64,000 nucleotides of DNA from an archaeon (GTDB lineage Archaea > Aenigmatarchaeota > Aenigmatarchaeia > GW2011-AR5): positions 2,771 to 66,770 of the forward strand of contig JANQNA010000006.1 in NCBI GenBank assembly GCA_028279825.1, in the 5' to 3' direction. The notes under the pieces were generated by a model. That model saw only the letters and a program-made list of their open reading frames with translations, made no database searches and had not been told where the DNA came from. Shown here piece by piece: positions 1 to 64,000 of the stretch (positions within the stretch are counted from its first letter, which is position 1; the number at the start of each line of letters is the position of its first letter). The translations under genes were made by a program, and so were the position numbers.

Positions 1-246
1 ATTACTGCAGTCAGAATGCGGATGTGCGTTTTCCCTGGTTACAGACCCATGAGTGGCCCATCTAGTATGCGCTATTGCCATATTACATTCGGAATTCTGT
101 ACAGGTTTTATCTCACCGACCTCTTTTTCAAACACGCTATCTGTGGCTATGCCAAATGAATCATAACCTCTGTATTCCAATCTTTTCAACATTCCTAATA
201 CTTCTTCAGTATTAGTTTTTTTTGCAACACCGATTATACCGCACAT
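1..246 (-). CDS. glmS: Glutamine--fructose-6-phosphate aminotransferase (GlmS), N-terminal fragment truncated by the window edge
   Basis: Reverse-strand translation from the ATG at 246-244 gives MCGIIGVAKKTNTEEVLGMLKRLEYRGYDSFGIA...AHTRWATHGS. These are the class II glutamine amidotransferase hallmarks: Cys2 nucleophile, RLEYRGYDS and HTRWATHG. It is not in the ORF track because it runs off the window. Confidence 0.8.
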   Translation of the reverse strand, partial: MCGIIGVAKKTNTEEVLGMLKRLEYRGYDSFGIATDSVFEKEVGEIKPVQNSECNMAIAHTRWATHGSVTRENAHPHSDCSN

Positions 247-1410
247 TTACTTCACCTGATACTTTGACAGAGGCATTTCTGTCTTGATATCTTCAGTTAC
301 AGTATGACATGCAGGCACAATCATGTTAGGCCAGATGCGCTTGCCGGGCATGACAGTCACGCGCGTGCCGAACTTGACCCCGTCACCTACAATACCACCA
401 AGTTTTCGTCTCCCGGAATCAGTTCTTTTTCCGTTGACTTCCATTTTTACGTTTTTATCATCTAATCTCAGATTTGCGAAGATTGTGCCCCCTCCGATGT
501 TGCAATTCTTTCCTATCAAAGTATCTCCTATGTAGCTAAGATGAGAGGCAAATGAGTTTTCAAGAATTATGGAATTTTTTACTTCCACAGCCTGACCAAC
601 TTTACAGTCCTTGCCTATGGAAGAATATTTTCTTAGGAAACAATTGGGACCTACAACTGCACCTTCGCCTATTGCCACGGGTTTTTCTATGACAGCACCG
701 GGACGGATCTGCGCGGACTTGTGTATCTGTGATCCATGTTTGTCCAAAAGATACTTGTTTGCGTCAAGAAGATTCCACGGATGAGATACAGGTATCCATG
801 TTTTCACGGTGTGATTTTTTACCTTGACGCCTTTGTCAATAAGCTCTTTTATTGCCTCAGGCAGATCATACTCCCCTCTGGGACCTTTTTTTAATTTCTT
901 TAAAACAGGGAAAATTGACGGGTCTAAAATGTAGAGACCACAATTGGCAAGATTTGATTTTGGATTATCAGGTTTTTCTTCTATGCTTCGCACGAAATTT
1001 TTCTCTACTTCCAGAATGCCGTAAAGTTCCGGATGATCTGTCGGAAAAGAACATAGCGTTACTGCATCTTTCTTTGCTACGGACTTGATGTCTTCTTCTC
1101 CATACATATCGTCGCCGTACATTGCGAGGAATTTTCCTTTTACGTAACGCTGCGCCTGCAGGAGTGCATGACCTGTGCCTAACTGTTCATTCTGGAAAAC
1201 AATTTTTACTTTTTTATCATTAGCAAAATGGTCAATAATGTCTTTTTGATTCTTATTGGCGACAATTATTATCTGCTCACAGAAATCCAGCATTTCTCTC
1301 AACCAGGCCAGTATTGGCCGGTTGGCTACACATAGCATTCCTTTGCTTGTTGTTAGTGTCAGGGGCTGTAACCTTGTTCCTTTGCCCGCAGCAATTAAGA
1401 CTGCTTTCAT
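247..1410 (-). CDS. glmU: Bifunctional sugar-1-phosphate nucleotidylyltransferase/acetyltransferase (archaeal GlmU-like)
   Basis: The N-terminus MKAVLIAAGKGTRLQPLT carries the GxGTRL nucleotidyltransferase motif. The C-terminal third is made of left-handed beta-helix hexapeptide repeats (IGEGAVVGPNCFL...IGKNCNIGGGTIFAN). It lies directly downstream of glmS on the same strand. Confidence 0.8.
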   Translation of the reverse strand: MKAVLIAAGKGTRLQPLTLTTSKGMLCVANRPILAWLREMLDFCEQIIIVANKNQKDIIDHFANDKKVKIVFQNEQLGTGHALLQAQRYVKGKFLAMYGDDMYGEEDIKSVAKKDAVTLCSFPTDHPELYGILEVEKNFVRSIEEKPDNPKSNLANCGLYILDPSIFPVLKKLKKGPRGEYDLPEAIKELIDKGVKVKNHTVKTWIPVSHPWNLLDANKYLLDKHGSQIHKSAQIRPGAVIEKPVAIGEGAVVGPNCFLRKYSSIGKDCKVGQAVEVKNSIILENSFASHLSYIGDTLIGKNCNIGGGTIFANLRLDDKNVKMEVNGKRTDSGRRKLGGIVGDGVKFGTRVTVMPGKRIWPNMIVPACHTVTEDIKTEMPLSKYQVK

Positions 1411-1496
1411 CGTTTTTTGTTATTTTTCAAGCTTTAAATTGCTAAAATCTCTGGTACAATTTTCGAAATGGAACTTTAATAATTTAGTGAAAAAGA

Positions 1497-1862
1497 ATGT
1501 GGATGGGATTTAGAAGACTGTTACTGGGAGTTGCTTTGCTTTATTCAACAGTGTTTACGGGTAATGCGTGTCAACATGAAAGGATTGTAAATGAGAACAA
1601 TATTGTTTCGGAAGAACTTGCCTCCAGATATAGATTTGAAAACGGACCCAGCCGTGATTTCAGAATACAACTTCGTGATCCATCCCAAAACGGATGCTCT
1701 GTGCTGAACCCGGTGTATATTCCTGTTTCTTTACATGAGTATGAATTGCTGGTAGACAATTTCATTGAATACAGAACAAGGATGATGATACTCGAAATTA
1801 CACACAAAAAACTTATTGAGGATCGGGTTCGTATACCGATGTATATACGCGCTGATGACTGA
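1497..1862 (+). CDS. Hypothetical protein with N-terminal hydrophobic signal (possible lipoprotein, ...TGNAC)
   Basis: ORF with a hydrophobic N-terminus followed by a Cys. No recognisable family. Confidence 0.3.
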   Translation: MWMGFRRLLLGVALLYSTVFTGNACQHERIVNENNIVSEELASRYRFENGPSRDFRIQLRDPSQNGCSVLNPVYIPVSLHEYELLVDNFIEYRTRMMILEITHKKLIEDRVRIPMYIRADD

Positions 1863-1891
1863 CTTTAATATCTTTCTATCAAGGTTTCTAA

Positions 1892-2242
1892 ATGCCATTG
1901 GAAATGCCTAAAACGAGACGTGACAAGATTTTTACAACACTTGGTTTAGTGACAATTCCGTATGTTCTGAATATAGCAGTGCACTTTGGTGTAGTCTCGT
2001 CTTCTGTCAAACTTCTTCAGGAATACAAGAGAACCGATCCAATTTCGGCACAAGAGTATTTTAGAAGTGTTTACGTCCCGTTTATGACAAATGACATAAC
2101 AGGACGTAATCCATTATATTTTGCTGTTAAGGGTTTCCGTTACTTTGATGATATGTCAGACTTTATACAATGGAAAACTCTCAGAGACGAACGAGAAAAA
2201 GATCCGGAACCTGTTGACACTCATGGTATTTACATATCTTAA
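1892..2242 (+). CDS. Hypothetical protein
   Basis: ORF only. It has one hydrophobic segment and no recognisable motifs. Confidence 0.25.
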   Translation: MPLEMPKTRRDKIFTTLGLVTIPYVLNIAVHFGVVSSSVKLLQEYKRTDPISAQEYFRSVYVPFMTNDITGRNPLYFAVKGFRYFDDMSDFIQWKTLRDEREKDPEPVDTHGIYIS

Positions 2243-2339
2243 TTGGCAGGACTGCTCAATATTTTAAGGCTGGAAAGAATATCGGACTCCATGAATTCCC
2301 TGTACATCCTAGTAAGATGTTTGAAAAGAATTAAAACGA

Positions 2340-3260
2340 CTAGTTTGACTCTTCTTCTTTGGCCTTCTTCTCGACTTCTTCTTCGATGTCTAATGCTTCG
2401 GCCATTTCCTTGTAGCGGTTTCTGATTGTAACTTCAGTCACGCCAACAACGTCTGCCACTTCTCTCTGCGTCTTGCGTTCGCCTTCCAAAACGGAAGCTA
2501 TGTAAATAGCAGCAGCTGCACAGCCACAAGGACCCTTACCGCTTATTACGTCCTTGTCCTTTGCGGTCTTCAGAATCTTAATAGCCCTCATTTGTGTACG
2601 GTCAGATAGTTTTAACATTGAACTGAATCTTGGAATGTATGATTCTGCTCTGGCCGGTAAAATACGAATATCCAGTTTTCTGGAAATGTATCTGTAAGTT
2701 CTACCAAGTTCACGCTTTCCTATACCGGAAGCCTGTGAAATCTCTGTAAGAGTTCTTGGTGTTTCGTACTCTCTTGAAAGAGAGTATACCAAAGCTGCAA
2801 TTATTGACTCTATGGAACGTCCTCTAACAAGGCTTTTCTGCAAAGCCTTTTCGTAAAGCTTAGCCACCTCTTCATGTAGAGTTTTTGGAAGCCCCAGGAA
2901 GGAAATCAGACGCTGTAGCTCTGACAAAGCAAAGCTCATGTTACGATCTTTAGATGTAAGCAACCTTTTTTGCCACTTTCTTATACGGAAGAATTGGCTT
3001 CGCTTTTTAGCCGGTACTTTGAATAACTCTGTGGTACCCTTGCCAATCTCTGTGGTCAGACCTTTGTCGTGACGCTTGTGTGTAAGAGGAGCCCCTGTTC
3101 TTGCTCTTTTGACCTTCTGGTCGTGATCAAAGGCTCTCCACTCCTGGCCGGTGTCAACCATGGACTCTTCCATGACTAAACCACATTTAGCACAGACCTT
3201 CTCGGCCTTTTCCGGGTCCCTATAGAAGTGTTTTGAACCGCATTCTGGACATTTATCCAT
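2340..3260 (-). CDS. tfb: Transcription initiation factor IIB (TFB)
   Basis: N-terminal Zn ribbon (CPECGS...CAKCG) followed by two cyclin-fold repeats. Typical TFB length. Acidic C-terminal tail. Confidence 0.93.
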   Translation of the reverse strand: MDKCPECGSKHFYRDPEKAEKVCAKCGLVMEESMVDTGQEWRAFDHDQKVKRARTGAPLTHKRHDKGLTTEIGKGTTELFKVPAKKRSQFFRIRKWQKRLLTSKDRNMSFALSELQRLISFLGLPKTLHEEVAKLYEKALQKSLVRGRSIESIIAALVYSLSREYETPRTLTEISQASGIGKRELGRTYRYISRKLDIRILPARAESYIPRFSSMLKLSDRTQMRAIKILKTAKDKDVISGKGPCGCAAAAIYIASVLEGERKTQREVADVVGVTEVTIRNRYKEMAEALDIEEEVEKKAKEEESN

Positions 3261-3449
3261 ATTTTATCACCATATCAATTTGTCACTTTCTTGAAGTAAC
3301 AATACCTTCCTCTGACCTAAACCATTAGTTTACACCGTAAACTATTTAAAGATTCTTCCATTTGAAGCAGACGTCTTTAAAAAATTGACTGTTTTCGGGA
3401 AATGTAGGTTAATAAATCGTATTTTATAGATTAATCTTAAAATGGATAT

Positions 3450-4412
3450 ATGCTGACAGCATTGCTTTTCTTAGTGGGTATTGTTCTGATTGGGGGCGTT
3501 ATGGCCTATTTTGGGTTTAATGAAGTTCTCACGGTGATGTCATCTGCAGATATATACTATATAGTCATTGCATTGTTGCTTCAGCTGGGTATGCTGCTGC
3601 TTCTGGCTGTGAGATTCGTCCTGATTTCCAAGCGTTACAAGCGGGTTGGCTTCTGGGACGCATTCAAGATAAGCATGGCAGGCACGGCGATTAGTCTTAT
3701 AACACCAATAGCCCGTGTGGGTGGCGAACCGCTAAAAATATACCTGCTCAAGAAGAAAATCGGCGGTTCAAAGGCCTCAGCAGTTGTGGCTGTTGATACT
3801 TTATCAGAGCTTGCTTCATCATTTTTGGTTCTATTGTTTGTATTCATAGCGTTTTTCTCTGATATACCGGGTTCCATTCTTCCATCATTTCTGGTATTCT
3901 TTGTTGTTGTGGCAGTTGTACTCATTGTCATGGTAAAAATGCTGCTGAGTCCAGACCTTTTGAGAAGAATCATTAACTGGGGCAGCCAGAAAGTGTCAAA
4001 GTATACAAAGGTGGACAAAAAAGATTACGCGCTGCTGTTCTATAAAGCCTTCAGGCATTTATTGCAGGATGAGAAGGTTGTTTTCTCCGCTTTATTGGTT
4101 TCTTTCGTTGCTAAGGTGCTGGAGTTTGCCAGAATGTGGTTTGTTTTTGCTGCCCTAGGCGTATTACTTCCACTGGACGTTGTTATAATTGTGTGGGCTG
4201 TTATACTTGTGCTGTATCTTGTGCCGTGGCTGCCTGGATCATTGGGTCTTGTAGAGTTTTTCGGTGCAGGTGCGTTTGTGCTGTTTGGCATAGCGAGCGG
4301 CGTTGCTGCCGGTGGACTCATAATCGATCGTTTCATATCCTTCTGGTTTGTACTTGTCATAGGATTATTCATTGCGTCAACGTTCAAAGTGCCCAAAGAA
4401 GTCAAGAAGTAA
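3450..4412 (+). CDS. UPF0104 / lysylphosphatidylglycerol-synthase-TM-region-like (flippase-like) integral membrane protein
   Basis: About 8 TM helices. The signature ITPIARVGGEPLKIYLL matches the PxxxGGExxR motif of the LPG_synthase_TM/UPF0104 family. Confidence 0.5.
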   Translation: MLTALLFLVGIVLIGGVMAYFGFNEVLTVMSSADIYYIVIALLLQLGMLLLLAVRFVLISKRYKRVGFWDAFKISMAGTAISLITPIARVGGEPLKIYLLKKKIGGSKASAVVAVDTLSELASSFLVLLFVFIAFFSDIPGSILPSFLVFFVVVAVVLIVMVKMLLSPDLLRRIINWGSQKVSKYTKVDKKDYALLFYKAFRHLLQDEKVVFSALLVSFVAKVLEFARMWFVFAALGVLLPLDVVIIVWAVILVLYLVPWLPGSLGLVEFFGAGAFVLFGIASGVAAGGLIIDRFISFWFVLVIGLFIASTFKVPKEVKK

Positions 4413-5009
4413 CTAAAACCAGCTCTTTTCCCATTCGTCGAATTCTTCGTCTGACAGTGTTTTATCATTTTTCTGTTTCGGCTCCGGTTTGTGGAAGTAC
4501 AAACCAACAGCTACACCGAATGCCAGGCCAACAATGTGGGCTATGTTTGCCACGTTCGTCGGAAAGAACACACCTGCTATATCCAGGAACAACCAAAAGC
4601 CGGCTGCCACGGCCATTGGCATCGGAACACCGTAGACCCAGACCATCATTTTTGGGCGCATGGCTGCCAAAGCCCCGAGAATTCCAAAGACGGCTCCGGA
4701 TGCACCTAGCGCTGAAGTGTAAAAGTTTGAAGAAACCAGGCCGGCTATGATTCCTGATAGCATGTATATGGCAAGAAATCTTTCAGAGCCCACCAGCTTT
4801 TCAAGTATCAGACCAAAGATGAACAAAGCGAACATGTTACCAAACAAGTGCATTGTGGAACCATGGAGAAACATTGAAGTCACGAGAATCCACGGTCGTT
4901 GACCCACTTCAGGAGAAAACAGCAGGAACGCCTCGGTGAAACCTTCTATTGACTGCAGGAAGAACATCAAGACATTCAATCCGATTAAAATCAGTACAAC
5001 GTTTCGCAT
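4413..5009 (-). CDS. Rhomboid-family intramembrane serine protease (start set to the internal Met; the longest ORF to 5123 would overlap the divergent histone gene)
   Basis: Six predicted TM helices from M39. Motifs: TSMFLHGSTMHLFGNMF in TM2, catalytic GASGAVFG and the histidine in AHIVG. The ORF-track start at 5123 overlaps the 5' end of the divergent histone gene, so the Met at 5009 is preferred. Confidence 0.8.
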   Translation of the reverse strand: MRNVVLILIGLNVLMFFLQSIEGFTEAFLLFSPEVGQRPWILVTSMFLHGSTMHLFGNMFALFIFGLILEKLVGSERFLAIYMLSGIIAGLVSSNFYTSALGASGAVFGILGALAAMRPKMMVWVYGVPMPMAVAAGFWLFLDIAGVFFPTNVANIAHIVGLAFGVAVGLYFHKPEPKQKNDKTLSDEEFDEWEKSWF

Positions 5010-5041
5010 AAGAATAAATACTGTTTGGATAATAATTAAAT

Positions 5042-5242
5042 ATGCTATCTCTGCTGGTTTTTGAAAGAATTGCCAAGAAAAACGGAATAAAGAGGATATC
5101 CCGCGAGGCCCTGGAAGAAGCAAGAGAGATAATAGAAGAAATAGGCCTGGATATATCAGAACAATCTGTCAAAGTTTCGCGTTTTGCAGGCAAAAAGACT
5201 GTCATGGAAAGCGATGTCAAGTTTGTCGTGGAAAAAAGATAG
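5042..5242 (+). CDS. Archaeal histone (histone-fold protein)
   Basis: 66 aa. LLVFERIAKKNGIKRISREALEEAREIIEEIG...VSRFAGKKTVMESDVKF follows the archaeal HMf-type pattern (LPxAPIxRIIKxAGxxRVS...AGRKTIkxEDI). Confidence 0.7.
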   Translation: MLSLLVFERIAKKNGIKRISREALEEAREIIEEIGLDISEQSVKVSRFAGKKTVMESDVKFVVEKR

Positions 5243-5278
5243 TTATAAATATGCAATAAATAAGTTCTTCGTGGTTAT

Positions 5279-5671
5279 ATGGAAAAAAGATTAACAGAAA
5301 TAAAAAATCTAAAGCCGGGTTCTTACGTGCTTATAGACGACGTGCCTTACAAAGTAGATAAAGTGCAAACGTCCAAGGCCGGCAAGCACGGTGCAGCCAA
5401 GGCAAGATTGTTTGCAAATGGTGTTTTTACGGATGCAAAGAAGATAATTGTCAAGCCGGGCGATACAAGAATGGATGTACCTGTTATAGAGAAGAAAACT
5501 GCGCAGATACTATCCTTCTCGGGTGACACAGCCCAGCTGATGGATATGACCAGCTATGAGACTTATGAAGTAAAGGTCCCCGAAGAACTCAAGGGCCAGC
5601 TGGTAGAAGGGGACGAAGTGGTTACCTGGGAATTCGGCACGTTCAGAATGATCAAGAACAAGAAAGTCTGA
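5279..5671 (+). CDS. aIF5A: Translation initiation factor 5A (aIF5A)
   Basis: The hypusination loop TSKAGKHGAAKAR is present. Length 130 aa. SH3-like N-domain plus OB C-domain pattern. Confidence 0.9.
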   Translation: MEKRLTEIKNLKPGSYVLIDDVPYKVDKVQTSKAGKHGAAKARLFANGVFTDAKKIIVKPGDTRMDVPVIEKKTAQILSFSGDTAQLMDMTSYETYEVKVPEELKGQLVEGDEVVTWEFGTFRMIKNKKV

Positions 5672-5720
5672 CCGAGTTCCAAAGAAAACTATTGCTGGTC
5701 GGAAAAAGAACTATTACGTC

Positions 5721-6314
5721 TTGGGGAAACTATTTTATTGGCCAGACACTAATTCTACTATGGTTAGGCGTAAGTATACAAAGAAGAACAGGGAACTTTT
5801 GGAACTCGTGAAGTTTCTTGTCAAGTTCAACCTTTTTGCGATCCCTCTTTACATCATACTTTTTACAGGCTGGACGTTTGTCCAGCTACAACAGCTAACG
5901 CTGGATATTACATATCAGATTCTACTTTTAACAGGTGCTGAACCTGTATTGAATGATTTTTTGATATCTATACCGATAAAGAACGGCAACTGGGCTGCTG
6001 TTATCAACTGGGACTGCACCGGCTGGAAGAGTATGCTGGCTTTCTTTGCACTGGTCATGTCCACTCCGTTCACGATGAAGAAAAGAGCACTTGGATTGCT
6101 GTTAATTCCCCTGATTTATGCGATAAACCTGGTCAGGATATTCTTTATGTTCCTGTATGTCAGAACATTTGACCTGGCACACTATGAATTAGTGCATTCG
6201 GTGGTGTGGAGCTGGGGGTTAATATTGACTATACTTCTGTTATGGCTGGTATGGATGAGAACAAACGGTTTCGAGTCTATGGAAAAAACAATATATAGTG
6301 CCTTACATAAGTAA
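5721..6314 (+). CDS. Short exosortase/archaeosortase-family protein (putative archaeosortase)
   Basis: Polytopic membrane protein. Cys is in INWDCTGWKS (the CxG active-site motif of exosortase/archaeosortase). AINLVRIFF matches the conserved ANxxRI motif of the family. Confidence 0.5.
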   Translation: MGKLFYWPDTNSTMVRRKYTKKNRELLELVKFLVKFNLFAIPLYIILFTGWTFVQLQQLTLDITYQILLLTGAEPVLNDFLISIPIKNGNWAAVINWDCTGWKSMLAFFALVMSTPFTMKKRALGLLLIPLIYAINLVRIFFMFLYVRTFDLAHYELVHSVVWSWGLILTILLLWLVWMRTNGFESMEKTIYSALHK

Positions 6315-6873
6315 GATTATAGTGATGAAAATGCCTAAAGAGAAGAATGAGTTAGAGGCACGGATGAACAGGCTGGAAGAGCGCCTGAAGCAGGTTTTTT
6401 CGGAGATCGAGAAAAGATTCGAGGATTTACAGAAGAAACCTGAGTACTCTTATGAAGAACGCATACAGGAGATAGAGGATCTGGTTTTGTTGCTTCAATT
6501 GGAGAACACAAAATTGAGAGAAAAGGTCGGCGAAGGCCTTGACTTTGGAATCACGCCAAAAATACCTGACTTTTCAGAACGAATAAGCCGTATTGAATCA
6601 GAATTAACACATACAGGTACCAGAGTGGTTGAGGGCGATACTGATGGCAAAATCGCAAACCTGGAAGACAAGATAAACTCTATTGAATTGGCGCCGGTGA
6701 AAGTTCCAAAGGACATTGAGAAGAGAGTAAAGGAGAGTCTTTCGGGAGAAATAAAGGACCTTCAAAAGAAGATAAGGACTCTGGAAGCATTACTGGAAAG
6801 GAGAGGTAAAGAGGAACTGGAACAGGAATCAAGCAATCTTCTTTCGGATATTAACAATATTCTGGGATCATGA
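6298..6873 (+). CDS. Coiled-coil protein (hypothetical)
   Basis: Highly charged heptad-rich sequence (EARMNRLEERLKQVFSEIEKRFEDLQKK...). The start is possibly the internal MKMPKEK. It is translationally coupled to the next gene (ATGA overlap at 6870). Confidence 0.4.
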   Translation: MPYISKIIVMKMPKEKNELEARMNRLEERLKQVFSEIEKRFEDLQKKPEYSYEERIQEIEDLVLLLQLENTKLREKVGEGLDFGITPKIPDFSERISRIESELTHTGTRVVEGDTDGKIANLEDKINSIELAPVKVPKDIEKRVKESLSGEIKDLQKKIRTLEALLERRGKEELEQESSNLLSDINNILGS

Positions 6874-8951
6874 TGACTATTGAGAAAAGGCTAAAAGAAG
6901 TTGAGGCATCGATAAAGGTCATAGCAAAATACGTAAAAGACACTACGGAGAAGATGGAAAAAGATCTCGAGGAAGTAAGGGAAGAAACAGGTGAACCGTT
7001 GAATGCACCTGATTTCAGCCAGGAATTTGACAAGGTACATCGCAGGATAGATGATATTGCTGAAAAACCTGAGAGTGATCACAGGCTGCATGATAGAATA
7101 GAAAAATTAGAAGAGGATGTAAGGGTCAAGACTGATAAAAACGTTGATCACCTGGAAGAGCATTTTAGAAAGAGTATACGTGATCTTAGTTCTGATTTTG
7201 ACGATTTCCGAAGCGAGGTAGGTCCTAAAGTTGAATACATGGAAAAAAGGACTGAAAAAATGAAGCACAGAATGGACAAGGCTATAGAAGAGGTTGACTT
7301 CAACGAGCTCAAGAAGAAAATGGAGCGCGTCGAGAAGAAGATGAGTGAATCTCTTGCGCTGAGCAAAGAGCTGGAAGATGTAGAGAAAACAATGTCAAAG
7401 ATGAAAGGCCTTGCACACAAACTGAAAGACTTTGATGCTGATACTTACAGGGAAGAATTCGAAAGACACATGAAACAGATAAAGGAGGAACTTGGTACAG
7501 AGGAATCCAGGGATGTGACGGGTCTTAAGAAAACGATCGGTCACCTGAAGAACCTGACAGAAGAGGATATGAAGAGGCTTGCTGAGCTGGGTGAGGCTCT
7601 GGAAGACAAGTTCCACGATGTTGGTAGCCTGAAGTATAATCTGGGCAAACTGAAGAACCTGGAGAAAGAGGACTTTGACAAGCTTGAACAGATGGCAAAG
7701 CATTTCAAACATGTGAGAGATTCAGATATGAAGAAAGTTTCTGAACTGGCTGAAGCACTGGAAGGAGACAGACATGATATTGACGGAATAAAGAGAAAAC
7801 TCGGCCACCTGAATAATCTTGCTGAGGACGATATGAAGAAAATGAACGAAGTCATGGAGGAAGTAAAGGACAAGTTCCACGACGTCGGTAGTTTGAAGTA
7901 TGCGATCGGTAAACTGAAGAACCTGGAGAAGGAAGATGTAGGCAAACTCAACGAGATTGTTGATCACCTGAAGAAGATAGAGCACCATGACGTGGAGAAA
8001 CTCGGCGACGTGCTGGATGAACTGAGAGGCACGGAGATACATGATGTTAAAAAACTCAGCGAGACGCTGAAGGACCTTAAAGAACTGGAAAGTCACGACG
8101 TGAATAGCCTGGGCAAAAAGCTTGACGAGATAAGGAATGTAAAAACAGAGGAGATTGAAAAGATCGGTCATGCTGTCAGTTCCCTAAAAGGACTGGAGAA
8201 GAAGGACATAAACAGGCTCACGGAAGCCACGGAGCATCTGAAGAGGATAGAGGCAAGAGATGTGAAGAAACTGTCAGAGCTGGCAGAAGAAATGAGAGAT
8301 ACGGAAATGCATGACGTCAAGAAGTTAAGAGATGCAATTAATGATTTCAAGAAAGTGGAACACCATGACGTAAAACGATTGACGGAAGAGCTTACAGCAA
8401 TGAAGGAGGCGCTGGATAACGAGACTGTCAACAGGGTGTCCATGGAAAAGAGATTCAAAAGTATGGAAGACGAACTGGCTAAATTTGAGAACGTAGAAGC
8501 CGAGGCTATAGAAACCCTTAACAAGATGGAGTTAAGAGATGTTCACAGGATCAAGCAGGACCTTGACGAGGAATCTGCAAGGAGAATCTCCATGGAGAAA
8601 AGAATGGCAGAGCTGGAAGAACAGATAGAAGAAGGAGAGACACCAAAGGATACAGGCGCACTGGCAGGCAGGATACAGGACATCGAGAAGAACATGAAAA
8701 TGGTTTCCATGAAAATGCTGACGCAACAGTTGAATGAATTTGCAAAAATGATGGACAAGAGAATCCCGAATATTGTTTCTAAGGAACAGTACAAGCGTGA
8801 AATAGCTGACCTTCGACAGAGAATAAAAACTGTGGAAACACCTGATTTAGCGCCGTTGGGTGCAAGAGTTGATCGTCTGGAGAAGAAAATAGAAGAAGCC
8901 GTCGGCATGATGAAGGGAATGTACAACAGGATTCCTTATGTTGTTGAGTGA
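6870..8951 (+). CDS. Large coiled-coil protein containing about 15 tandem 18-residue repeats (E-x-HDV-KKL-xEx-LxxL-Kxx)
   Basis: 693 aa, more than 40% charged residues. Region 7500-8420 is made of 54-bp imperfect tandem repeats encoding ...EHHDVEKLGDVLDELRGT / EIHDVKKLSETLKDLKEL / ESHDVNSLGKKLDEIRNV... No recognisable family. Confidence 0.5.
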   Translation: MMTIEKRLKEVEASIKVIAKYVKDTTEKMEKDLEEVREETGEPLNAPDFSQEFDKVHRRIDDIAEKPESDHRLHDRIEKLEEDVRVKTDKNVDHLEEHFRKSIRDLSSDFDDFRSEVGPKVEYMEKRTEKMKHRMDKAIEEVDFNELKKKMERVEKKMSESLALSKELEDVEKTMSKMKGLAHKLKDFDADTYREEFERHMKQIKEELGTEESRDVTGLKKTIGHLKNLTEEDMKRLAELGEALEDKFHDVGSLKYNLGKLKNLEKEDFDKLEQMAKHFKHVRDSDMKKVSELAEALEGDRHDIDGIKRKLGHLNNLAEDDMKKMNEVMEEVKDKFHDVGSLKYAIGKLKNLEKEDVGKLNEIVDHLKKIEHHDVEKLGDVLDELRGTEIHDVKKLSETLKDLKELESHDVNSLGKKLDEIRNVKTEEIEKIGHAVSSLKGLEKKDINRLTEATEHLKRIEARDVKKLSELAEEMRDTEMHDVKKLRDAINDFKKVEHHDVKRLTEELTAMKEALDNETVNRVSMEKRFKSMEDELAKFENVEAEAIETLNKMELRDVHRIKQDLDEESARRISMEKRMAELEEQIEEGETPKDTGALAGRIQDIEKNMKMVSMKMLTQQLNEFAKMMDKRIPNIVSKEQYKREIADLRQRIKTVETPDLAPLGARVDRLEKKIEEAVGMMKGMYNRIPYVVE

Positions 8952-9721
8952 TCACTCAGGAAATTTACCAGCTGTCCGTAACTTTCTATTACGATACCAC
9001 CTTTTTCCCGTACGTTTTCTTTGGCATCGGCATCTGCCATGGACGAAGATGCCACACGACCGCCGTGATCAAGCACATATTCTATGCATGGGTGATCACT
9101 GCTGTTATTTATTAACAGCCTGATTTCAGAAGGTTCAAAACCCTCTGTTGCTTCTTTTAATGTTTCCAATCTTTGTTCCCTTGTTCTCATTCTTGGTTCT
9201 ATCCTCGATCCGTCATGTAACGGTTCTAAACGACTTCCAAACACATCGTCAAACGGAAAAATAGTTTCAGTATCATCGTGCCGTCTGTCCTGTACGCGTT
9301 CATTCAAGAAATTTCTCATACCTCGTTCATAAACATTTGAAACAACCACAGCCCTTCTTAATCCTTTTTGTTTCGCCGCCCCTACTGCCCACTGAACAGT
9401 ACGATCAAACCTTTTACGGGCTCTTCCGTCTTTTGTGTAACTTCCTATGTAGCGTCTCACCATTTCCGGCGGTATGTGATTAAGAACATGAGCATTAAGA
9501 ACGTCATACAACTGATCGTGCCTGAACAGGTGCGTTATTCTTCTGTCAGCCCTATACAATTCTCTCTGACGCCATAAATTCGGGACATAACGGGTTCCAA
9601 GAAGCGGTCTTGTCACTCTTTTTCGTGCATCATGCATGGCAGAAGCAGCCACGTATTCCCACATGTCACTGTGATCTCCCCTGATAATGGAATTGTTCCA
9701 ACCTATTACGAGAACTGTCAT
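8936..9721 (-). CDS. Hypothetical Arg-rich protein (261 aa) with composition atypical for this window
   Basis: Long ORF that is visibly more GC- and Arg-rich than its neighbours. No family recognised from sequence. Confidence 0.4.
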   Translation of the reverse strand: MTVLVIGWNNSIIRGDHSDMWEYVAASAMHDARKRVTRPLLGTRYVPNLWRQRELYRADRRITHLFRHDQLYDVLNAHVLNHIPPEMVRRYIGSYTKDGRARKRFDRTVQWAVGAAKQKGLRRAVVVSNVYERGMRNFLNERVQDRRHDDTETIFPFDDVFGSRLEPLHDGSRIEPRMRTREQRLETLKEATEGFEPSEIRLLINNSSDHPCIEYVLDHGGRVASSSMADADAKENVREKGGIVIESYGQLVNFLSDHSTT

Positions 9722-9789
9722 AAACCCACAATATGTGGAGTTTATTTAAGATTAGGTCACTTTAAAAGATTTTCTTACAAGTTCTTTTT

Positions 9790-10521
9790 ATGCCTGTATT
9801 TGAAGACATAACAGAGAAGCTGAAAAGCGAAAAGTTGCATTTTTCATTGCTGGATCCGGATAAGGCCAAGACAGACCTGGATAAACTGGGTTCACTCTCA
9901 AAGGAACTGGAGAAAAAGGGTACAAACGCTATAATGGTTGGCGGTTCTACCAGCGTGGACAGGGAATACCTGGATGAAGTCATAAGAACGATAAAGGAAA
10001 ACACGAGTCTGCCTGTTATACTTTTCCCTGGAGGACTTTCCGGGGTTTCCCGTTATGCAGATGCTATATTCTTTATGTCGCTTGTTAACTCAAAGGATCC
10101 TTTCTGGATTGTCGGTGCACAGGCAAAAGCCGCACCCATTGTCAGGGATCTAGGCGTGGAACCAATATCAATGGGATACATCATAGTTGAGCCCGGAATG
10201 AGAGTTGGTGAAGTCGGTAAAGCAGAAGTTGTAAAGCAGTTTGAACCGGAGAAAGCTGTGGAATACGCAATGGCTGCACAGTATATGGGAATGCAACTGG
10301 TCTACTTAGAAGCCGGCTCAGGCGCTACGTCTTTTGTTCCTCCGGAAATGGTAAAAATGGTCAAGGACGCACTCGACATTCCTTTGATAGTTGGTGGCGG
10401 TATTCGTACGCCGGAGGCTGCCAAAAAGATTGCAGAAGCAGGTGCAGATATAATAGTTACCGGTACGTTGATAGAGAAAGGCGGCGATGTAGAGCCTTTG
10501 ATCAGGGCTATCAAGGGATAA
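9790..10521 (+). CDS. Geranylgeranylglyceryl phosphate synthase (GGGPS, PcrB family)
   Basis: TIM-barrel PcrB/GGGPS motifs: AIMVGGSTSV, LPVILFPGG, YLEAGSGA and LIVGGGIRT. Confidence 0.9.
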   Translation: MPVFEDITEKLKSEKLHFSLLDPDKAKTDLDKLGSLSKELEKKGTNAIMVGGSTSVDREYLDEVIRTIKENTSLPVILFPGGLSGVSRYADAIFFMSLVNSKDPFWIVGAQAKAAPIVRDLGVEPISMGYIIVEPGMRVGEVGKAEVVKQFEPEKAVEYAMAAQYMGMQLVYLEAGSGATSFVPPEMVKMVKDALDIPLIVGGGIRTPEAAKKIAEAGADIIVTGTLIEKGGDVEPLIRAIKG

Positions 10522-11536
10522 TCCCTGTTTCCTTCAGTACTTCTTCAGCCTTCTTTTTTGTAACATTGACTTCGTTAAGAATCGTGTAACGGTCACGAAC
10601 ATTTTTTGCACTTACCAGTGCTTCTACGATAATATCCTCCACACCCAGTTCTTTAGCCGTTACAGGCAGGCCGGCTTTTTCCAGATTTGATTTTGTTTTC
10701 TGCCAGTCCCCTTTTTGTAAGTATGAAGATATTATGGATGTTAAGGCAACCTGATTGCCGTGCAAAGCCTTGGAACCAAGCTTGTCCAGCATATGAGAAA
10801 TATTATGCTCACTTCCTGAACAGGGACGGGAAGACCCGTAAATGTTCATTGCGAAACCGGAAGATACGAGTGACCAGAATAAAACTTCCAGTGCATGATA
10901 ATCCTTTTTCTTCAGGTCGTCAATATGTTTTGTTACCGCTTCTGCGGAAATCAGGGAGAGTTTTCCCATCATTTCATGATAGTTTTCTTTGCCGGCTTTG
11001 TCAGCCAACTTCCAGTCTTCTACAGCCGAAAAGTTTGACAAAAGATCACCCATTCCGCTGGCTATGTATTTGTAACCTGCGTTTTTTATTACCTCCAGGT
11101 CGGCTATAATTGCTGCAGGCTCCTGCGCAGTCACGGACATCCAGTTGCCCTGGCCGTCATCTATAATTGCTCTTGAAGATACAACACCGTCATGGCTCAA
11201 TATTGTTGGTATAGCCACCCAGGGCTTCTGTGCGAGAAAAGCCAGGTACTTTGCGGCGTCCATGCTTTTTCCGCCGCCTATTCCAACTATGAAATCCACG
11301 GCTTTCACATCTTTTGCCATTTCTTTCAGGTGATTGATTTCTATGGTCGCAGGTTCGGACATCTCCACTTCAAACGCAGAAGAGACTTCTGAAGATATTG
11401 TGCTGCATATATTCTGTACATGTTCGGTGCATATGATTGCACAATTTTTACCAAAATTAAGATTCTCTAATGTGTCGGCTACCTTGCCTTTCGTGTTTTT
11501 GTCAATGAGTATCTTGTAAGGTAGTGATACTATCAT
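10511..11536 (-). CDS. egsA: sn-Glycerol-1-phosphate dehydrogenase (G1PDH, EgsA)
   Basis: Iron-type alcohol dehydrogenase fold with FIVGIGGGKSMDAAKY and His-rich metal-site motifs. Convergent with GGGPS. Together they form the archaeal ether-lipid backbone pathway. Confidence 0.9.
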   Translation of the reverse strand: MIVSLPYKILIDKNTKGKVADTLENLNFGKNCAIICTEHVQNICSTISSEVSSAFEVEMSEPATIEINHLKEMAKDVKAVDFIVGIGGGKSMDAAKYLAFLAQKPWVAIPTILSHDGVVSSRAIIDDGQGNWMSVTAQEPAAIIADLEVIKNAGYKYIASGMGDLLSNFSAVEDWKLADKAGKENYHEMMGKLSLISAEAVTKHIDDLKKKDYHALEVLFWSLVSSGFAMNIYGSSRPCSGSEHNISHMLDKLGSKALHGNQVALTSIISSYLQKGDWQKTKSNLEKAGLPVTAKELGVEDIIVEALVSAKNVRDRYTILNEVNVTKKKAEEVLKETGIIP

Positions 11537-11544
11537 ACTGATAC

Positions 11545-12339
11545 TTAACCAAAAACAATTAAAAACAAGTTTCCATACAACAAAGTTAGCAAAAGCGTTA
11601 TGGGGAAGACCGGTACAAAGCGAACACCGGTCTTTATGACAACGTATTTTCTTGTTCTCTTAAGGCTCTTTACCTGTTTGTCCGTCAGACCAATCCATTT
11701 CATGCTGTCTAAAACGTCGCCTGTTCTGAGTTTTTTAACCGGGATTTTCTTCTTGAAAACGTGTTTTTCTATTATGACTGCATAACGCCAGAAAACCAGC
11801 AGCAGTGCTATTGAAATAAGTACTGTAGCCAGGGGTGCTAATGACCTTATGTTTGTTGCCAGAAATGCTATATACACCACTACAAATGCGATAAACGGTA
11901 CAGAAAGAAGGGTTGCGTTGCCTTTCAGGTCTTTTTTGAACAATGAGAGTGAGACAGGGTTCATAAGACCCATTATTCCTGCGTATGCAACCGTGTAAAC
12001 AATACTGACAATCATGAAGTTAAGGATGTAAGGTATGATAAACAGCTGCCCACCGTATAAGGGTATCATGTAGCCTATGGCTGCAAGTATCCATGCGTCA
12101 GCGCCGCCCCACTGGCCTTTTTTATAGAGGATTAATCCGATGGACAAAAGCACTGAGCCTATAACCAGTGAGAAGAATAAAGACGTGAAATCACCTGTAA
12201 GGATCCAGTTGGCTATCCAATAAAACACACCAATTACGACCAGTCCTACGGCAAGTTCGTCAGGCACTTCCGTTGTCTTCAGATCCCAGAGACCTGCAAT
12301 GACGGTGCCAATAACAGCGATAAGTAATATTTCGATCAT
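11545..12339 (-). CDS. Archaeal prepilin/preflagellin peptidase (A24 family; FlaK/PibD/EppA-like)
   Basis: First catalytic Asp lies in GLWDLKTTEVPDE (the DxxxxxxPD motif). Second catalytic Asp lies in GQWGGADAWILAAIGYMIP (the GGAD motif). Polytopic membrane protein of 264 aa. Confidence 0.65.
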   Translation of the reverse strand: MIEILLIAVIGTVIAGLWDLKTTEVPDELAVGLVVIGVFYWIANWILTGDFTSLFFSLVIGSVLLSIGLILYKKGQWGGADAWILAAIGYMIPLYGGQLFIIPYILNFMIVSIVYTVAYAGIMGLMNPVSLSLFKKDLKGNATLLSVPFIAFVVVYIAFLATNIRSLAPLATVLISIALLLVFWRYAVIIEKHVFKKKIPVKKLRTGDVLDSMKWIGLTDKQVKSLKRTRKYVVIKTGVRFVPVFPITLLLTLLYGNLFLIVFG

Positions 12340-12428
12340 TGTACCACAAAAGGATGCTTTTTATACTTTGAACAAGCTTTAATTATCAGTTAAATTACTT
12401 ATTATCAGGTATATAAAGAGATGGTGCT

Positions 12429-13136
12429 ATGTTGCCAAAACATATAGGTATAATACTAGACGGGAACAGGCGCTTCGCGCGTGAATTGATGAAAAAACCG
12501 TGGGCAGGCCACAAGATGGGTCTAGAGAAAGCCAGGGACGTTCTTGACTGGGCATGCGAACGCGGTATAAAATATGTAACTGCTTACGTACTTTCTCTGG
12601 AAAACTTCCAGACCAGGCCGAAAAAAGAACTGGAACTGATACTCAAATATTTCGGGGAAGAAATGGATGAAATGTTTGAAAATTCAGGGCATATTGTTCA
12701 TAAGTCAAAGGTCAAAATCAGGTTTATAGGCAGGACACATATACTGCCGGATGAACTTTTGGAAAAAATGAAGAAAGTTGAAGAGAAAACAAAGGATTAT
12801 GAGGAACATACGCTGAATATTGCTATTGCCTACGGCGGCCAGCAGGAAATAGTTGACGCAGTCAGAAAGATAATGGAGAAGAGCCTGGACGGTACGATAA
12901 AGATAAGCCAGCTGGATGAGACACTCCTAAGGGAACATCTTTATACGAACGGACAGCCCGCTCCGGACATGATAATCAGAACCGGAGGGGAAAAAAGACT
13001 TTCAAATTTTTTGCCGTTCCAGTCTGTATACAGTGAGCTATTCTTTACGGATACAAAATGGCCGGCTTTTACAAAAAACGAGTTTGATAAGGCACTTGAC
13101 GATTTCTCAAGCAGACACAGGCGATTTGGTAGTTAA
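12429..13136 (+). CDS. uppS: Undecaprenyl (cis-polyprenyl) diphosphate synthase
   Basis: HIGIILDGNRRFARE...KYVTAYVLSLENF...IRTGGEKRLSNFLPFQSVYSELFF are the classic cis-prenyltransferase motifs. Confidence 0.9.
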   Translation: MLPKHIGIILDGNRRFARELMKKPWAGHKMGLEKARDVLDWACERGIKYVTAYVLSLENFQTRPKKELELILKYFGEEMDEMFENSGHIVHKSKVKIRFIGRTHILPDELLEKMKKVEEKTKDYEEHTLNIAIAYGGQQEIVDAVRKIMEKSLDGTIKISQLDETLLREHLYTNGQPAPDMIIRTGGEKRLSNFLPFQSVYSELFFTDTKWPAFTKNEFDKALDDFSSRHRRFGS

Positions 13137-13138
13137 GT

Positions 13139-13702
13139 ATGAGTTACTTGGATATTGAAAAGCGTTACAAACGCGGTCCGCAGATAATAACAAGAAAAGA
13201 TGCGGCTGTGATAGTTTCGGAGACAGGGCTGTGTCCGCAATGGAAATGTCTGGATCTTGGCGGAGGTTCCGGTTTTCTATCATTGTTTCTGGCAAATCTT
13301 GTGCCTAAAGGATCTGTGACTACTTATGAGAAAAAGAAGGAGCATGCGGAGATAATAAAGAATAATGTGAAGCTTTCGGGATTCAAGAACGTGAAGGTAA
13401 TCAACAAACCGGCTGAACGCTTCGCTGGTAAAGGATTTGATTTAGTAACTGCGGACATGAAAGGCACAGAGAAATTGGTTAAGAAGATACATACTGCTCT
13501 AAAACTGGGCGGATACTTTGCTGTTTATTCACCGCATATAGAACAACAGATGGCCTGCAAGAAAACAATGGAAAAAGTATTCAAAAAGATCAGGACTATT
13601 GAGACTATACAGCGTGAATGGAAAATAGACACGCGCGGCTTCACTCATCCTGTGCCGTCACAGGTTGTTCACACAGGCTACGTTACTATAGCGAGGAAGT
13701 AA
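13139..13702 (+). CDS. SAM-dependent methyltransferase, TrmI/GCD14-like (tRNA m1A methyltransferase family), short form
   Basis: GPQIITRKDAAVIV matches the TrmI tQIiYpkD motif. The SAM motif I is LDLGGGSGFLSLFLA. FDLVTADM resembles the TrmI DAVFLDLP region. Confidence 0.5.
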   Translation: MSYLDIEKRYKRGPQIITRKDAAVIVSETGLCPQWKCLDLGGGSGFLSLFLANLVPKGSVTTYEKKKEHAEIIKNNVKLSGFKNVKVINKPAERFAGKGFDLVTADMKGTEKLVKKIHTALKLGGYFAVYSPHIEQQMACKKTMEKVFKKIRTIETIQREWKIDTRGFTHPVPSQVVHTGYVTIARK

Positions 13703-13729
13703 GCTTTTTTCTTCAGAAGCTTTTTTGAA

Positions 13730-13879
13730 TGGGTCCGAGGAGATTTGAACTCCTGTCACGGGCTTTTCCGCGAACCTTTCCTTTTGATTGAACTTTTGGA
13801 AAAGTTCACCCGAAGCCCGGATCATAGCCGTTAGACGTCCGAAGGACGTCAGTCTCTGACCAAGCTAGACTACGGACCC
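13730..13879 (-). tRNA. tRNA gene of about 150 nt with one or two introns. The inferred mature anticodon is CGG (Pro), which is uncertain.
   Basis: On the minus strand the acceptor stem GGGUCCG/CGGACCC is perfect with discriminator A. The T-arm is AGGAG-UUCAAAU-CUCCU. The D-arm is GUCU...AGAC. The anticodon stem is CGGGC/GCCCG with loop UUCGGG|A interrupted by a 44-nt insert that contains an 8-bp hairpin. A second insert of about 32 nt (hairpin GACGUC-CUUCG-GACGUC) lies between the D-arm and the anticodon stem. Confidence 0.6.
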
Positions 13880-14148
13880 GGTTCATTAAAACATTTGTTA
13901 CATTCCCAGTATTCGATTTTTTTCTGTTTTCCTGTCCATCTGACTAAGTCAAACTTTTTTCTTCCGATTTTTGTTGTGCCAACTTTTTTGTATTTTCCCG
14001 GGCCTATTGGAGATTCAAATTTTCCGAAGTAGTTACCATTACTATACTTGTTACCGTCTAATGTGATATTTATGTATTTACCACAATCCAGACACCTTCG
14101 TTTTATTCTTCTTTTCATTTTCATCCTTAGTAATTGAGAATCATTCAA
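13870..14148 (-). CDS. Small basic zinc-ribbon protein (hypothetical). Its last codons overlap the tRNA 5' end.
   Basis: 92 aa with CxxC...CxxC (CLDCG...CNKC) and a Lys/Arg-rich sequence. The overlap with the tRNA makes the exact extent doubtful. Confidence 0.3.
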   Translation of the reverse strand: MNDSQLLRMKMKRRIKRRCLDCGKYINITLDGNKYSNGNYFGKFESPIGPGKYKKVGTTKIGRKKFDLVRWTGKQKKIEYWECNKCFNEPGP

Positions 14149-14159
14149 GAAATAAAAAG

Positions 14160-16325
14160 CTACTGTGCCGCGGCTTTGACTTCTTTTGCGATCTTCGGCC
14201 CGAGTATTTTTGCCAGGGTTGTCTCGTCTACAATGGTAATATCCTTGGCAGATTTAATTCCTTCTCTGTAAAGTTTTCTTGCACGTACACGGCCAATACC
14301 TTTCAGGGCTACCAGCTTGAGGAGCTCTTCACGCACGCCGTACTTAATCTGAAGTTTTGTCTTGTTTAAATTGTTGGCGATGTCACGGACATTTATGATC
14401 AGTGCCAGTTCACTTGCTGCGTAAAGCATCCACTCAGCACGACTGGTTTTGTTATATAATTCGCCAGGCGTAACATTGTAACGTTCGAGTATCTTGTCTT
14501 CGCCTGCCTCGTCAATCCAGTCCTGAAGCAGGAGAGCGGTCTTGAAGGACGATAAAAAGTCTTCGTATTCAACATCCCAGATATCAGGAGCTTCCATGTC
14601 GTTATGGGCCAGCTGAACTTCCAGTTCTTCATACTCAGCCTTTCTTGGATTCAGCAGCGGCTTCATCTCGTCACACTGGCATATTGTCATAAGGTTATGA
14701 ATGTTTGTGTCTTCATCACTCATAACTGTTAGTATGAGATTTGCGGAAATCGGATCTATGTATAACTCGCTGACACGCTTCCCGATCTTTGTTGCTTTCA
14801 AAGGTGTTGACTGGGACAGCTGGAAGGCCGGCATGAAATCCTTTGAAATAAACTCACCCTTTTCACCAATAATAATGAACTTGTAACTTTCCAGCTCCTT
14901 TAACACTCTTTCAAGCTTTCCTTCGATCTTTTCTATGTCACCGTACTGATTGGCGAAAAATGTACGGGTGAAAAATTCTTTAAGCTCTGTTTTTGTTCTT
15001 ACAAACTCGGAAGCTATAAGCGACAGTGTGTATACCCTAAGTGCACGTTCAACACCAAGTTTTGAGTACACTTCTTCTGCTTCACCCTGCACGTATTTGT
15101 CCCATAGTATTTTTGCTTCTGTCTGGGCTTTTGCAAGCAGAATTGCTTCACCTTCTTTATCATATTTAGGACGACCGGCACGACCCATCATCTGGTGGAT
15201 CTCCATTACAGGAATAAATGCTGCTCCGTAACCCTGCGAGAATCTTTTCACGTCTTTTATTAAAACTCTATAGGCCGGCAGGTTCATTCCAAAGGCAAGC
15301 GTGGGCGTCGAGGAAATTGTTCTTAACAAGCCTGCACGGAAAGAGTCTTCTATCAGTTTTCTCTGCGTTGGCATAAGTCCTGCATGGTGGAAAGCTGCAC
15401 CACCTTCTACTATTTTTGCCAGGCGTCTGCACTGTTTTGTCGGTGAAGGCAGCGCACTTTCAATATTTTTTGCGAGTTTTTTAAGCTTCTGTCTTTCACC
15501 CTGGTTAAGCAGTATCTTTGTCTTCTCTCCTATTCTTTCTGCAGACTTTTCCGCACTGCGCCGCGTTGATGTGAAGACCAGGGACTGTTTTTCTTTCTTT
15601 ATGGTATCTATACACAGATCAATATCACTTTCATTATCTGCCGTTATCTTGCTTTTCTTCCTGCCAAACTCAATTATGTGACCGGATTCATCAGGGTACA
15701 TCACACCTTTGTTCAGCTTTACGGGACGATAATCACTTTTTACCAACCCAGCATTTAACCAATTGGCAATTTCATCAGCATTTTGTATTGTGGCTGACAG
15801 GGCCAGTATCTGGCTGTTTGTCATCCCGGCTAATTGTGTCAGCACTATCTCTAAAGTCGGCCCTCTTGAGGGATCATTGATTACATGGACTTCATCCGAC
15901 ACAATCAGGGAAATATCCTTTACCCATGTTGAATTATGACGCAGCAAAGAATCCATTTTCTCGTTGCTGGCAATAATAAGGTCCGATCTTCCTAACCAGC
16001 CGTCTGAAGAATCCAAATCACCTGTGGCTACACCGACTTTCATGCCCATTTTTTTGTATTTCTTGAATTCAGTAAACTTTTCAGAGGCCAGGGCCTTCAA
16101 AGGTACAAGGTAGATACTCTTCCTGCCTTCCAGGAAGTTTTTCAGGATTGCTATTTCAGCTATCAGGGTTTTGCCCGAGGCTGTTGGTGAAGCAACAACA
16201 AGATTTTTTCTCTCAAGCAGACCCTTTTTAACGGCTGCTATCTGCGGCGGGTTTAGTTTTTCTATTCCTTCGGATCTTAGAACAGAAATCAGTTTTTCCG
16301 GGAGAGCAAGTTTCTCTAATAGCAT
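14160..16325 (-). CDS. hel308: Hel308 (Hjm) Ski2-like DNA helicase
   Basis: Walker A ASPTASGKTLIAE, DEVH box (VSDEVHVI), winged-helix and ratchet domains. A C-terminal HLH domain is present. 721 aa. Confidence 0.9.
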   Translation of the reverse strand: MLLEKLALPEKLISVLRSEGIEKLNPPQIAAVKKGLLERKNLVVASPTASGKTLIAEIAILKNFLEGRKSIYLVPLKALASEKFTEFKKYKKMGMKVGVATGDLDSSDGWLGRSDLIIASNEKMDSLLRHNSTWVKDISLIVSDEVHVINDPSRGPTLEIVLTQLAGMTNSQILALSATIQNADEIANWLNAGLVKSDYRPVKLNKGVMYPDESGHIIEFGRKKSKITADNESDIDLCIDTIKKEKQSLVFTSTRRSAEKSAERIGEKTKILLNQGERQKLKKLAKNIESALPSPTKQCRRLAKIVEGGAAFHHAGLMPTQRKLIEDSFRAGLLRTISSTPTLAFGMNLPAYRVLIKDVKRFSQGYGAAFIPVMEIHQMMGRAGRPKYDKEGEAILLAKAQTEAKILWDKYVQGEAEEVYSKLGVERALRVYTLSLIASEFVRTKTELKEFFTRTFFANQYGDIEKIEGKLERVLKELESYKFIIIGEKGEFISKDFMPAFQLSQSTPLKATKIGKRVSELYIDPISANLILTVMSDEDTNIHNLMTICQCDEMKPLLNPRKAEYEELEVQLAHNDMEAPDIWDVEYEDFLSSFKTALLLQDWIDEAGEDKILERYNVTPGELYNKTSRAEWMLYAASELALIINVRDIANNLNKTKLQIKYGVREELLKLVALKGIGRVRARKLYREGIKSAKDITIVDETTLAKILGPKIAKEVKAAAQ

Positions 16326-16355
16326 TACAAAATATATTATTCAAAAGGATAAATA

Positions 16356-17336
16356 CTATCTTTTTCGAGAAATCAGGTAGTCGGCGAAGAATTCCAATAT
16401 TTCATGCAATTCTTCCGGAAGGGTTTTCACTGTTTCCAGAGCTTCTTGTTTCATTTTTTCGGCTTTTTCCCGTGCATAATCTATAGATCCATGCTTCTCG
16501 AAAAGACGCTTCACTTCTGAAACCTCTTCATCAGTTGTGTCTTCCGGCAGTTTGTTAAGAATTTTCAAAAGCTTTTCGGCTTCGCCATCTGAGCATTTGC
16601 CAAGACAATGGATGGCCAGTATACTTCTTTTCCCTTCCTTTACATCACGGCCTATCTCTTTACGGCCTTTGCCGACTGTAAGGTCAAGAATATCGTCGGC
16701 TATCTGGAAAGCAGGGCCAATCTCTGAGCCGAACTTGATTAATTTAGGTATTATTTCCTCGCGTTCTGCCACCACAGCTGCACCTACCATACATACTGTC
16801 AGGTAATGGGCCGTTTTGTCGGTGACCATGTCAAGATAATCCTTTTCTTCAGGGCTGTTATTTTCCCTAAGATTTATGTCCATTGTCTGGCCTTCGGCCG
16901 TGCGTATAGACGTTTTTACCATGGAATCAATGAGATGGAACTTTTTCTCATTGTCCACATCAGAAGACAGAATTAATTCAAACACCTTCTGGGCCATATA
17001 GTCACCTACATTTATACCATGGGCCAGACCGTACTTTTTCCATACTGCAGGCTTGTCTCTTCTCACTTCATCTCCGTCTTCAATATCATCGTGGATAAGC
17101 AGCCAGTTATGAAGAATCTCGCAGGAAGCAGCAAAAGGGAGGATTTTCTGGTCTTTACCGCCCAGGGCTTCATAGGTTACTATAGACAGTATTGGCCGCA
17201 GTCTTTTCCCACCTGTCCCTAGATGGTACCAGACAGCGTCATCGAGGTTTTTAAGCCCGTTTTTCGGGAATACTTTTTCAATTTCCCGGTCTATCATATG
17301 TGCCTTCTGAGCCGTCAATTTTGATATATCTATCAT
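16356..17336 (-). CDS. Polyprenyl (geranylgeranyl/farnesyl) diphosphate synthase
   Basis: FARM motif LIHDDIEDGDEVRR and SARM motif FQIADDILD are present. The start is set to the Met before MIDISKL (17336). The longer track ORF adds a non-homologous hydrophobic leader. Confidence 0.85.
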   Translation of the reverse strand: MIDISKLTAQKAHMIDREIEKVFPKNGLKNLDDAVWYHLGTGGKRLRPILSIVTYEALGGKDQKILPFAASCEILHNWLLIHDDIEDGDEVRRDKPAVWKKYGLAHGINVGDYMAQKVFELILSSDVDNEKKFHLIDSMVKTSIRTAEGQTMDINLRENNSPEEKDYLDMVTDKTAHYLTVCMVGAAVVAEREEIIPKLIKFGSEIGPAFQIADDILDLTVGKGRKEIGRDVKEGKRSILAIHCLGKCSDGEAEKLLKILNKLPEDTTDEEVSEVKRLFEKHGSIDYAREKAEKMKQEALETVKTLPEELHEILEFFADYLISRKR

Positions 17337-17425
17337 ACGAAAATCTTGATCTAAAAGCTTAAGAAGTAAAATCTTAATATACGGCATGGAATATAGTATA
17401 ACTAGAGAACAGGGAGTGATTAGAT

Positions 17426-17698
17426 ATGAGTGCACCTTACAAAAGAGGTTACAGCCATACAAAATCTAAGGGAAAAGAGGCAATGGTAGATTGTACGTAT
17501 TGTGGCAGAAGAGTGCCACGATGGAAGACTTTTGTCAAGTACAAGGGTTTCAGGATAAACGATCCGGCACTTAGAAAACAGATCGACAGCAGATTTGTTA
17601 GCAGTGTCCAGTCTAAGCTGTACGTTTGTCCGGCATGTGCCCGTTTCCGCGGTGTTGTAAAGGTGGGTAGATCAAGAAAAACACGATCAAGCAGGTGA
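17426..17698 (+). CDS. rps26e: Ribosomal protein S26e
   Basis: DCTYCGRRVPRWKTF...KLYVCPACARFRGVVKVGRSRKTR aligns with S26e (RCTNCARCVPKDKAI...[25 protein letters not shown]). Confidence 0.75.
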   Translation: MSAPYKRGYSHTKSKGKEAMVDCTYCGRRVPRWKTFVKYKGFRINDPALRKQIDSRFVSSVQSKLYVCPACARFRGVVKVGRSRKTRSSR

Positions 17699-17702
17699 TT
17701 AA

Positions 17703-19376
17703 TTGCGAAAGGAAAAGAAACCGGGACTGAGAGGAGCTCTTTACAGAAAGCTTCACAACGAAAAGCCTATTCCTGTGCCCAAAACACGGGCAGGAAAGGT
17801 GCTTCAGATTATGAAGCAGAATACCGGAAGAAAGTTCTACATGTCCCAGTCAAAGTCCCTGGTTACTTTGCCCCCGTCGAGTGAAGTAAAATTCAGGAAT
17901 GTCATGTACGCTCTTATGAGGCCTTACTCCTACGCGAACATAAGATTTGACGAAAAGGACGGAACACTGGTCTATAATGTGATGGAGCCAAAGCTTGATG
18001 AAAGAGAGCAGTATGTATTGAAGAAATTACACGAAGGAATGATACAGATAATAGATGTCAGCCTGGAGGACATCAAAGAAAGCGACACTATGCTGGTGTT
18101 TCTGGAAAAGAGCATAGGAAGACTGATTGACGAGTATGATTTCAAGCTATCCGAAAAGGAATACGTAAAGGTTATGTATTACATATTCAGGGATTTTGTC
18201 GGACTGAACAAGATAGAAGCTCTTTTGAGTGATCCGTACATAGAAGATATCGGCTGTGACGGGCTTAACGTGCCTGTGTATATTGTCCACCAGAAATTCG
18301 GCTCTATGAAGACCAACATAATCTATAAAGAAGTCAAAGAGCTCAGGGATTTTGTAACTAAACTTGCCGAGAGATGCGACAGGTATATTTCTTACGCAGA
18401 ACCACTGCTGGATGGTTCACTTCACGACGGGACCAGAGTACAGGCTTCACTTGCAAGTGATGTCACAACACACGGACCAACGTTCTCAATAAGAAAGTTC
18501 CGCACGGAACCTATGTCTCCGATAGACATGATAAGACTCAATACCGCTTCACCTGAGATGCTTGCATATCTCTGGTTTCTGATAGAAAGCGGTGTTAACA
18601 TACTGATAGCCGGGGGCGTGTCTACAGGAAAAACAACTTTACTTAACGGAATATCCTTTTTCATACCGCCGGAATACAAGATCGTGTCAATAGAAGATAC
18701 AAGGGAGCTGAATCTGCCGCATGAGAACTGGATACCCGGTGTTGCGCGTATGGGCTTTACCGGCAGCGGTGTCGGCGAGGTCACCATGTATGAACTCCTG
18801 AAGGAGTCATTCAGACAAAATCCTGATTACCTTGTTGTGGGAGAAATAAGAGGTAAAGAGGCATATGTCATGTTCCAGGGCATGGCTTCCGGCCACCCTT
18901 CAATATCAACAATCCATGCAGGAGGAGTAGAGGATTTAATGAAGAGGCTGCAAACAAGGCCGATTAATCTTTCTACGGGACTAATTGAAAGTCTTGACTT
19001 GGTGCTTGTCATGGTTCATGCAAGAGAAAAAGGAAAATCATGTAGACGGGTAAAGGAGATAGTGGAAGTTGAAGGAGTGGATATATCCACAGGTGATCCC
19101 GTGACGAGTAAGTCATTTGTGTGGATACCTTCTGACGATTCGTTTGAGTACAGATCAAATTCATGGTTACTTGGAAAGGTCTCCACGCAGAGAGGAATAT
19201 CGATAAACGACATTGTAAAAGAGGTATCAAAAAGAGAGAAATATCTTCTCTGGCTTTACCAGAATAATATAACAGACATGAAAACAATCGCGAAATACAT
19301 CTCACTTTACTACAGAAATCCCGAAAGAGCAGCAAAACTACTTGCAGGTGAAAGAATAAGGGAAGATGAAATATGA
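17703..19376 (+). CDS. flaI: FlaI/ArlI-like type IV filament assembly ATPase (GspE/VirB11 superfamily)
   Basis: Walker A ILIAGGVSTGKTTLLN, Asp/His boxes and a VirB11-type C-domain are present. 557 aa, typical of FlaI. Confidence 0.85.
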   Translation: MRKEKKPGLRGALYRKLHNEKPIPVPKTRAGKVLQIMKQNTGRKFYMSQSKSLVTLPPSSEVKFRNVMYALMRPYSYANIRFDEKDGTLVYNVMEPKLDEREQYVLKKLHEGMIQIIDVSLEDIKESDTMLVFLEKSIGRLIDEYDFKLSEKEYVKVMYYIFRDFVGLNKIEALLSDPYIEDIGCDGLNVPVYIVHQKFGSMKTNIIYKEVKELRDFVTKLAERCDRYISYAEPLLDGSLHDGTRVQASLASDVTTHGPTFSIRKFRTEPMSPIDMIRLNTASPEMLAYLWFLIESGVNILIAGGVSTGKTTLLNGISFFIPPEYKIVSIEDTRELNLPHENWIPGVARMGFTGSGVGEVTMYELLKESFRQNPDYLVVGEIRGKEAYVMFQGMASGHPSISTIHAGGVEDLMKRLQTRPINLSTGLIESLDLVLVMVHAREKGKSCRRVKEIVEVEGVDISTGDPVTSKSFVWIPSDDSFEYRSNSWLLGKVSTQRGISINDIVKEVSKREKYLLWLYQNNITDMKTIAKYISLYYRNPERAAKLLAGERIREDEI

Positions 19377-20035
19377 AGAAGATTCCATCAGGCATACACG
19401 GTCTCGACAAAATACTCGGCGGCGGGATACCTGATCGCGGTGTCATGCTCTTGAGCGGCAACTGCGGCGCAGGGAAAACTATTTTCAGCCTGCAATTTTT
19501 GATGTCGGATGACCCTGGCGTATACGTGAGCTTTGAGGAGGAACTTGATGAGATAAGGGAAACCTCAAAACTATACGGATGGGACCTGGAGAAACTGGAA
19601 AAAGAAAACAAGATAAGAATGCTTAAATACGATCCTTTCAGACTGGAGGATATCCTGGAAGTTGTGGAAAATAACATAAGGGAAATAAAGGCCAAGCGTG
19701 TTGTATTTGATTCTGTCGCTGCTTTGGGGGTTCACATGAAGGAGCCATCAGAACTGAGAAGAATGATTCTTCAGATAAACAACATAATGAAAAAGAACAA
19801 GTGTACCACTATTATTGTTTCGGAGATACTTCCCGGAAGCAAGGCCCTTTCAAGATTTGGCGTTGAGGAGTTTGTGTCGGATGGTGTTATTGTTCTTGAG
19901 AATGTCGAAAAAAGAGGAGAATTCAAGCGGGCGCTGGCTGTACGCAAGCTTCGCGGGGTGAATCATTCAAGGGCTATACACACTTATAACATATCCAACA
20001 AGGGCATCAGCGTAAGCCAGTCTACGTTCAGATAA
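19373..20035 (+). CDS. flaH: FlaH/ArlH-like KaiC/RecA-family ATP-binding protein
   Basis: IHGLDKILGGGIPDRGVMLLSGNCGAGKTIFSLQF carries the KaiC-like Walker A. 220 aa. Coupled to flaI by an ATGA overlap. Confidence 0.7.
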   Translation: MKKIPSGIHGLDKILGGGIPDRGVMLLSGNCGAGKTIFSLQFLMSDDPGVYVSFEEELDEIRETSKLYGWDLEKLEKENKIRMLKYDPFRLEDILEVVENNIREIKAKRVVFDSVAALGVHMKEPSELRRMILQINNIMKKNKCTTIIVSEILPGSKALSRFGVEEFVSDGVIVLENVEKRGEFKRALAVRKLRGVNHSRAIHTYNISNKGISVSQSTFR

Positions 20036-20046
20036 GAGTTGTTCTT

Positions 20047-20913
20047 ATGTACAAGGACTTAATAAAAGTTTTAGGAAATTTTGGTACGCGACGTTTTGCT
20101 AGTAACCTGGCTCCTTTGAAAGAGGAAATAACCAAGTCCAACCTGAGTATACTGTTTGAGATGTACGTTGGCCGCATGATACTTCTTTCTATCGTTGCTT
20201 TCTTTGTCACTATGGGCTTCATATTTTCTATGTTTCTATTCCTGGGGGGCGGTTTTCTTCTGGCACTGATGGCAGGTCTTATCACCGGTGTTGCGGCATC
20301 TTTTGGCATACTTACTGTTTATCATTCCTATCCGTTCCAGCTTCTGACCTCAAAGAAAAAAAGTATTGAGGCGAATCTGCCTTTCGCCATAAATCATATG
20401 GGAGCAATAGCCGCCAGCGGTGTCCCGCCTTTTGTTACATTCAAACTTATGTCCGGTATACCCGAATACGGGGAAATAGCCAATGAATCCAAGCGTATTG
20501 TGAGGAATGTTGATACGTTTGGTATGGACGTTGTTTCTGCAATGAGGAACGTGGCAGACAGATCTCCGTCACAGGATTTCAGGAGACTGATATACGGTGT
20601 TGTGTCTACCATAGAGACAGGTGGAGATCTGAAAATTTATTTAGAGAACGCGGCGAAAGAAGCACTCTTTGAGTACAGACTAAAGAGAGAAAAGTACATG
20701 CAGACTTTGTCCACATATGCAGACTTTTATACGGCCGTGCTTATAGCCGCCCCGCTGTTCTTTGTGTCCGTACTCTCAGTCATGTCCCTGGTCGGCGGAG
20801 AGGTATTCGGACTAAGTATTCCGGTTGCAATGAGATTAGGCGTATACGCCATGATACCTCTCATGAATACAATGTTTCTGATGTTCATCCACTTTACCCA
20901 GCCAACGGTGTAA
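20047..20913 (+). CDS. FlaJ/TadC-like membrane platform protein (first T2SSF-domain half)
   Basis: Polytopic membrane protein. The cytoplasmic domain carries the T2SSF-like motif LPFAINHMGAIAASGVPPFVTF. Confidence 0.65.
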   Translation: MYKDLIKVLGNFGTRRFASNLAPLKEEITKSNLSILFEMYVGRMILLSIVAFFVTMGFIFSMFLFLGGGFLLALMAGLITGVAASFGILTVYHSYPFQLLTSKKKSIEANLPFAINHMGAIAASGVPPFVTFKLMSGIPEYGEIANESKRIVRNVDTFGMDVVSAMRNVADRSPSQDFRRLIYGVVSTIETGGDLKIYLENAAKEALFEYRLKREKYMQTLSTYADFYTAVLIAAPLFFVSVLSVMSLVGGEVFGLSIPVAMRLGVYAMIPLMNTMFLMFIHFTQPTV

Positions 20914-20916
20914 TAA

Positions 20917-21720
20917 ATGAAAAACGAACTTGATTTCAAACTGGCGAGCCTGATAGCTGTAATCATGGGAATGTTTTTACTCGGATTAAACTTCATGCTG
21001 TTTTCGCCTGATGACCAGATTTTCGCTATAATGAACCTCACGGTCGGTATAATAATTGTCGGCGTTCCGCTGGTAATCAAGTATACCGAATACCGGAAAA
21101 TAAGAAAGATAGAGGAGATGTTTCCGAGGTATCTTAGTGATATTGCCGAAAACATAAGTGCCGGGATGACCCTGCCCCAGGCAATGAGGTCCGTCGGCAA
21201 CATAGACTACGGTATACTTACAAAATACATAAGGGATATTTCCTCAAAGATATCCTGGGGCGTGCCTTTCGAGGAAGTTATGAAGGATTTTGCAAAGAAG
21301 ACCAAGAGTAAACTGATGAGCAGAAACGTACAGACCATAATTGAAACACACAGATCCGGCGGATCTATGGATACGGTTCTCAGGTCAGTGGCACAGTCAT
21401 TAGTGGAACTGGAAAAAATCAAAAAAGAGCGTTCCGCTTCCGTATACTCCCAAATGATTAACGGTTATGTAATATATGTCGTGTTTCTTGGTGTTATGGT
21501 CGGGCTTTCGGCTATTCTTGTCCCGGCTTTCCAGCTTGAAGAAGCGACTGATGGTTTACAGGAGGCTTTTGCCGAGATATTTGCAGCTTTGATTATCATA
21601 CAAGGTTTCTTTGCGGGTATGTCCATTGGTAAGATGTCCGAGGGTACTTTCATTGCAGGCGTCAAGCACGCTATGGTTTTGGTCATAGTTGGTTACACGG
21701 TCTTTGTTTTGTTTGGCTGA
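20917..21720 (+). CDS. FlaJ/TadB-like membrane platform protein (second T2SSF-domain half)
   Basis: The T2SSF-like motif AENISAGMTLPQAMRSVGN is flanked by TM helices. It starts 4 nt after the previous ORF, so the two together equal one FlaJ. Confidence 0.65.
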   Translation: MKNELDFKLASLIAVIMGMFLLGLNFMLFSPDDQIFAIMNLTVGIIIVGVPLVIKYTEYRKIRKIEEMFPRYLSDIAENISAGMTLPQAMRSVGNIDYGILTKYIRDISSKISWGVPFEEVMKDFAKKTKSKLMSRNVQTIIETHRSGGSMDTVLRSVAQSLVELEKIKKERSASVYSQMINGYVIYVVFLGVMVGLSAILVPAFQLEEATDGLQEAFAEIFAALIIIQGFFAGMSIGKMSEGTFIAGVKHAMVLVIVGYTVFVLFG

Positions 21721-21726
21721 CCGACA

Positions 21727-21770
21727 TTTTTCTTGAAAGAAAAATCTAGGTATCCCAAAAAGAACTATTA
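21727..21770. promoter_or_regulatory. Conserved 44-bp intergenic motif, copy 1: T-tract plus imperfect palindrome, then CTAGGTATCCCAAAAAGAAC
   Basis: tttttcttgaaagaaaaatctaggtatcccaaaaagaactatta is nearly identical to 52954-52999. It lies between the FlaJ-like stop and the next gene. Confidence 0.5.
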
Positions 21771-21790
21771 GTAACTTATATATACCGCCT

Positions 21791-21829
21791 AATGATAATC
21801 ATTAATAGTAATCATCAATGATTATCATT
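21791..21829. promoter_or_regulatory. Inverted repeat AATGATAATCATT-N13-AATGATTATCATT immediately upstream of the 21844 start (candidate operator)
   Basis: The two 13-bp arms are exact reverse complements. Each arm is itself nearly palindromic. The site ends 15 bp before the ATG. Confidence 0.45.
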
Positions 21830-21843
21830 GAACTGGTAGTAAC

Positions 21844-22737
21844 ATGGATACAAGGAAAAGGCTGTTTAGCATATTGGAGAAGTCGCCATTCGGACTTACT
21901 TCCGGCGAAATATCCAGAAGGGCAAGAGTAACAGAGACTACTGTAAAGCATTTTCTGGAGAAAAATTCCGACAAGATAGTCAAAACAAAAGCAGGCAAAA
22001 CCTATTTTTACAGAAGCATAAAGGTTGTGATGTTTTTTCTAATACTTCTGATACCTGTTAGTGCCATGTCCAGCGGTACTTACGTGCTGGAAGCAAGAGT
22101 CATGGATAACGGCGGCGGCGAGACAAACAGCAGCAATTATACTTTACAGGCGAGTATAGGACAGATATCCGGTTTGAGAGACGGTGATTTCGAGTTTTGT
22201 GCAGGATTCCTTTGCAGTTTCTATGAGATTATTGTACACGGACGGGTGACTTTTCTCCTGGAGTTTAACGTGAGCGGAAATGCAAATGACGAAGTATATG
22301 CAGGTGTAAGCCAGGTGCTTGGCCAATACACTCCGGGTGGCGTGCAGGGATACTATGCATGTTTAGAGGACCCAACACTCCAGGACACACCTACGTACGG
22401 TATTGCACATTCAGGTACGGCCCTGAAATACGTGAACATATCCTTCTACGATTCCTACTCTATGAGAGTATCCCAGGAAATACCTGGCAACAGGTTCATT
22501 ATACCAGTTACATCCGGCGGATGCGGTGTTGTATCGCAAAAAATGCCCCAGATTTCTGAGTACGGTATACTGCTGCAACCGTTCCTGCTGTCGGGCCGGT
22601 TTATCAATGCAGTAGAACTCATGCTTGACTATCCTGCATTTGATCTTACTGGACAGTTTGACAAGAGCGGCGCGTTTACTCTTGTTGTTGAGAAGAACGC
22701 CACGGATGAAGATAACATAATAGTGAGGCCAGTCTGA
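21844..22737 (+). CDS. Membrane-tethered winged-helix protein: N-terminal cytoplasmic wHTH, one TM helix, about 220-aa extracytoplasmic domain
   Basis: MDTRKRLFSILEKSPFGLTSGEISRRARVTETTVKHFLEK is TrmB/MarR-like wHTH. It is followed by the TM segment VVMFFLILLIPVSAM and then a Ser/Gly/Tyr-rich domain. Confidence 0.4.
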   Translation: MDTRKRLFSILEKSPFGLTSGEISRRARVTETTVKHFLEKNSDKIVKTKAGKTYFYRSIKVVMFFLILLIPVSAMSSGTYVLEARVMDNGGGETNSSNYTLQASIGQISGLRDGDFEFCAGFLCSFYEIIVHGRVTFLLEFNVSGNANDEVYAGVSQVLGQYTPGGVQGYYACLEDPTLQDTPTYGIAHSGTALKYVNISFYDSYSMRVSQEIPGNRFIIPVTSGGCGVVSQKMPQISEYGILLQPFLLSGRFINAVELMLDYPAFDLTGQFDKSGAFTLVVEKNATDEDNIIVRPV

Positions 22738-23468
22738 TGAAAGGAGAACTAATAAGCACGGTTATTGTTGTTGTGATTGTCATAGGATCAGCTATACTTG
22801 CAATGAACATAATCAATCCGCTGTTGAGAGAGGGACGGGAAACACAATCGTTCAACGAGGCGAAGAAGACCCTGGAAACTATAGATGCGGCTGTGAGCCA
22901 GGTATTCTTTGAGGCGCCGGGCGCCAGACGCAGTATTGATGTTGACGTAAGAGAAGGAAAGGTTATAGTTTCCGGCGGCGAAAACAGGATAAAGATAAGG
23001 CTTGATGATGTTGACTTGTTTGCACCGGGCCTGAGGAAAAAAGAAGGTAACATCCTGGTTACAAGCGGGGCGCAGCTTAATTCTTACGAAGGTGACGTGG
23101 ACAGTGACAGTAACATTGATCTTATACTTGAGAATGATTATGTTCTGTTTGCTGTCAGGAAGCTGGGCAACAAAACGAATCACGTTGTAGTCAATACAAG
23201 CGACATAATCTCTTTGATACGCAACAAGAGAACAAGCACGGACGTGCCGTACCCAAGGAGCGGGATTTTCATAAACGACACTTACGAGACTTCATACGGG
23301 ATTGGTTACACAGAATTGACACAGACAAGCGGTAGTATTACAACAGCCGGGATAAAAATATACATGAACGCCACGGATGCAAACACGACTTACACAGCCT
23401 TGTTTACTCTCGGGTCTGCGCAGGATTTTGTTGATCTGGAAGTCCAGCACATAAAGGGGTTTGAATGA
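22737..23468 (+). CDS. Pilin-like / FlaF-FlaG-like protein with class III-type N-terminus
   Basis: MKGELISTVIVVVIVIGSAILAM is the KG-hydrophobic prepilin-like start. It is followed by a beta-rich domain. Overlaps the previous gene by 1 nt. Confidence 0.4.
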   Translation: MKGELISTVIVVVIVIGSAILAMNIINPLLREGRETQSFNEAKKTLETIDAAVSQVFFEAPGARRSIDVDVREGKVIVSGGENRIKIRLDDVDLFAPGLRKKEGNILVTSGAQLNSYEGDVDSDSNIDLILENDYVLFAVRKLGNKTNHVVVNTSDIISLIRNKRTSTDVPYPRSGIFINDTYETSYGIGYTELTQTSGSITTAGIKIYMNATDANTTYTALFTLGSAQDFVDLEVQHIKGFE

Positions 23469-23644
23469 TTGAAGAGAAAATAAAGAGCTGCCTGAAGAAA
23501 GGTGACAAGACAATAGAGGAAGTGTCAAAAGAACTCAAGATAAGTCGTCCTACTATATCAAAATATCTGCTGGTTCTGGAAATAAAGAAGAAGGTCAGTT
23601 ACAGGAACATAGGAAAAGCAAAGTTATTTACTCTTAAGCGTTAG
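23465..23644 (+). CDS. Small (59 aa) helix-turn-helix DNA-binding protein, not in the ORF track
   Basis: ATG at 23465 overlaps the upstream stop (ATGA). It encodes MIEEKIKSCLKKGDKTIEEVSKELKISRPTISKYLLVLEIKKKVSYRNIGKAKLFTLKR, a classic HTH (ISRPTISKYL) plus wing. Stop at 23642-23644. Confidence 0.5.
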   Translation: MIEEKIKSCLKKGDKTIEEVSKELKISRPTISKYLLVLEIKKKVSYRNIGKAKLFTLKR

Positions 23645-25804
23645 ATGTTTCAATCTTTTTTCTACTTTCCTGTGTTTTCTTTTTTCTAAAATTATAATTA
23701 TTATGAGAATTATTATGGCCGGCACGGCCACACCAAGGATGTAAGGATTAGAAATAACAACCTGGAATACTTCCCCGGCGTCTCCTAGAATGGCTCCCTG
23801 GTTGCCTGATATCGTGTCAGACACAGGTGCATTGTCTCCGGTACACACACCACAGTCAGACGAACAAGAATTGCACGTTTCCCCTATGTCACATACACCG
23901 TTGCCACAGTTTGTACCATCTAAACAAAGAGGTATGCCGGATCCACACTGGGGCTTGGAGCCATCTTCACAGGTTATCGGGTCACAGTCCATTGGACATA
24001 AACAGTAGTTTTCACCGTACTGGCATATGAAATCACCGCATGACAACTGTCCAACGAAGAAATAACCGACATTATCGAATTCTACGGAATTTCCTGCAAA
24101 ATCCTGTGCGTATATGCTTACATCAAACTGGCCAAGATCTTCTATGGTTATTGTTTTTGTCCATGCACCGTTGTTTTTTACGAGGTCATGGTATAACTTT
24201 GAGCCGGAATGGAGAAGTATTGCTCTTACAGATGCCACTCCGCTTACTGCGTCGTTAACACCGGCTGTTATCAGTGTTATGTCACCAATTGTTGAAGGAT
24301 TTGGCGGATCCACTGTCAAAGTTCCGAACGTTGGTGGTGTTGTGTCTTTGGCTACTTCTTTGGAAACTGTAAAACTGTTTTTTGCATGGTCACCGGCTGT
24401 TACTGTCAGATTGTATTTACCCTGGTTGAACGTGGAAAAATCATAATTAAAGGAACACATTAAAGTTATTCCCTGAGGTACACATGTCATTGTTTGAGCG
24501 TTTCCCAAAACACTTACAATCACGTTGTTTCTGTCGTGGTTTGTATCAACAATGGTTGCCTCTATTTTCTCAGTTGTGTTGACATAAGTGTCTGCGGTTA
24601 TTGTTATTGCCGGATTTGTGTTGTCAATAATGAGGTTTGCTGTATCAGATACATTGTATAAAGAACTGTCTGCCACCACTGTCAATAAGTATGATCCTTC
24701 TGATGCATCCCAAAGGTAACTGCATAATGTGAAACCTGCATTACAGTTCATTGAAACAACTAAGTGATCAGATATATTCAACGTAACGGCAGATATTGTT
24801 CCTTCTGAATTGTATATACTGGCAGTTATATTTACAGTCCCCTTTGCATAACCTTCCGGAGAAACAATCATTGACGGCTGGTTGTTCTTTACTATCACGT
24901 CAATGTTTGTCAAGTTCGCATTTGTTGCGTTGTCGTATGCAGTGAATGTTATTGTATGGTTTCCGTCATTAAGCGTGGAGGTATCAATAGTGAACGTGCA
25001 AACACCATCAGTACAGTCCATCTCTTCTGTTTCACCAAGCGTATAAGTTGCACTGACAAAACCGGAATACGGATCTGTTACGGTAATATTCAGGATATAT
25101 AAGCCGGAGATTATTTCACTGTCTGTTGGTTTTGTGACGGTTATATGCGGGCCTTCATTATCCACAATCACGCTTGTATTCTGCTCGCCCAGATTGCTTG
25201 CATTGTCAACTGCTCTTATGGATATTATCACAGTTTCATTATCAGAATAAACAGTTGTATCAATTGGCTGTATGGAAGACCATACACCTCCGTTTACAGA
25301 TTGTTCTAATGTGGATTCATTGAAACCGGATACTGCGTCTGTTACTGTAACTTCCGGTGTTACGGAACCTGATACATATGACCCATTCAACGGACTGTCT
25401 ACAACTATCTGGGGTGCAGTTCTGTCTACCGTAAACACAATTGGACTGGATGGACTTCCCAGGGAACCTTCACCGGATGAATCATTGGCTGTGAAGTAGA
25501 AAAACTCTACAGTGTCTGTACCGGCTATGGAAAATGACACACCTCTACTGCAATTCCAGTTGGGATCACCAGAACAGCTCATAGAGTAGCTGTCCCACGG
25601 TTCGGAATGCTGGTAAGCGTCTTCTGATATCACAAATAACGTGACAGTGCTTGTTATCAGATCGGGACTTGTTATGTTCACGGAAAAGTTTACTATTCCC
25701 CTTCCCGTGTAGCCTCCGTCCTTCGGATAAGCGTCGAAAAGCGTAGGAACCGCGTAGCTGACACCTGAAAACATTACTATCAGCAGTAAAACTGCGTACT
25801 TCAT
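23624..25804 (-). CDS. Secreted surface protein with tandem Ig-like domains, a Cys-rich module and a C-terminal TM anchor followed by a basic tail
   Basis: Sec signal MKYAVLLLIVMFSGVSYA. At least 5 repeats of about 90 aa (TAPQIVVDSPLNGSYVSG..., EGPHITVTKPTDSE..., TNPAITITADT...). The Cys-rich segment has about 22 Cys in 75 aa. The C-terminus is ...NPYILGVAVPAIIILIIIIILEKRKHRKVEKRLK. Confidence 0.6.
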   Translation of the reverse strand: MKYAVLLLIVMFSGVSYAVPTLFDAYPKDGGYTGRGIVNFSVNITSPDLITSTVTLFVISEDAYQHSEPWDSYSMSCSGDPNWNCSRGVSFSIAGTDTVEFFYFTANDSSGEGSLGSPSSPIVFTVDRTAPQIVVDSPLNGSYVSGSVTPEVTVTDAVSGFNESTLEQSVNGGVWSSIQPIDTTVYSDNETVIISIRAVDNASNLGEQNTSVIVDNEGPHITVTKPTDSEIISGLYILNITVTDPYSGFVSATYTLGETEEMDCTDGVCTFTIDTSTLNDGNHTITFTAYDNATNANLTNIDVIVKNNQPSMIVSPEGYAKGTVNITASIYNSEGTISAVTLNISDHLVVSMNCNAGFTLCSYLWDASEGSYLLTVVADSSLYNVSDTANLIIDNTNPAITITADTYVNTTEKIEATIVDTNHDRNNVIVSVLGNAQTMTCVPQGITLMCSFNYDFSTFNQGKYNLTVTAGDHAKNSFTVSKEVAKDTTPPTFGTLTVDPPNPSTIGDITLITAGVNDAVSGVASVRAILLHSGSKLYHDLVKNNGAWTKTITIEDLGQFDVSIYAQDFAGNSVEFDNVGYFFVGQLSCGDFICQYGENYCLCPMDCDPITCEDGSKPQCGSGIPLCLDGTNCGNGVCDIGETCNSCSSDCGVCTGDNAPVSDTISGNQGAILGDAGEVFQVVISNPYILGVAVPAIIILIIIIILEKRKHRKVEKRLKHLTLKSK

Positions 25805-25915
25805 GAGTGAAATATCCTCAAAGCGGAATAAATAGATTCATATCCGAAAATTTTCATTTTTGTATTTTTTAACCTACTTTTTGGCCAAGATGCCGGATTT
25901 TTTTTGTGTTCCATG

Positions 25916-25972
25916 ATTAACGATTAACTTTAATGAATAAATTTATCAGGTAATATTAACGATTAACTTTAA
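25916..25972. promoter_or_regulatory. Direct repeat pair ATTAACGATTAACTTTAA (x2, 39 bp centre-to-centre) in the divergent intergenic region
   Basis: Exact 18-bp copies at 25916-25933 and 25955-25972. They lie between the 726-aa gene on the minus strand and the small 26001 ORF. Confidence 0.45.
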
Positions 25973-26000
25973 ATAGTGGGCTTCGACAAATTGAATCTAG

Positions 26001-26186
26001 ATGTCATTGAAAGAGAGAGTTTTATCTGCTATAGGCAAGGAGGCCACGCCTATCTACGTTGTGGCTAAAAAAGCCGGTACTTGCGTCACTACGACGTCAA
26101 AATACTGTTATATTCTTCAGGCTGAACACAAAATTGTCATGACCAGTTTTGGTAATATGAAGTTAGTCAGGAGGAAGGGCAAATGA
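26001..26186 (+). CDS. Small (61 aa) putative winged-helix protein translationally coupled to the giant gene
   Basis: MSLKERVLSAIGKEATPIYVVAKKAGTCVTTTSKYCYIL...MKLVRRKGK. Its size and layout resemble the 59-aa HTH at 23465. Its stop overlaps the start of the 3614-aa gene. Confidence 0.35.
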   Translation: MSLKERVLSAIGKEATPIYVVAKKAGTCVTTTSKYCYILQAEHKIVMTSFGNMKLVRRKGK

Positions 26187-29100
26187 CAAGATTCCTACCA
26201 GCAATCTTGATTGCTAGTTTATTGCTACTTATCACACCTCCTGTATTTGCAGTGCCTAACATAATAGATTTCCAAGGACGGTTGTTAGATAACAACAGGA
26301 ACCCGCAAGGCGGACAGTTCAACATGACGTTTTCTATTTTTAACGAGTCGACGTCCGGTTCTCTTCTATGGCAGGAAAACAAGCTCGTAAACGTCTCAAA
26401 TGGTTTGTTCACAGTGTTGCTTGGCGACACCATCGGGTTAAACCTAACGTTCAATGAGGACTATTATGTTGAGGTTATTGCAAACGGGGAAACATTTGCG
26501 CCACGCTATCGCGTGTCCACAGTTCCTTACGCTTACAGGTCACAGTACGCTTCAGCTGATAATACAAGTGAACCGTCTTTCATCTTTGAAAGATTCAGGA
26601 ACCAGACCAGTAATCTTACAGAATGGCAGAACGAGACGGGATTTACAATGGCATCTGTTGACAAATACGGCAGGTTTGTAGGCGACGGATCACTGTTGAC
26701 GGGCATAATTGCCGCTATCAATGATTCAACGACGGATCTGCCCGCTACAAACATAACACCCGGAACGTTTGGTATTCATTACCAGAACGGAAGCTATGCT
26801 TTTCCTGTTAACCTGAATGTTACACACAATCTGACGCTAGGCAATACAACCAATACGCTGAATATATACCGTGATGATGTTGGTAATTTTGTATTCTTCC
26901 CCAACAACAAGTCTGTTATTTTTCCCGGCAGATATGCTTCAGGCTTGCCTGCACTGAGTGCTGTAGCAATAGGTGCCAATGCAAGTGTTGCTACGACCCA
27001 TTCAATTGCTATTGGTACCGGTGCCACAGTCAGTAACGTTCTTCCGAGCTGTATAGTCATAGGAAGCGGTGCCGTTTGTACTGAGAACTACCAACTACTT
27101 TTGGGAGGTCCTGACACCTATATCAGAGAGGCATATATTGGCGGCGGGCCAACACGATTGAATCCTAATACAGTTACATTGCAAACTTCGGGTGGTATAG
27201 GCGGTTCCAACTATGGTGGTACTATTGTGCTGGCAGGCGGTAAAGCAACCGGAACAGGTGTGCCTGGTAGTGTTGTGTTCAAAGTATCGAACGGTACGGC
27301 ACCTTCTTCAACTTTGCAGGACCTGGTGGAAGTCGGCCGGTTCAACGGCTCAACAAGGTACTTTGGTATTGGCACGGCTGCAACTATAGCGCGTCTACAT
27401 GTTGCAGGTACAGAAAACCTGAATAATCTTTCTTTGAACGTTAATGATACTTTGTATGTGAACGGTTCAAGAGTCGGCATAATGACACCAAACCCTACGC
27501 ATGAACTGCATGTTGTTGGTGACGTGAATGTCACGGGAACAACATATCTGAGCACACTTTCAGTTACAAATCTAGACATACCAAACAACCTGTCCGTGGG
27601 TCGTAACTTCTCTGTCGGACCAAATACATTGTTTGTAGATCATTCAACAGCAAGAGTCGGTATTGGCACGGCTACGCCTGCAGAGGAACTGCATGTTATA
27701 GGTGACATTAATGTTACAGGTAATTATGCTCCTATAAATGTGGATGTAGTAAGAAGTGCTGTTAGTGCCGGTACATATCTGGACTTTGGATCCAATGTCA
27801 TTGACGTTTACGCGTCTGGTGGACTACAGATAAATACTGGAAATATCGAGTTCTATTCTGGTACTCGCGTACCTTTATCAATAACACCTGGAAGTGCTGA
27901 TGGTGTTCCATCAACCATATCAAGTGGTTACGATCAAACAGGCTGGTATCATCCATTACACTATAGATCTGGTGTTCTGGACGGTGCAACAGCCATAGCA
28001 CACATAATTAACACTACAGGCAATCTAACTACAGAAGGTGCAAAATTGGTTTCCGTACAAAATAACGGTACGGAGAAGTTCTTCATAGACAAAGACGGGG
28101 ATACATGGTTCAATGGATACCTAAACGTTACGGGTGACGTCAACACGACAGGTAATGTTTGTTTATCAGATGGAACGTGTTTGAGTGATTTAGGAGCGGC
28201 GGCCGGCGGCTGGACGGATGACGGAGATGTTGTGAGACTGACGACAGTGGCCGACATGGTTGGTATCGGCACGACGAATCCTTTGGCTAAATTGAACATA
28301 CAAGGTGTAAATGATACAACAGGATTGTCTTTGAATGTTAACAATACTTTGTATGTTAACGGAACGAATGTCGGTATCGGAACTGGTAATCCACAGAGAC
28401 CTATACATGCTACTGAAAATGTTGATGGTACTACAGGAGCTTGGTTTTTGAATCCTAGTACAGGAACGTCTGCATTGTCTGCAGTTCTTGTGGGAGATTC
28501 TACTGCTGGTGGCAATTATGGATATTTGGGTCACTTTGGAGAAAATTATGCAGATGCCGGGTTAATTGTTGCCAATCGTACAATATTGGTTGGATCAGAT
28601 ACTGCAGGACTTGTAATAGTCTCAAATGCAGCTTCGATGATCTTTGCAACTGGTGGCACTGCTGCATCAAATGAAAGAATGAGAATAACAGCAAATGGGG
28701 ATATAGGTATTGGAACAACAAATCCTTCAGATAAGCTTCACGTAAACGGGTTTATACAGACGGAAGTTGTAGATTGGACTCTAAAGAAAGAGTTTACCGG
28801 TGCCAATGATACTGTCAGAGATCTGGAAGTGTACAATGGTAAACTGTATGCCGGTATGGGTACAGATTTAGAAGAGGGAGATTTGTTTGTGTTTAACGGC
28901 ACGGACTGGGCGCTTGAGTATGATTTTGGCGGTGATTATGCAAGGGTTGAAGCAATGGAAGTCTACGAAAACAAACTTTACGTGGGTCTTGGAAACGATT
29001 CACTTACGCAGGGTGGATTAGCTGATATTTATTTCTATAATGGCACGCACTGGGTTTTGTCTACGGATTTAGGTGCTGAATATGAAAGCGTGTGGTCGCT

Positions 29101-32100
29101 GCAGGTTTATAATGGAAAACTTTATGCAGGTACAGGAACCACAGACGGTGACGGTGACATCTGGGAGTTTGACGGATCAACCTGGTCACTTTCATACAAC
29201 CTTACAGGTTATCAATACGCCTATCCTATGGCTACATACAATGGTAAGTTGTATGTTGGAATGGGCTATGGTGCGGATGATGGTGATGTCTACTCGTTTG
29301 ACGGATCAACCTGGTCACTTGCTTATGACTTTGGAGCTCAATATGAGACAATCTATTCTCTGGGCGTGCATGACGGCAAACTGTATGCCGGTACTGGTTA
29401 CAGCGGCGGTGACGCAGCGATATATGTGTACGATGGGTCTTCCTGGAAATTGTCCCAGTCACTTTCTCCGTATAATGGGGTATACTCTCTAAGGAGTTAC
29501 AACGGAAGAATGTATGCCGGTCTTGGACAGGACGCAGGTGAGGGTGACGTATACGTCCTGATAGACGGCAACTGGACACAAGCTGCTGATCTTGGTGCAG
29601 CATATGAACAGGCATGGGATATGGAAGTTTACAATGGAAAGCTTTATGTTGGAACAGGCAGTGGTGCCGACGATGCTGATATTTTTGCTTACTCAGAGCG
29701 TTTAGAGTCCCAATTAACGGAGGATCTTGGCGAAAGATTTGAAAAGTTTGTGACAACTTCACAACACTTTACTGATAATGTGTCTATACTGGGCATCCTG
29801 AATGTTACAGGTAACACCTACCTGAGTAATCTTACGATAGAGGGCATTGCCATGGCAAATGGCGACATGACTGTGTCCGGCAATCTTTCTGTGTTGAAGA
29901 ATTTTTCTGTCGGTCCTAACAACCTGTTTGTTGATAATTCAACAGGAAGGGTTGGCATAGGAACCGCTACACCGTCTTCTGCTTTGGAGGTTTCAGGCAA
30001 TATAACGATTACACAAGACGCATTTTTCATTGGCAATCGTGCACAGGCAACAGGACAGGATTCAATAGCAATAGGAAACATTGTCAATGCAACTGGTTTG
30101 CAATCGATAGCAATTGGAAAAGGTGCCAATTCAAGCAATGACAGAACAATAGCAATTGGAGTAAATTCAAAAGCTGCCGGACAACGGGCATTAGCAATAG
30201 GCTGGAATAGTGAAGTATCCGGTGATTATGGTACTGCTCTGGGAACTGATTCATTTGTCAATACTGATGGCACAGCAATTGGTCTTGGATCACAGGCTAC
30301 GAGTGGTAGCGGAGTTGCAGTTGGAAGATCAACGTATGCCGGTAATTCTGCTACTGCACTTGGAAGAGCAGCCAACGCAAGCGGTAGTTATTCTGTGGCT
30401 ATTGGTTACACTGCAAATACAACTACGGATGCTTCTGAGTCTATAGCCATAGGCCTGAAATCAATGGCCGATGCTTCATATGCTGTGGTTGTGGGTTCCA
30501 GGGCAAATGCAACCTCGAATAATGCTATTGCAATTGGTTACAAATCTAACTCTAGCAATACAGATACAATTGCTATAGGTGAAAATGCAAGGTCGACAGG
30601 CGTACAGTCTATAGCTATAGGCAGTGATGCACAAGCGACAGATACCGGGGCAATTTCTATAGGTGATGATACTGAAACAAGTGGTGACGGAAGTATAGCA
30701 ATAGGTGATAACGCATGGACTAACACAAATATTGCCGATGCGATAGCAATAGGAAGAAATTCAAACGTATCAACCAGATTTGCAATCGCTATAGGCGGTG
30801 GGTCATACGCAGGTCCACAAGCTTCAATAGCTTTGGGTTACGGTGCCTCTGCCTCGGTAATAAATTCAGTTGCCGTTGGAGAAGGTGCATTAGCTACGGG
30901 ATCCGCAAGCAGTGGAACTGCCATAGGAACCGATTCGATTGTTACCGGTGCATCTTCATTTGCAGCCGGTGCCAGTGCACAGGCAGGTACACGCGGAATA
31001 GCAATAGGAAATTTGGCAAACGCTTCGAGTAGCACTAACATGATTGCTATCGGATACATGTCAAAAACTAACCAACCAGATGCGATTGCATTTGGTCATT
31101 TGGCAAATGCATTTAATGACAGAGCAATAGCAATAGGAATGACGGCAAATGCAACCAATTCTGATGTAATTGCAATAGGTTCATATACAAATGCAAGTGG
31201 TCAGGATTCGATAAGTATTGGTCAGGATGCACAGGCAAGTAATACCGACGCAATGGCAATGGGCAGACAAGCACATGCAAATGATACCGATTCAATTGCA
31301 TTGGGTAGAGGTGCAGTTGTGTATGAAGCACAGGCCATAGCAATAGGAACAAGTGCTTTTGTTGATGACTGGGGAACAGGCGAGGGAGGTCTTGCCATTG
31401 GTTACAATGCAAGAGATTACGGTGGCGGCGGCGTTGCGATAGGTCATGATGCATTTATTGGTGAAACAGATTCACAGTCAATTGCAATAGGTAAATCTTC
31501 TAATGCAACCGGGTTGTACTCTCTGGCTATCGGCGCTAGTTCACTTTCGACAAATCAGCTATCTGTTGCTGTTGGATATAACTCTTTGACTCATGGTAAC
31601 AGCGCGACTGCCTATGGTGATTCTGCTTCAGCTGCAGCAGAAGGATTTGCAGCTGGTGCCTCTGCAGATGCTTTTGGTGGTCAAAGCGTTGCAGTGGGAC
31701 GATCTTCTAACTCCTCAGGTCAATTTTCCACTGCTGTTGGATATCAGGCAAGAGCATGGAATAGCAGAGGAATAACAATAGGGCAGGGTGCTAATTCGTA
31801 CGGAGACTCTGGTATTGCAATAGGTAATGTGGCCAATTCAACTAACGGATATTCGATAGCAATCGGAAGAGATTCTGAGGCACTGGCAGAGAGTGCAATA
31901 GCAATCGGGGGTGGTTCTGGCAACGGAGCAAGGGCAACTGATTTGGATGCAATTGCTATGGGACGAAACAGTGAGGCATCACAGGACAACGCAATTGCTA
32001 TAGGTGAGAATGCTAATGCAAGTGATCAGGACACAATAGCTATAGGCCAATATGCAAGGGCATCACAGGCAAATGCAATTGCTATAGGCGAGAATGCCAA

Positions 32101-35100
32101 TGCCACTACAAATGCAGTGGCAATAGGATTTGATGCAATAGCTACTGATCTTGGTGCGATATCCATAGGCGACGATGCTTATACAACCGGTGACGGTAGC
32201 ATAGCAATAGGTGACGGTGCCTGGACTGAAACGGGTATTGCCGATGCGATAGCCATAGGCGACGGTTCAAATGTATCTACAAGGTTTGGTATTTCAATTG
32301 GCAGCGGGTCATTAGCAGTTGCACAAGCTTCAATAGCATTGGGATATACCGCCGAGGCGGAGAACACTAATACTATTGTTATAGGGAACGGCGCAGCCGC
32401 GAGGGGAACGTCTACAAGCGGTATTGCAGTTGGTATTGATTCGTTAGTTACTGGTGCAAGTGGAATTGCAATGGGAGATCGTTCAAATGCCGGTCGCTAT
32501 GCGGTGGCTATAGGACTATTGGCTAACTCTACCGGTGCAAACAGCGCAATTGCGGTAGGATATAGCTCAAAGGCTGATGATCCGGATGCAGTGGCAATCG
32601 GACACAATTCAAATGCACTACAAGACAGAGCAATAGCAATAGGAATGACAGCCAATGCAACCGCTGGTGATTCAATAGCAATTGGCTCTTATACAAATGC
32701 CACGAATTCCGGTTCCGTGGCCCTTGGCCGTGATGCCCAGACCACAGCAGACAACCAGTTAGTAATTGGCAGCCCAAGCTATAATTTGAATACATTGATA
32801 CATGGTTCATTGAACGTCACGGGTGATGTGAATGTTACTAGTGATTATGATTTTTGTATTGACGGCGGTAATTGTCTTAGCAATTTTGCTGACGCTGGAA
32901 ATGTAACAAGCAATGGCTCAGCTGGCTACATACCTGTGTTCACGAACGCTACCAATATCGGCAACAGTATAATGACTGAAGTTCAGGGTGCTATATCGAT
33001 AGACGGCAACCTGAGCATGCCTGGTGCATTCTATATCGGGAACGGTGCGGCTGCCATAGGTAGTGATGCACTGGCTGTCGGTAATAGTGCAACATCTGAA
33101 AATACTTCTACAATAGCAATTGGCGAACTTGCAAACGCGAGCGGTTTGTATTCTACAGCTATAGGCTACAATGCAAGAGCTACACAGAGTGCTGCATTGG
33201 CAATAGGTTCGCCTTATCCATCCGGACAAACCAGAGCCACAGGTACTTATGCAATAGCGATAGGAAACGCACCCGAGGCCCCTGACACCAGTTCAATTGC
33301 TATAGGTACCAGCGCAAACGCAACTGGTACTTACACTGTTGCGATAGGACATAGTGCACAAACGATGGGAGGCAGTCTTGACAGGGCTGTTGCGATTGGG
33401 TATGATACATACGCAGAAGGTTCTGGTGCACTGGCACTTGGATATGAGGCAAGATCAAATGTTGGATATGGGATTGCAATGGGTATGCGTAGTGTTGCAA
33501 ATGGTGCAGGAACCGCAATTGGCTGGAATGCTGATGCTGGTGGAGCTTCATCTGTAGCACTTGGTGGATATGTCCCTAATGCAAGTGCAAATGATGCTAT
33601 AGCAATAGGCTCTTATGTTAATGCAAGCGCTGTTGATACAATTGCAATGGGTCATTTTGCAAGGGCAACACAAACCAATGCAATTGCAATTGGTGAGGAA
33701 GCAAATGCAGCTGGTACTCAGGATATTGCAATTGGTTATCAGGCTGAGAGTCTGGCTAATTATGGTGTTTCAATAGGTTACAATGCTTCTGTGGCTAATA
33801 GCGGTGTTGCTTATGGTACCAGTGCTACGGCTGCCGGCGCCAGTGACACAGGCCTTGGAAGAGCGACAATGGCTGCCGGTGGTAATTCTGTTGCTGTAGG
33901 CTTCCAGGCACAGTCAATTGGAGGAAATTCCGTATCTATTGGCTACAACGCTGACGCAAATGGAACTGATTCAATAATGTTGGGCAGAAGTGCAAGTGCA
34001 ACAGGTGATTATGCTGTTGGAATGGGTGCGATTGCAACTGCAACTTCTGATTATGGCATAGCCTTGGGATATGATGCAAATTCAAGCGGTCTGGATGCAA
34101 TAGCCATAGGTCAAGGTACTGTGGCGTTCCTGGGAAATGCAATAGCCATAGGCAAGGATGCCAATGCAAACAATTCAAATGCTCTTGCGATTATGGTTGA
34201 TGCTGACGCGACTGCTGCTGATACAATTGCTATAGGTCAAAATTCAAAGTCATTAGATAGCTATTCTATATCAATAGGAAATAATGCTAAATCTTTGAAC
34301 CAGAACTCAATAACGATGGGACGTAATGCATTTTCAAGTGGCGGCTCTTCATTGTCAATAGGCAATGCTGCTAATGCCTCTGGTGGATATGGTATTGCAA
34401 TTGGAACGCTTGCAAATGCTTCTCATGATGATAGCGTATGTATTGGATTTAACTGCCAGACAACAGCAAACAATCAATTCATGGTTGGGGCTGGCACGGA
34501 CCCATTGAGTTTGAACGTGACAGGTGATATAAATGTAACGGCCGGTTATGATGTTTGCATTGATGGAGGAAGCTGTTTGAGCACGGGCGGCGGCAGTGGA
34601 AACACAAGCGGTACCGGAGCAGCTGGTTACATACCTCAATGGCAGGACCATGACACTTTGAATAATTCAATCATGTTCCAGGAAGGAACTTACATAGGCA
34701 TAAACACCACAACTCCTGGGTCACCATTGCATGTTGTCCAGGAGGGATTGGACGACATACTTACAATAGGTGCTTACGTAAACACGTATACATGGAACAA
34801 TCTTGTCTTCGAAAGGAGTGGAACCAGTTATGCTTCACCTTCCCAGGTATCCAACGGGGCTAACCTGGCGAGAATTCTATTCAAAGGTTATGACGGTTCG
34901 AGCTATGACAATGCTGCTGCTATTTATGTGCAGGTTGATGGTGCTACAAGTACCAACGACATGCCTGGAAAGTTTGTGTTCTATACTTCAAGGGACGGAA
35001 CAAACTCGATACAACCCAGGATGGTGCTTGATAATATGGGAAGACTTGGTCTGGGTAATGTTAGTGAATATGCTACAAACTTCGACTCCAACTTCACCGC

Positions 35101-37027
35101 AATGCTGCAAATAAACGGTACGAATCCCCAAAATAATCTGTCTTTGGATATTAACGAGATTCTGTACGTGAATTCTTCTTCCGGCTGGGTTGGTATTGGA
35201 GTGAGTGATCCTGGTCGTGGAGATGGTGACGATCCACAATTAACAACTGCAGGTCTTCATATAAAGAACCCTGTTTCTGGAAATGAATCAGCCATAGTCT
35301 TAGAGACCATTAACAGTTCGTGGAAGATACGTAATCTTGACAGGTGGGGACGCTTTTCAATTTCACAATTCTTCCCTGATGGAACCAGCGTAGCACCGTT
35401 TAAGATCTTCAACGGCACAAGTCATAATCAGTTTGTTATACAAGAAAACGGCACCGGTATCGGGACCAACAATCCTAAGGCCTGGCTACACGTTGACGGC
35501 ACAGATCTATACAATAATATTTCCCTGAACGTTAACGACACTCTGTATGTGAATGCATCTGCTTCAAGGGTTGGCATTGGAACAGCGAGCCCTGCTACTA
35601 TGCTGGATGTCAGATCTTCCAGCTCATCGGTAAACCCCGGTATAACCAGTACTAACGATGCCGGTGTGGCTTCTTACTTCTATACTGCCCGTTCCGGTCA
35701 TGCATGGTCCGGGAAGACTGTAATACAGAACAGCGGATCAAGTGATGTGTTTTTCAGTGGCAGCGGAAATGTTGGGGTGGGTGCACAAACTACAAATGCA
35801 AAACTTCATGTCAATGGAACATATTCTACGAGTGGATTGTCCCTGAACGTTAATGACACTTTGTATGTGAACAACTCAAGAGTTGGTATTGGAACCAGCA
35901 GTCCGGGTAATTTGTTCCACGTGAGTGCCGGTCCTTCCGGATCAATAACAAGTTTAGAAGTTTCAGATGATGATGGTACAGATCCGTATAATCTTAATCT
36001 TTACACTGATACTACATATCAAAGAATAATTATGCGTGGTCTTACCGGCACTCAACATCAGGCACTTGTGTTTTCAGATGGTTATGGATATAATACAATG
36101 TTTGGAATAAGTTCCAGCACTGATTCTGGAAGTACCTGGCTTCCTAAGTTTGTCTTACAACAACGCGGACTTGTAGGTATTGGAGCAACAAATCCAGAGG
36201 CATTGTTCCACGTAAATGGAACTGACCCATTCAATGGAAATCTTTCTCTAAATATCAACAACACTTTGTATGTGAATGCTTCCGGAAGAGTTGGTATTGG
36301 AACTTCAGATCCTGATGAAGAATTTGTGATTAGTACTTCATCGGTAAGCCCTGCAATAGAAATTGCAACAACAAGCACAACGAACAATCAAGAAAAAGGA
36401 AAAATAATTTTCTCATCAAATGACAATGATCTAGCGGAGATAAGGGCATACAGAGTAAACAGTACTAATGGTGAGCTTAGGTTTAAGACCAGACAGGCAG
36501 GTACGTTAACCACACACATGGTCATAAATTCTTCCGGGAATGTGGGAATTGGAACTTTGAATCCTTCAATGGAATTGCATGTGAACGGTTCAGTGAACAT
36601 AACTGAAAATATTTTCTATGGCGGCAACCTGACTGGTTATGGGACTGACGTGGCTGAATATGTGAATGGTATAGGTGTTGAGCCTGGTGATGTTGTAATA
36701 ATTTCAGAGTATAGTGACGTAACTGTGGAGAAGACTGACGTAGCTTATGATACAAGAGCAGCCGGAATAGTCTCAACTGCACCTGGTCACACACTTGGTC
36801 TCGGAGAAGGTAACGTCAAGCTTGCGCTGGCAGGCAGAGTGCCTGTCAAGGTAACTACGGAAAACGGATCAATTAATCGTGGTGATTTGTTGACTACTTC
36901 CAGCACACCTGGACATGCTATGAGATGTGAGTCACGCTCTGCATGTACAGGATCAATAATTGGCAAGGCAATGGAGAACTTTTATGGTGATAACGGAGTC
37001 ATAACAGCATTGGTGGTACTAGGGTGA
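26183..37027 (+). CDS. Giant (3614 aa) secreted surface protein: signal peptide, repeated stalk modules, beta-propeller-like repeat block, about 1500-aa array of Hep_Hag (YadA-head-like) repeats, conserved C-terminal domain
   Basis: Uninterrupted 10.8-kb ORF. Signal peptide MTRFLPAILIASLLLLITPPVFA. At least 8 copies of the LSLNVNDTLYVNGSRVGIGTxxPxxxLHVxG module. Eleven 44-aa repeats YNGKLYAGTG...GDVYxFDGSxW (about 28820-29700). From about 30040 to 34480 there are continuous 14-15-aa AIAIGxxAxAxGxxS repeats. CIDGGxCLS disulfide-loop motifs occur. The C-terminal approx 130 aa run GTDVAEYVNG...GDLLTTSSTPGHAMR. N-x-S/T sequons are extremely dense. Confidence 0.85.
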   Translation: MTRFLPAILIASLLLLITPPVFAVPNIIDFQGRLLDNNRNPQGGQFNMTFSIFNESTSGSLLWQENKLVNVSNGLFTVLLGDTIGLNLTFNEDYYVEVIANGETFAPRYRVSTVPYAYRSQYASADNTSEPSFIFERFRNQTSNLTEWQNETGFTMASVDKYGRFVGDGSLLTGIIAAINDSTTDLPATNITPGTFGIHYQNGSYAFPVNLNVTHNLTLGNTTNTLNIYRDDVGNFVFFPNNKSVIFPGRYASGLPALSAVAIGANASVATTHSIAIGTGATVSNVLPSCIVIGSGAVCTENYQLLLGGPDTYIREAYIGGGPTRLNPNTVTLQTSGGIGGSNYGGTIVLAGGKATGTGVPGSVVFKVSNGTAPSSTLQDLVEVGRFNGSTRYFGIGTAATIARLHVAGTENLNNLSLNVNDTLYVNGSRVGIMTPNPTHELHVVGDVNVTGTTYLSTLSVTNLDIPNNLSVGRNFSVGPNTLFVDHSTARVGIGTATPAEELHVIGDINVTGNYAPINVDVVRSAVSAGTYLDFGSNVIDVYASGGLQINTGNIEFYSGTRVPLSITPGSADGVPSTISSGYDQTGWYHPLHYRSGVLDGATAIAHIINTTGNLTTEGAKLVSVQNNGTEKFFIDKDGDTWFNGYLNVTGDVNTTGNVCLSDGTCLSDLGAAAGGWTDDGDVVRLTTVADMVGIGTTNPLAKLNIQGVNDTTGLSLNVNNTLYVNGTNVGIGTGNPQRPIHATENVDGTTGAWFLNPSTGTSALSAVLVGDSTAGGNYGYLGHFGENYADAGLIVANRTILVGSDTAGLVIVSNAASMIFATGGTAASNERMRITANGDIGIGTTNPSDKLHVNGFIQTEVVDWTLKKEFTGANDTVRDLEVYNGKLYAGMGTDLEEGDLFVFNGTDWALEYDFGGDYARVEAMEVYENKLYVGLGNDSLTQGGLADIYFYNGTHWVLSTDLGAEYESVWSLQVYNGKLYAGTGTTDGDGDIWEFDGSTWSLSYNLTGYQYAYPMATYNGKLYVGMGYGADDGDVYSFDGSTWSLAYDFGAQYETIYSLGVHDGKLYAGTGYSGGDAAIYVYDGSSWKLSQSLSPYNGVYSLRSYNGRMYAGLGQDAGEGDVYVLIDGNWTQAADLGAAYEQAWDMEVYNGKLYVGTGSGADDADIFAYSERLESQLTEDLGERFEKFVTTSQHFTDNVSILGILNVTGNTYLSNLTIEGIAMANGDMTVSGNLSVLKNFSVGPNNLFVDNSTGRVGIGTATPSSALEVSGNITITQDAFFIGNRAQATGQDSIAIGNIVNATGLQSIAIGKGANSSNDRTIAIGVNSKAAGQRALAIGWNSEVSGDYGTALGTDSFVNTDGTAIGLGSQATSGSGVAVGRSTYAGNSATALGRAANASGSYSVAIGYTANTTTDASESIAIGLKSMADASYAVVVGSRANATSNNAIAIGYKSNSSNTDTIAIGENARSTGVQSIAIGSDAQATDTGAISIGDDTETSGDGSIAIGDNAWTNTNIADAIAIGRNSNVSTRFAIAIGGGSYAGPQASIALGYGASASVINSVAVGEGALATGSASSGTAIGTDSIVTGASSFAAGASAQAGTRGIAIGNLANASSSTNMIAIGYMSKTNQPDAIAFGHLANAFNDRAIAIGMTANATNSDVIAIGSYTNASGQDSISIGQDAQASNTDAMAMGRQAHANDTDSIALGRGAVVYEAQAIAIGTSAFVDDWGTGEGGLAIGYNARDYGGGGVAIGHDAFIGETDSQSIAIGKSSNATGLYSLAIGASSLSTNQLSVAVGYNSLTHGNSATAYGDSASAAAEGFAAGASADAFGGQSVAVGRSSNSSGQFSTAVGYQARAWNSRGITIGQGANSYGDSGIAIGNVANSTNGYSIAIGRDSEALAESAIAIGGGSGNGARATDLDAIAMGRNSEASQDNAIAIGENANASDQDTIAIGQYARASQANAIAIGENANATTNAVAIGFDAIATDLGAISIGDDAYTTGDGSIAIGDGAWTETGIADAIAIGDGSNVSTRFGISIGSGSLAVAQASIALGYTAEAENTNTIVIGNGAAARGTSTSGIAVGIDSLVTGASGIAMGDRSNAGRYAVAIGLLANSTGANSAIAVGYSSKADDPDAVAIGHNSNALQDRAIAIGMTANATAGDSIAIGSYTNATNSGSVALGRDAQTTADNQLVIGSPSYNLNTLIHGSLNVTGDVNVTSDYDFCIDGGNCLSNFADAGNVTSNGSAGYIPVFTNATNIGNSIMTEVQGAISIDGNLSMPGAFYIGNGAAAIGSDALAVGNSATSENTSTIAIGELANASGLYSTAIGYNARATQSAALAIGSPYPSGQTRATGTYAIAIGNAPEAPDTSSIAIGTSANATGTYTVAIGHSAQTMGGSLDRAVAIGYDTYAEGSGALALGYEARSNVGYGIAMGMRSVANGAGTAIGWNADAGGASSVALGGYVPNASANDAIAIGSYVNASAVDTIAMGHFARATQTNAIAIGEEANAAGTQDIAIGYQAESLANYGVSIGYNASVANSGVAYGTSATAAGASDTGLGRATMAAGGNSVAVGFQAQSIGGNSVSIGYNADANGTDSIMLGRSASATGDYAVGMGAIATATSDYGIALGYDANSSGLDAIAIGQGTVAFLGNAIAIGKDANANNSNALAIMVDADATAADTIAIGQNSKSLDSYSISIGNNAKSLNQNSITMGRNAFSSGGSSLSIGNAANASGGYGIAIGTLANASHDDSVCIGFNCQTTANNQFMVGAGTDPLSLNVTGDINVTAGYDVCIDGGSCLSTGGGSGNTSGTGAAGYIPQWQDHDTLNNSIMFQEGTYIGINTTTPGSPLHVVQEGLDDILTIGAYVNTYTWNNLVFERSGTSYASPSQVSNGANLARILFKGYDGSSYDNAAAIYVQVDGATSTNDMPGKFVFYTSRDGTNSIQPRMVLDNMGRLGLGNVSEYATNFDSNFTAMLQINGTNPQNNLSLDINEILYVNSSSGWVGIGVSDPGRGDGDDPQLTTAGLHIKNPVSGNESAIVLETINSSWKIRNLDRWGRFSISQFFPDGTSVAPFKIFNGTSHNQFVIQENGTGIGTNNPKAWLHVDGTDLYNNISLNVNDTLYVNASASRVGIGTASPATMLDVRSSSSSVNPGITSTNDAGVASYFYTARSGHAWSGKTVIQNSGSSDVFFSGSGNVGVGAQTTNAKLHVNGTYSTSGLSLNVNDTLYVNNSRVGIGTSSPGNLFHVSAGPSGSITSLEVSDDDGTDPYNLNLYTDTTYQRIIMRGLTGTQHQALVFSDGYGYNTMFGISSSTDSGSTWLPKFVLQQRGLVGIGATNPEALFHVNGTDPFNGNLSLNINNTLYVNASGRVGIGTSDPDEEFVISTSSVSPAIEIATTSTTNNQEKGKIIFSSNDNDLAEIRAYRVNSTNGELRFKTRQAGTLTTHMVINSSGNVGIGTLNPSMELHVNGSVNITENIFYGGNLTGYGTDVAEYVNGIGVEPGDVVIISEYSDVTVEKTDVAYDTRAAGIVSTAPGHTLGLGEGNVKLALAGRVPVKVTTENGSINRGDLLTTSSTPGHAMRCESRSACTGSIIGKAMENFYGDNGVITALVVLG
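30040..34480 (+). repeat. Codon-level tandem repeat array (about 100 units of 42-45 bp) encoding Hep_Hag-like AIAIG motifs inside the giant gene
   Basis: Recurrent gcaatagg(n)/attgcaatagg strings encode SIAIGxxAxAxGxxSIAIG. The repeats are in-frame and degenerate, so this is a coding array and not a CRISPR array. Confidence 0.8.
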
Positions 37028-38832
37028 TATATAATCTCAAAAGAAACAGTGTCGTTGTTATATGCCTGATATATCTAGTTTTTGTTCTAGCTATTCCTGT
37101 ACTTGCTGAGTCCAATATTAATATAACAGGATCTATGTATGTTGCCAATGACCTGAATGTTACGGGAAATATATACGGGAGTATATTTGGCGATGGATTC
37201 GTTTTTGGGAATTATACTGTTTCACAGGATCTTACCGTAGGTACGGACATATTTGTTGTTGATACATCGAATGGACGTGTTGGTATCAATCTTACAAGTC
37301 CCGGTGAGGCGTTACAAATAAACGGAAGCATCAATGTGACAGGAGACGTTTGTATAGATGATGGAGCATGCTTGAGCAATGTAACCGGCACCAGCGGGGG
37401 ATGGTTTGATGCAGGTTCAGTGATCGAGTTATCTACTGATACTGATGACCTGAACGCTACGACACTTCTGGTCAATAATACCCTTGGTATGGTCGGAATA
37501 AACACCGTTCCTAACAATACTTTACATGTGAAGGGAGATATACTGCAGACAGTCAATACGCCTTATATCGTTGGTAGTGTTACCGATTCAAATTTTCTGG
37601 ACGGTGCTTCCGGCGTTTATGTTCAGAGTAAATATGCTTATGTTGCAGCTTCTTTGGATGATCGCCTGACCATTGTTGATATTGGTACTCCTTCAAATCC
37701 CAATATTGTCGGCAGTGTTTATGATGTTGCACTGAATTCTGCCAGGGGTGTGCATGTTGTTGGTAAATATGCATACGTCGTATCACAATATAACGATTCA
37801 CTGGTCATCATAGATGTTTCGAACGCTTCAAATCCCGTGATTGTTGGTACTGTTGCAGATAACAGCTTTCTCAACTTCTCAAGCGATGTTTATGTTTCTG
37901 GCAGGTATGCATACGTGGCGGCTACTACAAATAATACTATAGTAGTAATTGATGTTGGAAACCCTTCGGATCCATTTATTACAGGAACAATTGAGGACTC
38001 TTCAAATCTCAACTATCCAAGAAGAGTTTATACACAGGGAAGATATGCTTACGTTGCAAGTCAGCTTAGTGACAGCATGACAATAATTGATGTCAGTGAT
38101 GTGACAAATCCTGTGATCGTTGGTAATGTTACTGATACAGGGCTTGACTATGCCAGTGATGTTTATGTTTCAGGAGGCTATGCCTACGTTACGTCTTATA
38201 ATAACGACAGTCTTAACGTAATCAATGTTACTGATCCATCAAATCCCAATATTGTCGGTAATGTAAGTGATGTAAGACTTGATGGTGCCTGGTCTGTGAA
38301 AGTTATGGGAAAGTATGCATACGTTGTATCTTATGATAATGATTCACTGACGGTCATAGATGTAAGCGACTCAAGTGATCCCGTTATTGTTGCAAGTATA
38401 ACAGATATAAAATTAGAATCCGGTTACGGCATTGACGTTAGCGGCAAATACGCATATGTTGCGACGGATGCGAATGATAGTTTAACAGTTCTGGAAATTC
38501 CAGGTATTGATGCACCCACAGCTTCTATCGGATCTGTTGAGTCAAATCGATTACATGTGACAGAAAACATAGTTATTGGCAATGATGCTTATGCCGGCGG
38601 TGTGGCAGTTGGCGGCGGCACTATGGTAGACGGTGCGGCAAGCCTTGATAACCGCACGATAACAGTTACCGAAACGGGAAAGGTTGGTATAAATAACACA
38701 AACCCTGCACAGAGCCTTGACATTGTTGGAAACCTCAATGTTTCTGGTAACGGTTCAGATCCTTACATTTATTTTGCTTATGGAGGTTACATCCATGACA
38801 ATGGCACTCACATTGTCATAGGACACTGGTGA
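37024..38832 (+). CDS. LVIVD-repeat beta-propeller surface protein (paralog A, 602 aa)
   Basis: N-terminal anchor/signal (VVVICLIYLVFVLAIPVLA). A stalk module with GRVGINLTSPGEALQINGSINVTGDVCIDDGACLS. About 10 repeats of about 43 aa with the LxIxDxSxPxxPxIVG signature (LTIVDIGTPSNPNIVG, LVIIDVSNASNPVIVG...). Conserved C-terminus ...YIYFAYGGYIHDNGTHIVIGHW. Confidence 0.8.
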   Translation: MIYNLKRNSVVVICLIYLVFVLAIPVLAESNINITGSMYVANDLNVTGNIYGSIFGDGFVFGNYTVSQDLTVGTDIFVVDTSNGRVGINLTSPGEALQINGSINVTGDVCIDDGACLSNVTGTSGGWFDAGSVIELSTDTDDLNATTLLVNNTLGMVGINTVPNNTLHVKGDILQTVNTPYIVGSVTDSNFLDGASGVYVQSKYAYVAASLDDRLTIVDIGTPSNPNIVGSVYDVALNSARGVHVVGKYAYVVSQYNDSLVIIDVSNASNPVIVGTVADNSFLNFSSDVYVSGRYAYVAATTNNTIVVIDVGNPSDPFITGTIEDSSNLNYPRRVYTQGRYAYVASQLSDSMTIIDVSDVTNPVIVGNVTDTGLDYASDVYVSGGYAYVTSYNNDSLNVINVTDPSNPNIVGNVSDVRLDGAWSVKVMGKYAYVVSYDNDSLTVIDVSDSSDPVIVASITDIKLESGYGIDVSGKYAYVATDANDSLTVLEIPGIDAPTASIGSVESNRLHVTENIVIGNDAYAGGVAVGGGTMVDGAASLDNRTITVTETGKVGINNTNPAQSLDIVGNLNVSGNGSDPYIYFAYGGYIHDNGTHIVIGHW

Positions 38833-38836
38833 TAGT

Positions 38837-41800
38837 ATGAAATATATTATTCCGATTGTTATGATGACAATCTTAGTTACTGTTAGTCCTGTTTTTGCTG
38901 CTGAGGGTGATGAAGATACAACAAACTGGAACTTATCATACTCCAATGGTACAGCTGATGAGGTCAGAGCCATTGTTATTGATAGTAATAACAACGTCTA
39001 TATTGCGGGCCATTTGGGACAGGGGGCTGCAACACTTAATTGGACTATCAAAAAATTTAATTCTTCTGGTGCGGAGGATGCAGAAAACTGGAGTATAAGT
39101 TTTGGATATCCTTCGAGTAATAGACTTGAAGACGCAACGATAGACAATGATGGCAATTTGTATTTTGTTGGATCTTTTATAATCACCGGTGACCGGGATG
39201 CTATAATAAAAAAATACTATCCTAACGGTACAGAAATAGTGACAGGATGGAACAAGACTTTCATTGGTAGTGATTCTGCTGATGATGAAATGCAGGCTGT
39301 GGCCATCGACAGTAATAACAATGTTTATGTGGGTGGTTTTGGAAATGATCTGGTTAGTGGTAGCAGTGGTTATGACTGGTGGATCAAGAAGTTTTCTTCT
39401 GACGGTACGGAGGATACAAGCAATTGGAACAAGACATATGATAGAGGTGCCGTTGATGTTGTCAGCAAAATAGCTATAGACAGCGAAGACAATGTATTCG
39501 TTGTTGGTTATGGGGAAGACTTAGCAGGTGCCAGTACTAATCAGGACTGGTGGATCAAGAAGTTTTCTTCTGACGGTACGGAAAATATGTCTTGGAATAA
39601 GAATTTTACCGGTAATGATGCTACTGCCAATAATGATGCTTCTTATGATGTTGCAATTGATTGTGAGGATAGTGTATATGTTGTTGGCGTTGGAGACGAT
39701 CTAATTAGTGCAAGTTCCAACATGGATGCATGGGTCAAGAAATTCTTTAAGAACGGCACGGAGGACTATACCTGGAACAAAACATTTGAATACGAAGCCG
39801 ATGAGGATACTGCTTTTAGTGTAGCTGTTGACTTATCGGGTGATGTTTACGTTGGTACATATGCAGACAATGTGGTTGACGCTACCTCTAACACAGACTG
39901 GTGGATCAAGAAATATTCTTCAGACGGCATAGAGGATGCTGATAACTGGAATTTGACATTTACTACCGGTGCTGGAACTCGGACATCTTATCTCTATGCA
40001 ATTGAATCTGATAACAGTAACAGTGTTTATGCTGGTGGTTATGGTGTTGGTGCAACAGGAACTACTAACCCTGACTGGTGGATCAAGAAGTTTGAGGGAG
40101 GTCCTATAGATCCGTTGTGTGTATATGGTCGTTCCAACATAAACATTACTGGATCTTCAACTTTTGGTGTTGACGTAAATGTTACTGGTAGAATCTATGA
40201 ACCTAAATTCGGTAACAGTTATGTTCCTGGAAATTTTGATATTACACAAAATCTTTCTGTAGGTTCCAATACTTTATTTGTTGACGTTCTGAACGGAAGG
40301 GTCGGGATAGGGATAACACCTACGGTGACTCTCTACGTGGACGGAGACATTAACGTTACTGCAGATGTTTGTATTGATGGGAGCAGCTGTTTAGGCACCG
40401 GTATTATTGGAGAAGGTATATGGTACGACAACGGTGCGGAAGTCAAATTAAATACAAGCACTGATGATTTAAACGCCACGACACTTTTCGTGAATAACAC
40501 TCTGGAAATGGTTGGAATAAACACTGTTCCCAACAAAACTTTGCATGTAAAAGGGTATATATTGCAAACGGTTACAACTAATGCAAGTATTGTAGGCAGG
40601 ATAGAGAGCTCAAACCTGGACCAAATCTATAATGTTTATGTTCAAGACAGATATGCATATACTGTTACAAATGTCGGCAGGGTTGGTATTATTGACATTA
40701 CAGATAAAACCAACCCTAGTTTTGTCGGTACGTTGTATGATGTAAACAAACTAAATGGCGGCAAATCAATCCAGGTAGTTGGAAAGTATGCCTATGTAGC
40801 TTCATCGACTGCAGATACATTGACCATAATAGATGTTTCTAATGCGTCAAAGCCTGTTGTTGTTGGAAATGTAACGGACGAGATAATTCTGAACGGTTCA
40901 TTTGGGTTATACGTAAGCGGCAAATACGCCTACATTGCCGCTCTGTATGGACAATTCGTGATAGTTGATATTTCAGATCCTGCAACCCCCACGATTGTTA
41001 GCAATATTTCAAAGACTGATGCCATAGGTGTTTATGTACAGGGAAAATACGCCTATCTTGGAACCAGGGGTACTAGTACATTTTCAGCTATAGACGTTTC
41101 AGATCCTTTAAATCCCCGGATTGTTGGTGAAGTATCTGATGCAGCTTATCTTAACGGTAGTACGGGTATCTATGTAAGCGGCAAATACGCCTACGTTGCG
41201 TCTTATTACAAACCTGCAAGTACTGATTATCTGACAATTCTTAATGTCAGCAACCCCAGCAATCCTCATATTGTAGGTACTTATACACAAACTGGTATGG
41301 ATGGAGCTTTTGATGTTCAAGTTGCAGGCAAATACGCTTACCTTACAGCCTGGTACAATGACAGATTTTTTGTGTTTGATATCTCGGATCCGGAAAACCC
41401 TATAAAAGTATCAGAACTTCATGATTCCAATTTTCTGGACGGATCTAAGGCTTTGCATGTTGCAGGCAAATACGCCTACGTTGTAGCTTACGGCAATGAC
41501 AGTCTTGCGATTATTGATCTTGATGGAATAGATGCACCCACAGCTTCTATCGGGTCCGTTGAAGCAAATCAATTACATGTTACGGATAATATGCAGGTTA
41601 CCAATGATTTTTATGTTGGAAGCGGTCTAAATGTCGGTGGAAGTATAATTTCTGACGGACCTGCTGCTTTCACGAATGGCACAATATTCACAATAAATGG
41701 GACTGTAGGCATCAACAACACAAAACCAACTCAGGCTCTTGACGTTGCGGGAAACATAAATGTTAGCGGTAATGGCAGTTATCCATACATCTACTTTGGC

Positions 41801-41854
41801 AAAGGCGGATACATCTATGACAATGGTACACACACCATTGTGGGACATGATTGA
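38837..41854 (+). CDS. SBBP beta-propeller plus LVIVD beta-propeller surface protein (paralog B, 1005 aa)
   Basis: Signal MKYIIPIVMMTILVTVSPVFA. The N-terminal half has about 7 repeats with NNVYVxGxxxxxxxDWWIKKFSSDGTEDxxNWNKT (SBBP / PF06739-like). The middle carries the shared stalk module (ADVCIDGSSCLG). The C-terminal half is LVIVD repeats. It ends ...YIYFGKGGYIYDNGTHTIVGHD. Confidence 0.8.
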   Translation: MKYIIPIVMMTILVTVSPVFAAEGDEDTTNWNLSYSNGTADEVRAIVIDSNNNVYIAGHLGQGAATLNWTIKKFNSSGAEDAENWSISFGYPSSNRLEDATIDNDGNLYFVGSFIITGDRDAIIKKYYPNGTEIVTGWNKTFIGSDSADDEMQAVAIDSNNNVYVGGFGNDLVSGSSGYDWWIKKFSSDGTEDTSNWNKTYDRGAVDVVSKIAIDSEDNVFVVGYGEDLAGASTNQDWWIKKFSSDGTENMSWNKNFTGNDATANNDASYDVAIDCEDSVYVVGVGDDLISASSNMDAWVKKFFKNGTEDYTWNKTFEYEADEDTAFSVAVDLSGDVYVGTYADNVVDATSNTDWWIKKYSSDGIEDADNWNLTFTTGAGTRTSYLYAIESDNSNSVYAGGYGVGATGTTNPDWWIKKFEGGPIDPLCVYGRSNINITGSSTFGVDVNVTGRIYEPKFGNSYVPGNFDITQNLSVGSNTLFVDVLNGRVGIGITPTVTLYVDGDINVTADVCIDGSSCLGTGIIGEGIWYDNGAEVKLNTSTDDLNATTLFVNNTLEMVGINTVPNKTLHVKGYILQTVTTNASIVGRIESSNLDQIYNVYVQDRYAYTVTNVGRVGIIDITDKTNPSFVGTLYDVNKLNGGKSIQVVGKYAYVASSTADTLTIIDVSNASKPVVVGNVTDEIILNGSFGLYVSGKYAYIAALYGQFVIVDISDPATPTIVSNISKTDAIGVYVQGKYAYLGTRGTSTFSAIDVSDPLNPRIVGEVSDAAYLNGSTGIYVSGKYAYVASYYKPASTDYLTILNVSNPSNPHIVGTYTQTGMDGAFDVQVAGKYAYLTAWYNDRFFVFDISDPENPIKVSELHDSNFLDGSKALHVAGKYAYVVAYGNDSLAIIDLDGIDAPTASIGSVEANQLHVTDNMQVTNDFYVGSGLNVGGSIISDGPAAFTNGTIFTINGTVGINNTKPTQALDVAGNINVSGNGSYPYIYFGKGGYIYDNGTHTIVGHD

Positions 41855-41855
41855 T

Positions 41856-43646
41856 ATGAATAGTAAAATAATTTTTCTAATGGTCCTGCTTAGTGGCGTT
41901 GGCTTTGCGGTATCGGACATAAATATTACAGGCAGCTCGTTCATAGACGTAGATCTTAACGTTACCGGAAGGATTTCAGGAAAAATTGCCGCTACGGGTA
42001 TTTCAGGAAATCTGAGTATTGTAGAAAATCTCTCTGTGGGTTCTGGTACTTTATTTGTTGACGCTCTGAACGGAAGGGTCGGAATAGGAGCAATGCCTCT
42101 GACAACTTTGTACGTATCGGGTAATATCAATGTCACTAGCGGTAATGACATATGTATAGACAATTTGTATTGTCTTACTACTGCTAACATCAGTGCAGGT
42201 GGCTGGACTGATGAAGGCGCACTGGTAAGGTTAACGATGAGCACAGACGATATCAATGCCACAACATTATTTATCAACAATACTCTAAGAATGGTTGGAA
42301 TAAATACTGTTCCCAATGCTACGCTGCATGTAAGCGGTACTCTTTTACAAGACCCTAATAAAACAATGTCTGTTGTTGGAAGCGTTACGGACGGACCAAA
42401 AATGGAAAACGCCAGATCTCTTTATGTTCAGGGCAAATATGCATACGTGACGTCACAAACAAACGACAGTTTGACTATCATAGATATATCCGACCCAACA
42501 AATCCCGTAATTGTTGCCTACCATACAAATAGTACAGGGCTTGAACAGGCTGCTGATATTTTTGTCAAGGGCAAGTATGCTTACATTGCCGGTCTTGCAC
42601 GTGATGCTCTGAGTATAATAGACGTATCCAATGTTACAAACCCAAAAAAAGTGAGTGAGGTCAGAGATACTTCCAGGCTGGACGGAATTGCTTATCCTTA
42701 CATTTCTGGCAAATACGCCTACGTTGCCAGCTACTTGAATGACAGCTTATCCGTTATAGATATATCCGATCCGACTTCAGCATCTATAGTAGGGTACGTT
42801 ACAAATAGCACAGTTCTGGAGGGTGCTGTGGCTGTTAAGGTTCAAGGCAGCTATGCTTACGTAGCTTCTCAAAACAATGATTCTTTAACGATAATAGATG
42901 TGTCAAATCCGGCCGAACCTTTCATTGTCGGCAGTGTGACGGATCTAAGACTTGAGGTTGCATGGGATGTTTATGTATCAGGCGGATATGCTTATGTACC
43001 CGGCAGATATAACGATAGTCTGTGCATTATAAATGTGACGGATGTATCAAAACCTTCTATAATAGGTTTTATTGTTGACAGTTCTAATATCGAGGGAGCA
43101 ATTGGCGTTACCGTACAAGGCAATTATGCTTACTTGGCATCTATTGTTTCTGGCAGCCTTTCTGTTATTGACATCTCAGACAAGACAACACCAAGAATCA
43201 TATCCACTCTTTCAGAAACTGGATTGACTGGTGCTACGCGCGTCTTTGTATCTGGAAAATATGCATACGTTGTGGCAAACACTAATGACAGCTTAACTGT
43301 GGTGGACATTGTCGGTATAGATTCATCAACGGCTTCTATAGGAGCTTTGGAAAGTAGTACGGTTCATGTTATAGAGAACGCAAAAATTGGTAATGATGTT
43401 TATGTGACAGGTGGTCTAATGACTGATGGACTGAAGATTGACGGGCCTGTCAGCTTCATGAATGATACACTGATAACGACATCTGCCGGTAGAGTAGGAA
43501 TCAATAATACAAACCCAACACAGGTATTGGATGTTGGCGGTAACATTATGGTGAACGGATCAGGCGGAAACGATCCTTACATTTATTTCGGAAAGGGCGG
43601 ATACATATATGATAACGGAACAGATCTGGTGTTCGGACATGGATAA
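41856..43646 (+). CDS. LVIVD-repeat beta-propeller surface protein (paralog C). The start is reset to the ATG at 41856, immediately after the upstream stop.
   Basis: MNSKIIFLMVLLSGVGFAVS signal/anchor. Stalk module with ICIDNLYCLT. About 10 LVIVD repeats (LTIIDISDPTNPVIVA...). It ends YIYFGKGGYIYDNGTDLVFGHG. The track ORF from 41760 overlaps the previous gene and adds non-homologous residues. Confidence 0.8.
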   Translation: MNSKIIFLMVLLSGVGFAVSDINITGSSFIDVDLNVTGRISGKIAATGISGNLSIVENLSVGSGTLFVDALNGRVGIGAMPLTTLYVSGNINVTSGNDICIDNLYCLTTANISAGGWTDEGALVRLTMSTDDINATTLFINNTLRMVGINTVPNATLHVSGTLLQDPNKTMSVVGSVTDGPKMENARSLYVQGKYAYVTSQTNDSLTIIDISDPTNPVIVAYHTNSTGLEQAADIFVKGKYAYIAGLARDALSIIDVSNVTNPKKVSEVRDTSRLDGIAYPYISGKYAYVASYLNDSLSVIDISDPTSASIVGYVTNSTVLEGAVAVKVQGSYAYVASQNNDSLTIIDVSNPAEPFIVGSVTDLRLEVAWDVYVSGGYAYVPGRYNDSLCIINVTDVSKPSIIGFIVDSSNIEGAIGVTVQGNYAYLASIVSGSLSVIDISDKTTPRIISTLSETGLTGATRVFVSGKYAYVVANTNDSLTVVDIVGIDSSTASIGALESSTVHVIENAKIGNDVYVTGGLMTDGLKIDGPVSFMNDTLITTSAGRVGINNTNPTQVLDVGGNIMVNGSGGNDPYIYFGKGGYIYDNGTDLVFGHG

Positions 43647-45096
43647 TAAGAAGTTAATCGTGATTGCGACAATCGGGCTTTTGTTTATGGTTAGTGCTAT
43701 CTTTGCTGCTGAAAAGGATATATACGATGAATGGAACATGAGTTATAGTGTTGGTAGTGAAGACGGACTTTATTCTATAAGTATTGATAATGAAGGAAAC
43801 GTATACTCCGGGGGCAGGCTGGGAACAGCTGGCATTAATATTCGCTTTGAAGTAATGAAACATAATTCTTCCGGGGATTTTGAATGGAATCGTAGTTTGG
43901 TAGCTGGTACCTGGTCACAGGCCTATGATACTGCAGTTGACAGTGAAGGTAATTTGTATGCAGTTGGCAGAGAGTGGTACACCACCAATAATCTTCAAAT
44001 AAAGAAATATTATCCTAACGGAACACTTGCATGGAACATAACAGATGATACAGGTGTTAGGATAGCTTTTGGTGTTGCCGTTGACGATAACGATCACATT
44101 TTTGTTGTTGGTTTATGCACCGACTGCTTCAATAGTACCAGTGGTTATGACTGGATTATAAGAAAATATAACTCTTCAGGTGCAGAAAATTTTACACATT
44201 GGAACAAAACAATTGATGCAAAGGCTTCGGATGATATAGCGCGAGATATTGTTATTGATAGTACTGGTGATATTTACGTGGTTGGAAGAGCAAGCAATAT
44301 TGTTACTACCACTAGCGGTGAAGACTGGTGGATCAAGAAATTTCATCCAAACGGGACTGAATATACAACAGCTGAAGGCTGGAATATAACATTTGATAGC
44401 GGGAGTAATGATGATTATGCAATGCATGCTGCAATTGATTGCGAGGATAATATATATGTAACAGGAACTGATTTTAATGCTCTTAGTGGAAGCAGTAATG
44501 ATGATTGGCGAATCAAAAAATACCAGTCTGATGGTACAGAAATAACTACAGGCTGGAATAAAGTAGAAGGAGATGACACGGACGGCTATGATACACCTAG
44601 GGGGGTGGAGGTTGACCAATCGTGTGATGTATACCTTACTGGAATTTTTCAACCAGCCCAGGGATTCACTGATACCAATTGGATTATAAAGAAATACAAT
44701 TCTACAGGAGCGGATCTTAACTGGAATATCACACTTGATGGTGGTGGGGCTAATACTCCCGATGAAGGATCTGCTATAGCTGTTGATGCCAATAATGATG
44801 TTTTCTTTGGTGGTGAATATTACGAAGCTACTGGGAATACTACAAATAGTGTAGACTGGTTTATGATTAAGTATCAGGGTGGTACAAAATGTAATCTTTG
44901 GGATGTTGATACGTGGACCATTGGCAGCAACAGAACGTGTACAGGACGGAACCTTAACTTTACCAATTTGACTATAACAGAAGGCGGGTCTTTGAGCCTA
45001 TGGGGCGGGACGAATCTGTCTGTTACCAACCTGAATATATCCACAACGGGTGATGCAATCTTTATAGAAGCCGGGAGCAAATTAGTAATAGGATGA
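43639..45096 (+). CDS. SBBP-repeat beta-propeller protein with C-terminal beta-helix-like segment (paralog D). The start is reset to the ATG at 43639.
   Basis: MDNKKLIVIATIGLLFMVSAIFA signal. Repeats NLYAVGREWYTTNNLQIKKYYPNGT / DWWIKKFHPNGTE / DWRIKKYQSDGTE (SBBP-like). The C-terminal segment NLNFTNLTITEGGSLSLWGGTNLSVTNLNISTTGDAIFIEAGS resembles parallel beta-helix rungs. Confidence 0.7.
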   Translation: MDNKKLIVIATIGLLFMVSAIFAAEKDIYDEWNMSYSVGSEDGLYSISIDNEGNVYSGGRLGTAGINIRFEVMKHNSSGDFEWNRSLVAGTWSQAYDTAVDSEGNLYAVGREWYTTNNLQIKKYYPNGTLAWNITDDTGVRIAFGVAVDDNDHIFVVGLCTDCFNSTSGYDWIIRKYNSSGAENFTHWNKTIDAKASDDIARDIVIDSTGDIYVVGRASNIVTTTSGEDWWIKKFHPNGTEYTTAEGWNITFDSGSNDDYAMHAAIDCEDNIYVTGTDFNALSGSSNDDWRIKKYQSDGTEITTGWNKVEGDDTDGYDTPRGVEVDQSCDVYLTGIFQPAQGFTDTNWIIKKYNSTGADLNWNITLDGGGANTPDEGSAIAVDANNDVFFGGEYYEATGNTTNSVDWFMIKYQGGTKCNLWDVDTWTIGSNRTCTGRNLNFTNLTITEGGSLSLWGGTNLSVTNLNISTTGDAIFIEAGSKLVIG

Positions 45097-45100
45097 TAAG

Positions 45101-45370
45101 ATGATTGAACTTATATGGATACTGACCGGTGGATTCTTCGGGGGACTTGTAAGAGGAACCGTTGGAATTCTCAAATCAATAAGAGCAGGACGCAAGATCA
45201 GAAAAAGATATTTGTTTTCTACGCTGGCTGCTTCGGCCCTGATAGGTATGATTGCCGGGCTTTTCGTTCATGATGATATAAAATTCTCAATACTGGCCGG
45301 TTATGTGGGAACGGACTTTATTGAGAGTCTCTATAAAGCAAGGTTTCAGGAATACAAGAAAAGAAAATAG
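45101..45370 (+). CDS. Small two-TM membrane protein with a highly basic C-terminus (holin-like topology; function unknown)
   Basis: 89 aa. Two hydrophobic helices (LIWILTGGFFGGLV and TLAASALIGMIAGLFV) and a C-terminal KARFQEYKKRK. It starts 4 nt after the upstream stop. Confidence 0.35.
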   Translation: MIELIWILTGGFFGGLVRGTVGILKSIRAGRKIRKRYLFSTLAASALIGMIAGLFVHDDIKFSILAGYVGTDFIESLYKARFQEYKKRK

Positions 45371-45397
45371 TTAGAAGCCTCCTGTAATAGGTTTAAA

Positions 45398-46012
45398 TTG
45401 TTTTCTGATAATTTATTGGTAATGAAAATGGACAAGGTATATCTTGGAATTATCGTGGTTCTTGTTTTGATTGTCGCTTACGTTGGCACACAGTCGGGAC
45501 AGTATGGTCTGGATGTTGCTGAAAAGGCTTCTGCTTCCGCTATTGTTGAGGAGCTCTATGAGCTACAATATGAAAGTGATGCGGAAATTCTTTCTGTGAG
45601 TGATCAGAATGGTTTGTATAAGGTTATTGTTCGTTTCACTGACTTTGCAGGGCAATCAGCTACACAGGATGTTTTTGTGACCAAAGATGGGGAGCTGCTT
45701 ACAGACAGGTTGATAATAACAGAGAATTACAAGAATGCTTTGGCAAACCAGAAGTCTTTTGCGGAATGCCTGGCAGATACAGGGCTTAGAATACTTGGAA
45801 AAACGGATGATACGGCTACCCTGCAGCAATTGGATGTGTTGGGCACTTATGCTTACAAAGTGTTTGTCTCCTGTGACGGACCAAGCGAACAGGCATGTAT
45901 AGATCTTGGCGTGCAGAGATATCCAACTACTGTTTATAACAACACAGGCTTTGACAACCTGTACAATCCTCAGTTCTTTGCTGAACTGACCGGCTGCGAG
46001 CTTCCTCAGTAG
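45398..46012 (+). CDS. Membrane-anchored extracytoplasmic protein, possibly thioredoxin-fold (DsbA-like) but with no CxxC motif
   Basis: N-terminal TM (VYLGIIVVLVLIVAYV). The C-terminal GVQRYPTTVYNNTG resembles the cis-Pro loop (GxxGTPTxxxNG) of thioredoxin-fold proteins. Only single Cys residues are found where the CxxC would sit. Confidence 0.25.
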   Translation: MFSDNLLVMKMDKVYLGIIVVLVLIVAYVGTQSGQYGLDVAEKASASAIVEELYELQYESDAEILSVSDQNGLYKVIVRFTDFAGQSATQDVFVTKDGELLTDRLIITENYKNALANQKSFAECLADTGLRILGKTDDTATLQQLDVLGTYAYKVFVSCDGPSEQACIDLGVQRYPTTVYNNTGFDNLYNPQFFAELTGCELPQ

Positions 46013-46054
46013 CTGCGTTAACTATAAATAACACTCGTAAACGTATTCTTACAT

Positions 46055-46561
46055 ATGTTAACTAGCAACGAGAATAGTGTACTCGCTGTATTCTTCCATG
46101 ATCCGGAAGGACGCTACTATATTAGAGAGCTGGCACGGATGACTGGGTTGTCAGCGCCGGGTATACTGAAAATCGTTGACAGACTGAGGAGACAAAGTCT
46201 CCTCAGAACAGAGAAAAAACTGGCAGTTACGAATGTTTGTGCCGGTGAAGAAAGGTTCTTCCAGGCGAAGAGGCTTTACAATATTGATTCTTTGTACGAT
46301 TGTGGTTTGGTTGATTTCCTTCGGAAAGATGATCCTGAGGCAATAGTTGTATTTGGTTCTTACTCAAACGGATTTGACAAAAAAGATGATACAATAGAGA
46401 TAGCTGTGATAACTGAAGAAACTCATAAATTCAAACTGGAAAAATTTGAAGCTAAACTAAAGAGGAAAATATCTGTAAAGCAGATCAACTCACCGTCATC
46501 TATGGGTGAACTGGAGAAGCTCGCTAATGGCGTTGTTCTTTACGGGAGCCTGAGCTTATGA
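46055..46561 (+). CDS. Winged-HTH plus minimal nucleotidyltransferase (Pol-beta superfamily) domain protein
   Basis: N-terminal wHTH (YIRELARMTGLSAPGILKIVDRLRRQSLL). NTase core IVVFGSYSNGFDKKDDTIEIAVI (GS...D.D motif). Its stop overlaps the start of the LamG gene (ATGA). Confidence 0.55.
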   Translation: MLTSNENSVLAVFFHDPEGRYYIRELARMTGLSAPGILKIVDRLRRQSLLRTEKKLAVTNVCAGEERFFQAKRLYNIDSLYDCGLVDFLRKDDPEAIVVFGSYSNGFDKKDDTIEIAVITEETHKFKLEKFEAKLKRKISVKQINSPSSMGELEKLANGVVLYGSLSL

Positions 46562-49500
46562 TGAAATATCTGTTAATCGTATTATTGCTGCTTTCTGGCG
46601 TAGCGGCAGCTCACACAGTTACGATGAATTTTGCCGTAAGGATTGAAGACAACGCAAGCAGCACGGTACGTGTTAATGATTCTGATTATACAACTTCTGC
46701 TACATTCACGAATCTTACCAGAGATTACATATCTGTTAACAGATCAAATGTTCTGGCTGCACTTGTGTCAGCGGGCAACATGTTCAATGCACGTATAAAC
46801 ACAAGTTTCTACAAGGATCTTGTAAACGAGACAGTTCTTATGATGCTGCATCTGGATAACAGCACATTAGACTCAAGCCAATATGGGAATTATGTAGTTG
46901 CGCGTAATGGTCTGGATTGTTCTCCAAGTGTGTCAGGTAAACTGAATACTGCGTGTAGCTTTGACGGTTCTGATGATTTCCTTAACAGAACAAAAATACC
47001 TGATATTGAGGGATCGGTGAACTATACTATAGCTATGTGGATCAAGACGGCGGGAGTTATATCAACACTTATTTTTGACTTTTTGGACACGACTGATACG
47101 GACTGGAATAATGGGACACAGTTTAGAATGATGTCCCAAGGTTCGGGAGCAACATCTAATTTGACTTCAAACACAACAACTGTATATTCTACATTAACAG
47201 ATACAAACGAATCTGACTGGGGCGGTACGTTCATTAACATGGCCGCGCAAGGTGCAAACAACGACAACATAACATCCAATAATGTTTCCGGCGAATACGT
47301 GGATACATTTGGTGCTTCTGTATACTCAAACTGGACAAACATAACTGTGAATACAGAAGCTTACTATGGAACTGAAGTTGGAAGAGGTTATGGAGATGGT
47401 GTTGATACAACTTTGCCTTCTGTTAATATGTCTGAATTGATTGGATTATGGCATTTGAATGATCGTGTTGCTGATAGTGAAGGAGAGAATCACGGTCTTG
47501 CGCAGAATGGCGCGCAGATAAACACAAGCGGTAGAATTGGTAATGCTGGTCAGTTTGATGGCGTTGATGACAGGGTTGATATATCATTTTCCGAGTCATT
47601 GAATTTTTCCGGACTGGAAGAGATTTCCATATCTACATGGTTCTGGGCAAAACCAAATCAGGAAGATGCCGATCCTAGACTTGTTAACCAGGGGAATGAA
47701 ATAGTCCTTAGAATTGATGCGGCTAATCAACAAATTGACTGGATTTTGAATAGTTTTGTCGGAACTGATAGAGTTAATTCTTTTTCAGACTCATTTAACT
47801 TTAGTATCTGGAACCATGTAATTGGTACATTCAATGGATCAAATCTAACGATATATATCAATGGGAAATTTGAAAGGTCTGCGAATGTTGGTACCGGTAC
47901 GTATGGTGGTGATTTGAATAGCTGGGCAATAGGATTTAATTCTCCTGGAGTGGGTTATAAACCATTCAACGGTTCAATAGATGATGTTGCAATATACAAT
48001 CGAACACTATCTGCTGGAGAAGTTAATGACTTGTTTGTAAGAGGTAATTCCAGCCTGGATAATAACGTAACATGGGGCAGGGTAGCTTACTGGAAGATGG
48101 ATGAGGATACTTGGTCTGTGAAGGATTCTTCTGGCCAGAATAATAATGGAACATCAATTGATGGCGTTTTGTATAACTCCAGTGCCGTATTTAATTCTTC
48201 CTTGACTTTTGATGGAATTGATGACGTTGTTACGTTACCAGCGAGTCTTATAAATGTCGGAGAGTCAGTGACCATATCTGCATGGTTCAATTCCAATAAC
48301 ATTACTGCGCAGGATGGCATTATAGAAAGTCTGGACAGTTCTTATCACGGATATTACATGGGATTCGAAACCGGGTCTGCAGATCAGGTACGCTGTTATT
48401 TCGAGAACAATGATACTGATTCTTTGACAGTTATAGCAACTACTGTTTTGGAAAACAATAATTGGTATCACACACTTTGCAGTTATGATGGTTCCACTCT
48501 TCGTATTTATTTGAATGGAAACGAACAGGATTCCGGTGCTCTAACAGGAAATATAAGCCTTGGTGAGATTCCAAGAATTGGTGCTTATGATGAAGGTTCT
48601 GACACTAATTTCAACGGTTCTATAGACGAAGTTGCAATTTGGAACAGGACACTTTCTGCAGAGGAAATAAAGAACCTGTACCTACGCGGCGCGTGGAGAT
48701 TGAATCTATCTGTTCGTAGTTGTGATGACTCTGCGTGCAGCGGTGAGAGCTTCGCTCCTGTCACAGATACAAACTTCATGGGTGGGACAGCTTCGCTGTC
48801 TGCTCAGGGCAAGTTTTTCCAGTACAACCTGACTTATGTAAACAAAACAGAAATAAACCTGTCTTCTGACAACCTTACAGTGAATGATGTTACTGTTAAT
48901 CTAAAAAGTGACGTTGTAACAACAGGTCATTTCCTTTCACAGATCTTTGATGCCAATACAACAGTTACGTGGAACAACATAAGTGTCTCAAGTGAAGCGT
49001 ATTATGGTACGGAGGTTGGTAGGGGTTATGGTGACGGTGATGTTGGTTTACCTTCTGTAAATACAACTGGACTGGTAGCTCTGTATCACTTCAACAATGA
49101 AAGTGCCTACAATGAGAATGACACACATGTGTATGATTTTTCCGGGTTTGGTAACAACGGTACAATTGTAAACGATTCATATTATGAATTGAATGACAAA
49201 GTGTTCGGTGCTTCTTCAATAACATTCAGTGGAAATAACAGTTATGTTGATTTCGGGAGTGATATCAACATCAGTGGAATTAGAAACTTTACGATTAGTT
49301 TATGGATTAATCCTGAGACTTGGGATCATGTACGTTTCAATGGTATAATATCCAAAAGGGATAATTTTACTATGGAGTATGACTGGGAAATTTATTATGA
49401 TAATGCCACTAGGGAGATAAGGATGGGTATTGGTCCTGGTCCTGCTGAATGGCTCTTTCTTAATGATGATGTTAATCCTTCTACAGGTGTGTGGCATCAC

Positions 49501-50637
49501 TTAGCTGTTGTAAAGTCAAACTACTCATATACACTGTATCTTGATGGGGTTAACCTATCATCCGATTCAAGTACTGTGACCATACCGTTTAGTAGTGCTA
49601 GTGTTAGACTCGGTACTGTATCCGATGTGTCAACTTTTCCTCCTTTAACTTTCAATGGTTCGATAGATGAGGTTAGCATTTGGAATCGTTCTCTGAGTGT
49701 AGCAGAAATTCGTAACTTATATTTGCGTGGAGTGGCTAGACTTAATCTTTCAGTCAGAGGCTGTGATGATGATGCTTGCTCTGGTGAAGTTTTCACATCT
49801 GTAACAAACACAAGTTTCATGGGTGGCTTAGCTACGCTAAGCCTTGCACAGAACCGCTACTTCCAGTACAATCTGAGTTATGTAAACAATACTCCTTTTA
49901 ACGGGAGTTCTTCTGTCACGGTAAACGATGCCGTGGTTGGCTATACTTCAAGCGGTACAAATGCGTCCGGTTTATTCACACAACATTTTGGTACATCAAA
50001 TATAATTGATATATATCTGGATAGTAGTGGTTACCTGAACTATTATACCTACCAGGGTGGTGCTGCTGATGTTGCCGATTCAACGGGTCTGTACGATGAT
50101 AACTGGCATCATGTAGCTGTTACAAAATCAGGTACCACGGGTACAATATACGTTGACGGAAGCAGCAGAGCATCTGACACAGTTGCAAGTGTTACTGGCA
50201 CAGGGGAAATAGTTATAGGAACCAGATGGGATCAATCAGATCCGTTTAGCGGTACTATTGATGAAGTAATTGTGTATAACCGAAGCCTATCAGCTTCTGA
50301 AGTAAACAATCTTTACAGATACAACCCTTATTATGTACTTACACAGATTACACAGGACAGCAAAGATAACAGATTCCTGGCGACAGTGACGAATGCAACT
50401 TATCTTGATGTTGAGGACAGATTCAGCATGATTGACATTGCCAGAATGGTCTCTACAACATTTGGTAACTTTGCTGTCAATATACCGGAAAGGTACCCGA
50501 TAATTCTTAGATTAGAGTATGATGATATTGACATAGAAGGCAATCTTCTTTGGTCCGGTTTAGGTGATCTTATAATGAAGAATAATGGACTCAATACAAG
50601 AGAACTTCCAAGGGTAGGAATAGGATTAGTGAGATAG
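46558..50637 (+). CDS. Large (1359 aa) secreted protein with at least 4 LamG-like (Laminin_G_3 / concanavalin A-like lectin) domains
   Basis: Signal MMKYLLIVLLLLSGVAAA. The hallmark FDGxDDxV...GSIDEVAIWNRTLSAEEIKNLY recurs. Variants: GSIDDVAIYNRTLSAGEVNDLF, GSIDEVSIWNRSLSVAEIRNLY, GTIDEVIVYNRSLSASEVNNLY. Dense N-x-S/T sequons. Confidence 0.8.
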   Translation: MMKYLLIVLLLLSGVAAAHTVTMNFAVRIEDNASSTVRVNDSDYTTSATFTNLTRDYISVNRSNVLAALVSAGNMFNARINTSFYKDLVNETVLMMLHLDNSTLDSSQYGNYVVARNGLDCSPSVSGKLNTACSFDGSDDFLNRTKIPDIEGSVNYTIAMWIKTAGVISTLIFDFLDTTDTDWNNGTQFRMMSQGSGATSNLTSNTTTVYSTLTDTNESDWGGTFINMAAQGANNDNITSNNVSGEYVDTFGASVYSNWTNITVNTEAYYGTEVGRGYGDGVDTTLPSVNMSELIGLWHLNDRVADSEGENHGLAQNGAQINTSGRIGNAGQFDGVDDRVDISFSESLNFSGLEEISISTWFWAKPNQEDADPRLVNQGNEIVLRIDAANQQIDWILNSFVGTDRVNSFSDSFNFSIWNHVIGTFNGSNLTIYINGKFERSANVGTGTYGGDLNSWAIGFNSPGVGYKPFNGSIDDVAIYNRTLSAGEVNDLFVRGNSSLDNNVTWGRVAYWKMDEDTWSVKDSSGQNNNGTSIDGVLYNSSAVFNSSLTFDGIDDVVTLPASLINVGESVTISAWFNSNNITAQDGIIESLDSSYHGYYMGFETGSADQVRCYFENNDTDSLTVIATTVLENNNWYHTLCSYDGSTLRIYLNGNEQDSGALTGNISLGEIPRIGAYDEGSDTNFNGSIDEVAIWNRTLSAEEIKNLYLRGAWRLNLSVRSCDDSACSGESFAPVTDTNFMGGTASLSAQGKFFQYNLTYVNKTEINLSSDNLTVNDVTVNLKSDVVTTGHFLSQIFDANTTVTWNNISVSSEAYYGTEVGRGYGDGDVGLPSVNTTGLVALYHFNNESAYNENDTHVYDFSGFGNNGTIVNDSYYELNDKVFGASSITFSGNNSYVDFGSDINISGIRNFTISLWINPETWDHVRFNGIISKRDNFTMEYDWEIYYDNATREIRMGIGPGPAEWLFLNDDVNPSTGVWHHLAVVKSNYSYTLYLDGVNLSSDSSTVTIPFSSASVRLGTVSDVSTFPPLTFNGSIDEVSIWNRSLSVAEIRNLYLRGVARLNLSVRGCDDDACSGEVFTSVTNTSFMGGLATLSLAQNRYFQYNLSYVNNTPFNGSSSVTVNDAVVGYTSSGTNASGLFTQHFGTSNIIDIYLDSSGYLNYYTYQGGAADVADSTGLYDDNWHHVAVTKSGTTGTIYVDGSSRASDTVASVTGTGEIVIGTRWDQSDPFSGTIDEVIVYNRSLSASEVNNLYRYNPYYVLTQITQDSKDNRFLATVTNATYLDVEDRFSMIDIARMVSTTFGNFAVNIPERYPIILRLEYDDIDIEGNLLWSGLGDLIMKNNGLNTRELPRVGIGLVR

Positions 50638-51114
50638 ATGAAAGGTAAAAAAATAAACAGACGCTTTGCGTCAAGGAGAGGTCAATCTGTGCTGCTTAGC
50701 CATGCAATACTTGTAGGATTCTCTATCTTTTTGATCTATGCAGTCACAACTACGTTTGTGTCGCTACGCGATGATTATCAGGAGTTCATAGGCGGAAACG
50801 AGATAAAACAGCTTTGTTTTGTGATGAACGGGGCAATAGAGAAAATTTACAACCAGCCGGAAGGCAATCTTTCTACTTACACGTTACTCGGATCTTTGGA
50901 GGTCCGTATGCCGGAAAAGATAGTAGATGTTAACTACAGAGCCAAGTTCATTAACAGATCAATTTTGATTGAGTCTATAGGTGACATTTTCAATGATACA
51001 TGTACCGTTGGATACGAGGCTAACTATAATGGTTCTACAGTTGGAGGGCTTACGAGACTTTCTTATTACAGGGCCTCTAACGGGACAAACGTGATAGAGA
51101 TGGTGCGGATATGA
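50638..51114 (+). CDS. Pilin-like protein with class III signal peptide (minor pilin candidate)
   Basis: MKGKKINRRFASRRGQSVLLSHAILVGFSIFLIYAV: a basic leader ending in RG, then a hydrophobic helix (prepilin peptidase site [KR]G|). It starts 1 nt after the LamG gene stop. Confidence 0.5.
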   Translation: MKGKKINRRFASRRGQSVLLSHAILVGFSIFLIYAVTTTFVSLRDDYQEFIGGNEIKQLCFVMNGAIEKIYNQPEGNLSTYTLLGSLEVRMPEKIVDVNYRAKFINRSILIESIGDIFNDTCTVGYEANYNGSTVGGLTRLSYYRASNGTNVIEMVRI

Positions 51115-52553
51115 GAAAGGGTTTTGTGCAGACTGATTACATAATAGCTATTGGGGTGTTTCTTGTAGTTTTTGCTATAGTTGCACAGTATGTGACAAAC
51201 TTCTTTGCTGATGTAACTCAAACAACGGATATAAGACTGATGACCAGCGAAGCGACTAGTCTTCTTTCAATAGCACAAGGTGATTATGTGCCAGGCGAAT
51301 GGCCTTATACAACACCAAACAGTTCTGTAATCTTCCAATTGCACTTGGATAACAGTACGCTTGATTCTGGTATATATGGCAACAATGGTACAATAAGCGG
51401 TGCAAATTGTTCTGTGAGTGTTCAAGGCAGAATCGGTGGTGCATGTGAGTTTGACGGACTATCACACATCACAATCAATGATTATACTTTGCTTAATGGT
51501 TCGAGTGAAATTACAGTGGGTGCGTGGATCTATATTGTTGACAGGACCGCTTATGATGGTATAATCTATCATTACACGTCTAATGCATTTGGTGGTTTAT
51601 CATTGAATGATGTAGCCACAGAGACTGTAAGGTTTGATGTCAAGACTAATAGAACAGGTTATATTGGACTTGGTAGTGGTAGCATCAATGTTTCTCTTAA
51701 CAAATGGCATCATATCGTTGGTACTTATCGAGACGGTGAGACAGCAAAACTTTATGTTGATGGTCGGCTTGCCGGAGAAAGTAGTGTATGGACCGGACAC
51801 ATTTGGCAGGACGACAACTTCAAGATTGGCTGGGATGATGCGTCCGCCATTAGAAGATTCAATGGTTCTATTGATCAAGTTTTTGTTTATAATAGATCAA
51901 TTTCTTCGGAGGAAATTTACAGAATCTATGCACATGAAAGTCTGTTAAAGCGTATTGGATTTTACAGTAAGGCCTATAGAATGAAGATAAGGGTGAACAA
52001 TACTCAGACACACCAAAGAAATCAAAGTGCGCCGTTAGGTGACATTGCAAGTGAACTGGTTGTATTCAACTATACAACTTTTGGAATAGTTCCTGATGTT
52101 GGATCTACAAAAGTTTATGATGCTAATGACAATCTTGTTGATTACAGTATATCTGGTAATGAAATCAGATTCAACTTTACTATAAGTGAGAATGATTCAA
52201 AGGACTTTACTGTTTACTTTGATGAAGATTCAAGCTTTGCGGAGCAAAGTTCATCTGTGACAGGCGTAGATAACGTTACAGACAAAATATATCCGATAGA
52301 TGAAATCTCTATAGTCCAGTTTAACAAGTTCAACTACTTACGGAATGCGAACTATACACTAATCAAAAATGCAACAGGTCTTCCGCAGGATTTCAGGATA
52401 AGTCTGACCGATTCACAAACAAGTTCACTTATCTTTGAGTTTGGCCCGACTCCGCCGCCTAGCGGAAACATTGTGGCATTTCGTAAGTTTGTATTATACC
52501 AGAATGCTACGGCATCTGTGAGGAAGGGGTCAATAACGTTCCAGGTGTGGTAA
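51111..52553 (+). CDS. Pilin-like N-terminus fused to a LamG lectin domain (putative pilus-tip or minor-pilin adhesin)
   Basis: MRKGFVQTDYIIAIGVFLVVFAIVA is a class III-like signal. LamG signature FDGLSHITINDYTLLNGSSEITVGAWIYI...GSIDQVFVYNRSISSEEIYRIY. Overlaps the previous gene by 4 nt. Confidence 0.6.
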   Translation: MRKGFVQTDYIIAIGVFLVVFAIVAQYVTNFFADVTQTTDIRLMTSEATSLLSIAQGDYVPGEWPYTTPNSSVIFQLHLDNSTLDSGIYGNNGTISGANCSVSVQGRIGGACEFDGLSHITINDYTLLNGSSEITVGAWIYIVDRTAYDGIIYHYTSNAFGGLSLNDVATETVRFDVKTNRTGYIGLGSGSINVSLNKWHHIVGTYRDGETAKLYVDGRLAGESSVWTGHIWQDDNFKIGWDDASAIRRFNGSIDQVFVYNRSISSEEIYRIYAHESLLKRIGFYSKAYRMKIRVNNTQTHQRNQSAPLGDIASELVVFNYTTFGIVPDVGSTKVYDANDNLVDYSISGNEIRFNFTISENDSKDFTVYFDEDSSFAEQSSSVTGVDNVTDKIYPIDEISIVQFNKFNYLRNANYTLIKNATGLPQDFRISLTDSQTSSLIFEFGPTPPPSGNIVAFRKFVLYQNATASVRKGSITFQVW

Positions 52554-52946
52554 ATGAAAGGATACATATACACGATAGAAGTTTTGCTGGCACTTTCATT
52601 AGTGTTAGTAATGATTGTTTTCATATTCAGCAGTACACCTGAGCAGCCTGAAACAAGTTTAGTGGTGATAAAGCAGACCGGTTATGATGCGTTGCATTAT
52701 CTGGATCAGACAGGTATGCTAAGAGATGCTGTTAGCAGAGAAGCCTATGGTGAGATAGCAGCAAACGTGACGGAAATGATGCCAAACAGCATCAAGTCAG
52801 ATGTTGCTATATGTACTGCTACGTTCTGTGAATCGTTTAAGATACCGGTTAACAGAACCATTGTTGCTGTCGATTATTATGTGTCCGGATATGAACAACA
52901 GTATCTTGAAAAGAAAGTGAGGTTATGGTTATGGCCAAGGTTCTAG
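52554..52946 (+). CDS. Pilin-like protein (130 aa) with class III-type N-terminus
   Basis: MKGYIYTIEVLLALSLVLVMIVFIF has KG then a hydrophobic helix with Glu at +6, resembling type IV pilins. It starts 1 nt after the previous stop. Confidence 0.45.
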   Translation: MKGYIYTIEVLLALSLVLVMIVFIFSSTPEQPETSLVVIKQTGYDALHYLDQTGMLRDAVSREAYGEIAANVTEMMPNSIKSDVAICTATFCESFKIPVNRTIVAVDYYVSGYEQQYLEKKVRLWLWPRF

Positions 52947-52953
52947 ACCGATC

Positions 52954-52999
52954 TTTTTCTTCAGAAGAAAAAGCTAGGTATCCCAAAAAGAACTTATTA
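52954..52999. promoter_or_regulatory. Conserved 44-bp intergenic motif, copy 2 (see 21727-21770). It is followed by the CTTAAGGG-flanked palindrome at 53014-53054.
   Basis: tttttcttcagaagaaaaagctaggtatcccaaaaagaacttatta. It is followed by cttaagggttttctttttcctaaaaagaaaaagcttaaggg. Confidence 0.5.
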
Positions 53000-53056
53000 T
53001 TTTTCTTTTACCTTAAGGGTTTTCTTTTTCCTAAAAAGAAAAAGCTTAAGGGTCAG

Positions 53057-53656
53057 ATGTTTCTGATAGCGTCAATCTTCATGATACTCGGGTTTGTTTT
53101 ACTCAGGAGTCTGCTAACTTTGCCGGAAATAACCCAGGAAAAGACAATACAGGATACACTTTACCTGGACCGTACTATTGACAATATTGTCACAGAATAC
53201 AACTATCTAACCGGCCTTGCTTCACTGCACTCAGATGTAAACGGCTCGGCCATTGATTACTTTTACAATTTCACAAAGTATATTAGATCAGAAGTGGACA
53301 GTCAGATACTTTATGTGTTTATCTATGCAAATGAATCTAGCAACTTTTCCGTTACCATGGGTAACTTTTTACAGGGCAACATGTCAGGTACGATAAATTT
53401 TACGGGTGCAACGCCTAACGGAGTTGTATTCTCTCTGAACGATACAAAAGATGTGACTTATCATTTTGAGGGCTCGGGATGGACAAATACCACGCTTAAC
53501 TATACTATCGGAAATACCTGGGTTCTGGACAAATTTGCTTTCAACAGTTCGGGTAACTATGTCAAGGGATTCTTTGACATAAGTCTGGATGATGGAGGAT
53601 TTTTTGTCAGGTCAAAAAGCACGTACAACAGGACCTGGACAAATGAGACGTGGTAA
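53057..53656 (+). CDS. N-terminally membrane-anchored extracytoplasmic protein. The start is ambiguous, since the longest ORF begins at 52925.
   Basis: From the Met at 53057 it reads MFLIASIFMILGFVLLRSLL... (signal anchor). The longer ORF from 52925 would add a leader ending ...KKKKLKG|QMFLIAS (class III-like). That extension runs through the conserved non-coding-looking motif, so the shorter start is preferred. Confidence 0.4.
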   Translation: MFLIASIFMILGFVLLRSLLTLPEITQEKTIQDTLYLDRTIDNIVTEYNYLTGLASLHSDVNGSAIDYFYNFTKYIRSEVDSQILYVFIYANESSNFSVTMGNFLQGNMSGTINFTGATPNGVVFSLNDTKDVTYHFEGSGWTNTTLNYTIGNTWVLDKFAFNSSGNYVKGFFDISLDDGGFFVRSKSTYNRTWTNETW

Positions 53657-54348
53657 GAATGAGTAATCTATTATCTGCAGCAGTACTTCTCCTGATATCA
53701 ATAATAGCTATTGCACTTGTACTAGGCATGGGACTGCCAGTAATCAACTCAGCCAGGGAAGCTGCTGAACTTCAGGGAGCTGAAGCCGATTTGCACTTTA
53801 TAGATACATACGTGAGGACGGTGGCACGTGAAGGCAAAGATTCTGTGCGTATCTTCAGCTTTACAAGCTCGAAGATGTTTGAGAGCATACCGGGCGAGGA
53901 TGCCATACAATATTCAATGGAGACCCAGACAAATTTCTTGGACTACCTGACAAGAAGTTTCTCAGGGAGCTTTGCCTATATTGCAGGCAGCAATGTGGAC
54001 TGCATAGAAAAAGACGGTGACGGGGACGGTGTGGTTGATCTTGTAGCCGAGAATGACAAGCTGAGAGTAGTTTTCAAGAAAATCAGCGGAACGGTTGATA
54101 CGGGCGAGGTTATCAGCCAGATGGTACGGAAGTTTGACAACACAACTGTTTATGTCGGAAATTCTTCTATAGTCATAGATGAGAATCCGTCTACGTCTGT
54201 TGGTTCAGGTTATACGGAGATTTCAAAACACGGTTATGAGCTTCCGCTGTGCCAGATTCACGTGGCTGTTGAAGGTATTATTGATTATGACGTTTTCTAC
54301 AAATTGTATGCAGGCGCGGACTTTATTGTAACGGAAGTTAGGATATAG
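53650..54348 (+). CDS. N-terminally membrane-anchored extracytoplasmic protein (hypothetical), last gene of the LamG/pilin-like operon
   Basis: MVRMSNLLSAAVLLLISIIAIALVLGMGLPV hydrophobic N-terminus. Overlaps the previous gene by 7 nt. Confidence 0.4.
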   Translation: MVRMSNLLSAAVLLLISIIAIALVLGMGLPVINSAREAAELQGAEADLHFIDTYVRTVAREGKDSVRIFSFTSSKMFESIPGEDAIQYSMETQTNFLDYLTRSFSGSFAYIAGSNVDCIEKDGDGDGVVDLVAENDKLRVVFKKISGTVDTGEVISQMVRKFDNTTVYVGNSSIVIDENPSTSVGSGYTEISKHGYELPLCQIHVAVEGIIDYDVFYKLYAGADFIVTEVRI

Positions 54349-54353
54349 TTCTT

Positions 54354-54815
54354 TTAGGTACATTTTGGTGTACCGTCAAATGTATCAGATATGCCACCAC
54401 AGTTTGTTGTGACTATGACTTTTGAGAAGGATGTCGGGCAAACTGAGGCAGATACGTTTGTCAGGTAGATTGTTCGTATAGCGCCAGGCGTAAAATCTGT
54501 GACCACAGAGAAGCCTGTGGAGAAGTTTCCTCCGGTTGTGTTGAACATCTGAGCGCTATTGATAGTCAAATCAGAAAATCCGGTGTTTTTCGCAATAACT
54601 CTGGCGGAACCGTTCAATGTGCCCCCGGCTGTTATGTAAACATCTTCTATGCTTATTTGAGAGTTAGAACAACCTACTGCTTCGGTTGTTTTATTGGAAA
54701 CAGTATCAGTTGTGTTTCTTGTCAGCGTAGAGAACCAGCCCATGATCAATGTGGCAATGGCAACAGTGAAAGCTATAAGCAATACTGCTGCTATCAGCGG
54801 GGAGATTCCTTTCAT
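54354..54815 (-). CDS. Archaeal type IV pilin (class III signal peptide; Pilin_N/DUF361-like)
   Basis: MKGISPLIAAVLLIAFTVAIATLIMGW... 153 aa with a Thr/Ser/Asn-rich beta domain and two Cys near the C-terminus (CGG...C). Confidence 0.75.
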   Translation of the reverse strand: MKGISPLIAAVLLIAFTVAIATLIMGWFSTLTRNTTDTVSNKTTEAVGCSNSQISIEDVYITAGGTLNGSARVIAKNTGFSDLTINSAQMFNTTGGNFSTGFSVVTDFTPGAIRTIYLTNVSASVCPTSFSKVIVTTNCGGISDTFDGTPKCT

Positions 54816-54872
54816 GTTTATTACCTTAGTTTGGCAGATTATAAAGATTCTGCCGAATCTTAATCTTTTTTA

Positions 54873-55328
54873 TTATATACACTTGGGTGTCCTGTCAAAT
54901 GTGTCCGTCACTCCTCCGCAATTGGACGTTGCAACTACCTTTGAAAAGTCTGACGGGCATGTACCTATGGAAGCATTGTAGAGTCTGATGTTCGCTATCT
55001 GACCTTTTGCGAAGTTAGGTACCGACGTGAAGCCTGTTGAGGTGTTATGGCCTGTTTTGTTGAATACCTGGACATCTTGAATATCAATAGGCCCGAATCC
55101 GGTATTCTGTATAACAACCGTGACAGTCGCGTTGTTGCTTGATTCGACGAAGACTTCTTTTATGGACAATCTTGCGTCGGCACATCCAACAGCTGTTGTA
55201 GTATGATTAGTAATAGAAGACGTTGTTGAACGGGCGGTACTTGAATACCAGCCCATAATTAGTGTAGCGATTGCTACAGTGAAGGCCATCAGCATTACTG
55301 CTGCTATAAGTGGCGATATTCCCCTCAT
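54873..55328 (-). CDS. Archaeal type IV pilin (paralog)
   Basis: MRGISPLIAAVMLMAFTVAIATLIMGW... 151 aa, colinear with the 54354 pilin, including the C-terminal ...SNCGGVTDTFDRTPKCI. Confidence 0.75.
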   Translation of the reverse strand: MRGISPLIAAVMLMAFTVAIATLIMGWYSSTARSTTSSITNHTTTAVGCADARLSIKEVFVESSNNATVTVVIQNTGFGPIDIQDVQVFNKTGHNTSTGFTSVPNFAKGQIANIRLYNASIGTCPSDFSKVVATSNCGGVTDTFDRTPKCI

Positions 55329-55489
55329 TAAGAACTAATTGCAGAAGTCCAGTATATATAACTTGCCCAAGATATCTTGGGTTATGTTTATACGAGGAGA
55401 ATTTCCATTCTCCTGTATAGCATAATCCAAAATTTGCATAGATTTTTAATTGGATTATGTTTATATACTCCTTAAACAATAGTTAATTC

Positions 55490-55915
55490 ATGAAGGGAGT
55501 ATCACCTTTGATTGCGGCGGTTCTTCTTATTGCTGTGACAATGGCTATCGCTGGTGTTATGGCTACGTGGGCTACAACTTTTACATCAGGCAGGATAGGT
55601 GAATCCAGTGCAGGCGCAAATTGTATAGGCTCACTGGATATAAGTTCTCTAACATTTTCTAACCAGACACTTTCTCTGAAGATAAGGAATGTTGCAGACA
55701 GGATAAACATGACTGATATAAGAGCATTGATAGAGTATCAGGATGTTTCGAAGAATACAGAGATAAACATAGCGAATTTCAACGCAACAGATCCACTTCC
55801 ACCCGGTGCAACAACGTGGTTGGTGTATGACACAGGCGGCACGGAAAAGCCGGTAAAGGTAGAGATACTTGCACAAAACTGTCTGAAGTATCCGGCAACA
55901 CTGTATTTCCGCTAA
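55490..55915 (+). CDS. Archaeal type IV pilin (paralog)
   Basis: MKGVSPLIAAVLLIAVTMAIAGVMATW... 141 aa. Confidence 0.75.
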   Translation: MKGVSPLIAAVLLIAVTMAIAGVMATWATTFTSGRIGESSAGANCIGSLDISSLTFSNQTLSLKIRNVADRINMTDIRALIEYQDVSKNTEINIANFNATDPLPPGATTWLVYDTGGTEKPVKVEILAQNCLKYPATLYFR

Positions 55916-55948
55916 ATCAATAAATATGCCTGCAAACAGTAAGATAGT

Positions 55949-56440
55949 ATGAAGGGTGCTAGTGTATTGATGGCATCGGTTGTCCTTGTTTTGATCACCG
56001 TAGTTGCATCTATTTTTCTATCCGGATGGATGTCTACCACAACTACTGCACAGACTGATAGAATAAAAAACGATACGGAAACGCAGCTGAAGTGCCAGTT
56101 TGCCGATATTTACATAAAAAACGCCACCTATAACTGCAACAGCGACTGCGCTGCAGGCACTGCTCACACATTGTCCCTAACAGTTGTCAATTCCGGGAAG
56201 AAAGGTGTTCTTGTAAACACCATGTATATAAGAAATACCACAGGTCACGTGACTGCTTTGCTGCTTAATGAGACAAAAACACTTAACGTCGGGGATATGC
56301 TGACTGTCCAGAATGTTACGTCGACTTCTTGCACAGGCATAAACAATACAATCGAAGTTATATCCATGAGCACTATTACCTGCCCGGCCACGGCTTACGA
56401 CAGCATACAAGGCGGAGACGTAACCTACATAAACTGTTAG
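55949..56440 (+). CDS. Archaeal type IV pilin-like protein (divergent paralog)
   Basis: MKGASVLMASVVLVLITVVASIFLSGW... 163 aa. Several Cys. Confidence 0.65.
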   Translation: MKGASVLMASVVLVLITVVASIFLSGWMSTTTTAQTDRIKNDTETQLKCQFADIYIKNATYNCNSDCAAGTAHTLSLTVVNSGKKGVLVNTMYIRNTTGHVTALLLNETKTLNVGDMLTVQNVTSTSCTGINNTIEVISMSTITCPATAYDSIQGGDVTYINC

Positions 56441-56507
56441 TATTCATTCTTCGAACACCAATCAATTTCGCACAATCTATATATAGAAAGCTGAGAATGG
56501 TATACAT

Positions 56508-56978
56508 ATGAAGGGAGTCTCGCCGTTGATAGCGACGGTCATGCTTATTGTTATAGTTGTTAGCATTGTTGCTCTGATGTCAGGATGGCTCACGAGTTTC
56601 TTCATGGGTACAAGAGAAACGGTCAGCAACAGGACAGATACAAGTGTTGACTGTACAGGTGCAATAATGACCATTGATGCTGTGTACTTAAAAAACGGCA
56701 CATTTCCTCTGGGAGAGGCTAATGTAGTGGTAAGGAATGAAGGCCTGGTCGATGACCTGGCTATAATGGCTGCTGTTTTGTATAATACAACCGGACATAA
56801 CTTCTCTACAGCTACACCACTTCCGGTGACAGATCTTGATCGCGGCGGTGTTGAGACTCTTCGCTTTGCAAATCTGAGCATAAATGAGAACTGTACTGCT
56901 TTCTCGCGTGTTGTTGTGACAAACCAATGTGGGTCAGATACATTCAAGGGTGCTCCAACAGAGTGTGTCAAATCCTAA
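56508..56978 (+). CDS. Archaeal type IV pilin (paralog)
   Basis: MKGVSPLIATVMLIVIVVSIVALMSGW... 156 aa. C-terminal ...TNQCGSDTFKGAPTECV. Confidence 0.75.
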   Translation: MKGVSPLIATVMLIVIVVSIVALMSGWLTSFFMGTRETVSNRTDTSVDCTGAIMTIDAVYLKNGTFPLGEANVVVRNEGLVDDLAIMAAVLYNTTGHNFSTATPLPVTDLDRGGVETLRFANLSINENCTAFSRVVVTNQCGSDTFKGAPTECVKS

Positions 56979-57013
56979 AAACAGCTTAAAAAGGTTTTGT
57001 TATCTTATTCTAC

Positions 57014-57289
57014 ATGGAGGCTAGTTCGGCTGGTTAGCGGGCAGCTGTAGCCATCAATCCGCTATAGATGGGATCGAAGCTTGAGGGCGATGCCTGTTGT
57101 GAAGGGAGCCCAATGCTTGAGCGTCGAAGCTCAGTCCTGTGGGATCATGTTTATGGCGAATCGGGTCAGGTCCGGAAGGAAGCAGCCCTAACTCATGGGC
57201 GTGGTGCTCTCAGGGTCGCTGAGTGGAGCAATGGTGTTGGACAAACTCTCTTTGTTTCAGACATCCACCTTGGGCGTGCCTCCACTAAT
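57014..57289 (+). ncRNA. Signal recognition particle RNA (7S / SRP RNA)
   Basis: A GC-rich island in AT-rich DNA. It contains the universally conserved helix-8 sequence GGGUCAGGUCCGGAAGGAAGCAGCC (57163-57187). The 5' GGAGGC and 3' GCCUCC termini can pair. It is followed by a T6 tract. The 77-aa track ORF 57068-57301 lies inside it and is rejected. Confidence 0.8.
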
Positions 57290-57327
57290 CTTTTTTCATA
57301 AAAAAGATTAATCAAAAAACAAGAAAA

Positions 57328-57942
57328 GTGGATTCTATGAAGTTTGTGTTTACGAACAGGGAGATAAAGGAAATACTGATATCAGCGGTCGTACTTTCTA
57401 TAGCGTTTGCTTTTGCACTATCAGACGGTTTATTTGGCGTAAGCGTTGCTGCTCTACCCATTCTGATAATTTATGCGTTTATTGGCGTAGGAATAGCCTT
57501 CCTGGCCCATGAGTTGATAGGTCACAAGTTCATCGCGCAGCACTTTGGCATGCACGGCGAATACAGAATGTGGAAAACAGGCCTTTGGATAGCTCTTTTA
57601 AGCTCTTTAGTAGGCTTTGTGTTTGCCGCTCCGGGTGCTGTTTATGTTTCCCCAAAGGTTGATATATGGGGAAAGGCTGCGCCCGTATCTAGAAAGAGAA
57701 TGGGACTTGTATCTTTAGGCGGACCGGTAACAAATCTTATCCTGGCAGGGGTTTTCATTGTGCTTAACATGTTTATGCCGTTTCTGTTCTTCCAGCTGGC
57801 TATCAGCATAAACATCTGGCTGGGACTCTTTAACATGTTGCCACTGCCGCCACTGGACGGGGCAAAGGTCTTCGCCTGGAACAGAGTAGTATGGGTGGCT
57901 GTTTTTGCGTCTCTAGTGGCTATATTTCTGGTATTTCTCTGA
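57328..57942 (+). CDS. Site-2 protease-family (peptidase M50) intramembrane zinc metalloprotease, short form
   Basis: HExxH motif in FLAHELIGHKF within a TM helix. The second metal-ligand motif is NMLPLPPLDGAK (LDG). It has about 6 TM helices and 204 aa. Confidence 0.65.
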   Translation: MDSMKFVFTNREIKEILISAVVLSIAFAFALSDGLFGVSVAALPILIIYAFIGVGIAFLAHELIGHKFIAQHFGMHGEYRMWKTGLWIALLSSLVGFVFAAPGAVYVSPKVDIWGKAAPVSRKRMGLVSLGGPVTNLILAGVFIVLNMFMPFLFFQLAISINIWLGLFNMLPLPPLDGAKVFAWNRVVWVAVFASLVAIFLVFL

Positions 57943-57987
57943 GTACGACAAACTATATATATTGCCTGGCGGCAACAGAACAAACAG

Positions 57988-58407
57988 GTGAAAAAAAATA
58001 TGAAAGGAGTATCAGCAGTTGTAGTTGTTATTTTGCTTCTGCTTATAGCAATTGCAGTTGTAGGAATGTCGTTTTCCTTCTTTAGTCAGGTTACGACCAC
58101 AGCCGGCGAAGCGGCTGTAGAAGATACAGAAACACAGGTTGAGCAGCTAAGAAAAAGGATTTCTATAGATGCTGTTACAAATGAAACGGTTGCAATAAGA
58201 AATTCCGGATCCGTTACAATACCAGCAGCAGAAGTCCAGGTCTATGTAGCTGGTGGAAACGTTACATGTAATCCAGCTTTGACAGACTTTGCCGCACAAA
58301 CAGTCCAGACATGTGACTTTGGTAGCGGTGCAGCGGATGACTGTGTTGCCGGTGAAAAAATAAGAGTCGTGACTCCGTCATTTAGTGTGGAAAACACCTG
58401 CCCATAA
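57988..58407 (+). CDS. Pilin-like protein with class III signal (probable start at the Met of MKGVSAVVVV, position 58000)
   Basis: MKKNMKGVSAVVVVILLLLIAIAVVGMSF... KG then a hydrophobic helix. About 135 aa, with several Cys in the C-terminal half. Confidence 0.55.
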   Translation: MKKNMKGVSAVVVVILLLLIAIAVVGMSFSFFSQVTTTAGEAAVEDTETQVEQLRKRISIDAVTNETVAIRNSGSVTIPAAEVQVYVAGGNVTCNPALTDFAAQTVQTCDFGSGAADDCVAGEKIRVVTPSFSVENTCP

Positions 58408-58481
58408 AATTTTTTTGATTTCCTTTTTTTACACTATCTATAGTCATGGAAATCCTCAGGTACGATAAGTCTAAGAAAAAA

Positions 58482-58766
58482 TCAAACTGTCGAGATCTTT
58501 CCAAACTTTCCGGCTGACAACTGCAATGAACCGTTCCATTCTTTTACATAACCGTTCTCTATCCTCACAGTATCGTCTTTGCTTACTTTCTGGGTTTCAT
58601 CACCCCAAAGAACAAGGACAATCGTGCCGGAATCGTCTTCCAGTGTGGCGTTGGCCACTGTTGTTTTTCCAAACTTCGTGTTCACTTCTCTGGTCTCTTC
58701 CTTTTCAACAACCTTTGCGGTCAGATTTACTTTAGAAGTACCATTCTTTAGCTCTGCTATTTTCAT
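58482..58766 (-). CDS. Single OB-fold nucleic-acid-binding protein (SSB/RPA-like, tRNA_anti-type OB)
   Basis: MKIAELKNGTSKVNLTAKVVE...ATLEDDSGTIVLVLWGDET...VRIENGYVKEWNGSLQLSAGKFGKI is the canonical OB-fold pattern of short archaeal SSB-like proteins. Confidence 0.55.
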   Translation of the reverse strand: MKIAELKNGTSKVNLTAKVVEKEETREVNTKFGKTTVANATLEDDSGTIVLVLWGDETQKVSKDDTVRIENGYVKEWNGSLQLSAGKFGKISTV

Positions 58767-58826
58767 AGTTAGTAGTTGTTGGACAAACTTAAAAAGCTAA
58801 TAAATTACTGTGACAATAGGATAGAT

Positions 58827-60059
58827 ATGCCTGAGATAGTTGTAGGAAGAAACGACGATGATACAAGGAAGTATGGTACAGAGGGTACTCTGCTTCTTGG
58901 CAAGCATTTAGTCGGTACAGGCGAGGATGCACATCTTACCACACCTGTTCTGATTGACGCCATTCGGCCACACATCTTGACTATAACCGGGAAGAGAGGC
59001 GAGGGTAAAAGTTTTACTCTGGGGGTTGTTGTGGAGGAACTGGTGAAGCTGCCTCAACACATAAAGAAGAATCTGTGCAGCATATTGATAGACACACAGG
59101 GCATCTTCTGGACAATGAAAAGTCCGGCAGAAAAGTCTGCCCAGATGCTCAAGGGCTGGAACATGCAGCCAACCGGTTTTGACGTGCAGGTTTACATACC
59201 GGCAGGGCAGGAAAGAACATTTTCTTCAGCCGGTGTTGATTACGACGATACATTTTCTTTCGCTCCTTCAGAACTATCTGCTGAAGATTGGATTGGTGTG
59301 TTTGGACTGGATCCAAATGAACCTTTGGGAATTCTTTTACAAAAGTCATTTGCCAAACTTTCGGATAAATATTCGATAAATGATATTGTTGAAGCTGTAA
59401 GGGCGACGGAAGGTTTTGAAATGGAAAAGCTTGGCTTAGAGAACCGCTTTGAAGCGGCAAAAGGCTGGGGCATATTCGGCGAAAGCAGAATGCCTTCACT
59501 GCTGGAATCGGCTAAAATCAGCATTCTTGATCTGTCTTTAACACCACAGAACGTCAGGACTTTGCTGGTTGCTTTAGCTTCTAAGAAAATATACACAGAG
59601 CGTGTAGCGGCCAGACGTAAAGAAGAATTAGCGGAGATAGAAATGTCTTCGATAAAGAGAACTCCAATGCCATGGATTCTGATAGACGAGGCACACAATT
59701 ACCTTCCTTCAGAAGGTTCAACGCCTGCCACCAACATTCTTAACAGAATCGTAAAAGAAGGTAGACAGCCTGGTATAACACTGGTCCTGGCTACACAAAT
59801 GCCCTACAAACTTCATCCTGATGCATTAGCACAGACAGATTTAATTCTCTCGCATAGATTAACGGCGAAGAATGACATAGATGCTTTGAAAGCAATAATG
59901 CAGACTTACATGTTATATGATGTTACAAAGTACATCAATGAGCTGCCAAAATTAAAGGGAGTGGCAATAATCCTGGACGACAACTCTGAAAGAATATACA
60001 AGGTACGTGTAAGGCCAAGACAAAGCTGGCACGCTGGTTCAAGTCCTGTTGCTATTTAA
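58827..60059 (+). CDS. HerA/FtsK-like P-loop ATPase (DUF87/AAA-like domain)
   Basis: Walker A ILTITGKRGEGKSFT, Walker B ILIDEAHNYLP and the C-terminal LVLATQMPYKLHPDALAQTDLILSHRL typical of HerA/DUF87. The start is set to the ATG at 58827. The track ORF begins at a TTG at 58776. Confidence 0.55.
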   Translation: MPEIVVGRNDDDTRKYGTEGTLLLGKHLVGTGEDAHLTTPVLIDAIRPHILTITGKRGEGKSFTLGVVVEELVKLPQHIKKNLCSILIDTQGIFWTMKSPAEKSAQMLKGWNMQPTGFDVQVYIPAGQERTFSSAGVDYDDTFSFAPSELSAEDWIGVFGLDPNEPLGILLQKSFAKLSDKYSINDIVEAVRATEGFEMEKLGLENRFEAAKGWGIFGESRMPSLLESAKISILDLSLTPQNVRTLLVALASKKIYTERVAARRKEELAEIEMSSIKRTPMPWILIDEAHNYLPSEGSTPATNILNRIVKEGRQPGITLVLATQMPYKLHPDALAQTDLILSHRLTAKNDIDALKAIMQTYMLYDVTKYINELPKLKGVAIILDDNSERIYKVRVRPRQSWHAGSSPVAI

Positions 60060-60083
60060 GAAGTTTTCTATTCTCGTATTCTC

Positions 60084-60494
60084 ATGGATAGGAGAACTAG
60101 GGCATTAATTGGGGAATTGCAAAATGAACTGGATACAGCAGCACATCCAGTTGGTTATACTGTTGAGTCGTATAGATCTCGAGGCAGAAGTGGGAGTAGT
60201 GACATACCTTTTGATGTAGCCGTTACTTGGCTTGAAGGAGATGTACGTGGTTTGAAGTCTGCTGTGGAGAGACTTAGGGAAAAGTTTCTGTATATTCATG
60301 AAGAACTTGCTCCATATGTTGAAGAAACTGGCGTGAAAGATGCACTTTATGATATGGCCGAACAAGCTGAACGCGTTCTTACGTTAGCCGGTATACATTC
60401 GCGTTTGCCTGGTACAAATGAAGAGTATATGGAAATTCTTAGTAGGGGCACTCGTTTTATGTATCCGCCTCATGGGGAATCAGGTTCTGATTAG
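60084..60494 (+). CDS. Hypothetical protein (136 aa)
   Basis: ORF with no recognisable motifs. Confidence 0.3.
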   Translation: MDRRTRALIGELQNELDTAAHPVGYTVESYRSRGRSGSSDIPFDVAVTWLEGDVRGLKSAVERLREKFLYIHEELAPYVEETGVKDALYDMAEQAERVLTLAGIHSRLPGTNEEYMEILSRGTRFMYPPHGESGSD

Positions 60495-63400
60495 ATAGTA
60501 CATGTCGCGTTTCTAAGAGTTTCAAGAATGCTGAAGTACGCCGGTTTTTTGTTATAGTTTTCGTCGAAGGGCAGTGGTTCTGATTCCGGGTATCCAAGCC
60601 ATGTTCTCCACCAGGAATATTTGTCAGATAATCCCCATGTGTTGATGCCGATACAGTTTTCATGTGACAGGCATACGTCAAAAATATCCTGGTATATTTG
60701 TGCCTGCAACTCAAGGTCAGGTGTTTCCTGGAAGACATCCATTTCCGTTACCATCACATCTATACCAAGTGCATCCATGTCTTCTATGAAGTTATGGAAA
60801 TTGTCAAGTGTCTGATTGTAATGAGGCATTAATTCATCAACATTCAGGTGCATCTGGACACCTGCAGCATCTATTGGTGTTCCTTTTGCAAGCAGGTCTG
60901 CGATGAGCTGGGTATATTCATAAGCCCATGTGCTGTTCACACCTATTCTACCACTTGATGTTGCCAGGGCTTCGTTTATAAGAAGAACTGCGTCAGGATC
61001 AGCTTCCCTTGCATATTGGAAAGCTTTTTCCATATATGTATGGTTTCCGAGTATCGTTGCCCAGCATGTCTGCTGCCAATGGAATAGCTCACCAAGATCT
61101 CTATATCTTAACGGCTCGTTGATAACATTCCAATACTTTACTTTGCCTTTACCATACTCTACTACGGTTTTGATATGGTCTTCCAATATCTGATCAAGTT
61201 CTTCAACAGTCCAGTTTCCACAATCTTCTAGATGTGTTTTTGTGTCTCTGTCGTAAAATCCTAACCAGGAACCAGCGGATTTATCATGCCATATAAGATG
61301 GAACCCGTGCACTGTCATGTCATTGGCTTGCGCAAGTGCTATTCCTTCGTCCAGCCTGGAAAAATCAAACTCACCTTGCGTGTTTTGCACTATATTGAAA
61401 CTGATTCCTGTAAGAATGTGATTATGTTCTGTGCTCTGTACGCTGTTGTGCAATTCAAGATTGTCATACTGATAGTTCTTTTTTCTCAGGCTGCTGACCT
61501 TGAAATCAAGCCTGTCAGCATAGTATCTTAACGGCTTGTCAACACCACACGGATCGTCACATGCTGATGGTTCTGCTTCTATGAATGCCTCCACCAGACC
61601 GAAGAACGCGGGTTTTGGCGAATAGCTGTCGTAGAATAACAACGGATGTGCATCCGGATATGGATTGTTTGTTTTTGTTCTCAGCCACGTGTCACTGTCT
61701 ACCAGGTCCCATACAGTCAAGCCGGTACAATGGTCATACTCCAGGCAGAGCTCCAGGATATCATGATATAGTTGTTTTTGATTCTCAAATCGTTCGGATT
61801 CACTGGATAGAAATCCTTCACCGCCTTCGTATATATCGATCTCTGTTATCATCACTTCGAGCCCCAGGCTTTCAACCTCTTCAAAGAACCAACGCAGATC
61901 CGGGTAGAAGGATTCGTTCAGCAGATGGGCCGATAGGTGTAATTGTATTCCAACAACGTCCACGGGTATGCTATCTGCCTGTAAATTGCGTATAAGTTCA
62001 AAGAATTTTTCAGCCTTGGGCCAGTTTATTGACTCGCGATTAGAAAAGAAGTTTTCATTTACCATCAACTTCTTCGAAGTTACCTCTCGTGCATATCTCA
62101 GCGATTTTTCTACATATGACGGGTATAGAATATTTCCGGATCCATCTGATACATTTCCCAACATTTTCCGCCAGCAATACCATGGCGTGTACTTTCCATT
62201 ATCGTTTATAGGCTCGTTTATGACCTGCCACACGTAATACGTGTCTCCACCATACTGGATTGTCGTTTGTATAAGCTCCTTTAGAATATCGTCAAGCTCC
62301 TGTATTTTTTCCGGAGTTTCATTCCAGCCTCCACAATCCGGTGTTTTTGTTTGATTCTCGTCGACGAACCCGAGCCATGGTGGTGTTGTTGTATCCTTGT
62401 AGACCAAGGAAGAGCCGAAAAGTTTTTGATTGTCTCTTATAGCATTTCCCATTTGAGTGTCCATCATCTTGTAGTTAAACTTGGATTCATTATTTTCAAA
62501 CCACCAGTCACTGTCCGGCACAAGGTATTTCATCATTGTGGAAGATATCAGATTATTGAATTGTGTTGCGTATGTGGAGTTTCTTATCTGGTAATACGAT
62601 TCGTTCTCATAGAGCCAGAATCTTTTGGTGACTAGTGTACCTACCCAGAAATCGTCGGCAAAATACCTAAGAGATGCATCCGGATAGCCTATGAAGGTAT
62701 TCTTTGTTACAGTATGATCATTTGCCGTTATCTGAACATTGGTGCTGTATTCTGCAATGAAGTCGTCTAACGTATAAGTGCTTGTTTGTCCGGGCAGAAG
62801 CGGGAACAAACCTCTATAGGTTTTTGCCTGTCCGTCGACAGAAAAATCTAAACCTGTAATGTTTCCGGTACCGGTGTTATGTATGCAAATTTTGTTCCCC
62901 TTTATATCTGCAGAAAACGAGGAAACAGGATCTGTAGTGTTTGTTTGGTTGTCAACCGGTTCTCCGGTTTCATTGTCAACTACAATGAACAGCGTGACGT
63001 CAGAGGTGTGGTCCACGTCAAGAGAATTACAATTTGTTCCGGAACTTGCCTGACAATCTTTTACCTTCCATATTCCACTGGTATCTAGGTCTACAGGCAA
63101 GCGGAAAGTTTTCATTGAGTTTGATGATATATCGCTGCATGCTGATTTTAGCGAGTCAATAACACCTAATGGGTTTACTGTTTTACATGATATGGCAGAG
63201 GATTTTGTCTGTGTCCCAATATTTTCGACGATTAACGTCAGGTTTATCCCTTCATTTAATTCAGCTGACGTTGGGGCATATACATTTTTTATAAATAATT
63301 TTGTTTTGGGCGGATTTCTTGCCTCGAACTGCCGGGTTTCTTCAACAACGTCATGTGTTGACAAATCAGAACAGTCGCTCTTTTCTGATATGTGTACTGT

Positions 63401-63805
63401 ACAGGATCTCACATTCCATACACCGGTCACGTTTGTACGTACGTATACGTAAAGATCAGTTCTTTTGTTTTTAGTTAACCGTATACAATCAGAATATACA
63501 TCTGTTGATAACTGCAACGGATTTCTTATACGACAGCTTACCTTTCCGTATATATCTGTTTCACTTGAAACAGATACTTTTACCGGTGCGGACTCGCCCG
63601 TATTTACAGAATATGGAAGAGAAATATCTTCTATCTTTGCGCTGGGGTTGATAATTACGGGATCAACAGGTATTTCCCGGTCTCTGGGTTCCTCATATAC
63701 ATTTTCTTCGGCGCTTGTTACCCATAAAACTGTAAAGGCAATTATGATGGTAATTACGATTATGTAAAAAACAACGGCACCTATTACCAGATTCACACCT
63801 TTCAT
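60491..63805 (-). CDS. Large extracytoplasmic glycoside hydrolase with two GH10 (xylanase-like) catalytic domains, N-terminal Ig-like region and class III-like signal anchor
   Basis: N-terminus MKGVNLVIGAVVFYIIVITIIIAF. GH10 domain 1 has the acid/base in WQVINEP and the nucleophile in MITEIDIY. GH10 domain 2 has WNVINEP and MVTEMDVF. Both carry GIQLH/GVQMH motifs. 1104 aa. Confidence 0.6.
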   Translation of the reverse strand: MKGVNLVIGAVVFYIIVITIIIAFTVLWVTSAEENVYEEPRDREIPVDPVIINPSAKIEDISLPYSVNTGESAPVKVSVSSETDIYGKVSCRIRNPLQLSTDVYSDCIRLTKNKRTDLYVYVRTNVTGVWNVRSCTVHISEKSDCSDLSTHDVVEETRQFEARNPPKTKLFIKNVYAPTSAELNEGINLTLIVENIGTQTKSSAISCKTVNPLGVIDSLKSACSDISSNSMKTFRLPVDLDTSGIWKVKDCQASSGTNCNSLDVDHTSDVTLFIVVDNETGEPVDNQTNTTDPVSSFSADIKGNKICIHNTGTGNITGLDFSVDGQAKTYRGLFPLLPGQTSTYTLDDFIAEYSTNVQITANDHTVTKNTFIGYPDASLRYFADDFWVGTLVTKRFWLYENESYYQIRNSTYATQFNNLISSTMMKYLVPDSDWWFENNESKFNYKMMDTQMGNAIRDNQKLFGSSLVYKDTTTPPWLGFVDENQTKTPDCGGWNETPEKIQELDDILKELIQTTIQYGGDTYYVWQVINEPINDNGKYTPWYCWRKMLGNVSDGSGNILYPSYVEKSLRYAREVTSKKLMVNENFFSNRESINWPKAEKFFELIRNLQADSIPVDVVGIQLHLSAHLLNESFYPDLRWFFEEVESLGLEVMITEIDIYEGGEGFLSSESERFENQKQLYHDILELCLEYDHCTGLTVWDLVDSDTWLRTKTNNPYPDAHPLLFYDSYSPKPAFFGLVEAFIEAEPSACDDPCGVDKPLRYYADRLDFKVSSLRKKNYQYDNLELHNSVQSTEHNHILTGISFNIVQNTQGEFDFSRLDEGIALAQANDMTVHGFHLIWHDKSAGSWLGFYDRDTKTHLEDCGNWTVEELDQILEDHIKTVVEYGKGKVKYWNVINEPLRYRDLGELFHWQQTCWATILGNHTYMEKAFQYAREADPDAVLLINEALATSSGRIGVNSTWAYEYTQLIADLLAKGTPIDAAGVQMHLNVDELMPHYNQTLDNFHNFIEDMDALGIDVMVTEMDVFQETPDLELQAQIYQDIFDVCLSHENCIGINTWGLSDKYSWWRTWLGYPESEPLPFDENYNKKPAYFSILETLRNATCTI

Positions 63806-63838
63806 AAGTTTATCTTCTTTCTAACATATTTATTTTTA

Positions 63839-64000
63839 TGAAATACACATGGCTGCTTGTTGCCCTTTGTTTTATCGGATTCTTTGGGATATTCTTAGGA
63901 CAGCCGTTTTATGATACATACGGATTTTCCACGGATAATCTGTTTGAGCGTCCATATGTCCTGATAACATCAATATTCATGCACGGGTCTCTGGAACATT
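63839..64000 (+). CDS. Second rhomboid-family protease, N-terminal fragment truncated by the window edge
   Basis: MKYTWLLVALCFIGFFGIFLGQ...RPYVLITSIFMHGSLEH matches the rhomboid TM2 motif (compare VTSMFLHGSTMH in the 4413 gene). Confidence 0.45.

Follow-up and report, generated by a model that had tools for sequence, protein, structure and literature searches.

A tRNA-Pro(CGG) gene of Aenigmatarchaeota, probably interrupted by a relaxed-motif intron at position 22/23 and a near-strict canonical intron at position 37/38

The window, which is the whole 64,000-nucleotide stretch of DNA that was analysed, carries at 13730..13879 on its minus strand what is, with a probability of roughly 0.85, a functional tRNA-Pro(CGG) gene of a member of the Aenigmatarchaeota (DPANN), in which exons of 24, 15, and 35 nt are separated by a non-canonical intron at tRNA position 22/23 and a canonical intron at position 37/38. 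The gene, the geometry of its splicing motifs, and a covarying cloverleaf product are apparent in the sequences compared; the exon/intron boundaries are predicted by comparative inference. The 150-nt precursor body, in which the CCA end is not encoded, was numbered 1-150, so that nt i of the pre-tRNA has the window coordinate 13880-i, and all features of the gene described below lie on the minus strand. Exon 1 (nt 1-24, 13856..13879) would contribute the acceptor 5′ strand GGGUCCG, U8 and A9, the D-stem 5′ strand GUCU, the D-loop AGCUUGGUCA, and G22; its limits are based on a comparison of eight sequences and on a gap-free alignment with intron-less orthologues. Exon 2 (nt 57-71, 13809..13823) would supply G23, A24, and U25 as the remainder of the D-stem 3′ strand, followed by C26, the anticodon-stem strand CGGGC, and U32, U33, C34, G35, G36, and G37. 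Exon 3 (nt 116-150, 13730..13764) would begin with A38 and GCCCG, and continue through the variable region UGAC, the T-arm AGGAG UUCAAAU CUCCU, and CGGACCC to the discriminator A73.

A reading of the window made from its sequence alone (the sequence-only reading) had placed a tRNA gene with two inserts at exactly these coordinates, and the family search bore this out. The Rfam model RF00005 matched the unspliced gene end to end on the minus strand with 35.0 bits, compared with a gathering cut-off of 29 bits (E = 0.0014), with the model interrupted by a large insert in the D region and another in the anticodon loop. The sequence-only reading was likewise correct on the acceptor stem GGGUCCG/CGGACCC, on the T-arm, and on the anticodon arm (CGGGC/GCCCG with U33, the CGG anticodon, and G37). 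The assignment of the whole gene is based on the RF00005 score together with ARAGORN, which identified the doubly spliced window sequence as a 74-nt tRNA-Pro(cgg); on the window as it stands, default ARAGORN returned zero tRNA calls across the whole 64 kb. The 150-nt sequence folds better than every dinucleotide shuffle (z = -5.5), and the cloverleaf is fully paired in 13 orthologues with compensatory changes (see below); a chance origin of the tRNA gene is therefore rejected.

The surroundings of the gene are archaeal in type. Neighbouring genes encode GGGP synthase, G1P dehydrogenase, UPP synthase, the helicase Hel308, and a TrmI-type tRNA m1A methyltransferase. The only Rfam match in the 64 kb besides the tRNA is an archaeal SRP RNA at 57014-57285, and the adjacent TrmI-like gene has its best-matching named relatives in metagenome-assembled genomes (MAGs) of Candidatus Aenigmatarchaeota, on which grounds the organism is taken to be archaeal. 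The window was also matched by a 107-kb contig assembled from run SRR20820740.

The canonical intron (intron 2; UGAACUUUUCCAAAAGUUCAAUCAAAAGGAAAGGUUCGCGGAAA) occupies nt 72-115 (13808..13765), precisely the 44-nt insert after position 37 that had been described from the sequence alone. It was delimited by enumeration of bulge-helix-bulge (BHB) motifs, using a geometry in which each strand carries a 4-nt half of the central helix (H) followed by a 3-nt bulge that is cut after its second base; a homologous intron in L010 is 91% identical. The anticodon stem, formed by CGGGC (nt 61-65) and GCCCG (nt 117-121), encloses UUCGGG, the 44-nt intron, and a single A. In the 37/38 motif, UUCG (nt 66-69; positions 32-35) pairs with CGGA (nt 110-113) at all four positions of H, the bulges on the opposite strands are GG|U and AA|A, and the 5-bp anticodon stem serves as the outer helix. 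Splicing at these sites yields a 7-nt anticodon loop, UUCGGGA. The 10-bp inner helix, GAACUUUUCC/GGAAAGGUUC, is shifted by one extra base in the 3′ strand, G109, making the 5′ bulge formally a 3x1 loop; because of this displacement, the intron-2 motif is best described as near-strict rather than as a textbook-strict hBHBh′ structure. The 8-bp hairpin originally drawn in this intron (GAACUUUU/AAAAGUUC) would leave a loop of 2 nt and can thus have 7 bp at most, and the pairing relevant to splicing is that of the inner helix.

Placement of the other intron required homologous genes. Syntenic loci were fetched from 80 genomes by means of the adjacent TrmI protein, and were supplemented by one pattern scan of metagenome contigs. 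Eight distinct sequences were found to carry a D-side intron in the same place (the window, L006 (identical to L082), L010, L011, L031, L081 (nearly identical to L084), L083, and L085 (identical to L086)), and the intron is absent in five orthologous tRNA-Pro genes (L003, L005 (GW2011_AR5), L007, L008, and L030). The tRNA-Pro gene of L020, which has a longer and different D-side insert with a BHB that could not be resolved by hand, was left out of the comparison. All five intron-less orthologues have the D-arm GUCU AGYUUGGUA GGAU. When all junction pairs were scanned on five sequences, four combinations reached 19-20 of 20 H pairs. Three of these were rejected, one because it removes part of the anticodon stem and two because they remove D-stem or D-loop bases; the pair x=24/y=57 (...GGUCAG| + |GAUC...) alone gave 4/4 H pairs in all five scanned sequences together with a usable tRNA. 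The intron was accordingly placed at 22/23, since only this junction pair yields a fully paired H and two 3-nt bulges in all eight intron-bearing sequences as well as a D-arm that matches the intron-less orthologues. The rejected pair x=25/y=62, which loses part of the anticodon stem, owes its 4/4 H pairs to a fortuitous exon-exon pairing, GUCA/UGAU. The junctions suggested by the Rfam D-stem GUCU/UGAU (GGU|AUGAU and GGUCA|UGAU) were rejected as well, as they leave H unpaired and give a product with a U13.U22 mismatch unlike the orthologues.

Intron 1 (AGACUGACGUCCUUCGGACGUCUAACGGCUAU) accordingly is predicted to span the 32 nt from nt 25 to nt 56 (13855..13824; coordinates by blastn), with the junction context ...GGUCAG | intron | GAUC... 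inside the 3′ strand of the D-stem. The 5′ strand of its H helix is exonic, GGUC at nt 19-22 (13858..13861), corresponding to G18, G19, U20, and C20a, and is followed by the bulge A23 G24 | A25 that holds the putative 5′ splice site. The 3′ strand is intronic, GGCU at nt 51-54 (13826..13829), followed by the bulge A55 U56 | G57 with the putative 3′ splice site. Across the eight sequences, H (G19 G20 U21 Y22 with G51 R52 Y53 Y54; GGUY/GRYY) is paired 4/4 in every case (32/32 cells), and sliding the 3′ partners by 1-3 columns cuts pairing to 17-58%. Each of the four substitutions in H affects one strand only, since the D-loop constrains the exon half, and strict covariation is absent from this helix. 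The bulges have the consensus A G | W and W U | G, represented in the window by AG|A and AU|G.

The inner and outer helices of this motif differ in how well they are formed. A 7-bp hairpin, GACGUCC UUC GGACGUC (nt 30-46, 13834..13850), was identified by folding, where 6 bp had been counted before, and together with the pair G26-C50, from which it is separated by a symmetric 3x3 internal loop in the window, makes up the inner helix h′. The G26-C50 pair, the first of the inner helix, is kept in seven of the eight intron-bearing sequences. The intron-1 interiors are unrelated in sequence, yet all eight form a hairpin of 5-10 bp that begins at the first or second position past the bulge; most are broken by a mismatch, a one-base bulge, or an internal loop, the last being asymmetric in L085. 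On the outer side, the strict form has an exon-exon helix of at least 2 bp, and at 22/23 there is 1 bp only, the in-register pair U18-A58 by nucleotide number (U17a-A24), which is present in 8/8 sequences and is followed by U.U. Because the outer helix is this single U-A pair, the 22/23 motif is classed as relaxed and HBh′-like, not strict. Strict hBHBh′ enumeration on the window alone recovered the canonical intron and gave no sensible D-side motif; the 22/23 motif emerged with relaxed helices and homologues. The overall picture drawn from the sequence alone, a two-intron archaeal tRNA with one canonical intron and one non-canonical intron of relaxed motif, thus holds, whereas its details of the non-canonical intron do not.

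The principal detail concerns the D-arm. The sequence-only reading gave the second insert the correct size, about 32 nt, and located it between positions 25/26 and the anticodon stem, a placement contradicted by the comparison with orthologues. In that arrangement the D-arm is intact (GUCU / AGCUUGGUCAG / AGAC), and an intron of 31-32 nt lies between 25/26 or 26/27 and the anticodon stem. GUCU/AGAC is a perfect Watson-Crick 4-bp D-stem in the window taken alone, and ARAGORN accepts both the 25/26 and 26/27 spliced versions as a 75-nt tRNA-Pro(cgg). The proposed partner AGAC (nt 25-28), however, corresponds to the first four bases of the intron and is present in the window genome only; the equivalents in the seven other distinct sequences are UGAU, UGCA, AAAA, UGAU, UGAA, UGCC, and AGAA, most of which are unable to pair with GUCU. 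Such a stem would also differ from the GGAU that is invariant in 13/13 orthologues, and the model makes the conserved ...GGCUAUGAU segment purely intronic. A BHB had been expected at both splice junctions, and its absence was named in advance as grounds for giving a junction up. The motif is present at 37/38, and at 25/26 or 26/27 H has 0-2 of 4 pairs and no BHB can be drawn. An intact D-arm with the intron downstream of it is therefore considered very unlikely. The two models predict different molecules: placement at 22/23 would give a mature tRNA containing ...GGUCAGGAUCC..., compared with ...CAGAGAC(U/C)CGGGC... under the 25/26 or 26/27 model.

Under the 22/23 placement, the spliced D-arm reads GUCU AGCUUGGUCA GGAU C, its 3′ strand being composed of G22 from exon 1 and G23, A24, and U25 from exon 2. 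In an alignment with the five intron-less genes, the eight spliced sequences run through the junction without a gap, and all 13 have the same D-stem, GUCU/GGAU. The cloverleaf is paired in 273/273 cells over the 13 orthologues, with nine pairs (38 cells) changed on both sides, a result reached by 0/500 shuffles. The product has stems of 7/4/5/5 bp, U8, A14, G18 and G19, U33, a purine at 37, and the T-loop UUCRAAU, together with the covariation expected of a tRNA. The sole systematic difference between the two groups of genes is an extra pyrimidine, 20a, present in 8/8 intron-bearing and 0/5 intron-less genes, and this pyrimidine completes the exon half of H as its fourth nucleotide. In L081, which has the 22/23 intron only, removal of that intron alone gives a perfect 74-nt tRNA-Pro(UGG).

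The same comparison bears on whether the gene is functional at all. Standard tools miss these genes, default ARAGORN in general and Rfam at the orthologous loci (a scan of the 13 loci gave no independent tRNA call at E ≤ 0.1), as might be expected of a decaying pseudogene or of a tRNA from which the D-side insert is never removed. The exons, however, are 77-85% identical to those of the orthologues, with the differences concentrated at compensating stem positions, and this conservation with compensatory stem changes extends over 13 genomes. Intron interiors diverge, identity to homologues being 56-75% for the D-side intron and 39% to 91% for the canonical intron, and the bases of the splicing motifs are conserved. 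A 32-nt insert left in a D-stem strand would, moreover, block formation of the D-arm and the elbow. Decay or retention of the insert is thus judged highly improbable, and a functional, doubly spliced tRNA-Pro(CGG) remains the preferred reading.

An intron search with ARAGORN (-i) on the unspliced sequence, which addressed the possibility of a single long intron raised by the sequence-only reading, reported a 91-nt tRNA-Arg(tcg) with a 59-nt intron, in which the hairpin at nt 30-46 is taken as the anticodon arm. For this model to hold, the anticodon stem has to be mismatched and a long extra arm accepted. The loop of the hairpin measures 3 nt in the window and 3-6 nt in homologues, its sequence is unrelated between them, and the hairpin is missing altogether from the five intron-less orthologues, whereas the CGGGC-UUCGGG...A-GCCCG arm is conserved and covarying in 13/13. 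The single-intron tRNA-Arg(tcg) is scarcely credible on these grounds and is regarded as refuted by the comparative data, in favour of the tRNA-Pro(CGG) with two introns.

Folding energetics gave a less direct view of the precursor. In ViennaRNA calculations, enforcing the D-side motif costs 3.9 kcal/mol over the minimum free energy (MFE) structure, and its H pairs have p = 0.018; the canonical 37/38 motif lies 5.3 kcal/mol above the MFE, with p < 0.005. Because even the undisputed canonical motif is disfavoured, thermodynamic folding was rejected as an arbiter between splicing motifs, for which it appears poorly suited, and the energies constitute weak evidence either way. In the MFE conformer (p about 0.67), the intronic GGCU can pair instead with A14, G15, C16, and U17, and this helix is paired in 31/32 cells of the eight sequences; in two of these C16-G is replaced by U16-A, the one compensatory pair. 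The helix may accordingly represent another splicing register, in which the 3′ splice site U56|G57 is kept and the 5′ cut falls after G18, giving a 69-nt tRNA, or a non-productive or regulatory fold of the precursor. A cut after G18, however, deletes G19, U20, C20a, A21, and G22, leaving a D-stem of 3 bp with a 7-nt loop from which G19 is missing, unlike the intron-less orthologues; in this register the inner helix is also displaced, with h′ = 0 in all five sequences of five. Neither version is at all likely to replace the 22/23 splicing register. Since its use as a splicing register would produce a crippled 69-nt molecule, the A14-U17/GGCU helix was read as a probable competing precursor fold.

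Self-splicing group I or group II introns have a ribozyme core of more than 200 nt and an Rfam match, and neither was found here: the inserts are 32 and 44 nt long, and only a tRNA was matched at the site, even at E ≤ 1. A split or permuted tRNA gene was ruled out because all three exons lie in collinear order at one contiguous 150-nt locus. A blastn search of both introns against the window for additional copies returned short chance matches only.

By analogy with established archaeal tRNA processing, a precursor of about 150 nt would be transcribed, with its ends trimmed by RNase P and RNase Z. The endonuclease EndA is predicted to recognise two BHB motifs and to cut after the second base of each 3-nt bulge, at four bulges in all, leaving 2′,3′-cyclic phosphate and 5′-OH ends. 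In the intron-1 motif, the D-loop nucleotides G18, G19, U20, and C20a would act as the exon half of H by pairing with GGCU near the 3′ end of the intron, and the intron hairpin would provide the inner helix. An RtcB-type ligase would then join the exons of 24, 15, and 35 nt, and would probably circularise the 32-nt and 44-nt introns. The predicted junctions of the mature molecule are ...UUGGUCAG|GAUCCGGGC... for intron 1 and ...CUUCGGG|AGCCCG... for intron 2. CCA would be added post-transcriptionally, as it is not encoded (the gene ends in ...CCCA followed by UUC), and the mature tRNA-Pro(CGG) would be about 77 nt long.

The relaxed motif at 22/23 should need an EndA of broadened specificity, an expectation consistent with the requirement for a relaxed-specificity endonuclease reported for relaxed motifs (PMC5829648). 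The broad-specificity types of EndA are (αβ)2, ε2, and, in DPANN, the L3-loop α4 enzymes (PMC5829648). No EndA was detected by Pfam among 20 ORFs of the window, or by tblastn of the window and 87 loci with the M. jannaschii EndA as query, a sequence that was validated against PDB 1a79 (E = 8e-111).

Both multi-intron tRNAs and introns at 22/23 have precedents in Archaea, DPANN included, to which the window gene would add one more case. Non-canonical introns are known at 20/21, 22/23, 25/26, 59/60, and other positions, with up to three per gene, mainly in Crenarchaeota (PMC4090602, PMC4033280, PMC8450103), and 22/23 is itself a documented site (PMC4090602). Multi-intron tRNA genes with non-canonical BHB introns occur in Thermoproteales, for example in Pyrobaculum and Thermofilum (Marck & Grosjean 2003 and Sugahara et al. 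2008, as reviewed in PMC4090602 and PMC4033280). As in those genes, the introns considered here are short and of the protein-spliced kind, with a 4-bp helix between two 3-nt bulges, a canonical and a non-canonical intron are combined in one gene, and among relatives as many as three introns occur, the known maximum. The host, in contrast, is a DPANN archaeon (Aenigmatarchaeota) rather than a crenarchaeon, and the exon half of H consists of the conserved D-loop nucleotides G18, G19, and U20 plus the extra pyrimidine 20a.

A second parallel is the pre-tRNA-Glu(UUC) of Methanopyrus kandleri, in which a relaxed HBh′ intron in the D-loop is combined with a canonical one (Kaneta et al. 2018, PMC5829648); efficient cutting of the former requires an EndA of broadened specificity (PMC5829648). 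Both precursors have two introns, a relaxed one in the D-arm region and another at 37/38. They differ in isoacceptor, in intron position, and in organism, and in the present gene both 3-nt bulges can be drawn and the outer helix alone is deficient. Among DPANN archaea, disrupted tRNA genes have been described in ARMAN-1 and ARMAN-2, which have an ε2 EndA, split tRNAs in Nanoarchaeum, and EndAs of the L3-loop α4 type (PMC3239211, PMC5829648); in this group, disruption of tRNA genes is reported to be elevated and the prediction of tRNA sets incomplete (PMC5829648). The present gene fits this pattern of DPANN genomes, in which non-canonical and multiple introns are raised in number and some tRNAs escape standard prediction. 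The Aenigmatarchaeota lie outside the tRNA-gene surveys of PMC3239211 and PMC5829648, where the phylum name appears once only, in spelling out the DPANN acronym; in the literature consulted on archaeal tRNA introns, they are mentioned by name only.

The splicing mechanism proposed is not new, and the value of the finding is modest and lies chiefly in annotation. Default ARAGORN misses the window gene and each of the 13 orthologous genes, the general Rfam tRNA model misses most of them, and DPANN MAGs would therefore look as though they had no tRNA-Pro(CGG) unless archaeal intron-aware prediction is used. Incomplete DPANN tRNA sets have been attributed to missed genes of this kind (Kaneta et al., PMC5829648). 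The gene would also add the Aenigmatarchaeota to the lineages that have multi-intron tRNAs with relaxed splicing motifs, and leads to the prediction of a broad-specificity EndA in this phylum. In addition, the closely related intron-plus and intron-minus alleles offer material for the study of intron gain or loss.

It is possible, at somewhat less than even odds, that tRNA-Pro introns in this clade of Aenigmatarchaeota are actively mobile, in which case the genes compared would be snapshots of intron gain in DPANN. Among Thermoproteales, introns have been described as transposing from one tRNA site to another (Fujishima et al. 2010, summarised in PMC4090602). The parallel in the present set lies in L030, not in the window, where one intron sequence family is found at both 37/38 and 59/60 of tRNA-Pro; this case is unlike the Thermoproteales transposition in that both copies are in the same tRNA gene and both target loops share UUCR as the exon half of H. 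Mobility, if true, would point to homology-guided duplication of introns within a single tRNA gene, and would extend the transposition known from Thermoproteales to DPANN and suggest a rule for the choice of target.

Mobility would fit several observations, one being that every intron-bearing gene has the extra pyrimidine 20a by which the H helix is completed. The likeness between 37/38 and 59/60 introns, an incidental observation, is another: the 59/60 (T-loop) intron of L030 and the 37/38 intron of the window agree at about 93-97% of some 30 nt. The T-loop sequence UUCA resembles UUCG of the anticodon loop, the exon half of H at that site. The L006 intron has a 15-nt match in L005, which was dismissed as chance, as it lies inside the Hel308 coding region. 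Also in keeping with mobility, L006 and L005 have near-identical tRNA bodies, the former with and the latter without the 22/23 intron, and in L006 a copy of the hairpin of its own D-side intron is nested within its own canonical intron.

The tRNA-Pro(CGG) gene of locus L030 (positions 3690-3870, minus strand; contig JACPJW010000001.1 of an Aenigmatarchaeota metagenome-assembled genome) lacks the D-side intron, and its T-loop is interrupted at position 59/60 by a 46-nt intron, UUGAACUUUUCCGAAAAGUUCAAUCAAAAGGGAAAGUUCAUGAAAA. The splicing motif of this intron is a strict hBHBh′, in which the central helix H is formed by UUCA and UGAA, the two bulges are AA|U and AA|U, and the T-stem serves as the outer helix. 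Across approximately 30 nt, the canonical 37/38 intron of the window tRNA-Pro gene and the L030 59/60 intron were found to be about 93-97% identical. The UUCA of the L030 T-loop resembles the UUCG of the anticodon loop, and this mimicry suggests that the intron was duplicated between the anticodon loop and the T-loop.

An intron at 59/60 is also present in a tRNA-Pro(UGG) gene carrying three introns, found at L085 (4987-5190, plus strand) and, in identical form, at L086 (3560-3765, minus strand). The introns are 33 nt at 22/23, 48 nt at 37/38, and 43 nt at 59/60, and the inner helices of the 37/38 and 59/60 motifs are in register or almost so. Three is the largest number of introns known in a single archaeal tRNA gene.

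A further resemblance between introns was observed within one gene, the tRNA-Pro of L006 (4571-4750, minus strand; an identical gene is present in L082), whose canonical intron is 76 nt long. This intron holds a near-copy of the hairpin of the same gene's 22/23 intron (GUGAAUGACGCCUUUUGGCGUCCGUCGG vs. GUGAUUGGCGCCUUCGGCGUCCGUCGG); at the same spot, the close relative L005 (GW2011_AR5) has a short loop only. The tRNA bodies of L005 and L006 are the same except for U20a, the extra pyrimidine of the D-loop, and the D-side intron is missing from L005. The L006 copy may represent a nested or duplicated intron module. The D-region insert of the tRNA-Pro(CGG) gene at L020 (3813-3995, minus strand) is longer (about 44 nt) and unrelated in sequence. 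GAAU, the 3′ strand of the D-stem, is present both before and after this insert, for which no BHB motif could be drawn by hand.

The 5′ end of the window tRNA-Pro gene is overlapped by 10 nt by a small minus-strand ORF (13870-14148; 84-92 aa), whose UAG stop codon corresponds to tRNA nucleotides 8-10. The ORF has a CxxC...CxxC zinc-ribbon-like pattern, gave no match in a Pfam search, and is conserved in L019 at 61% identity. Co-transcription of the tRNA with this ORF is possible, because the sequence preceding the tRNA gene shows no obvious TATA-like element at the customary spacing. On the other side, a convergent gene for a TrmI/Gcd14-type tRNA (adenine-57/58-N1) methyltransferase (13139-13702, plus strand) ends only 27 nt from the tRNA 3′ end. 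In several loci of relatives, tRNA-Pro lies within approximately 1-2 kb of a TrmI-type gene, a loose association.

Approximately 1.2 kb away from the tRNA-Pro gene of L010, a full-length match to the archaeal RNase P RNA model (5311-5741, plus strand; E=3e-12) scored 53.7 bits, under the 84-bit cut-off; this match probably represents an RNase P RNA of divergent DPANN type. The window itself encodes an archaeal SRP RNA (57014-57285, plus strand; RF01857, 127 bits), from which about 40 nt of the consensus are missing in mid-model. It also contains a very long ORF of 3614 aa (26183-37027, plus strand), followed downstream on the same strand by large ORFs of 602, 1005, 628, 495, and 1359 aa.

Follow-up and report, generated by a model that had tools for sequence, protein, structure and literature searches.

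The region from 17426 to 58407 of the window (the whole 64,000-nucleotide stretch of DNA that was analysed) is probably, as judged from its sequence, a gene cluster for a type IV adhesion pilus from an uncultured archaeon of the Aenigmatarchaeota (DPANN), and it makes a good candidate for an attachment toolkit. Pfam and NCBIfam profile searches located every gene product that a sequence-only reading had named, each where that reading had placed it. Related genomes, compared for synteny as that reading had proposed, contain the same genes in an unchanged order, indicating that the gene set is far beyond chance. The assignment to a DPANN organism was likewise borne out, and the predicted extracellular proteins carry 3-5 N-glycosylation sequons per 100 aa, as against fewer than 1 in the cytoplasmic proteins. 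Some details needed adjustment. The proposed interval does hold the pilus genes, but its first gene (17426-17698) encodes ribosomal protein S26e, which lies outside the pilus system, and an SRP RNA gene (57014-57285) lies within it; and the supposedly AT-rich DNA is so to a moderate degree only (GC ~42%).

Assembly machinery and pilins

The assembly machine combines two ATPases, a secretion ATPase and one of the KaiC type, with two TadC/ArlJ-like platform proteins of half size, and a prepilin peptidase is encoded ~5 kb upstream of this core.

11545-12339, minus strand: prepilin (class III signal) peptidase, A24 family (Peptidase_A24, E 1.3e-8)
17703-19376, plus strand: pilus assembly ATPase, VirB11/GspE/FlaI superfamily (T2SSE, E 8e-30)
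19373-20035, plus strand: single-domain KaiC-family ATPase in an ArlH-like position, not ArlH (PF06745, E 2e-62)
20047-20913, plus strand: platform half 1 (F1), TadC/ArlJ N-terminal half (T2SSF, E 3e-15)
20917-21720, plus strand: platform half 2 (F2), TadC/ArlJ C-terminal half (T2SSF, E 3e-18)

The peptidase, which the earlier reading had matched to this system, contains both Asp19 and GGAD81, scores 30 bits against the FlaK model (well under the NCBIfam cut-off) and keeps its position relative to the locus in L001, L007, L016 and L018. The assembly ATPase carries a P-loop (GGVSTGKT) and a Walker B motif (LVVGEIR) and is 72-73% identical to archaeon GW2011_AR5. Among solved structures it scores higher with A. 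fulgidus GspE (2OAP, 380 bits) than with FlaI (269) or CpaF (135); its best NCBIfam model is FlaI, at 379 bits against a cut-off of 550. The KaiC-type gene overlaps the stop codon of the ATPase gene by 4 nt, and its product contains Walker A (GNCGAGKT), EEE and VVFD motifs. Its best PDB matches are the KaiC CI domain and PH0284, with no FlaH among the PDB matches at E<=1e-5, and it reaches 44 bits against an ArlH cut-off of 215. Each platform half carries one T2SSF domain, and the halves cover positions 11-248 and 273-476, respectively, of the 555-position ArlJ profile, with an ArlJ equivalog score of 86 bits against a cut-off of 550. Thus, the labels FlaI, FlaH and FlaJ given previously point to the right parts, namely an ATPase, a KaiC-type protein and a split platform, but as names they are imprecise, all of the scores being far under the ArlI, ArlH and ArlJ cut-offs.

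The pilins and pilin-like proteins are as follows, with arrows in the N-terminal motifs.

22737-23468, plus strand: Y1, pilin-like protein (DUF7289-like)
50638-51114, plus strand: m1, minor-pilin-like protein (DUF7266-like), N-terminus RRG↓QSVLL
51111-52553, plus strand: m2, modular pilin with a LamG module inside, N-terminus RKG↓FVQTDYIIAIGVF
52554-53656, plus strand: m3 (130 aa) and m4 (243 aa), minor-pilin-like, N-termini MKG↓YIYTIEVLL and KG↓QMFLIAS
53650-54348, plus strand: Y2, paralog of Y1 (26% identity, E 3e-16)
54354-54815 and 54873-55328, minus strand; 55490-55915, 55949-56440 and 56508-56978, plus strand: five major-pilin paralogs
57988-58407, plus strand: sixth, divergent pilin-like protein, N-terminus MKKNMKG↓VSAVVVVILLLL

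Canonical class III N-termini (K/R-G followed by a hydrophobic stretch) are present in eleven of these proteins, those starting at 22737, 50638, 51111, 52554, 52925 and 57988 together with the five major pilins. The claim of many pilin-like proteins therefore stands, although the count of at least 12 falls to 11; Y2 (53650) has the hydrophobic helix and lacks the K/R-G cleavage motif. The m4 protein has a 42-aa leader with no alternative start codon, and the DUF7266 match, weak in m1, is clear in its L087 homolog. Both m3 and m4 are conserved in L015, L020, L021, L082-L085 and L087. A search for relatives of the Y1 family yielded no informative ones, and the protein at 57988, which weakly matches ArlF (27 bits, cut-off 110) and UpsA, is poorly conserved in relatives.

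The major pilins are ~150 aa long, begin with MKG↓(I/V/A)SPLIA, carry conserved Cys pairs and have 243 homologs of ~150 aa each, up to 91% identical. They score 29 bits with arch_flag_Nterm (cut-off 20) and also match UpsA. An AF2 model (pLDDT 82) comprises a helix at residues 6-50 and an Ig-like sandwich, and a Foldseek search with it places the pilus 8FK7 first (E 4.5e-5, 29% identity, TM 0.53-0.58), with archaellins ranking directly behind; phmmer also retrieves 8FK7 (E 4.6e-5).

The relatives show which genes belong together. In L021 the order is ATPase-KaiC-F1-F2-X1-Y1-X2-m1-m2-m3-m4-Y2-pilin within ~10 kb, and the operons of L024, L020 and L015 resemble it. Because relatives carry them all contiguously and in the same order, we assign the pilin-like Y1, m1-m4 and Y2, together with X1 and X2, which are not pilins, to the same operon. 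The ATPase, KaiC, F1 and F2 genes occur in order in 23 of the 60 loci with enough sequence; the ATPase block and the pilin block lie apart in L084-L087 and L001, indicating that their physical linkage is not obligatory.

LamG domains are inserted within m2 and X2

The two X proteins of the operon are encoded at either side of the large surface-protein genes.

21844-22737, plus strand: X1, cytoplasmic wHTH, transmembrane helix and extracellular X domain (direct sequence reading)
46558-50637, plus strand: X2, Sec-secreted pilus-operon protein of 1359 aa with four LamG domains in a loop

The Laminin_G_3 domains of X2 span residues 349-489, 552-705, 892-1051 and 1130-1250, and stand-alone X2 homologs of 192-213 aa (L021, L024, L082, L084) align to X2 residues 15-76 plus 1255-1344/1359. 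Likewise, m2 contains Laminin_G_3 at residues 117-269 (E 5e-24), and the 254-aa m2 homolog of L021 aligns to m2 residues 3-52 and 276-480. Since the short homologs align to both flanks of the LamG region, LamG domains have been inserted within conserved pilus components in this lineage, one in m2 and four in X2. The m2 homologs of L082-L085 contain LamG (500-530 aa) while their X2 is short. The LamG_3 fold is carbohydrate-binding, and the earlier proposal of lectin modules in pilus-associated proteins agrees with these results.

X1 has no relative in Pfam or PDB, and searches with the X families yielded no informative relatives. Its C-terminal residues 135-284 align (E 1e-19) to a signal-peptide protein of 167 aa that L021 encodes at the corresponding place in its operon and that is itself paralogous to the X2 family (E 3e-6); the extracellular domain of X1 and the X2 core are paralogs.

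The 23-kb surface-protein island

Between Y1 and X2, ~23 kb of Sec-dependent surface-protein genes have been inserted, and this island is lineage-specific.

23465-23644, plus strand: 59-aa HTH protein (HTH_5, E 4e-5)
23624-25804, minus strand: Ig-like surface protein of 726 aa, Sec signal, anchored in the membrane at its C-terminus (Big_7, Big_3_3, Big_13)
26001-26186, plus strand: 61-aa wHTH-like protein; stop overlaps the start of the giant gene
26183-37027, plus strand: 3614-aa mosaic fibre adhesin (YadA_head, E 3e-110, residues ~1270-2790)
37024-38832, plus strand: LVIVD beta-propeller surface protein, Sec signal (LVIVD, E 9e-47)
38837-41854, plus strand: SBBP and LVIVD double beta-propeller surface protein (LVIVD, E 2e-37; SBBP match)
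41760-43646, plus strand: LVIVD beta-propeller surface protein (LVIVD, E 2e-51)
43609-45096, plus strand: SBBP beta-propeller surface protein (SBBP, E 1e-7)
45101-46012, plus strand: two small membrane proteins, 89 aa and 204 aa (four Cys)
46055-46561, plus strand: wHTH and minimal nucleotidyltransferase, toxin-antitoxin-like (Polbeta/NTP_transf_2 and HTH)

The giant protein runs from a Sec signal through a widespread fibre N-terminal domain, tail-fibre-like beta-helix repeats, seven propeller-like repeats of 44 aa (132 nt) each, forming a 7-blade array, and ~1500 aa of YadA-head repeats to further fibre repeats and a C-terminal domain of unknown type. It lacks the YadA anchor, and its 'VGIGTxxPxxxLHV' repeats resemble the Bdellovibrio MAT fibre Bd2133 (8OND; E 4e-9 and 7.5e-5). 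Among the propeller proteins, that at 37024 is ~50% identical to both the 41760 protein and the C-terminal half of the 38837 protein, whose N-terminal half is 39% identical to the 43609 protein; the 41760 gene probably starts near 41856, judging from alternative start codons. At its C-terminus the Ig-like protein has a transmembrane helix and then a basic tail.

The small regulator-like ORFs at 23465, 26001 and 46055 each overlap a large gene at one of its ends, as the coupling of wHTH regulators to large genes proposed earlier would have it, but the last is probably not a dedicated regulator; L082 has a similar wHTH-nucleotidyltransferase gene at a different position inside the block. The 61-aa protein, which has a homolog in L025 and no Pfam match, is called wHTH-like because its pattern resembles that of the 59-aa protein, for which L030 has a homolog in the same place. 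Neither small membrane protein belongs to a Pfam family, and the 204-aa protein adjoins pilus genes in L008, L010, L012, L082 and L084.

The earlier reading took the propeller proteins and the giant fibre as the tip or sheath of the filament, so that the whole 41 kb would encode one structure. Such an integrated organelle draws on the position of the island inside the pilus operon, in an unbroken co-directional array whose genes overlap at their start and stop codons (from 26001 to 54348 all genes lie on the same strand with intergenic gaps <=42 nt), which leaves room for a closer functional tie between fibre and pilus. Moreover, an Ig-like gene follows Y1 in the close relatives L002, L003, L025 and L030, which also keep the giant gene, and fibre-like ORFs lie directly upstream of the X2 block in L082. 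However, the giant, LVIVD/SBBP, Ig-like and four-LamG proteins have ordinary Sec-type rather than class III signals, no pilin helix was found in the island proteins, and the giant fibre and propeller genes are missing from the compact operons of L021 and L024 and from the pilin blocks of L084 and L085. A giant-like gene lies within 10 kb of 7 of the 80 ATPase loci, by a rough estimate about the number expected if a handful of them were placed by chance in a genome of 1 Mb. Representative proteins with the fibre N-terminal domain number 23,297 and range in size from 117 to 3574 aa, in a library that carries neither taxonomy nor genomic context. We therefore consider a single 41-kb structure unlikely: since the large proteins carry Sec and not pilin signals, the lectin-tipped pilus of the earlier proposal is supported and its beta-propeller tip or sheath is not.

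Proposed function and precedents

In the adhesion pilus that we favour, the A24 peptidase would cleave the class III signals, pilin polymerisation would fall to the ATPase and platform, and the KaiC protein may modulate the ATPase. Here m1-m4 and the Y and X proteins are placed at the tip purely by analogy with bacteria, whose minor pilins display PilY1 and modular pilins. The minor-pilin-like block may thus prime assembly and remain at the pilus tip, where it would present the m2 lectin module and dock X2, and the pilus would be predicted to bind glycans on a host cell or surface. The giant fibre would, like the propeller proteins and the Ig-like anchor, be a separate, co-expressed cell-surface adhesin and not a pilus part.

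The carbohydrate-binding LamG_3 fold would also suit a substrate-capture or secretion device, that is, a short pseudopilus or bindosome-like structure in which lectins and glycoside hydrolases act on plant polysaccharide (xylan). Two GH10 xylanase domains are present in a 1104-aa protein encoded 2 kb away, whose N-terminus (MKG↓VNLVIGAVVF...) resembles a pilin signal; the ATPase also matches the bindosome BasE model. That match (205 bits) is, however, far under the cut-off of 1000 and weaker than those to FlaI and GspE, relatives do not keep the GH10 gene beside the locus, and ABC-transporter substrate-binding proteins bearing class III signals are absent. The five conserved major-pilin paralogs, whose fold resembles that of a real pilus subunit, point instead to a long filament, making such a device improbable.

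A reduced or primitive archaellum, a rotating filament of FlaI, FlaH and split FlaJ with the pilins as archaellins and the divergent pilin-like protein as stator, could appeal to the FlaI model match, the KaiC/ArlH-like ATPase in the ArlH position, the weak ArlF matches of the 57988 and 55949 proteins and the archaellins next after 8FK7, but it is very improbable given the Arl equivalog scores above, an Arch_flagellin score of 17 at best against 29.5, the failure to find ArlC/D/E/X and ArlG, subunits of ~150 aa with helices of pilin length, and a closest solved filament that does not supercoil and in whose pilin class weak FlaF/G resemblance is expected (PMC10334743). We thus reject an archaellum identity, in accord with the pilus interpretation of the sequence-only reading: A. 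fulgidus GspE is a closer match to the ATPase than FlaI is, the KaiC protein is not ArlH, and archaellin and stator genes were not found.

That reading also regarded the system as undescribed, which the literature contradicts. An ATPase, KaiC and two tadC genes, as well as large LamG-type (DUF2341) PilY-like adhesins, have been described at type IV pilus loci of archaea (Makarova et al. 2016, PMC4858521), and Tad-like/KaiC clusters have been reported in DPANN (PMC9563170). KaiC-linked 'flagellar-like' pili are known (Kreutzberger et al. 2023, PMC10334743); the 8FK7 locus, like that in the window, has a KaiC ATPase, and FlaF/G are absent from it (PMC10334743). In S. sanguinis the pilus tip carries a ConA-like lectin, which is part of the modular pilin PilC (PMC9934059). 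The ATPase/KaiC/two-TadC locus, the LamG-type pilus adhesin and the modular lectin pilin are thus all on record already, and in this lineage LamG has been spliced into m2 and X2 and the 23-kb giant surface-fibre island inserted.

Gene content and assembly machinery

Run SRR20820740 yielded a 107-kb contig that contains the exact window sequence. The pilus ATPase of the window and that of archaeon GW2011_AR5 share 72-73% identity, and the labels that we fetched for 80 related loci are nearly all Aenigmatarchaeota, uncultured archaeon or another DPANN lineage. The sequence-only reading had spoken of an AT-rich genome; with a GC content of about 42%, the AT bias is only moderate. From 17.7 to 58.4 kb almost every gene lies on the plus strand, start and stop codons frequently overlap, and small HTH ORFs overlap the ends of the large genes. 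Pfam and NCBIfam scans verified every gene product that had been named from the sequence. The genes in the range first assigned to the locus are likewise real, but the first of them (17426-17698) encodes ribosomal protein S26e. An SRP RNA gene (57014-57285, plus strand; Rfam RF01857, 127 bits) lies inside the same range, where 349 nt separate the last major pilin gene from an M50 protease gene. Where at least 12 pilin-type N-termini had been counted, we found 11 that are canonical class III, plus that of Y2, which has no cleavage motif. On the minus strand at 13730-13879, Rfam gives a 150-nt tRNA match that probably contains an intron; ARAGORN reported no tRNA in the whole window.

Main features of the locus
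11545-12339: A24 peptidase, both catalytic aspartates retained
17703-19376: T2SSE ATPase (Pfam T2SSE, E 8e-30)
19373-20035: KaiC-type ATPase (Pfam and NCBIfam scans)
20047-20913 and 20917-21720: two T2SSF proteins (F1 and F2), equivalent to the N- and C-terminal halves of ArlJ/TadC
21844-22737, plus strand: X1, predicted membrane-anchored, non-pilin protein
22737-23468: Y1, pilin-like protein
Between Y1 and the giant gene, minus strand: Ig-like protein, 726 aa (Pfam and NCBIfam scans)
26183-37027, plus strand: giant protein, 3614 aa, YadA-head (Hep_Hag) repeats (E 3e-110)
Within the island between Y1 and X2: propeller proteins, three LVIVD and two SBBP, of two paralog types, with one gene fusing both types
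46558-50637: X2, 1359 aa, four Laminin_G_3 domains
Starting at 50638, 51111, 52554 and 52925: m1 to m4, minor-pilin-like; m2 (480 aa) has a pilin-type N-terminus and a Laminin_G_3 module
53650-54348: Y2, pilin-like paralog of Y1

When compared with its solved relatives, the ATPase scored higher against A. fulgidus GspE (2OAP, 380 bits) than against FlaI (269 bits) or CpaF (135 bits). Both its P-loop and its Walker B motif were found, and its score against the ArlI equivalog was 379 bits, below the cut-off of 550. In the KaiC-type protein the Walker A and B motifs are intact, as is the acidic catalytic motif; its likeness is to the KaiC CI domain and PH0284 rather than to FlaH, and it reached only 44 bits against the ArlH model (cut-off 215). 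The ArlJ equivalent is split over two genes, whose T2SSF products together span the N- and C-terminal halves of ArlJ profiles and score 86 bits against a cut-off of 550. The A24 peptidase gene lies 5 kb upstream of the pilus genes, on the opposite strand.

The locus resembles an archaellum in its homologous ATPase, KaiC-like partner and platform, in the same gene order, and in having class III subunits and an A24 peptidase. It differs in its split platform and in what the window lacks. The best match to archaellin ArlA/B (PF01917) in the window was 17.3 bits (cut-off 29.5), in a 163-aa protein, and a search of the window for the stator proteins ArlF/ArlG and for ArlC/D/E or ArlX yielded only a 27-bit ArlF match (cut-off 110). 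Both flanks of the locus are housekeeping genes. We rejected a canonical archaellum operon, as every Arl score is below its cut-off and the window has no archaellin or stator genes. The bindosome equivalogs were not reached either (BasE, 205 bits versus 1000; BasF, 45 versus 1300), and the locus encodes no solute-binding proteins.

Five pilins of 141-163 aa start with the class III N-terminus MKG/xSPLIA and match arch_flag_Nterm with 29 bits (cut-off 20). Their family numbers at least 243 members, each about 150 aa long and up to 91% identical, and they contain conserved cysteine pairs. An AlphaFold (AF2) model (pLDDT 82) predicts a 45-residue N-terminal helix (residues 6-50) and an Ig-like sandwich, which with the class III signal make up the features by which pilins are recognized. 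The best match in both sequence and fold is 8FK7 (29% identity, E ~4.5e-5, full length), followed by archaellins and other archaeal pilins.

8FK7 is the 'flagellar-like' pilus of the P. calidifontis type. It comes from a locus that likewise has a KaiC-family ATPase but no FlaF/FlaG stator, and its pilin carries a disulfide and N-glycans (PMC10334743). Given this shared organization, the system is, as judged from its genes, a KaiC-associated archaeal type IV pilus; the earlier identification as a pilus is borne out by the evidence from the ATPase, the KaiC-type ATPase, the platform and the pilins. The 8FK7 pilus, whose type is marked by ten-strand helical packing without supercoiling, is crenarchaeal, whereas the window is from a DPANN archaeon. 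The window adds two half-size platform genes, a long block of minor-pilin-like genes, LamG insertions and an island of fibre genes.

Two tadC-like genes beside one ATPase, as in the window, are also found in Euryarchaeal clade 1/2 (Methanococcus Epd-type) pili and in bacterial Tad systems, and loci with two tadC genes and a KaiC association have been catalogued by Makarova et al. 2016 (PMC4858521). The clade 1/2 pili likewise have many minor-pilin-like genes, but the accessory X, Y and m1-m4 proteins of the window come from different families, and no FleN/MinD gene was seen in the window. In addition, the large secreted ConA-like (DUF2341) proteins proposed as PilY-like tip adhesins of Methanococcus-type pili (PMC4858521) are separate proteins, whereas the Laminin_G_3 lectins of the window lie inside conserved small components. 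Closer to home, Tad-like/KaiC clusters have been reported in Nanohaloarchaeota and Undinarchaeota (PMC9563170) and pilus 'dark-matter' islands by Makarova et al. 2019 (PMC6393860). These share the set of ATPase, TadB/C-like proteins, KaiC and prepilin peptidase, many unannotated signal-peptide proteins, and LamG among the secreted proteins; the two reports annotate no pilins and describe neither lectin insertions nor a nested fibre island. The sequence-only reading did not recognize a described system, but loci of this general kind were already known (PMC4858521, PMC9563170). What is new is that a 23-kb adhesin island is nested in the operon and that lectins have been inserted into conserved components of the pilus; the uncharacterised X family and a DPANN pilin that resembles the proposed pilus-to-archaellum intermediate are new as well.

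Operon organization in relatives and the surface-protein island

The S26e gene (17426-17698, plus strand) stops 4 nt upstream of the ATPase gene on the same strand. S26e adjoins the pilus ATPase in 69 of 80 Aenigmatarchaeota loci, suggesting that the pilus motor is co-transcribed with a ribosomal protein gene. The order ATPase-KaiC-F1-F2 was observed in 23 of the 60 loci with enough downstream sequence. The most informative relatives are four loci with about 60% ATPase identity (L021, L024, L020 and L015), in which homologs of X1, Y1, X2, m1-m4, Y2 and the pilin follow directly past the platform genes. L021 carries the whole set in the gene order of the window within about 10 kb, followed by a housekeeping gene. 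Because these compact relatives carry both modules together, the comparison shows, at the level of gene order, that the left (17.7-23.5 kb) and right (46.6-57 kb) modules of the window are one ancestral operon, into which an insertion of about 23 kb has come, separating Y1 from X2.

The two halves of the locus were confirmed separately. The left junction, in the order Y1, Ig protein on the opposite strand and giant-like gene, is common to the closest relatives (L001-L003, L025 and L030). The right half is common to other close relatives (L082-L085), which have the 204-aa membrane protein, X2, m1, m2, m3, m4, Y2, six pilins, M50, SSB and HerA. No single related contig with the entire 41-kb arrangement was found in the 10-kb flanks examined, and in some relatives the ATPase and pilin modules lie apart.

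The giant protein of the island begins with a Sec signal, followed by an N-terminal domain that opens more than 23,000 representative proteins of widely differing length. It also contains seven 44-aa propeller-like repeats, corresponding to 132-nt repeats in the DNA, and at its center about 1500 aa of YadA-head repeats (PF05658, E 3e-110, 20 stretches). Its 'VGIGTxxPxxxLHV' units are similar to the part of the Bdellovibrio fibre Bd2133 that forms a trimeric beta-helix, and it matches 8OND with E values of 4.4e-9 (C-terminal part) and 7.5e-5 (residues 713-856). A Pfam search of the last 400 residues gave no match to the YadA beta-barrel anchor, a PDB search with the C-terminus returned fibre-repeat matches only, the S74 domain had no match in the protein, and the C-terminal ~120 aa were assigned to no family. 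Within the giant gene at 30614-32700 (plus strand) there is a 1506-nt internal duplication, with copies 70-74% identical, plus 42-nt repeat units; lying in the YadA-head region, the duplication suggests recent growth by unequal recombination.

Archaea have no outer membrane, and the giant protein has the head repeats of YadA-type trimeric autotransporters but not the membrane anchor. We rejected a trimeric autotransporter for lack of this domain. A further parallel is with Bdellovibrio MAT fibres and phage tail fibres (Caulton et al. 2024, PMC10769870): the giant protein has beta-helix repeats homologous to those of Bd2133/Bd3182 and a MAT-like layout of a widespread N-terminal domain followed by variable modules. 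It differs from MAT fibres in having no S74 chaperone domain, in being far larger and in its added propeller-like module.

The LVIVD/SBBP proteins have fibre-like motifs in common, located at both ends, and the large adhesins have Sec-type signals. The Ig-like protein is alone among the large proteins in having a membrane helix or anchor at its C-terminus, and no archaeosortase-type C-terminal sorting signals were seen on the large proteins of the locus. A 197-aa protein of the exosortase/archaeosortase family is encoded at 5721-6314 (plus strand; E 1.4e-8). N-glycosylation sequons occur at 3-5 per 100 aa in the island proteins and pilins, versus fewer than 1 in cytoplasmic proteins. A giant-like gene lies near the ATPase in 7 of 80 loci, which by a rough estimate is about the chance expectation. 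Given that the island proteins lack pilin N-termini, are missing from the compact operons and show no obvious enrichment near the ATPase, we treat them as Sec-dependent surface adhesins, encoded alongside the pilus genes and probably transcribed with them, and not as pilus parts. The proposal that beta-propeller proteins form the tip or sheath of a single organelle is not supported, with their Sec signals and their absence from the compact operons both counting against it.

Lectin modules in X2 and m2, and the accessory proteins

The stand-alone X2 proteins of relatives have 192-213 aa and can be aligned to residues 15-76 and 1255-1344/1359 of the 1359-aa X2 of the window. As they match both ends of the larger protein, its four LamG domains (residues 349-489, 552-705, 892-1051 and 1130-1250) lie within a loop of a conserved small domain. 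Likewise, the 254-aa m2 of L021 aligns with residues 3-52 and 276-480 of the window m2, indicating that the LamG module (residues 117-269) is an insertion that separates the pilin helix from the conserved C-terminal domain. The m2 N-terminus, RKG/FVQTDYIIAIGVF, comprises a class III signal and pilin helix ahead of this Laminin_G_3 module, and a short homolog without the module exists. By its predicted architecture, m2 is a modular type IV pilin. LamG-bearing m2 is common to L082-L085, where X2 is short, and the expansion of X2 is therefore later than the acquisition of LamG by m2. In more distant loci, LamG is also found in other pilus-linked proteins (L015 m4, L011, L008 and L079). The lectins noticed from the sequence are thus indeed associated with the pilus, as LamG modules sit inside its components m2 and X2.

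Bacterial modular pilins, such as the S. sanguinis lectin pilin PilC (PMC9934059) and PilB (PMC8179133), resemble m2, in which a pilin-type N-terminus is joined to a ConA-like lectin module. PF13385 is listed among their module families in a 2021 survey that covered bacteria only (PMC8179133). The m2 protein differs in its archaeal class III signal and in having its module inserted ahead of a conserved C-terminal domain, not appended. X2 resembles PilY1 in being a Sec-secreted, non-pilin candidate adhesin encoded with minor pilins. Judging from these architectures, the relation of m2 and X2 to bacterial modular pilins and PilY1 is one of analogy, not homology.

A homology search with a chimera of both X2 ends gave no match, and neither PDB nor Pfam yielded a relative when searched with a profile of the X family. 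An hhalign comparison of the Y1 and pilin families gave a probability of 23%, with the likeness confined to the N-terminal helix. X, Y and m1-m4 match DUF7266/7287/7288/7289 only weakly. These may be haloarchaeal pilus-locus families; a literature search on them returned no paper.

The m4 protein (52925-53656, plus strand) has an unusually long leader, with about 42 aa ahead of its KG/Q site. The vicinity offers no other start codon, and long leaders are found in close relatives too. In X1 (21844-22737, plus strand), an N-terminal cytoplasmic winged-helix domain and a membrane helix precede the extracellular domain in the clade of the window only, and the counterparts in L021 and L024 have a plain signal peptide. 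One possible role for X1 is that of a transcription factor tethered to the membrane and sensing the state of the pilus.

A wHTH-minimal nucleotidyltransferase of toxin-antitoxin type (46055-46561, plus strand) overlaps the start of X2. In L082 (15826-16835) the interval between X2 and m1 holds a similar gene with a possible partner, and the pilin blocks of L082 and L084 are flanked by Fic, HicB and other toxin-antitoxin genes. A role as a dedicated regulator is doubtful, since the gene looks like a mobile toxin-antitoxin-type gene and is placed elsewhere in L082. Just upstream, a membrane-anchored protein of 204 aa (45398-46012, plus strand), which contains four cysteines and belongs to no Pfam family, recurs beside pilus genes in L008, L010, L012, L082 and L084. 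Given the conserved cysteine pairs in the pilins, it could possibly have a role in disulfide formation.

Proposed mechanism, candidate targets and flanking genes

Sequence and synteny establish which genes are present, that they derive from a single ancestral operon, where insertions have occurred and what fold the pilins have; the working of the apparatus is modeled on what is known of type IV filaments. The A24 peptidase would cut off the short leaders, and the ATPase and two-part platform would extrude a filament of major pilins. The archaellum motor is modulated by ArlH, and the KaiC-type ATPase may act on the pilus motor in a comparable way. With the minor-pilin complexes of bacteria as a guide (S. 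sanguinis PilA/B/C and PilY1; PMC9934059, PMC8179133), the minor-pilin-like block would nucleate assembly and stay at the tip, where m2 would display its lectin module and X2, with four lectin modules, would dock.

The ligand of the pilus is likely a glycan. A host-cell surface as the target fits the DPANN lifestyle. In the cryo-tomography studies of cultured systems that we consulted, attachment structures and thin filaments are described and their proteins are not named (PMC11420986, PMC11329633). We tentatively suggest, as an idea that could well prove wrong, that the locus is the host-recognition arsenal of an episymbiont, consisting of a KaiC-controlled pilus, exchangeable tip lectins and co-transcribed, tail-fibre-like trimeric adhesins. 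The X2 and m2 loops would then be hot-spots for swapping binding domains and thereby altering host range, and the locus would play in archaea the part that receptor-binding proteins play in phages and MAT fibres in Bdellovibrio.

The main alternative is that the ligand is an environmental polysaccharide and not a host surface, given that an adjacent gene (60491-63805, minus strand) encodes a 1104-aa protein with two GH10 xylanase domains (residues ~409-739 and 803-1095). The N-terminus of this protein, MKG/VNLVIGAVVFYIIVITIIIAF, resembles the class III signal of the pilins, and it may thus be a surface-displayed substrate of the prepilin peptidase. The GH10 gene is not kept next to the locus in relatives. 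Less likely than host recognition is that the KaiC-linked, 8FK7-like pilus of a DPANN lineage marks a grade that is widespread and stands midway from adhesion pili to the archaellum. With the window, KaiC-linked pili that have a subunit like the proposed pilus-to-archaellum intermediate are now represented in a second, distant lineage.

We know of no cultured representative of the Aenigmatarchaeota. For the question of how DPANN archaea recognise their hosts and stay attached to them, the locus supplies a concrete parts list that can be tested: a conserved pilus operon, two components with lectin inserts, and nested fibre and propeller adhesins. The lectin insertions in m2 and X2 are lineage-specific, and the short and long forms of one protein in related genomes constitute a natural experiment on adhesin variation versus host or substrate range. 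They also carry the idea of modular pilins from bacteria into archaea.

Downstream of the pilins, the region 57328-60059 encodes a membrane protease of the M50 (site-2 protease-like) type, together with an OB-fold protein similar to SSB and a HerA-like ATPase, and these genes adjoin the pilin block in many relatives (L035, L040, L042 and L082-L086). The HerA-like genes beside the pilin block in L082 and L084 contain Intein_splicing/LAGLIDADG domains, which the window HerA (58776-60059) does not. In four close relatives (L025, L030, L031 and L039), the pilus ATPase ORF is about 1050 aa long instead of 557, and the enlargement is probably an intein.

What the first reader, a model, noticed from the sequence alone, without database searches (positions are those of the whole stretch)
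21727..21770. A 44-bp element conserved almost base-for-base at two intergenic sites 31 kb apart
tttttcttgaaagaaaaatctaggtatcccaaaaagaactatta at 21727-21770 and tttttcttcagaagaaaaagctaggtatcccaaaaagaacttatta at 52954-52999 differ at only about 4 positions. Each starts with a T-tract/imperfect palindrome (TTTTTCTT...AAGAAAAA) directly after an upstream stop codon, followed by the invariant CTAGGTATCCCAAAAAGAAC. Both copies precede genes for N-terminally membrane-anchored extracytoplasmic proteins (21844 and 53057). Conservation this high in AT-rich non-coding DNA implies function: a shared terminator plus promoter/operator for a dedicated regulator, or a miniature mobile/insertion footprint.
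Basis: seen in the sequence. Interest (0 to 1): 0.6.

Follow-up and report, generated by a model that had tools for sequence, protein, structure and literature searches.

The report
Tiny mobile hairpin element at gene ends
The two near-identical 50-base stretches are copies of a small, previously undescribed insertion element of Aenigmarchaeota (tiny DPANN archaea) that sits exactly at gene ends and is almost base-identical in distantly related genomes, so it has spread rather than being a local regulatory site.

Summary
The repeat is a 51-53 nt unit that starts at the stop codon: 21720-21770 and 52947-52999. The two copies are 89% identical and share an exact 20-mer.

The window comes from an Aenigmarchaeota genome and covers a type IV pilus locus. 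The same unit, 94-96% identical, lies at unrelated places in two other genera whose orthologous coding DNA is only 53-64% identical. One copy sits between vapB and vapC. Another sits beside a tRNA-Ala gene.

Longer relatives keep both ends but carry extra hairpins inside. Orthologous sites are filled in some relatives and empty in others. Three copies are flanked by exact 9-15 nt direct repeats of the target. There are no terminal inverted repeats.

Most copies lie in sense orientation 0-2 nt after a stop codon. They carry a T5/A5 hairpin followed by a tail that resembles an archaeal BRE/TATA promoter.

Best reading: a non-autonomous mobile element. A terminator or insulator role with a weak outward promoter is likely but inferred. 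The operator-for-a-regulator idea is not supported. What mobilises the element is unknown. Leads are a resemblance to a tRNA intron and adjacency to TnpB transposon ends.

The parts
21720..21770 (+). Copy 1 of the element (short form). Blocks: ACCGACA 21720-21726; hairpin ATTTTTCT-TGAA-AGAAAAAT 21726-21745; CTAGGTATCCC 21746-21756; AAAAAGAAC 21757-21765; TATTA 21766-21770. Its first base is the A of the TGA stop of the TadC/FlaJ-like gene 20917-21720.
   Evidence: An orthologous copy sits after the same stop codon in the closest relative, L079. The element is absent after the same conserved C-terminus in L081, L083 and L085.
52947..52999 (+). Copy 2 of the element (short form). Blocks: ACCGATC 52947-52953; hairpin CTTTTTCTT-CAG-AAGAAAAAG 52953-52973; CTAGGTATCCC 52974-52984; AAAAAGAAC 52985-52993; TTATTA 52994-52999. 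It starts directly after the TAG stop (52944-52946) of the pilin-like gene 52554-52946, inside an otherwise gap-free gene cluster.
   Evidence: The same site carries long-form relatives in archaeon GW2011_AR5 (L089) and in L091. It is empty in L094 and L097.
53000..53053 (-). A related hairpin unit in inverted orientation, tail-to-tail with copy 2. On the + strand: T-rich TTTTTCTTTT 53000-53009, then a long hairpin CTTAAGGGTTTTCTTTTT-CCT-AAAAAGAAAAAGCTTAAG (53012-53050) made of arms 53012-53029 and 53033-53050. It ends 3 nt before the ATG at 53057. Only the distal AAGGGTCAG ATG corresponds to the native leader seen at empty sites.
   Evidence: nhmmer with a 12-member profile gives E = 6e-6 on the minus strand, but this stretch was itself one of the 12 sequences the profile was built from, so the E-value is circular and is not independent support. 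Fold. Empty-site comparison. Inverted units in the same position in AR5 and L091.
5669..5716 (+). Probable degenerate relative after the eIF5A-like gene: TGA|CCGAG at the stop (5669-5675), no T/A hairpin, then two tail modules. The second tail is an exact 14-mer, AAAAAGAACTATTA (5703-5716), shared with copy 1. A third tail-like module, GGGGAAACTATTTTATT (about 5723-5740), has its TATA-like stretch about 30 nt upstream of the ATG near 5761, the usual promoter spacing in this genome.
   Evidence: The 14-mer with up to 1 mismatch occurs 3 times against 0.05 expected; 0 of 100 shuffles reach 3.
20917..21720 (+). Context: TadC/FlaJ-like T2SSF membrane gene, last gene of the pilus assembly operon (ATPase 17703-19376, KaiC-like 19373-20035, T2SSF 20047-20913). 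Its native stop abuts copy 1.
52554..52946 (+). Context: 130-aa pilin-like gene whose native stop abuts copy 2. The C-terminus ...VRLW(L/M)W..F* is conserved in relatives with and without the element.

Best explanation
The two sequences are copies of a small (about 52 bp), non-coding, non-autonomous insertion element specific to Aenigmarchaeota.

Anatomy: 5'-ACCGAYC, then an 8-9 bp hairpin with a U-rich arm and an A-rich arm, then CTAGGTAT(C)CC, then AAAAAGAAC, then (T)TATTA-3'. Longer family members keep both ends and carry one or two extra hairpins, either in the hairpin loop or after CTAG.

Shown here: the element is dispersed within and between genomes. It is far more conserved than the surrounding genes. 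It is present or absent at orthologous sites. Its youngest-looking copies are flanked by 9-15 bp duplications of the target. It almost always lies with its ACCGA end 0-2 nt from a gene boundary, usually in sense orientation directly after a stop codon.

Inferred: once inserted, it acts as a transcript-end module. The T5 run and hairpin immediately after the stop would serve as an archaeal oligo-T terminator or insulator working in both directions. The AAGAAC-TTATTA tail resembles this genome's BRE/TATA boxes and could restart transcription outward. That combination would explain why insertions inside operons are tolerated.

Unknown: the enzyme that moves it. It has no terminal inverted repeats.
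For: 1. Real repeat. An exact 20-mer occurs twice against 0.02 expected.

2. Dispersal. The full unit is in archaeon GW2011_AR5 between an AbrB/VapB-like gene and a PIN gene. It is also in MAG SMAG_U8162 next to tRNA-Ala. Identity to copy 2 is 94% and 96%. Orthologous coding DNA between the window and AR5 is 53-58% identical. TadC is 64% identical to L085 and 73% to L079.

3. Non-orthologous copies are more alike than orthologous ones. AR5's copy at the site orthologous to copy 2 is a divergent long form.

4. Filled versus empty sites.
- After TadC: filled in the window and L079, diverged in L080, empty in L081, L083 and L085.
- After the pilin-like gene: filled in the window, AR5 and L091, empty in L094 and L097.
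- LamG-gene junction: a related hairpin-plus-tail unit without the ACCGAYC and CTAGGTAT blocks fills it in AR5 only; the window has TAAATG and L091 has TAATTATG.
- S26e/T2SSE junction: filled in L085, empty in the window.

5. Flanking direct repeats that abut the element. TGTGGTAAAC, 10/10. AAAGGGCTGTTAGAT, 15 exact (19/20 with one indel); this is the 5' end of tRNA-Ala, so the tRNA is regenerated. CAGTCCATT, 9/9. Shuffle p is 0.0025, 0 and 0.0065. The 10-nt case flanks the related LamG-junction unit; the other two flank core-family copies.

6. Long forms with the same ends occur in SMAG (two copies of the same long form) and in L085.

7. The hairpin is kept in all 12 units compared.

8. The unit is rare, not generic intergenic architecture. 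About 4 units were found in about 84 kb of the source genome.

9. The anatomy fits a terminator and promoter role. A T5 run follows the stop on the sense strand, and there are two T5 runs on the other strand. Five copies lie between convergent genes. The genome's promoters have a TATA about 31 nt before the ATG, preceded by A-rich ..AAC or ..ATC, similar to the tail.
Against: - Only 3 of 13 copies show clear target duplications, and one of those is a related unit rather than a core-family copy. Copies 1 and 2 themselves show none.
- There are no terminal inverted repeats and no conserved target motif. No candidate transposase is linked to the element. The only transposase gene near the window is an unrelated DDE type whose ends do not resemble it.
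- The hairpin shows almost no covariation.
- Terminator and promoter activity are untested, and some contexts argue against them. The tail's TATA is only 19-20 nt from the vapC ATG in AR5. In SMAG, a long copy sits between a good promoter and the tRNA-Ala body, so transcription must read through it.
- The strict placement 0-2 nt after stop codons is not explained by any known transposition mechanism.
- Only about 250 kb of Aenigmarchaeota DNA could be examined. The exact 18-20-mer was found in only two other genomes in the large collections.
Confidence: 0.6

Rival explanations
1. A vertically inherited cis-regulatory module: a terminator plus a promoter or operator read by a dedicated DNA- or RNA-binding factor, conserved by purifying selection at each site.
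For: - Sense orientation, starting at the stop codon, in most loci.
- The orthologous pair copy 1 / L079 is 89% identical while the adjacent TadC DNA is 73% identical.
- T5 run plus hairpin, and a BRE/TATA-like tail.
- Tandem tail modules in L079 and at 5669-5740, the last placed correctly for the downstream gene.
Against: - Near-identical copies sit in unrelated contexts in other genera. Orthologous copies (copy 2 versus AR5 site 2) are less alike than non-orthologous ones.
- Downstream partners are unrelated, convergent or absent.
- The TATA box of the gene at 21844 (and part of its upstream region) is conserved in L081, and the TATA plus palindromic operators in L085, neither of which has the hairpin element there.
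- Insertions carry target duplications.
Confidence: 0.13
2. An RNA-level mobile element related to archaeal tRNA introns. The unit would be copied through an RNA intermediate and pasted at transcript or ORF ends, in a retroposition-like or reverse-splicing-like way. This would explain the strand bias, the lack of inverted repeats, the variable target duplications and the A-rich 3' part.
For: - The 37/38 intron of a tRNA-Pro(CGG) in L085 is 34/40 identical to the diverged copy of the unit in the source genome (L088), with 0 of 2000 shuffles as good.
- A long copy sits inside the tRNA-Ala transcription unit.
- Introns of one family occupy different positions in different tRNAs: the window tRNA-Pro 37/38 intron versus the SMAG tRNA-Ala D-loop intron. 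This recalls the tRNA intron transposition reported in Thermoproteales, whose mechanism is unknown (PMC4090602).
- Target duplications of 9, 10 and 15 nt, with 4-9 variable bases after TATTA.
Against: - I could draw no bulge-helix-bulge motif at the boundaries of copies 1 and 2. The predicted fold is a 3x3 internal loop, not opposed 3-nt bulges.
- No reverse transcriptase was seen in any locus.
- The intron similarity is between low-complexity T/A hairpins and involves the more diverged subtype.
- The 3' end is not a homopolymer.
Confidence: 0.14
3. A derivative of, or preferred target for, IS200/IS605-family (TnpB-bearing) transposons, comparable to palindrome-associated transposable elements or to REP sequences.
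For: - In L094 a unit sits right after a pilin gene stop. It is followed, 9 nt after its TATTA, by a two-hairpin Y-shaped module. That module is the region just downstream of a TnpB gene (7493-8617, minus strand), where the right end and omega-RNA scaffold are expected.
- The same Y module lies 6-9 nt from the tail in SMAG and in L091.
- The element has a subterminal hairpin and no terminal inverted repeats, as in this transposon family.
Against: - IS200/IS605 transposition leaves no target duplication and needs a conserved 4-5 nt target next to the left end. The bases preceding ACCGA are not conserved, and duplications are present.
- No TnpA or TnpB lies in the ~84 kb of the source genome examined.
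- The short copies have no Y module.
Confidence: 0.1
4. attL/attR-type direct repeats bounding a 31-kb integrated island that carries the giant surface proteins.
For: Two direct repeats in the same orientation 31 kb apart, enclosing adhesin-like genes.
Against: - Genes just inside both boundaries are syntenic with the pilus locus in relatives: the wHTH-TM gene after TadC in L081 and L085, and the LamG and pilin-like genes before copy 2 in AR5, L091 and L094.
- No integrase lies between the repeats.
- Single copies occur elsewhere in unrelated contexts.
- GC content is uniform across the region.
Confidence: 0.03

Closest known systems
Bacterial REP/BIME (repetitive extragenic palindromes) and similar small repeats (ERIC, BOX, RUP)
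   Same: Short imperfect palindrome in extragenic DNA directly after genes, including inside operons and between convergent genes. Many near-identical copies with an orientation bias. Known side effects on termination and mRNA stability (my own knowledge).
   Different: This element is archaeal (DPANN). No RAYT-type transposase was seen. It has a 25-nt conserved non-palindromic tail and a conserved 7-nt head instead of the 5' GTAG of REPs. Target duplications are present in some copies. Density is low, about 1 per 20-30 kb.
MITEs, especially Neisseria Correia elements and archaeal MITEs (Sulfolobus SM1-4, haloarchaeal MITEs)
   Same: Small, non-coding and non-autonomous. Shows insertion polymorphism and target-site duplications. 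Variable internal sequence between conserved ends. Correia elements also carry terminator and promoter activities (my own knowledge).
   Different: No terminal inverted repeats. At 52 bp it is shorter than MITEs I know of. Duplication length varies (9-15 bp). No parent IS with matching ends was found. Placement at stop codons is unusually precise.
IS200/IS605-family ends and their derivatives (PATEs), and TnpB omega-RNA regions
   Same: Hairpin-based ends without inverted repeats. Physical adjacency of the unit to a TnpB right-end-like two-hairpin module in three loci.
   Different: Target duplications are present. No conserved target tetranucleotide next to the head. The short copies lack any TnpB-related sequence.
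Archaeal tRNA introns that have moved between positions (Thermoproteales 'intron transposition', Fujishima et al. 2010, as summarised in PMC4090602)
   Same: One tRNA-Pro intron resembles the unit. Related introns occupy different tRNAs and positions in these genomes. The mechanism of spread is unknown in both cases.
   Different: Copies 1 and 2 lie in intergenic DNA without a recognisable bulge-helix-bulge motif. Flanking duplications are not a feature of intron transposition.
Archaeal intrinsic (oligo-T) terminators
   Same: A run of at least 5 T on the non-template strand immediately downstream of the stop codon, on both strands of the hairpin (my own knowledge of Thermococcus and Methanothermobacter terminators).
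   Different: Ordinary terminators are not conserved base-for-base over 50 nt across genera, and they do not carry CTAGGTATCCC or ACCGATC blocks.

Membership tests
MITE (miniature inverted-repeat transposable element) | Small, non-coding, multiple dispersed copies | tested here: met
   51-53 bp short form and about 107-115 bp long forms. Stop codons interrupt copy 1 in frame. At least 9 core copies at 8 loci in at least 4 genomes.
MITE (miniature inverted-repeat transposable element) | Terminal inverted repeats matching a parent IS | tested here: not met
   The ends ACCGATC... and ...CTTATTA are not inverted copies of each other. The only inverted similarity is the internal T-run/A-run. The ends of the DDE transposase genes in L089 do not resemble the unit.
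MITE (miniature inverted-repeat transposable element) | Target-site duplication of fixed length | tested here: inconclusive
   Exact flanking repeats of 10, 15 and 9 nt at 3 of 13 copies (p <= 0.0065), plus one imperfect 14/18 repeat. None at copies 1 and 2. The length is variable.
MITE (miniature inverted-repeat transposable element) | Presence/absence polymorphism at orthologous sites | tested here: met
   Four junctions compared, each filled in some relatives and empty in others.
REP / RAYT system | Imperfect palindrome in extragenic position | tested here: met
   positions.
REP / RAYT system | Conserved 5' GTAG tetranucleotide and an associated RAYT (Y1 transposase) gene flanked by REPs | tested here: not met
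   The head is ACCGAYC. No Y1 transposase lies in the source-genome loci. The one locus with a recorded Y1_Tnp hit (L094) actually encodes a TnpB on the other strand.
IS200/IS605-derived element | Subterminal hairpins, no inverted repeats | tested here: met
   The hairpin starts 7 nt from the 5' end.
IS200/IS605-derived element | Insertion 3' of a conserved 4-5 nt target, without target duplication | tested here: not met
   The bases before ACCGA are G, G, C, G, T, T, T, T, G with no shared 4-mer. Duplications are present at three copies.
Archaeal BHB (bulge-helix-bulge) intron | Two 3-nt bulges on opposite strands separated by a 4-bp helix at the element boundaries | tested here: not met
   Predicted folds of copies 1 and 2 give ACC/GGU plus a symmetric 3x3 internal loop plus the hairpin. 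I could draw no BHB with the flanks. By hand, a relaxed BHB can be drawn for the window's tRNA-Pro intron.
Archaeal intrinsic terminator | Run of at least 5 T on the non-template strand shortly after the gene end | tested here: met
   ATTTTTC at 21726-21732 and CTTTTTC at 52953-52959. The opposite strand has two T5 runs.
Archaeal intrinsic terminator | RNA 3' ends map to the T run | not testable with these tools
   No transcript data are available.
Archaeal promoter (BRE/TATA) | A/T-rich 8-bp box preceded by a purine-rich BRE, about 26 nt upstream of a transcription start (about 31 nt before the ATG of leaderless genes in this genome) | tested here: inconclusive
   AAGAAC-TTATTA resembles local promoters such as CGACAAAC-TATATATA. 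Spacing to the next ATG is 63 nt for copy 2, 79 nt for copy 1 (which has a better TATA further on) and 19-20 nt in AR5 vapC. Several copies face convergent genes.
Integron attC site | Inverse core RYYYAAC at the start and core GTTRRRY at the end of an imperfect palindrome following a cassette ORF | tested here: not met
   Neither motif is present on either strand of the unit (read).
Integrative-element att sites (attL/attR) | Direct repeats bounding a foreign segment with an integrase, usually at a tRNA gene | tested here: not met
   The genes inside both boundaries are syntenic in relatives. There is no integrase and no tRNA at either site.

The most novel reading that the evidence does not exclude
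The unit may belong to a so far unknown kind of archaeal mobile element. It would be tiny, lack inverted repeats, generate duplications and be strand-specific. It would home to ORF and tRNA ends, within 0-2 nt of stop codons. It would be evolutionarily continuous with tRNA introns. Together these features would point to RNA-mediated (retroposition-like or ligase/endonuclease-mediated) spread between DPANN genomes, and would give a concrete handle on the unexplained phenomenon of archaeal tRNA intron transposition.
Probability: 0.15. Interest if true: 0.85.

Novelty: new variant of a known kind. Interest (0 to 1): 0.55.

Why it matters
DPANN archaea have very small, compact genomes and are not known for dispersed repeat families. 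A full-text search for Aenigmarchaeota together with MITE returned nothing relevant.

This 52-bp element is better conserved across genera than the proteins around it, and it lands exactly at gene ends, inside operons and in a tRNA transcription unit. Three consequences follow:
- It marks gene flow between these episymbiotic archaea.
- It probably rewires transcription boundaries, by terminating and restarting, in genomes with almost no intergenic space.
- Its lack of inverted repeats, its variable target duplications and its resemblance to a tRNA intron raise the question of an unrecognised mobilisation mechanism.

Practically, such elements can break assemblies and mislead gene callers. Two public annotations read an ORF straight through the element.

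Tried and rejected
- Rfam. Gathering threshold on the window, and E-value mode on the loci holding short and long copies. Only SRP RNA, tRNA and SSU rRNA were found, and nothing at the element.
- Collection scans. The exact 20-mer and degenerate patterns in IMG/VR gave nothing or one chance hit inside a coding region. The 18-mer in metagenomes gave 75 hits. All but the AR5 and SMAG contigs were chance matches or matches inside bacterial coding sequence, including L075, which first looked like a tandem copy but lies inside an Lgt-like gene. Plasmid and phage collections gave no match.
- A 31-kb island bounded by att sites: rejected on synteny.
- Integron attC: core motifs absent.
- K-turn, C/D box and H/ACA: motifs absent by eye.
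- BHB intron at copies 1 and 2: no motif could be drawn.
- Small ORF: copy 1 has an in-frame stop, so the long ORF through copy 2 (52925-53656) is an artefact.
- The tail as the promoter of the gene at 21844: rejected. That gene has its own TATA at about 21774-21785, conserved in relatives without the hairpin element.
- Generic intergenic architecture: rejected. A 12-member profile finds only four units in about 84 kb of the source genome.
- Covariation in the hairpin: uninformative, because the stems are T/A runs.
- TnpB relatives in viral contigs: too distant, and no unit-like sequence lies downstream.
- DDE transposase ends in AR5: no resemblance.
- I could not fetch more genomic DNA.
Full report
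**1. The observation**

Both stretches are present as described. The 20-mer CTAGGTATCCCAAAAAGAAC occurs exactly twice in the window, at 21746-21765 and 52974-52993. No further match appears even with 3 mismatches. Shuffles expect 0.02 matches.

Aligning the two sites shows that similarity starts at the stop codon of the upstream gene and ends at (T)TATTA. The flanks are unrelated. The unit is therefore 21720-21770 and 52947-52999, 47/53 identical.

Its anatomy is:
- ACCGAYM head.
- An 8-9 bp hairpin with a T-rich 5' arm and an A-rich 3' arm. The loops differ, and the closing pair is A-T in copy 1 and C-G in copy 2.
- CTAGGTATCCC.
- AAAAAGAAC.
- (T)TATTA.

**2. Where the window comes from**

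The window carries an archaeal SRP RNA (57014-57285) and an intron-containing tRNA (13730-13879, minus strand). It also carries a type IV pilus locus: a T2SSE ATPase, a KaiC-like ATPase, two T2SSF genes, many pilins with class III signal peptides, and giant surface proteins.

Homologues of the T2SSF gene that abuts copy 1 are named Candidatus Aenigmarchaeota. The exact protein lies on a 107-kb contig assembled from SRR20820740.

**3. The same unit elsewhere**

A scan of one genome per species found the exact 20-mer in two other archaea. In both, the whole unit is present with unrelated flanks.
- In GW2011_AR5 it sits between the stop of an AbrB/VapB-like gene and a PIN gene, 13 nt before the PIN ATG.
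- In MAG SMAG_U8162 it sits 2 nt after a fragment of the tRNA-Ala 3' end.

The metagenome scan returned only these same two contigs plus chance or coding matches.

Identity to copy 2 is 94% (AR5) and 96% (SMAG). Orthologous coding DNA between the window and AR5 is 53-58% identical. TadC DNA is 64% identical to L085 and 73% to the closest relative, L079.

**4. A family with conserved ends**

Profile searches of the roughly 250 kb of Aenigmarchaeota DNA I could fetch found more members.

Members with the same conserved blocks:
- Two copies of the same long form in SMAG. They have the same head and tail, and two extra hairpins replace the loop.
- A long form in L085, in antisense orientation 1-2 nt from the T2SSE start codon.
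- A long form in AR5 at the site orthologous to copy 2. It starts directly after the TAG stop and has a two-hairpin domain inserted after CTAG.

More diverged hairpin-plus-tail units:
- A relative at the same site in L091.
- A copy in the source genome between ftsZ and a convergent gene (L088).
- A unit after a pilin gene stop in L094.
- An AR5-specific unit at the LamG-gene junction.

In the window itself there are two further relatives. One is an inverted related hairpin unit at 53000-53053, tail-to-tail with copy 2. Its profile E-value is not independent, because that stretch was part of the profile. The other is a degenerate relative after the eIF5A-like gene, with TGA|CCGA and the exact 14-mer AAAAAGAACTATTA at 5703-5716.

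The unit is not generic. A 12-member profile finds only four units in about 84 kb of the source genome.

**5. Evidence that it is an insertion**

(a) Orthologous junctions are filled in some relatives and empty in others.
- After TadC, whose C-terminus is conserved: filled in the window and L079, diverged in L080, empty in L081, L083 and L085.
- After the pilin-like gene: filled in the window, AR5 and L091. It is empty in L094, which has the stop, 17 nt including AAGGGCCAG, then the ATG. L097 carries a different insert.
- LamG-gene junction: a related unit fills it in AR5 only. The window has TAAATG and L091 has TAATTATG.
- S26e/T2SSE junction: empty in the window, filled in L085.

(b) Three copies are flanked by exact direct repeats that abut the element.
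- TGTGGTAAAC (10 nt) at the AR5 LamG junction. A single copy at this junction would give the compact stop-to-start spacing seen at the empty junctions of the window and L091.
- AAAGGGCTGTTAGAT (15 nt; 19/20 with one indel) around the SMAG long copy. This repeat is the leader plus bases 1-12 of tRNA-Ala, so an intact tRNA is regenerated downstream. A good TATA box sits 26 nt upstream of the first repeat.
- CAGTCCATT (9 nt) around the SMAG short copy.

(c) Orthologous copies (copy 2 versus AR5 site 2) are less alike than non-orthologous copies in different genera. That pattern is expected from spread or replacement, not from site-specific conservation.

No terminal inverted repeats and no conserved target motif exist. 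Copies 1 and 2 have no recognisable duplication.

**6. Position and orientation**

Nine loci have the head 0-2 nt after a stop codon in sense orientation:
- TadC.
- The pilin-like gene.
- AR5 vapB.
- A SMAG membrane gene.
- eIF5A.
- The AR5 LamG gene.
- The L094 pilin gene.
- L091.
- L080.

One further copy starts 2 nt after a tRNA 3' end. In three loci an inverted unit has its head 1-3 nt from a start codon: L085, the window at 53053, and AR5.

Native C-termini are unchanged whether or not the element is present. The element therefore does not supply the stop codon. This precision is not explained by compactness alone, because several of the intergenic spaces are 17-80 nt long.

**7. What it may do**

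The sense strand offers a T5 run immediately after the stop. The other strand offers two T5 runs. Five copies lie between convergent genes. This is what an archaeal oligo-T terminator working in both directions would look like (inference from established knowledge of archaeal intrinsic termination).

Promoters in this genome have a TATA about 31 nt before the ATG, preceded by A-rich ..AAC or ..ATC. The tail AAGAAC-TTATTA resembles them. At 5723-5740 a tail-like module is in exactly the right place for the downstream gene.

Spacing to the next ATG is wrong in several copies, and some copies face convergent genes. The promoter role is therefore at best occasional. A unit that both stops and restarts transcription would be tolerated inside operons, where copy 2, the AR5 vapBC copy and the AR5 LamG copy sit.

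The gene at 21844 does not depend on the element. Its TATA (about 21774-21785) and two palindromic operators (21790-21804 and 21815-21831) lie downstream of it. Related upstream sequence recurs in relatives without the element there: the TATA region in L081, and the TATA plus operators in L085.

**8. Leads on the mechanism of spread**

(i) tRNA introns. The 37/38 intron of tRNA-Pro(CGG) in L085 is 34/40 identical to the L088 copy, and 0 of 2000 shuffles score as well. The window's tRNA-Pro 37/38 intron is homologous to a D-loop intron of the SMAG tRNA-Ala. This recalls the intron transposition described in Thermoproteales, whose mechanism is unknown (PMC4090602). No BHB motif can be drawn at copies 1 and 2.

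(ii) TnpB. In L094 the unit is followed by a two-hairpin module lying just downstream of a TnpB gene. The same module sits 6-9 nt from the tail in SMAG and L091. However, IS200/IS605 transposition makes no duplications and needs a fixed target.

(iii) The tRNA-Ala 5' fragment repeat is formally similar to the direct repeat of a tRNA 5' end created by an integrating element in Caldiarchaeum (PMC3293823). Here the insert is only 107 nt.

**9. Verdict**

The best-supported reading is a small non-autonomous insertion element of Aenigmarchaeota, with a likely but untested terminator/insulator and weak-promoter side function. The "operator for a dedicated regulator" alternative is not.

The element does not meet the defining features of MITEs (no inverted repeats), REPs (no GTAG, no RAYT), IS200/IS605 ends (duplications present, no fixed target), BHB introns or attC sites. 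I therefore rate it a new variant of a known kind, the small dispersed intergenic repeats.

The main limits are the small amount of lineage DNA I could inspect and the absence of transcript or population data.

Noticed in passing
window 21773-21835: The gene at 21844 encodes an N-terminal winged-helix domain, then a membrane anchor, then an extracellular part. It has its own TATA (CTTATATATACC), followed by two near-perfect palindromes: TAATGATAATCATTA (21790-21804) and TCAATGATTATCATTGA (21815-21831). Similar ATCAATGAT/ATCATTAATGAT boxes precede the orthologue in L085 (10780-11270) and partly in L081. They look like operator sites, possibly for autoregulation by the membrane-anchored HTH protein.
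   Followed up: partly
window 13730-13879 (minus strand); L001 4659-4777; L085 1770-1650 (minus strand): The window's tRNA-Pro(CGG) carries two introns, one in the D-loop and one at 37/38. Its 37/38 intron is clearly homologous to a D-loop intron of tRNA-Ala(UGC) in MAG SMAG_U8162. The same intron family therefore sits at different positions in different tRNAs. This is the pattern called intron transposition in Thermoproteales, seen here in a DPANN lineage. ARAGORN and Rfam mis-place or miss these genes.
   Followed up: partly
L001 4770-5380: A doc/Fic toxin gene (4795-5226) lies between tRNA-Ala and a duplicated tRNA 3' end (CCCACAGTCCA). It also has 23-nt direct repeats, TTTGACCARTGGTT.A.AT.GACC, near both ends. 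This looks like a small cassette integrated at the tRNA 3' end. No integrase is on the 11.5-kb contig.
   Followed up: partly
L094 7336-7420; L001 375-300 (minus strand); L091 9833-9905; internal domains of L089 9913-9965 and L091 9750-9808: A recurrent Y-shaped two-hairpin module of the form CAAG-hairpin-CTGYRCAG-hairpin-CTTG. The hairpin sequences differ completely between copies but stay perfectly paired. In L094 it lies just downstream of a TnpB gene (7493-8617, minus strand), where the transposon right end and omega-RNA scaffold are expected. Elsewhere it occurs alone, or nested inside the element studied here.
   Followed up: partly
L079 992-1078: In the closest relative, the copy after TadC is followed by two more tandem copies of the 3' module at a spacing of about 30 nt: TAGGTATCATCAAAAAGAACTATTATTTT / GAGGTATCACAAAGAAAACATATTATCTTT / TAGGTCCCAAAGAAACTAT. 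The contig ends there. The tail module can evidently multiply on its own.
   Followed up: no
window 52925-53656; protein P0127 of GW2011_AR5: Public gene calls extend the pilin-like gene that really starts at 53057 upstream through the element (241-243 aa instead of 199). The AR5 orthologue is likewise called at 249 aa. These are annotation artefacts caused by the open frame across the insert.
   Followed up: yes
L081 434-3445: The pilus ATPase (T2SSE) of this relative is 1003 aa and carries an intein with a LAGLIDADG homing endonuclease, according to precomputed Pfam hits. The window's orthologue (17703-19376, 557 aa) has none. In the same relative a vapBC pair is inserted right after the TadC stop, the position occupied by copy 1 in the window.
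   Followed up: no
window 26183-45096: A 3614-aa protein with YadA-head-like 14-residue repeats (42-nt periodicity), followed by several large proteins with repeats of about 45 residues (135-138-nt periodicity). These form a very large adhesin-like block inside the pilus locus of a small-genome archaeon. The Logan assembly of the same sample breaks inside it.
   Followed up: no
window 13700-13729: After the stop of the methyltransferase gene (13139-13702) comes GCTTTTTTCTTCAGAAGCTTTTTTG. It shares CTTCAGAAG and the T runs with the hairpin of copy 2 and abuts the 3' end of the convergent tRNA-Pro. This is an ordinary-looking terminator of the same style, but without the conserved head and tail.
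   Followed up: no
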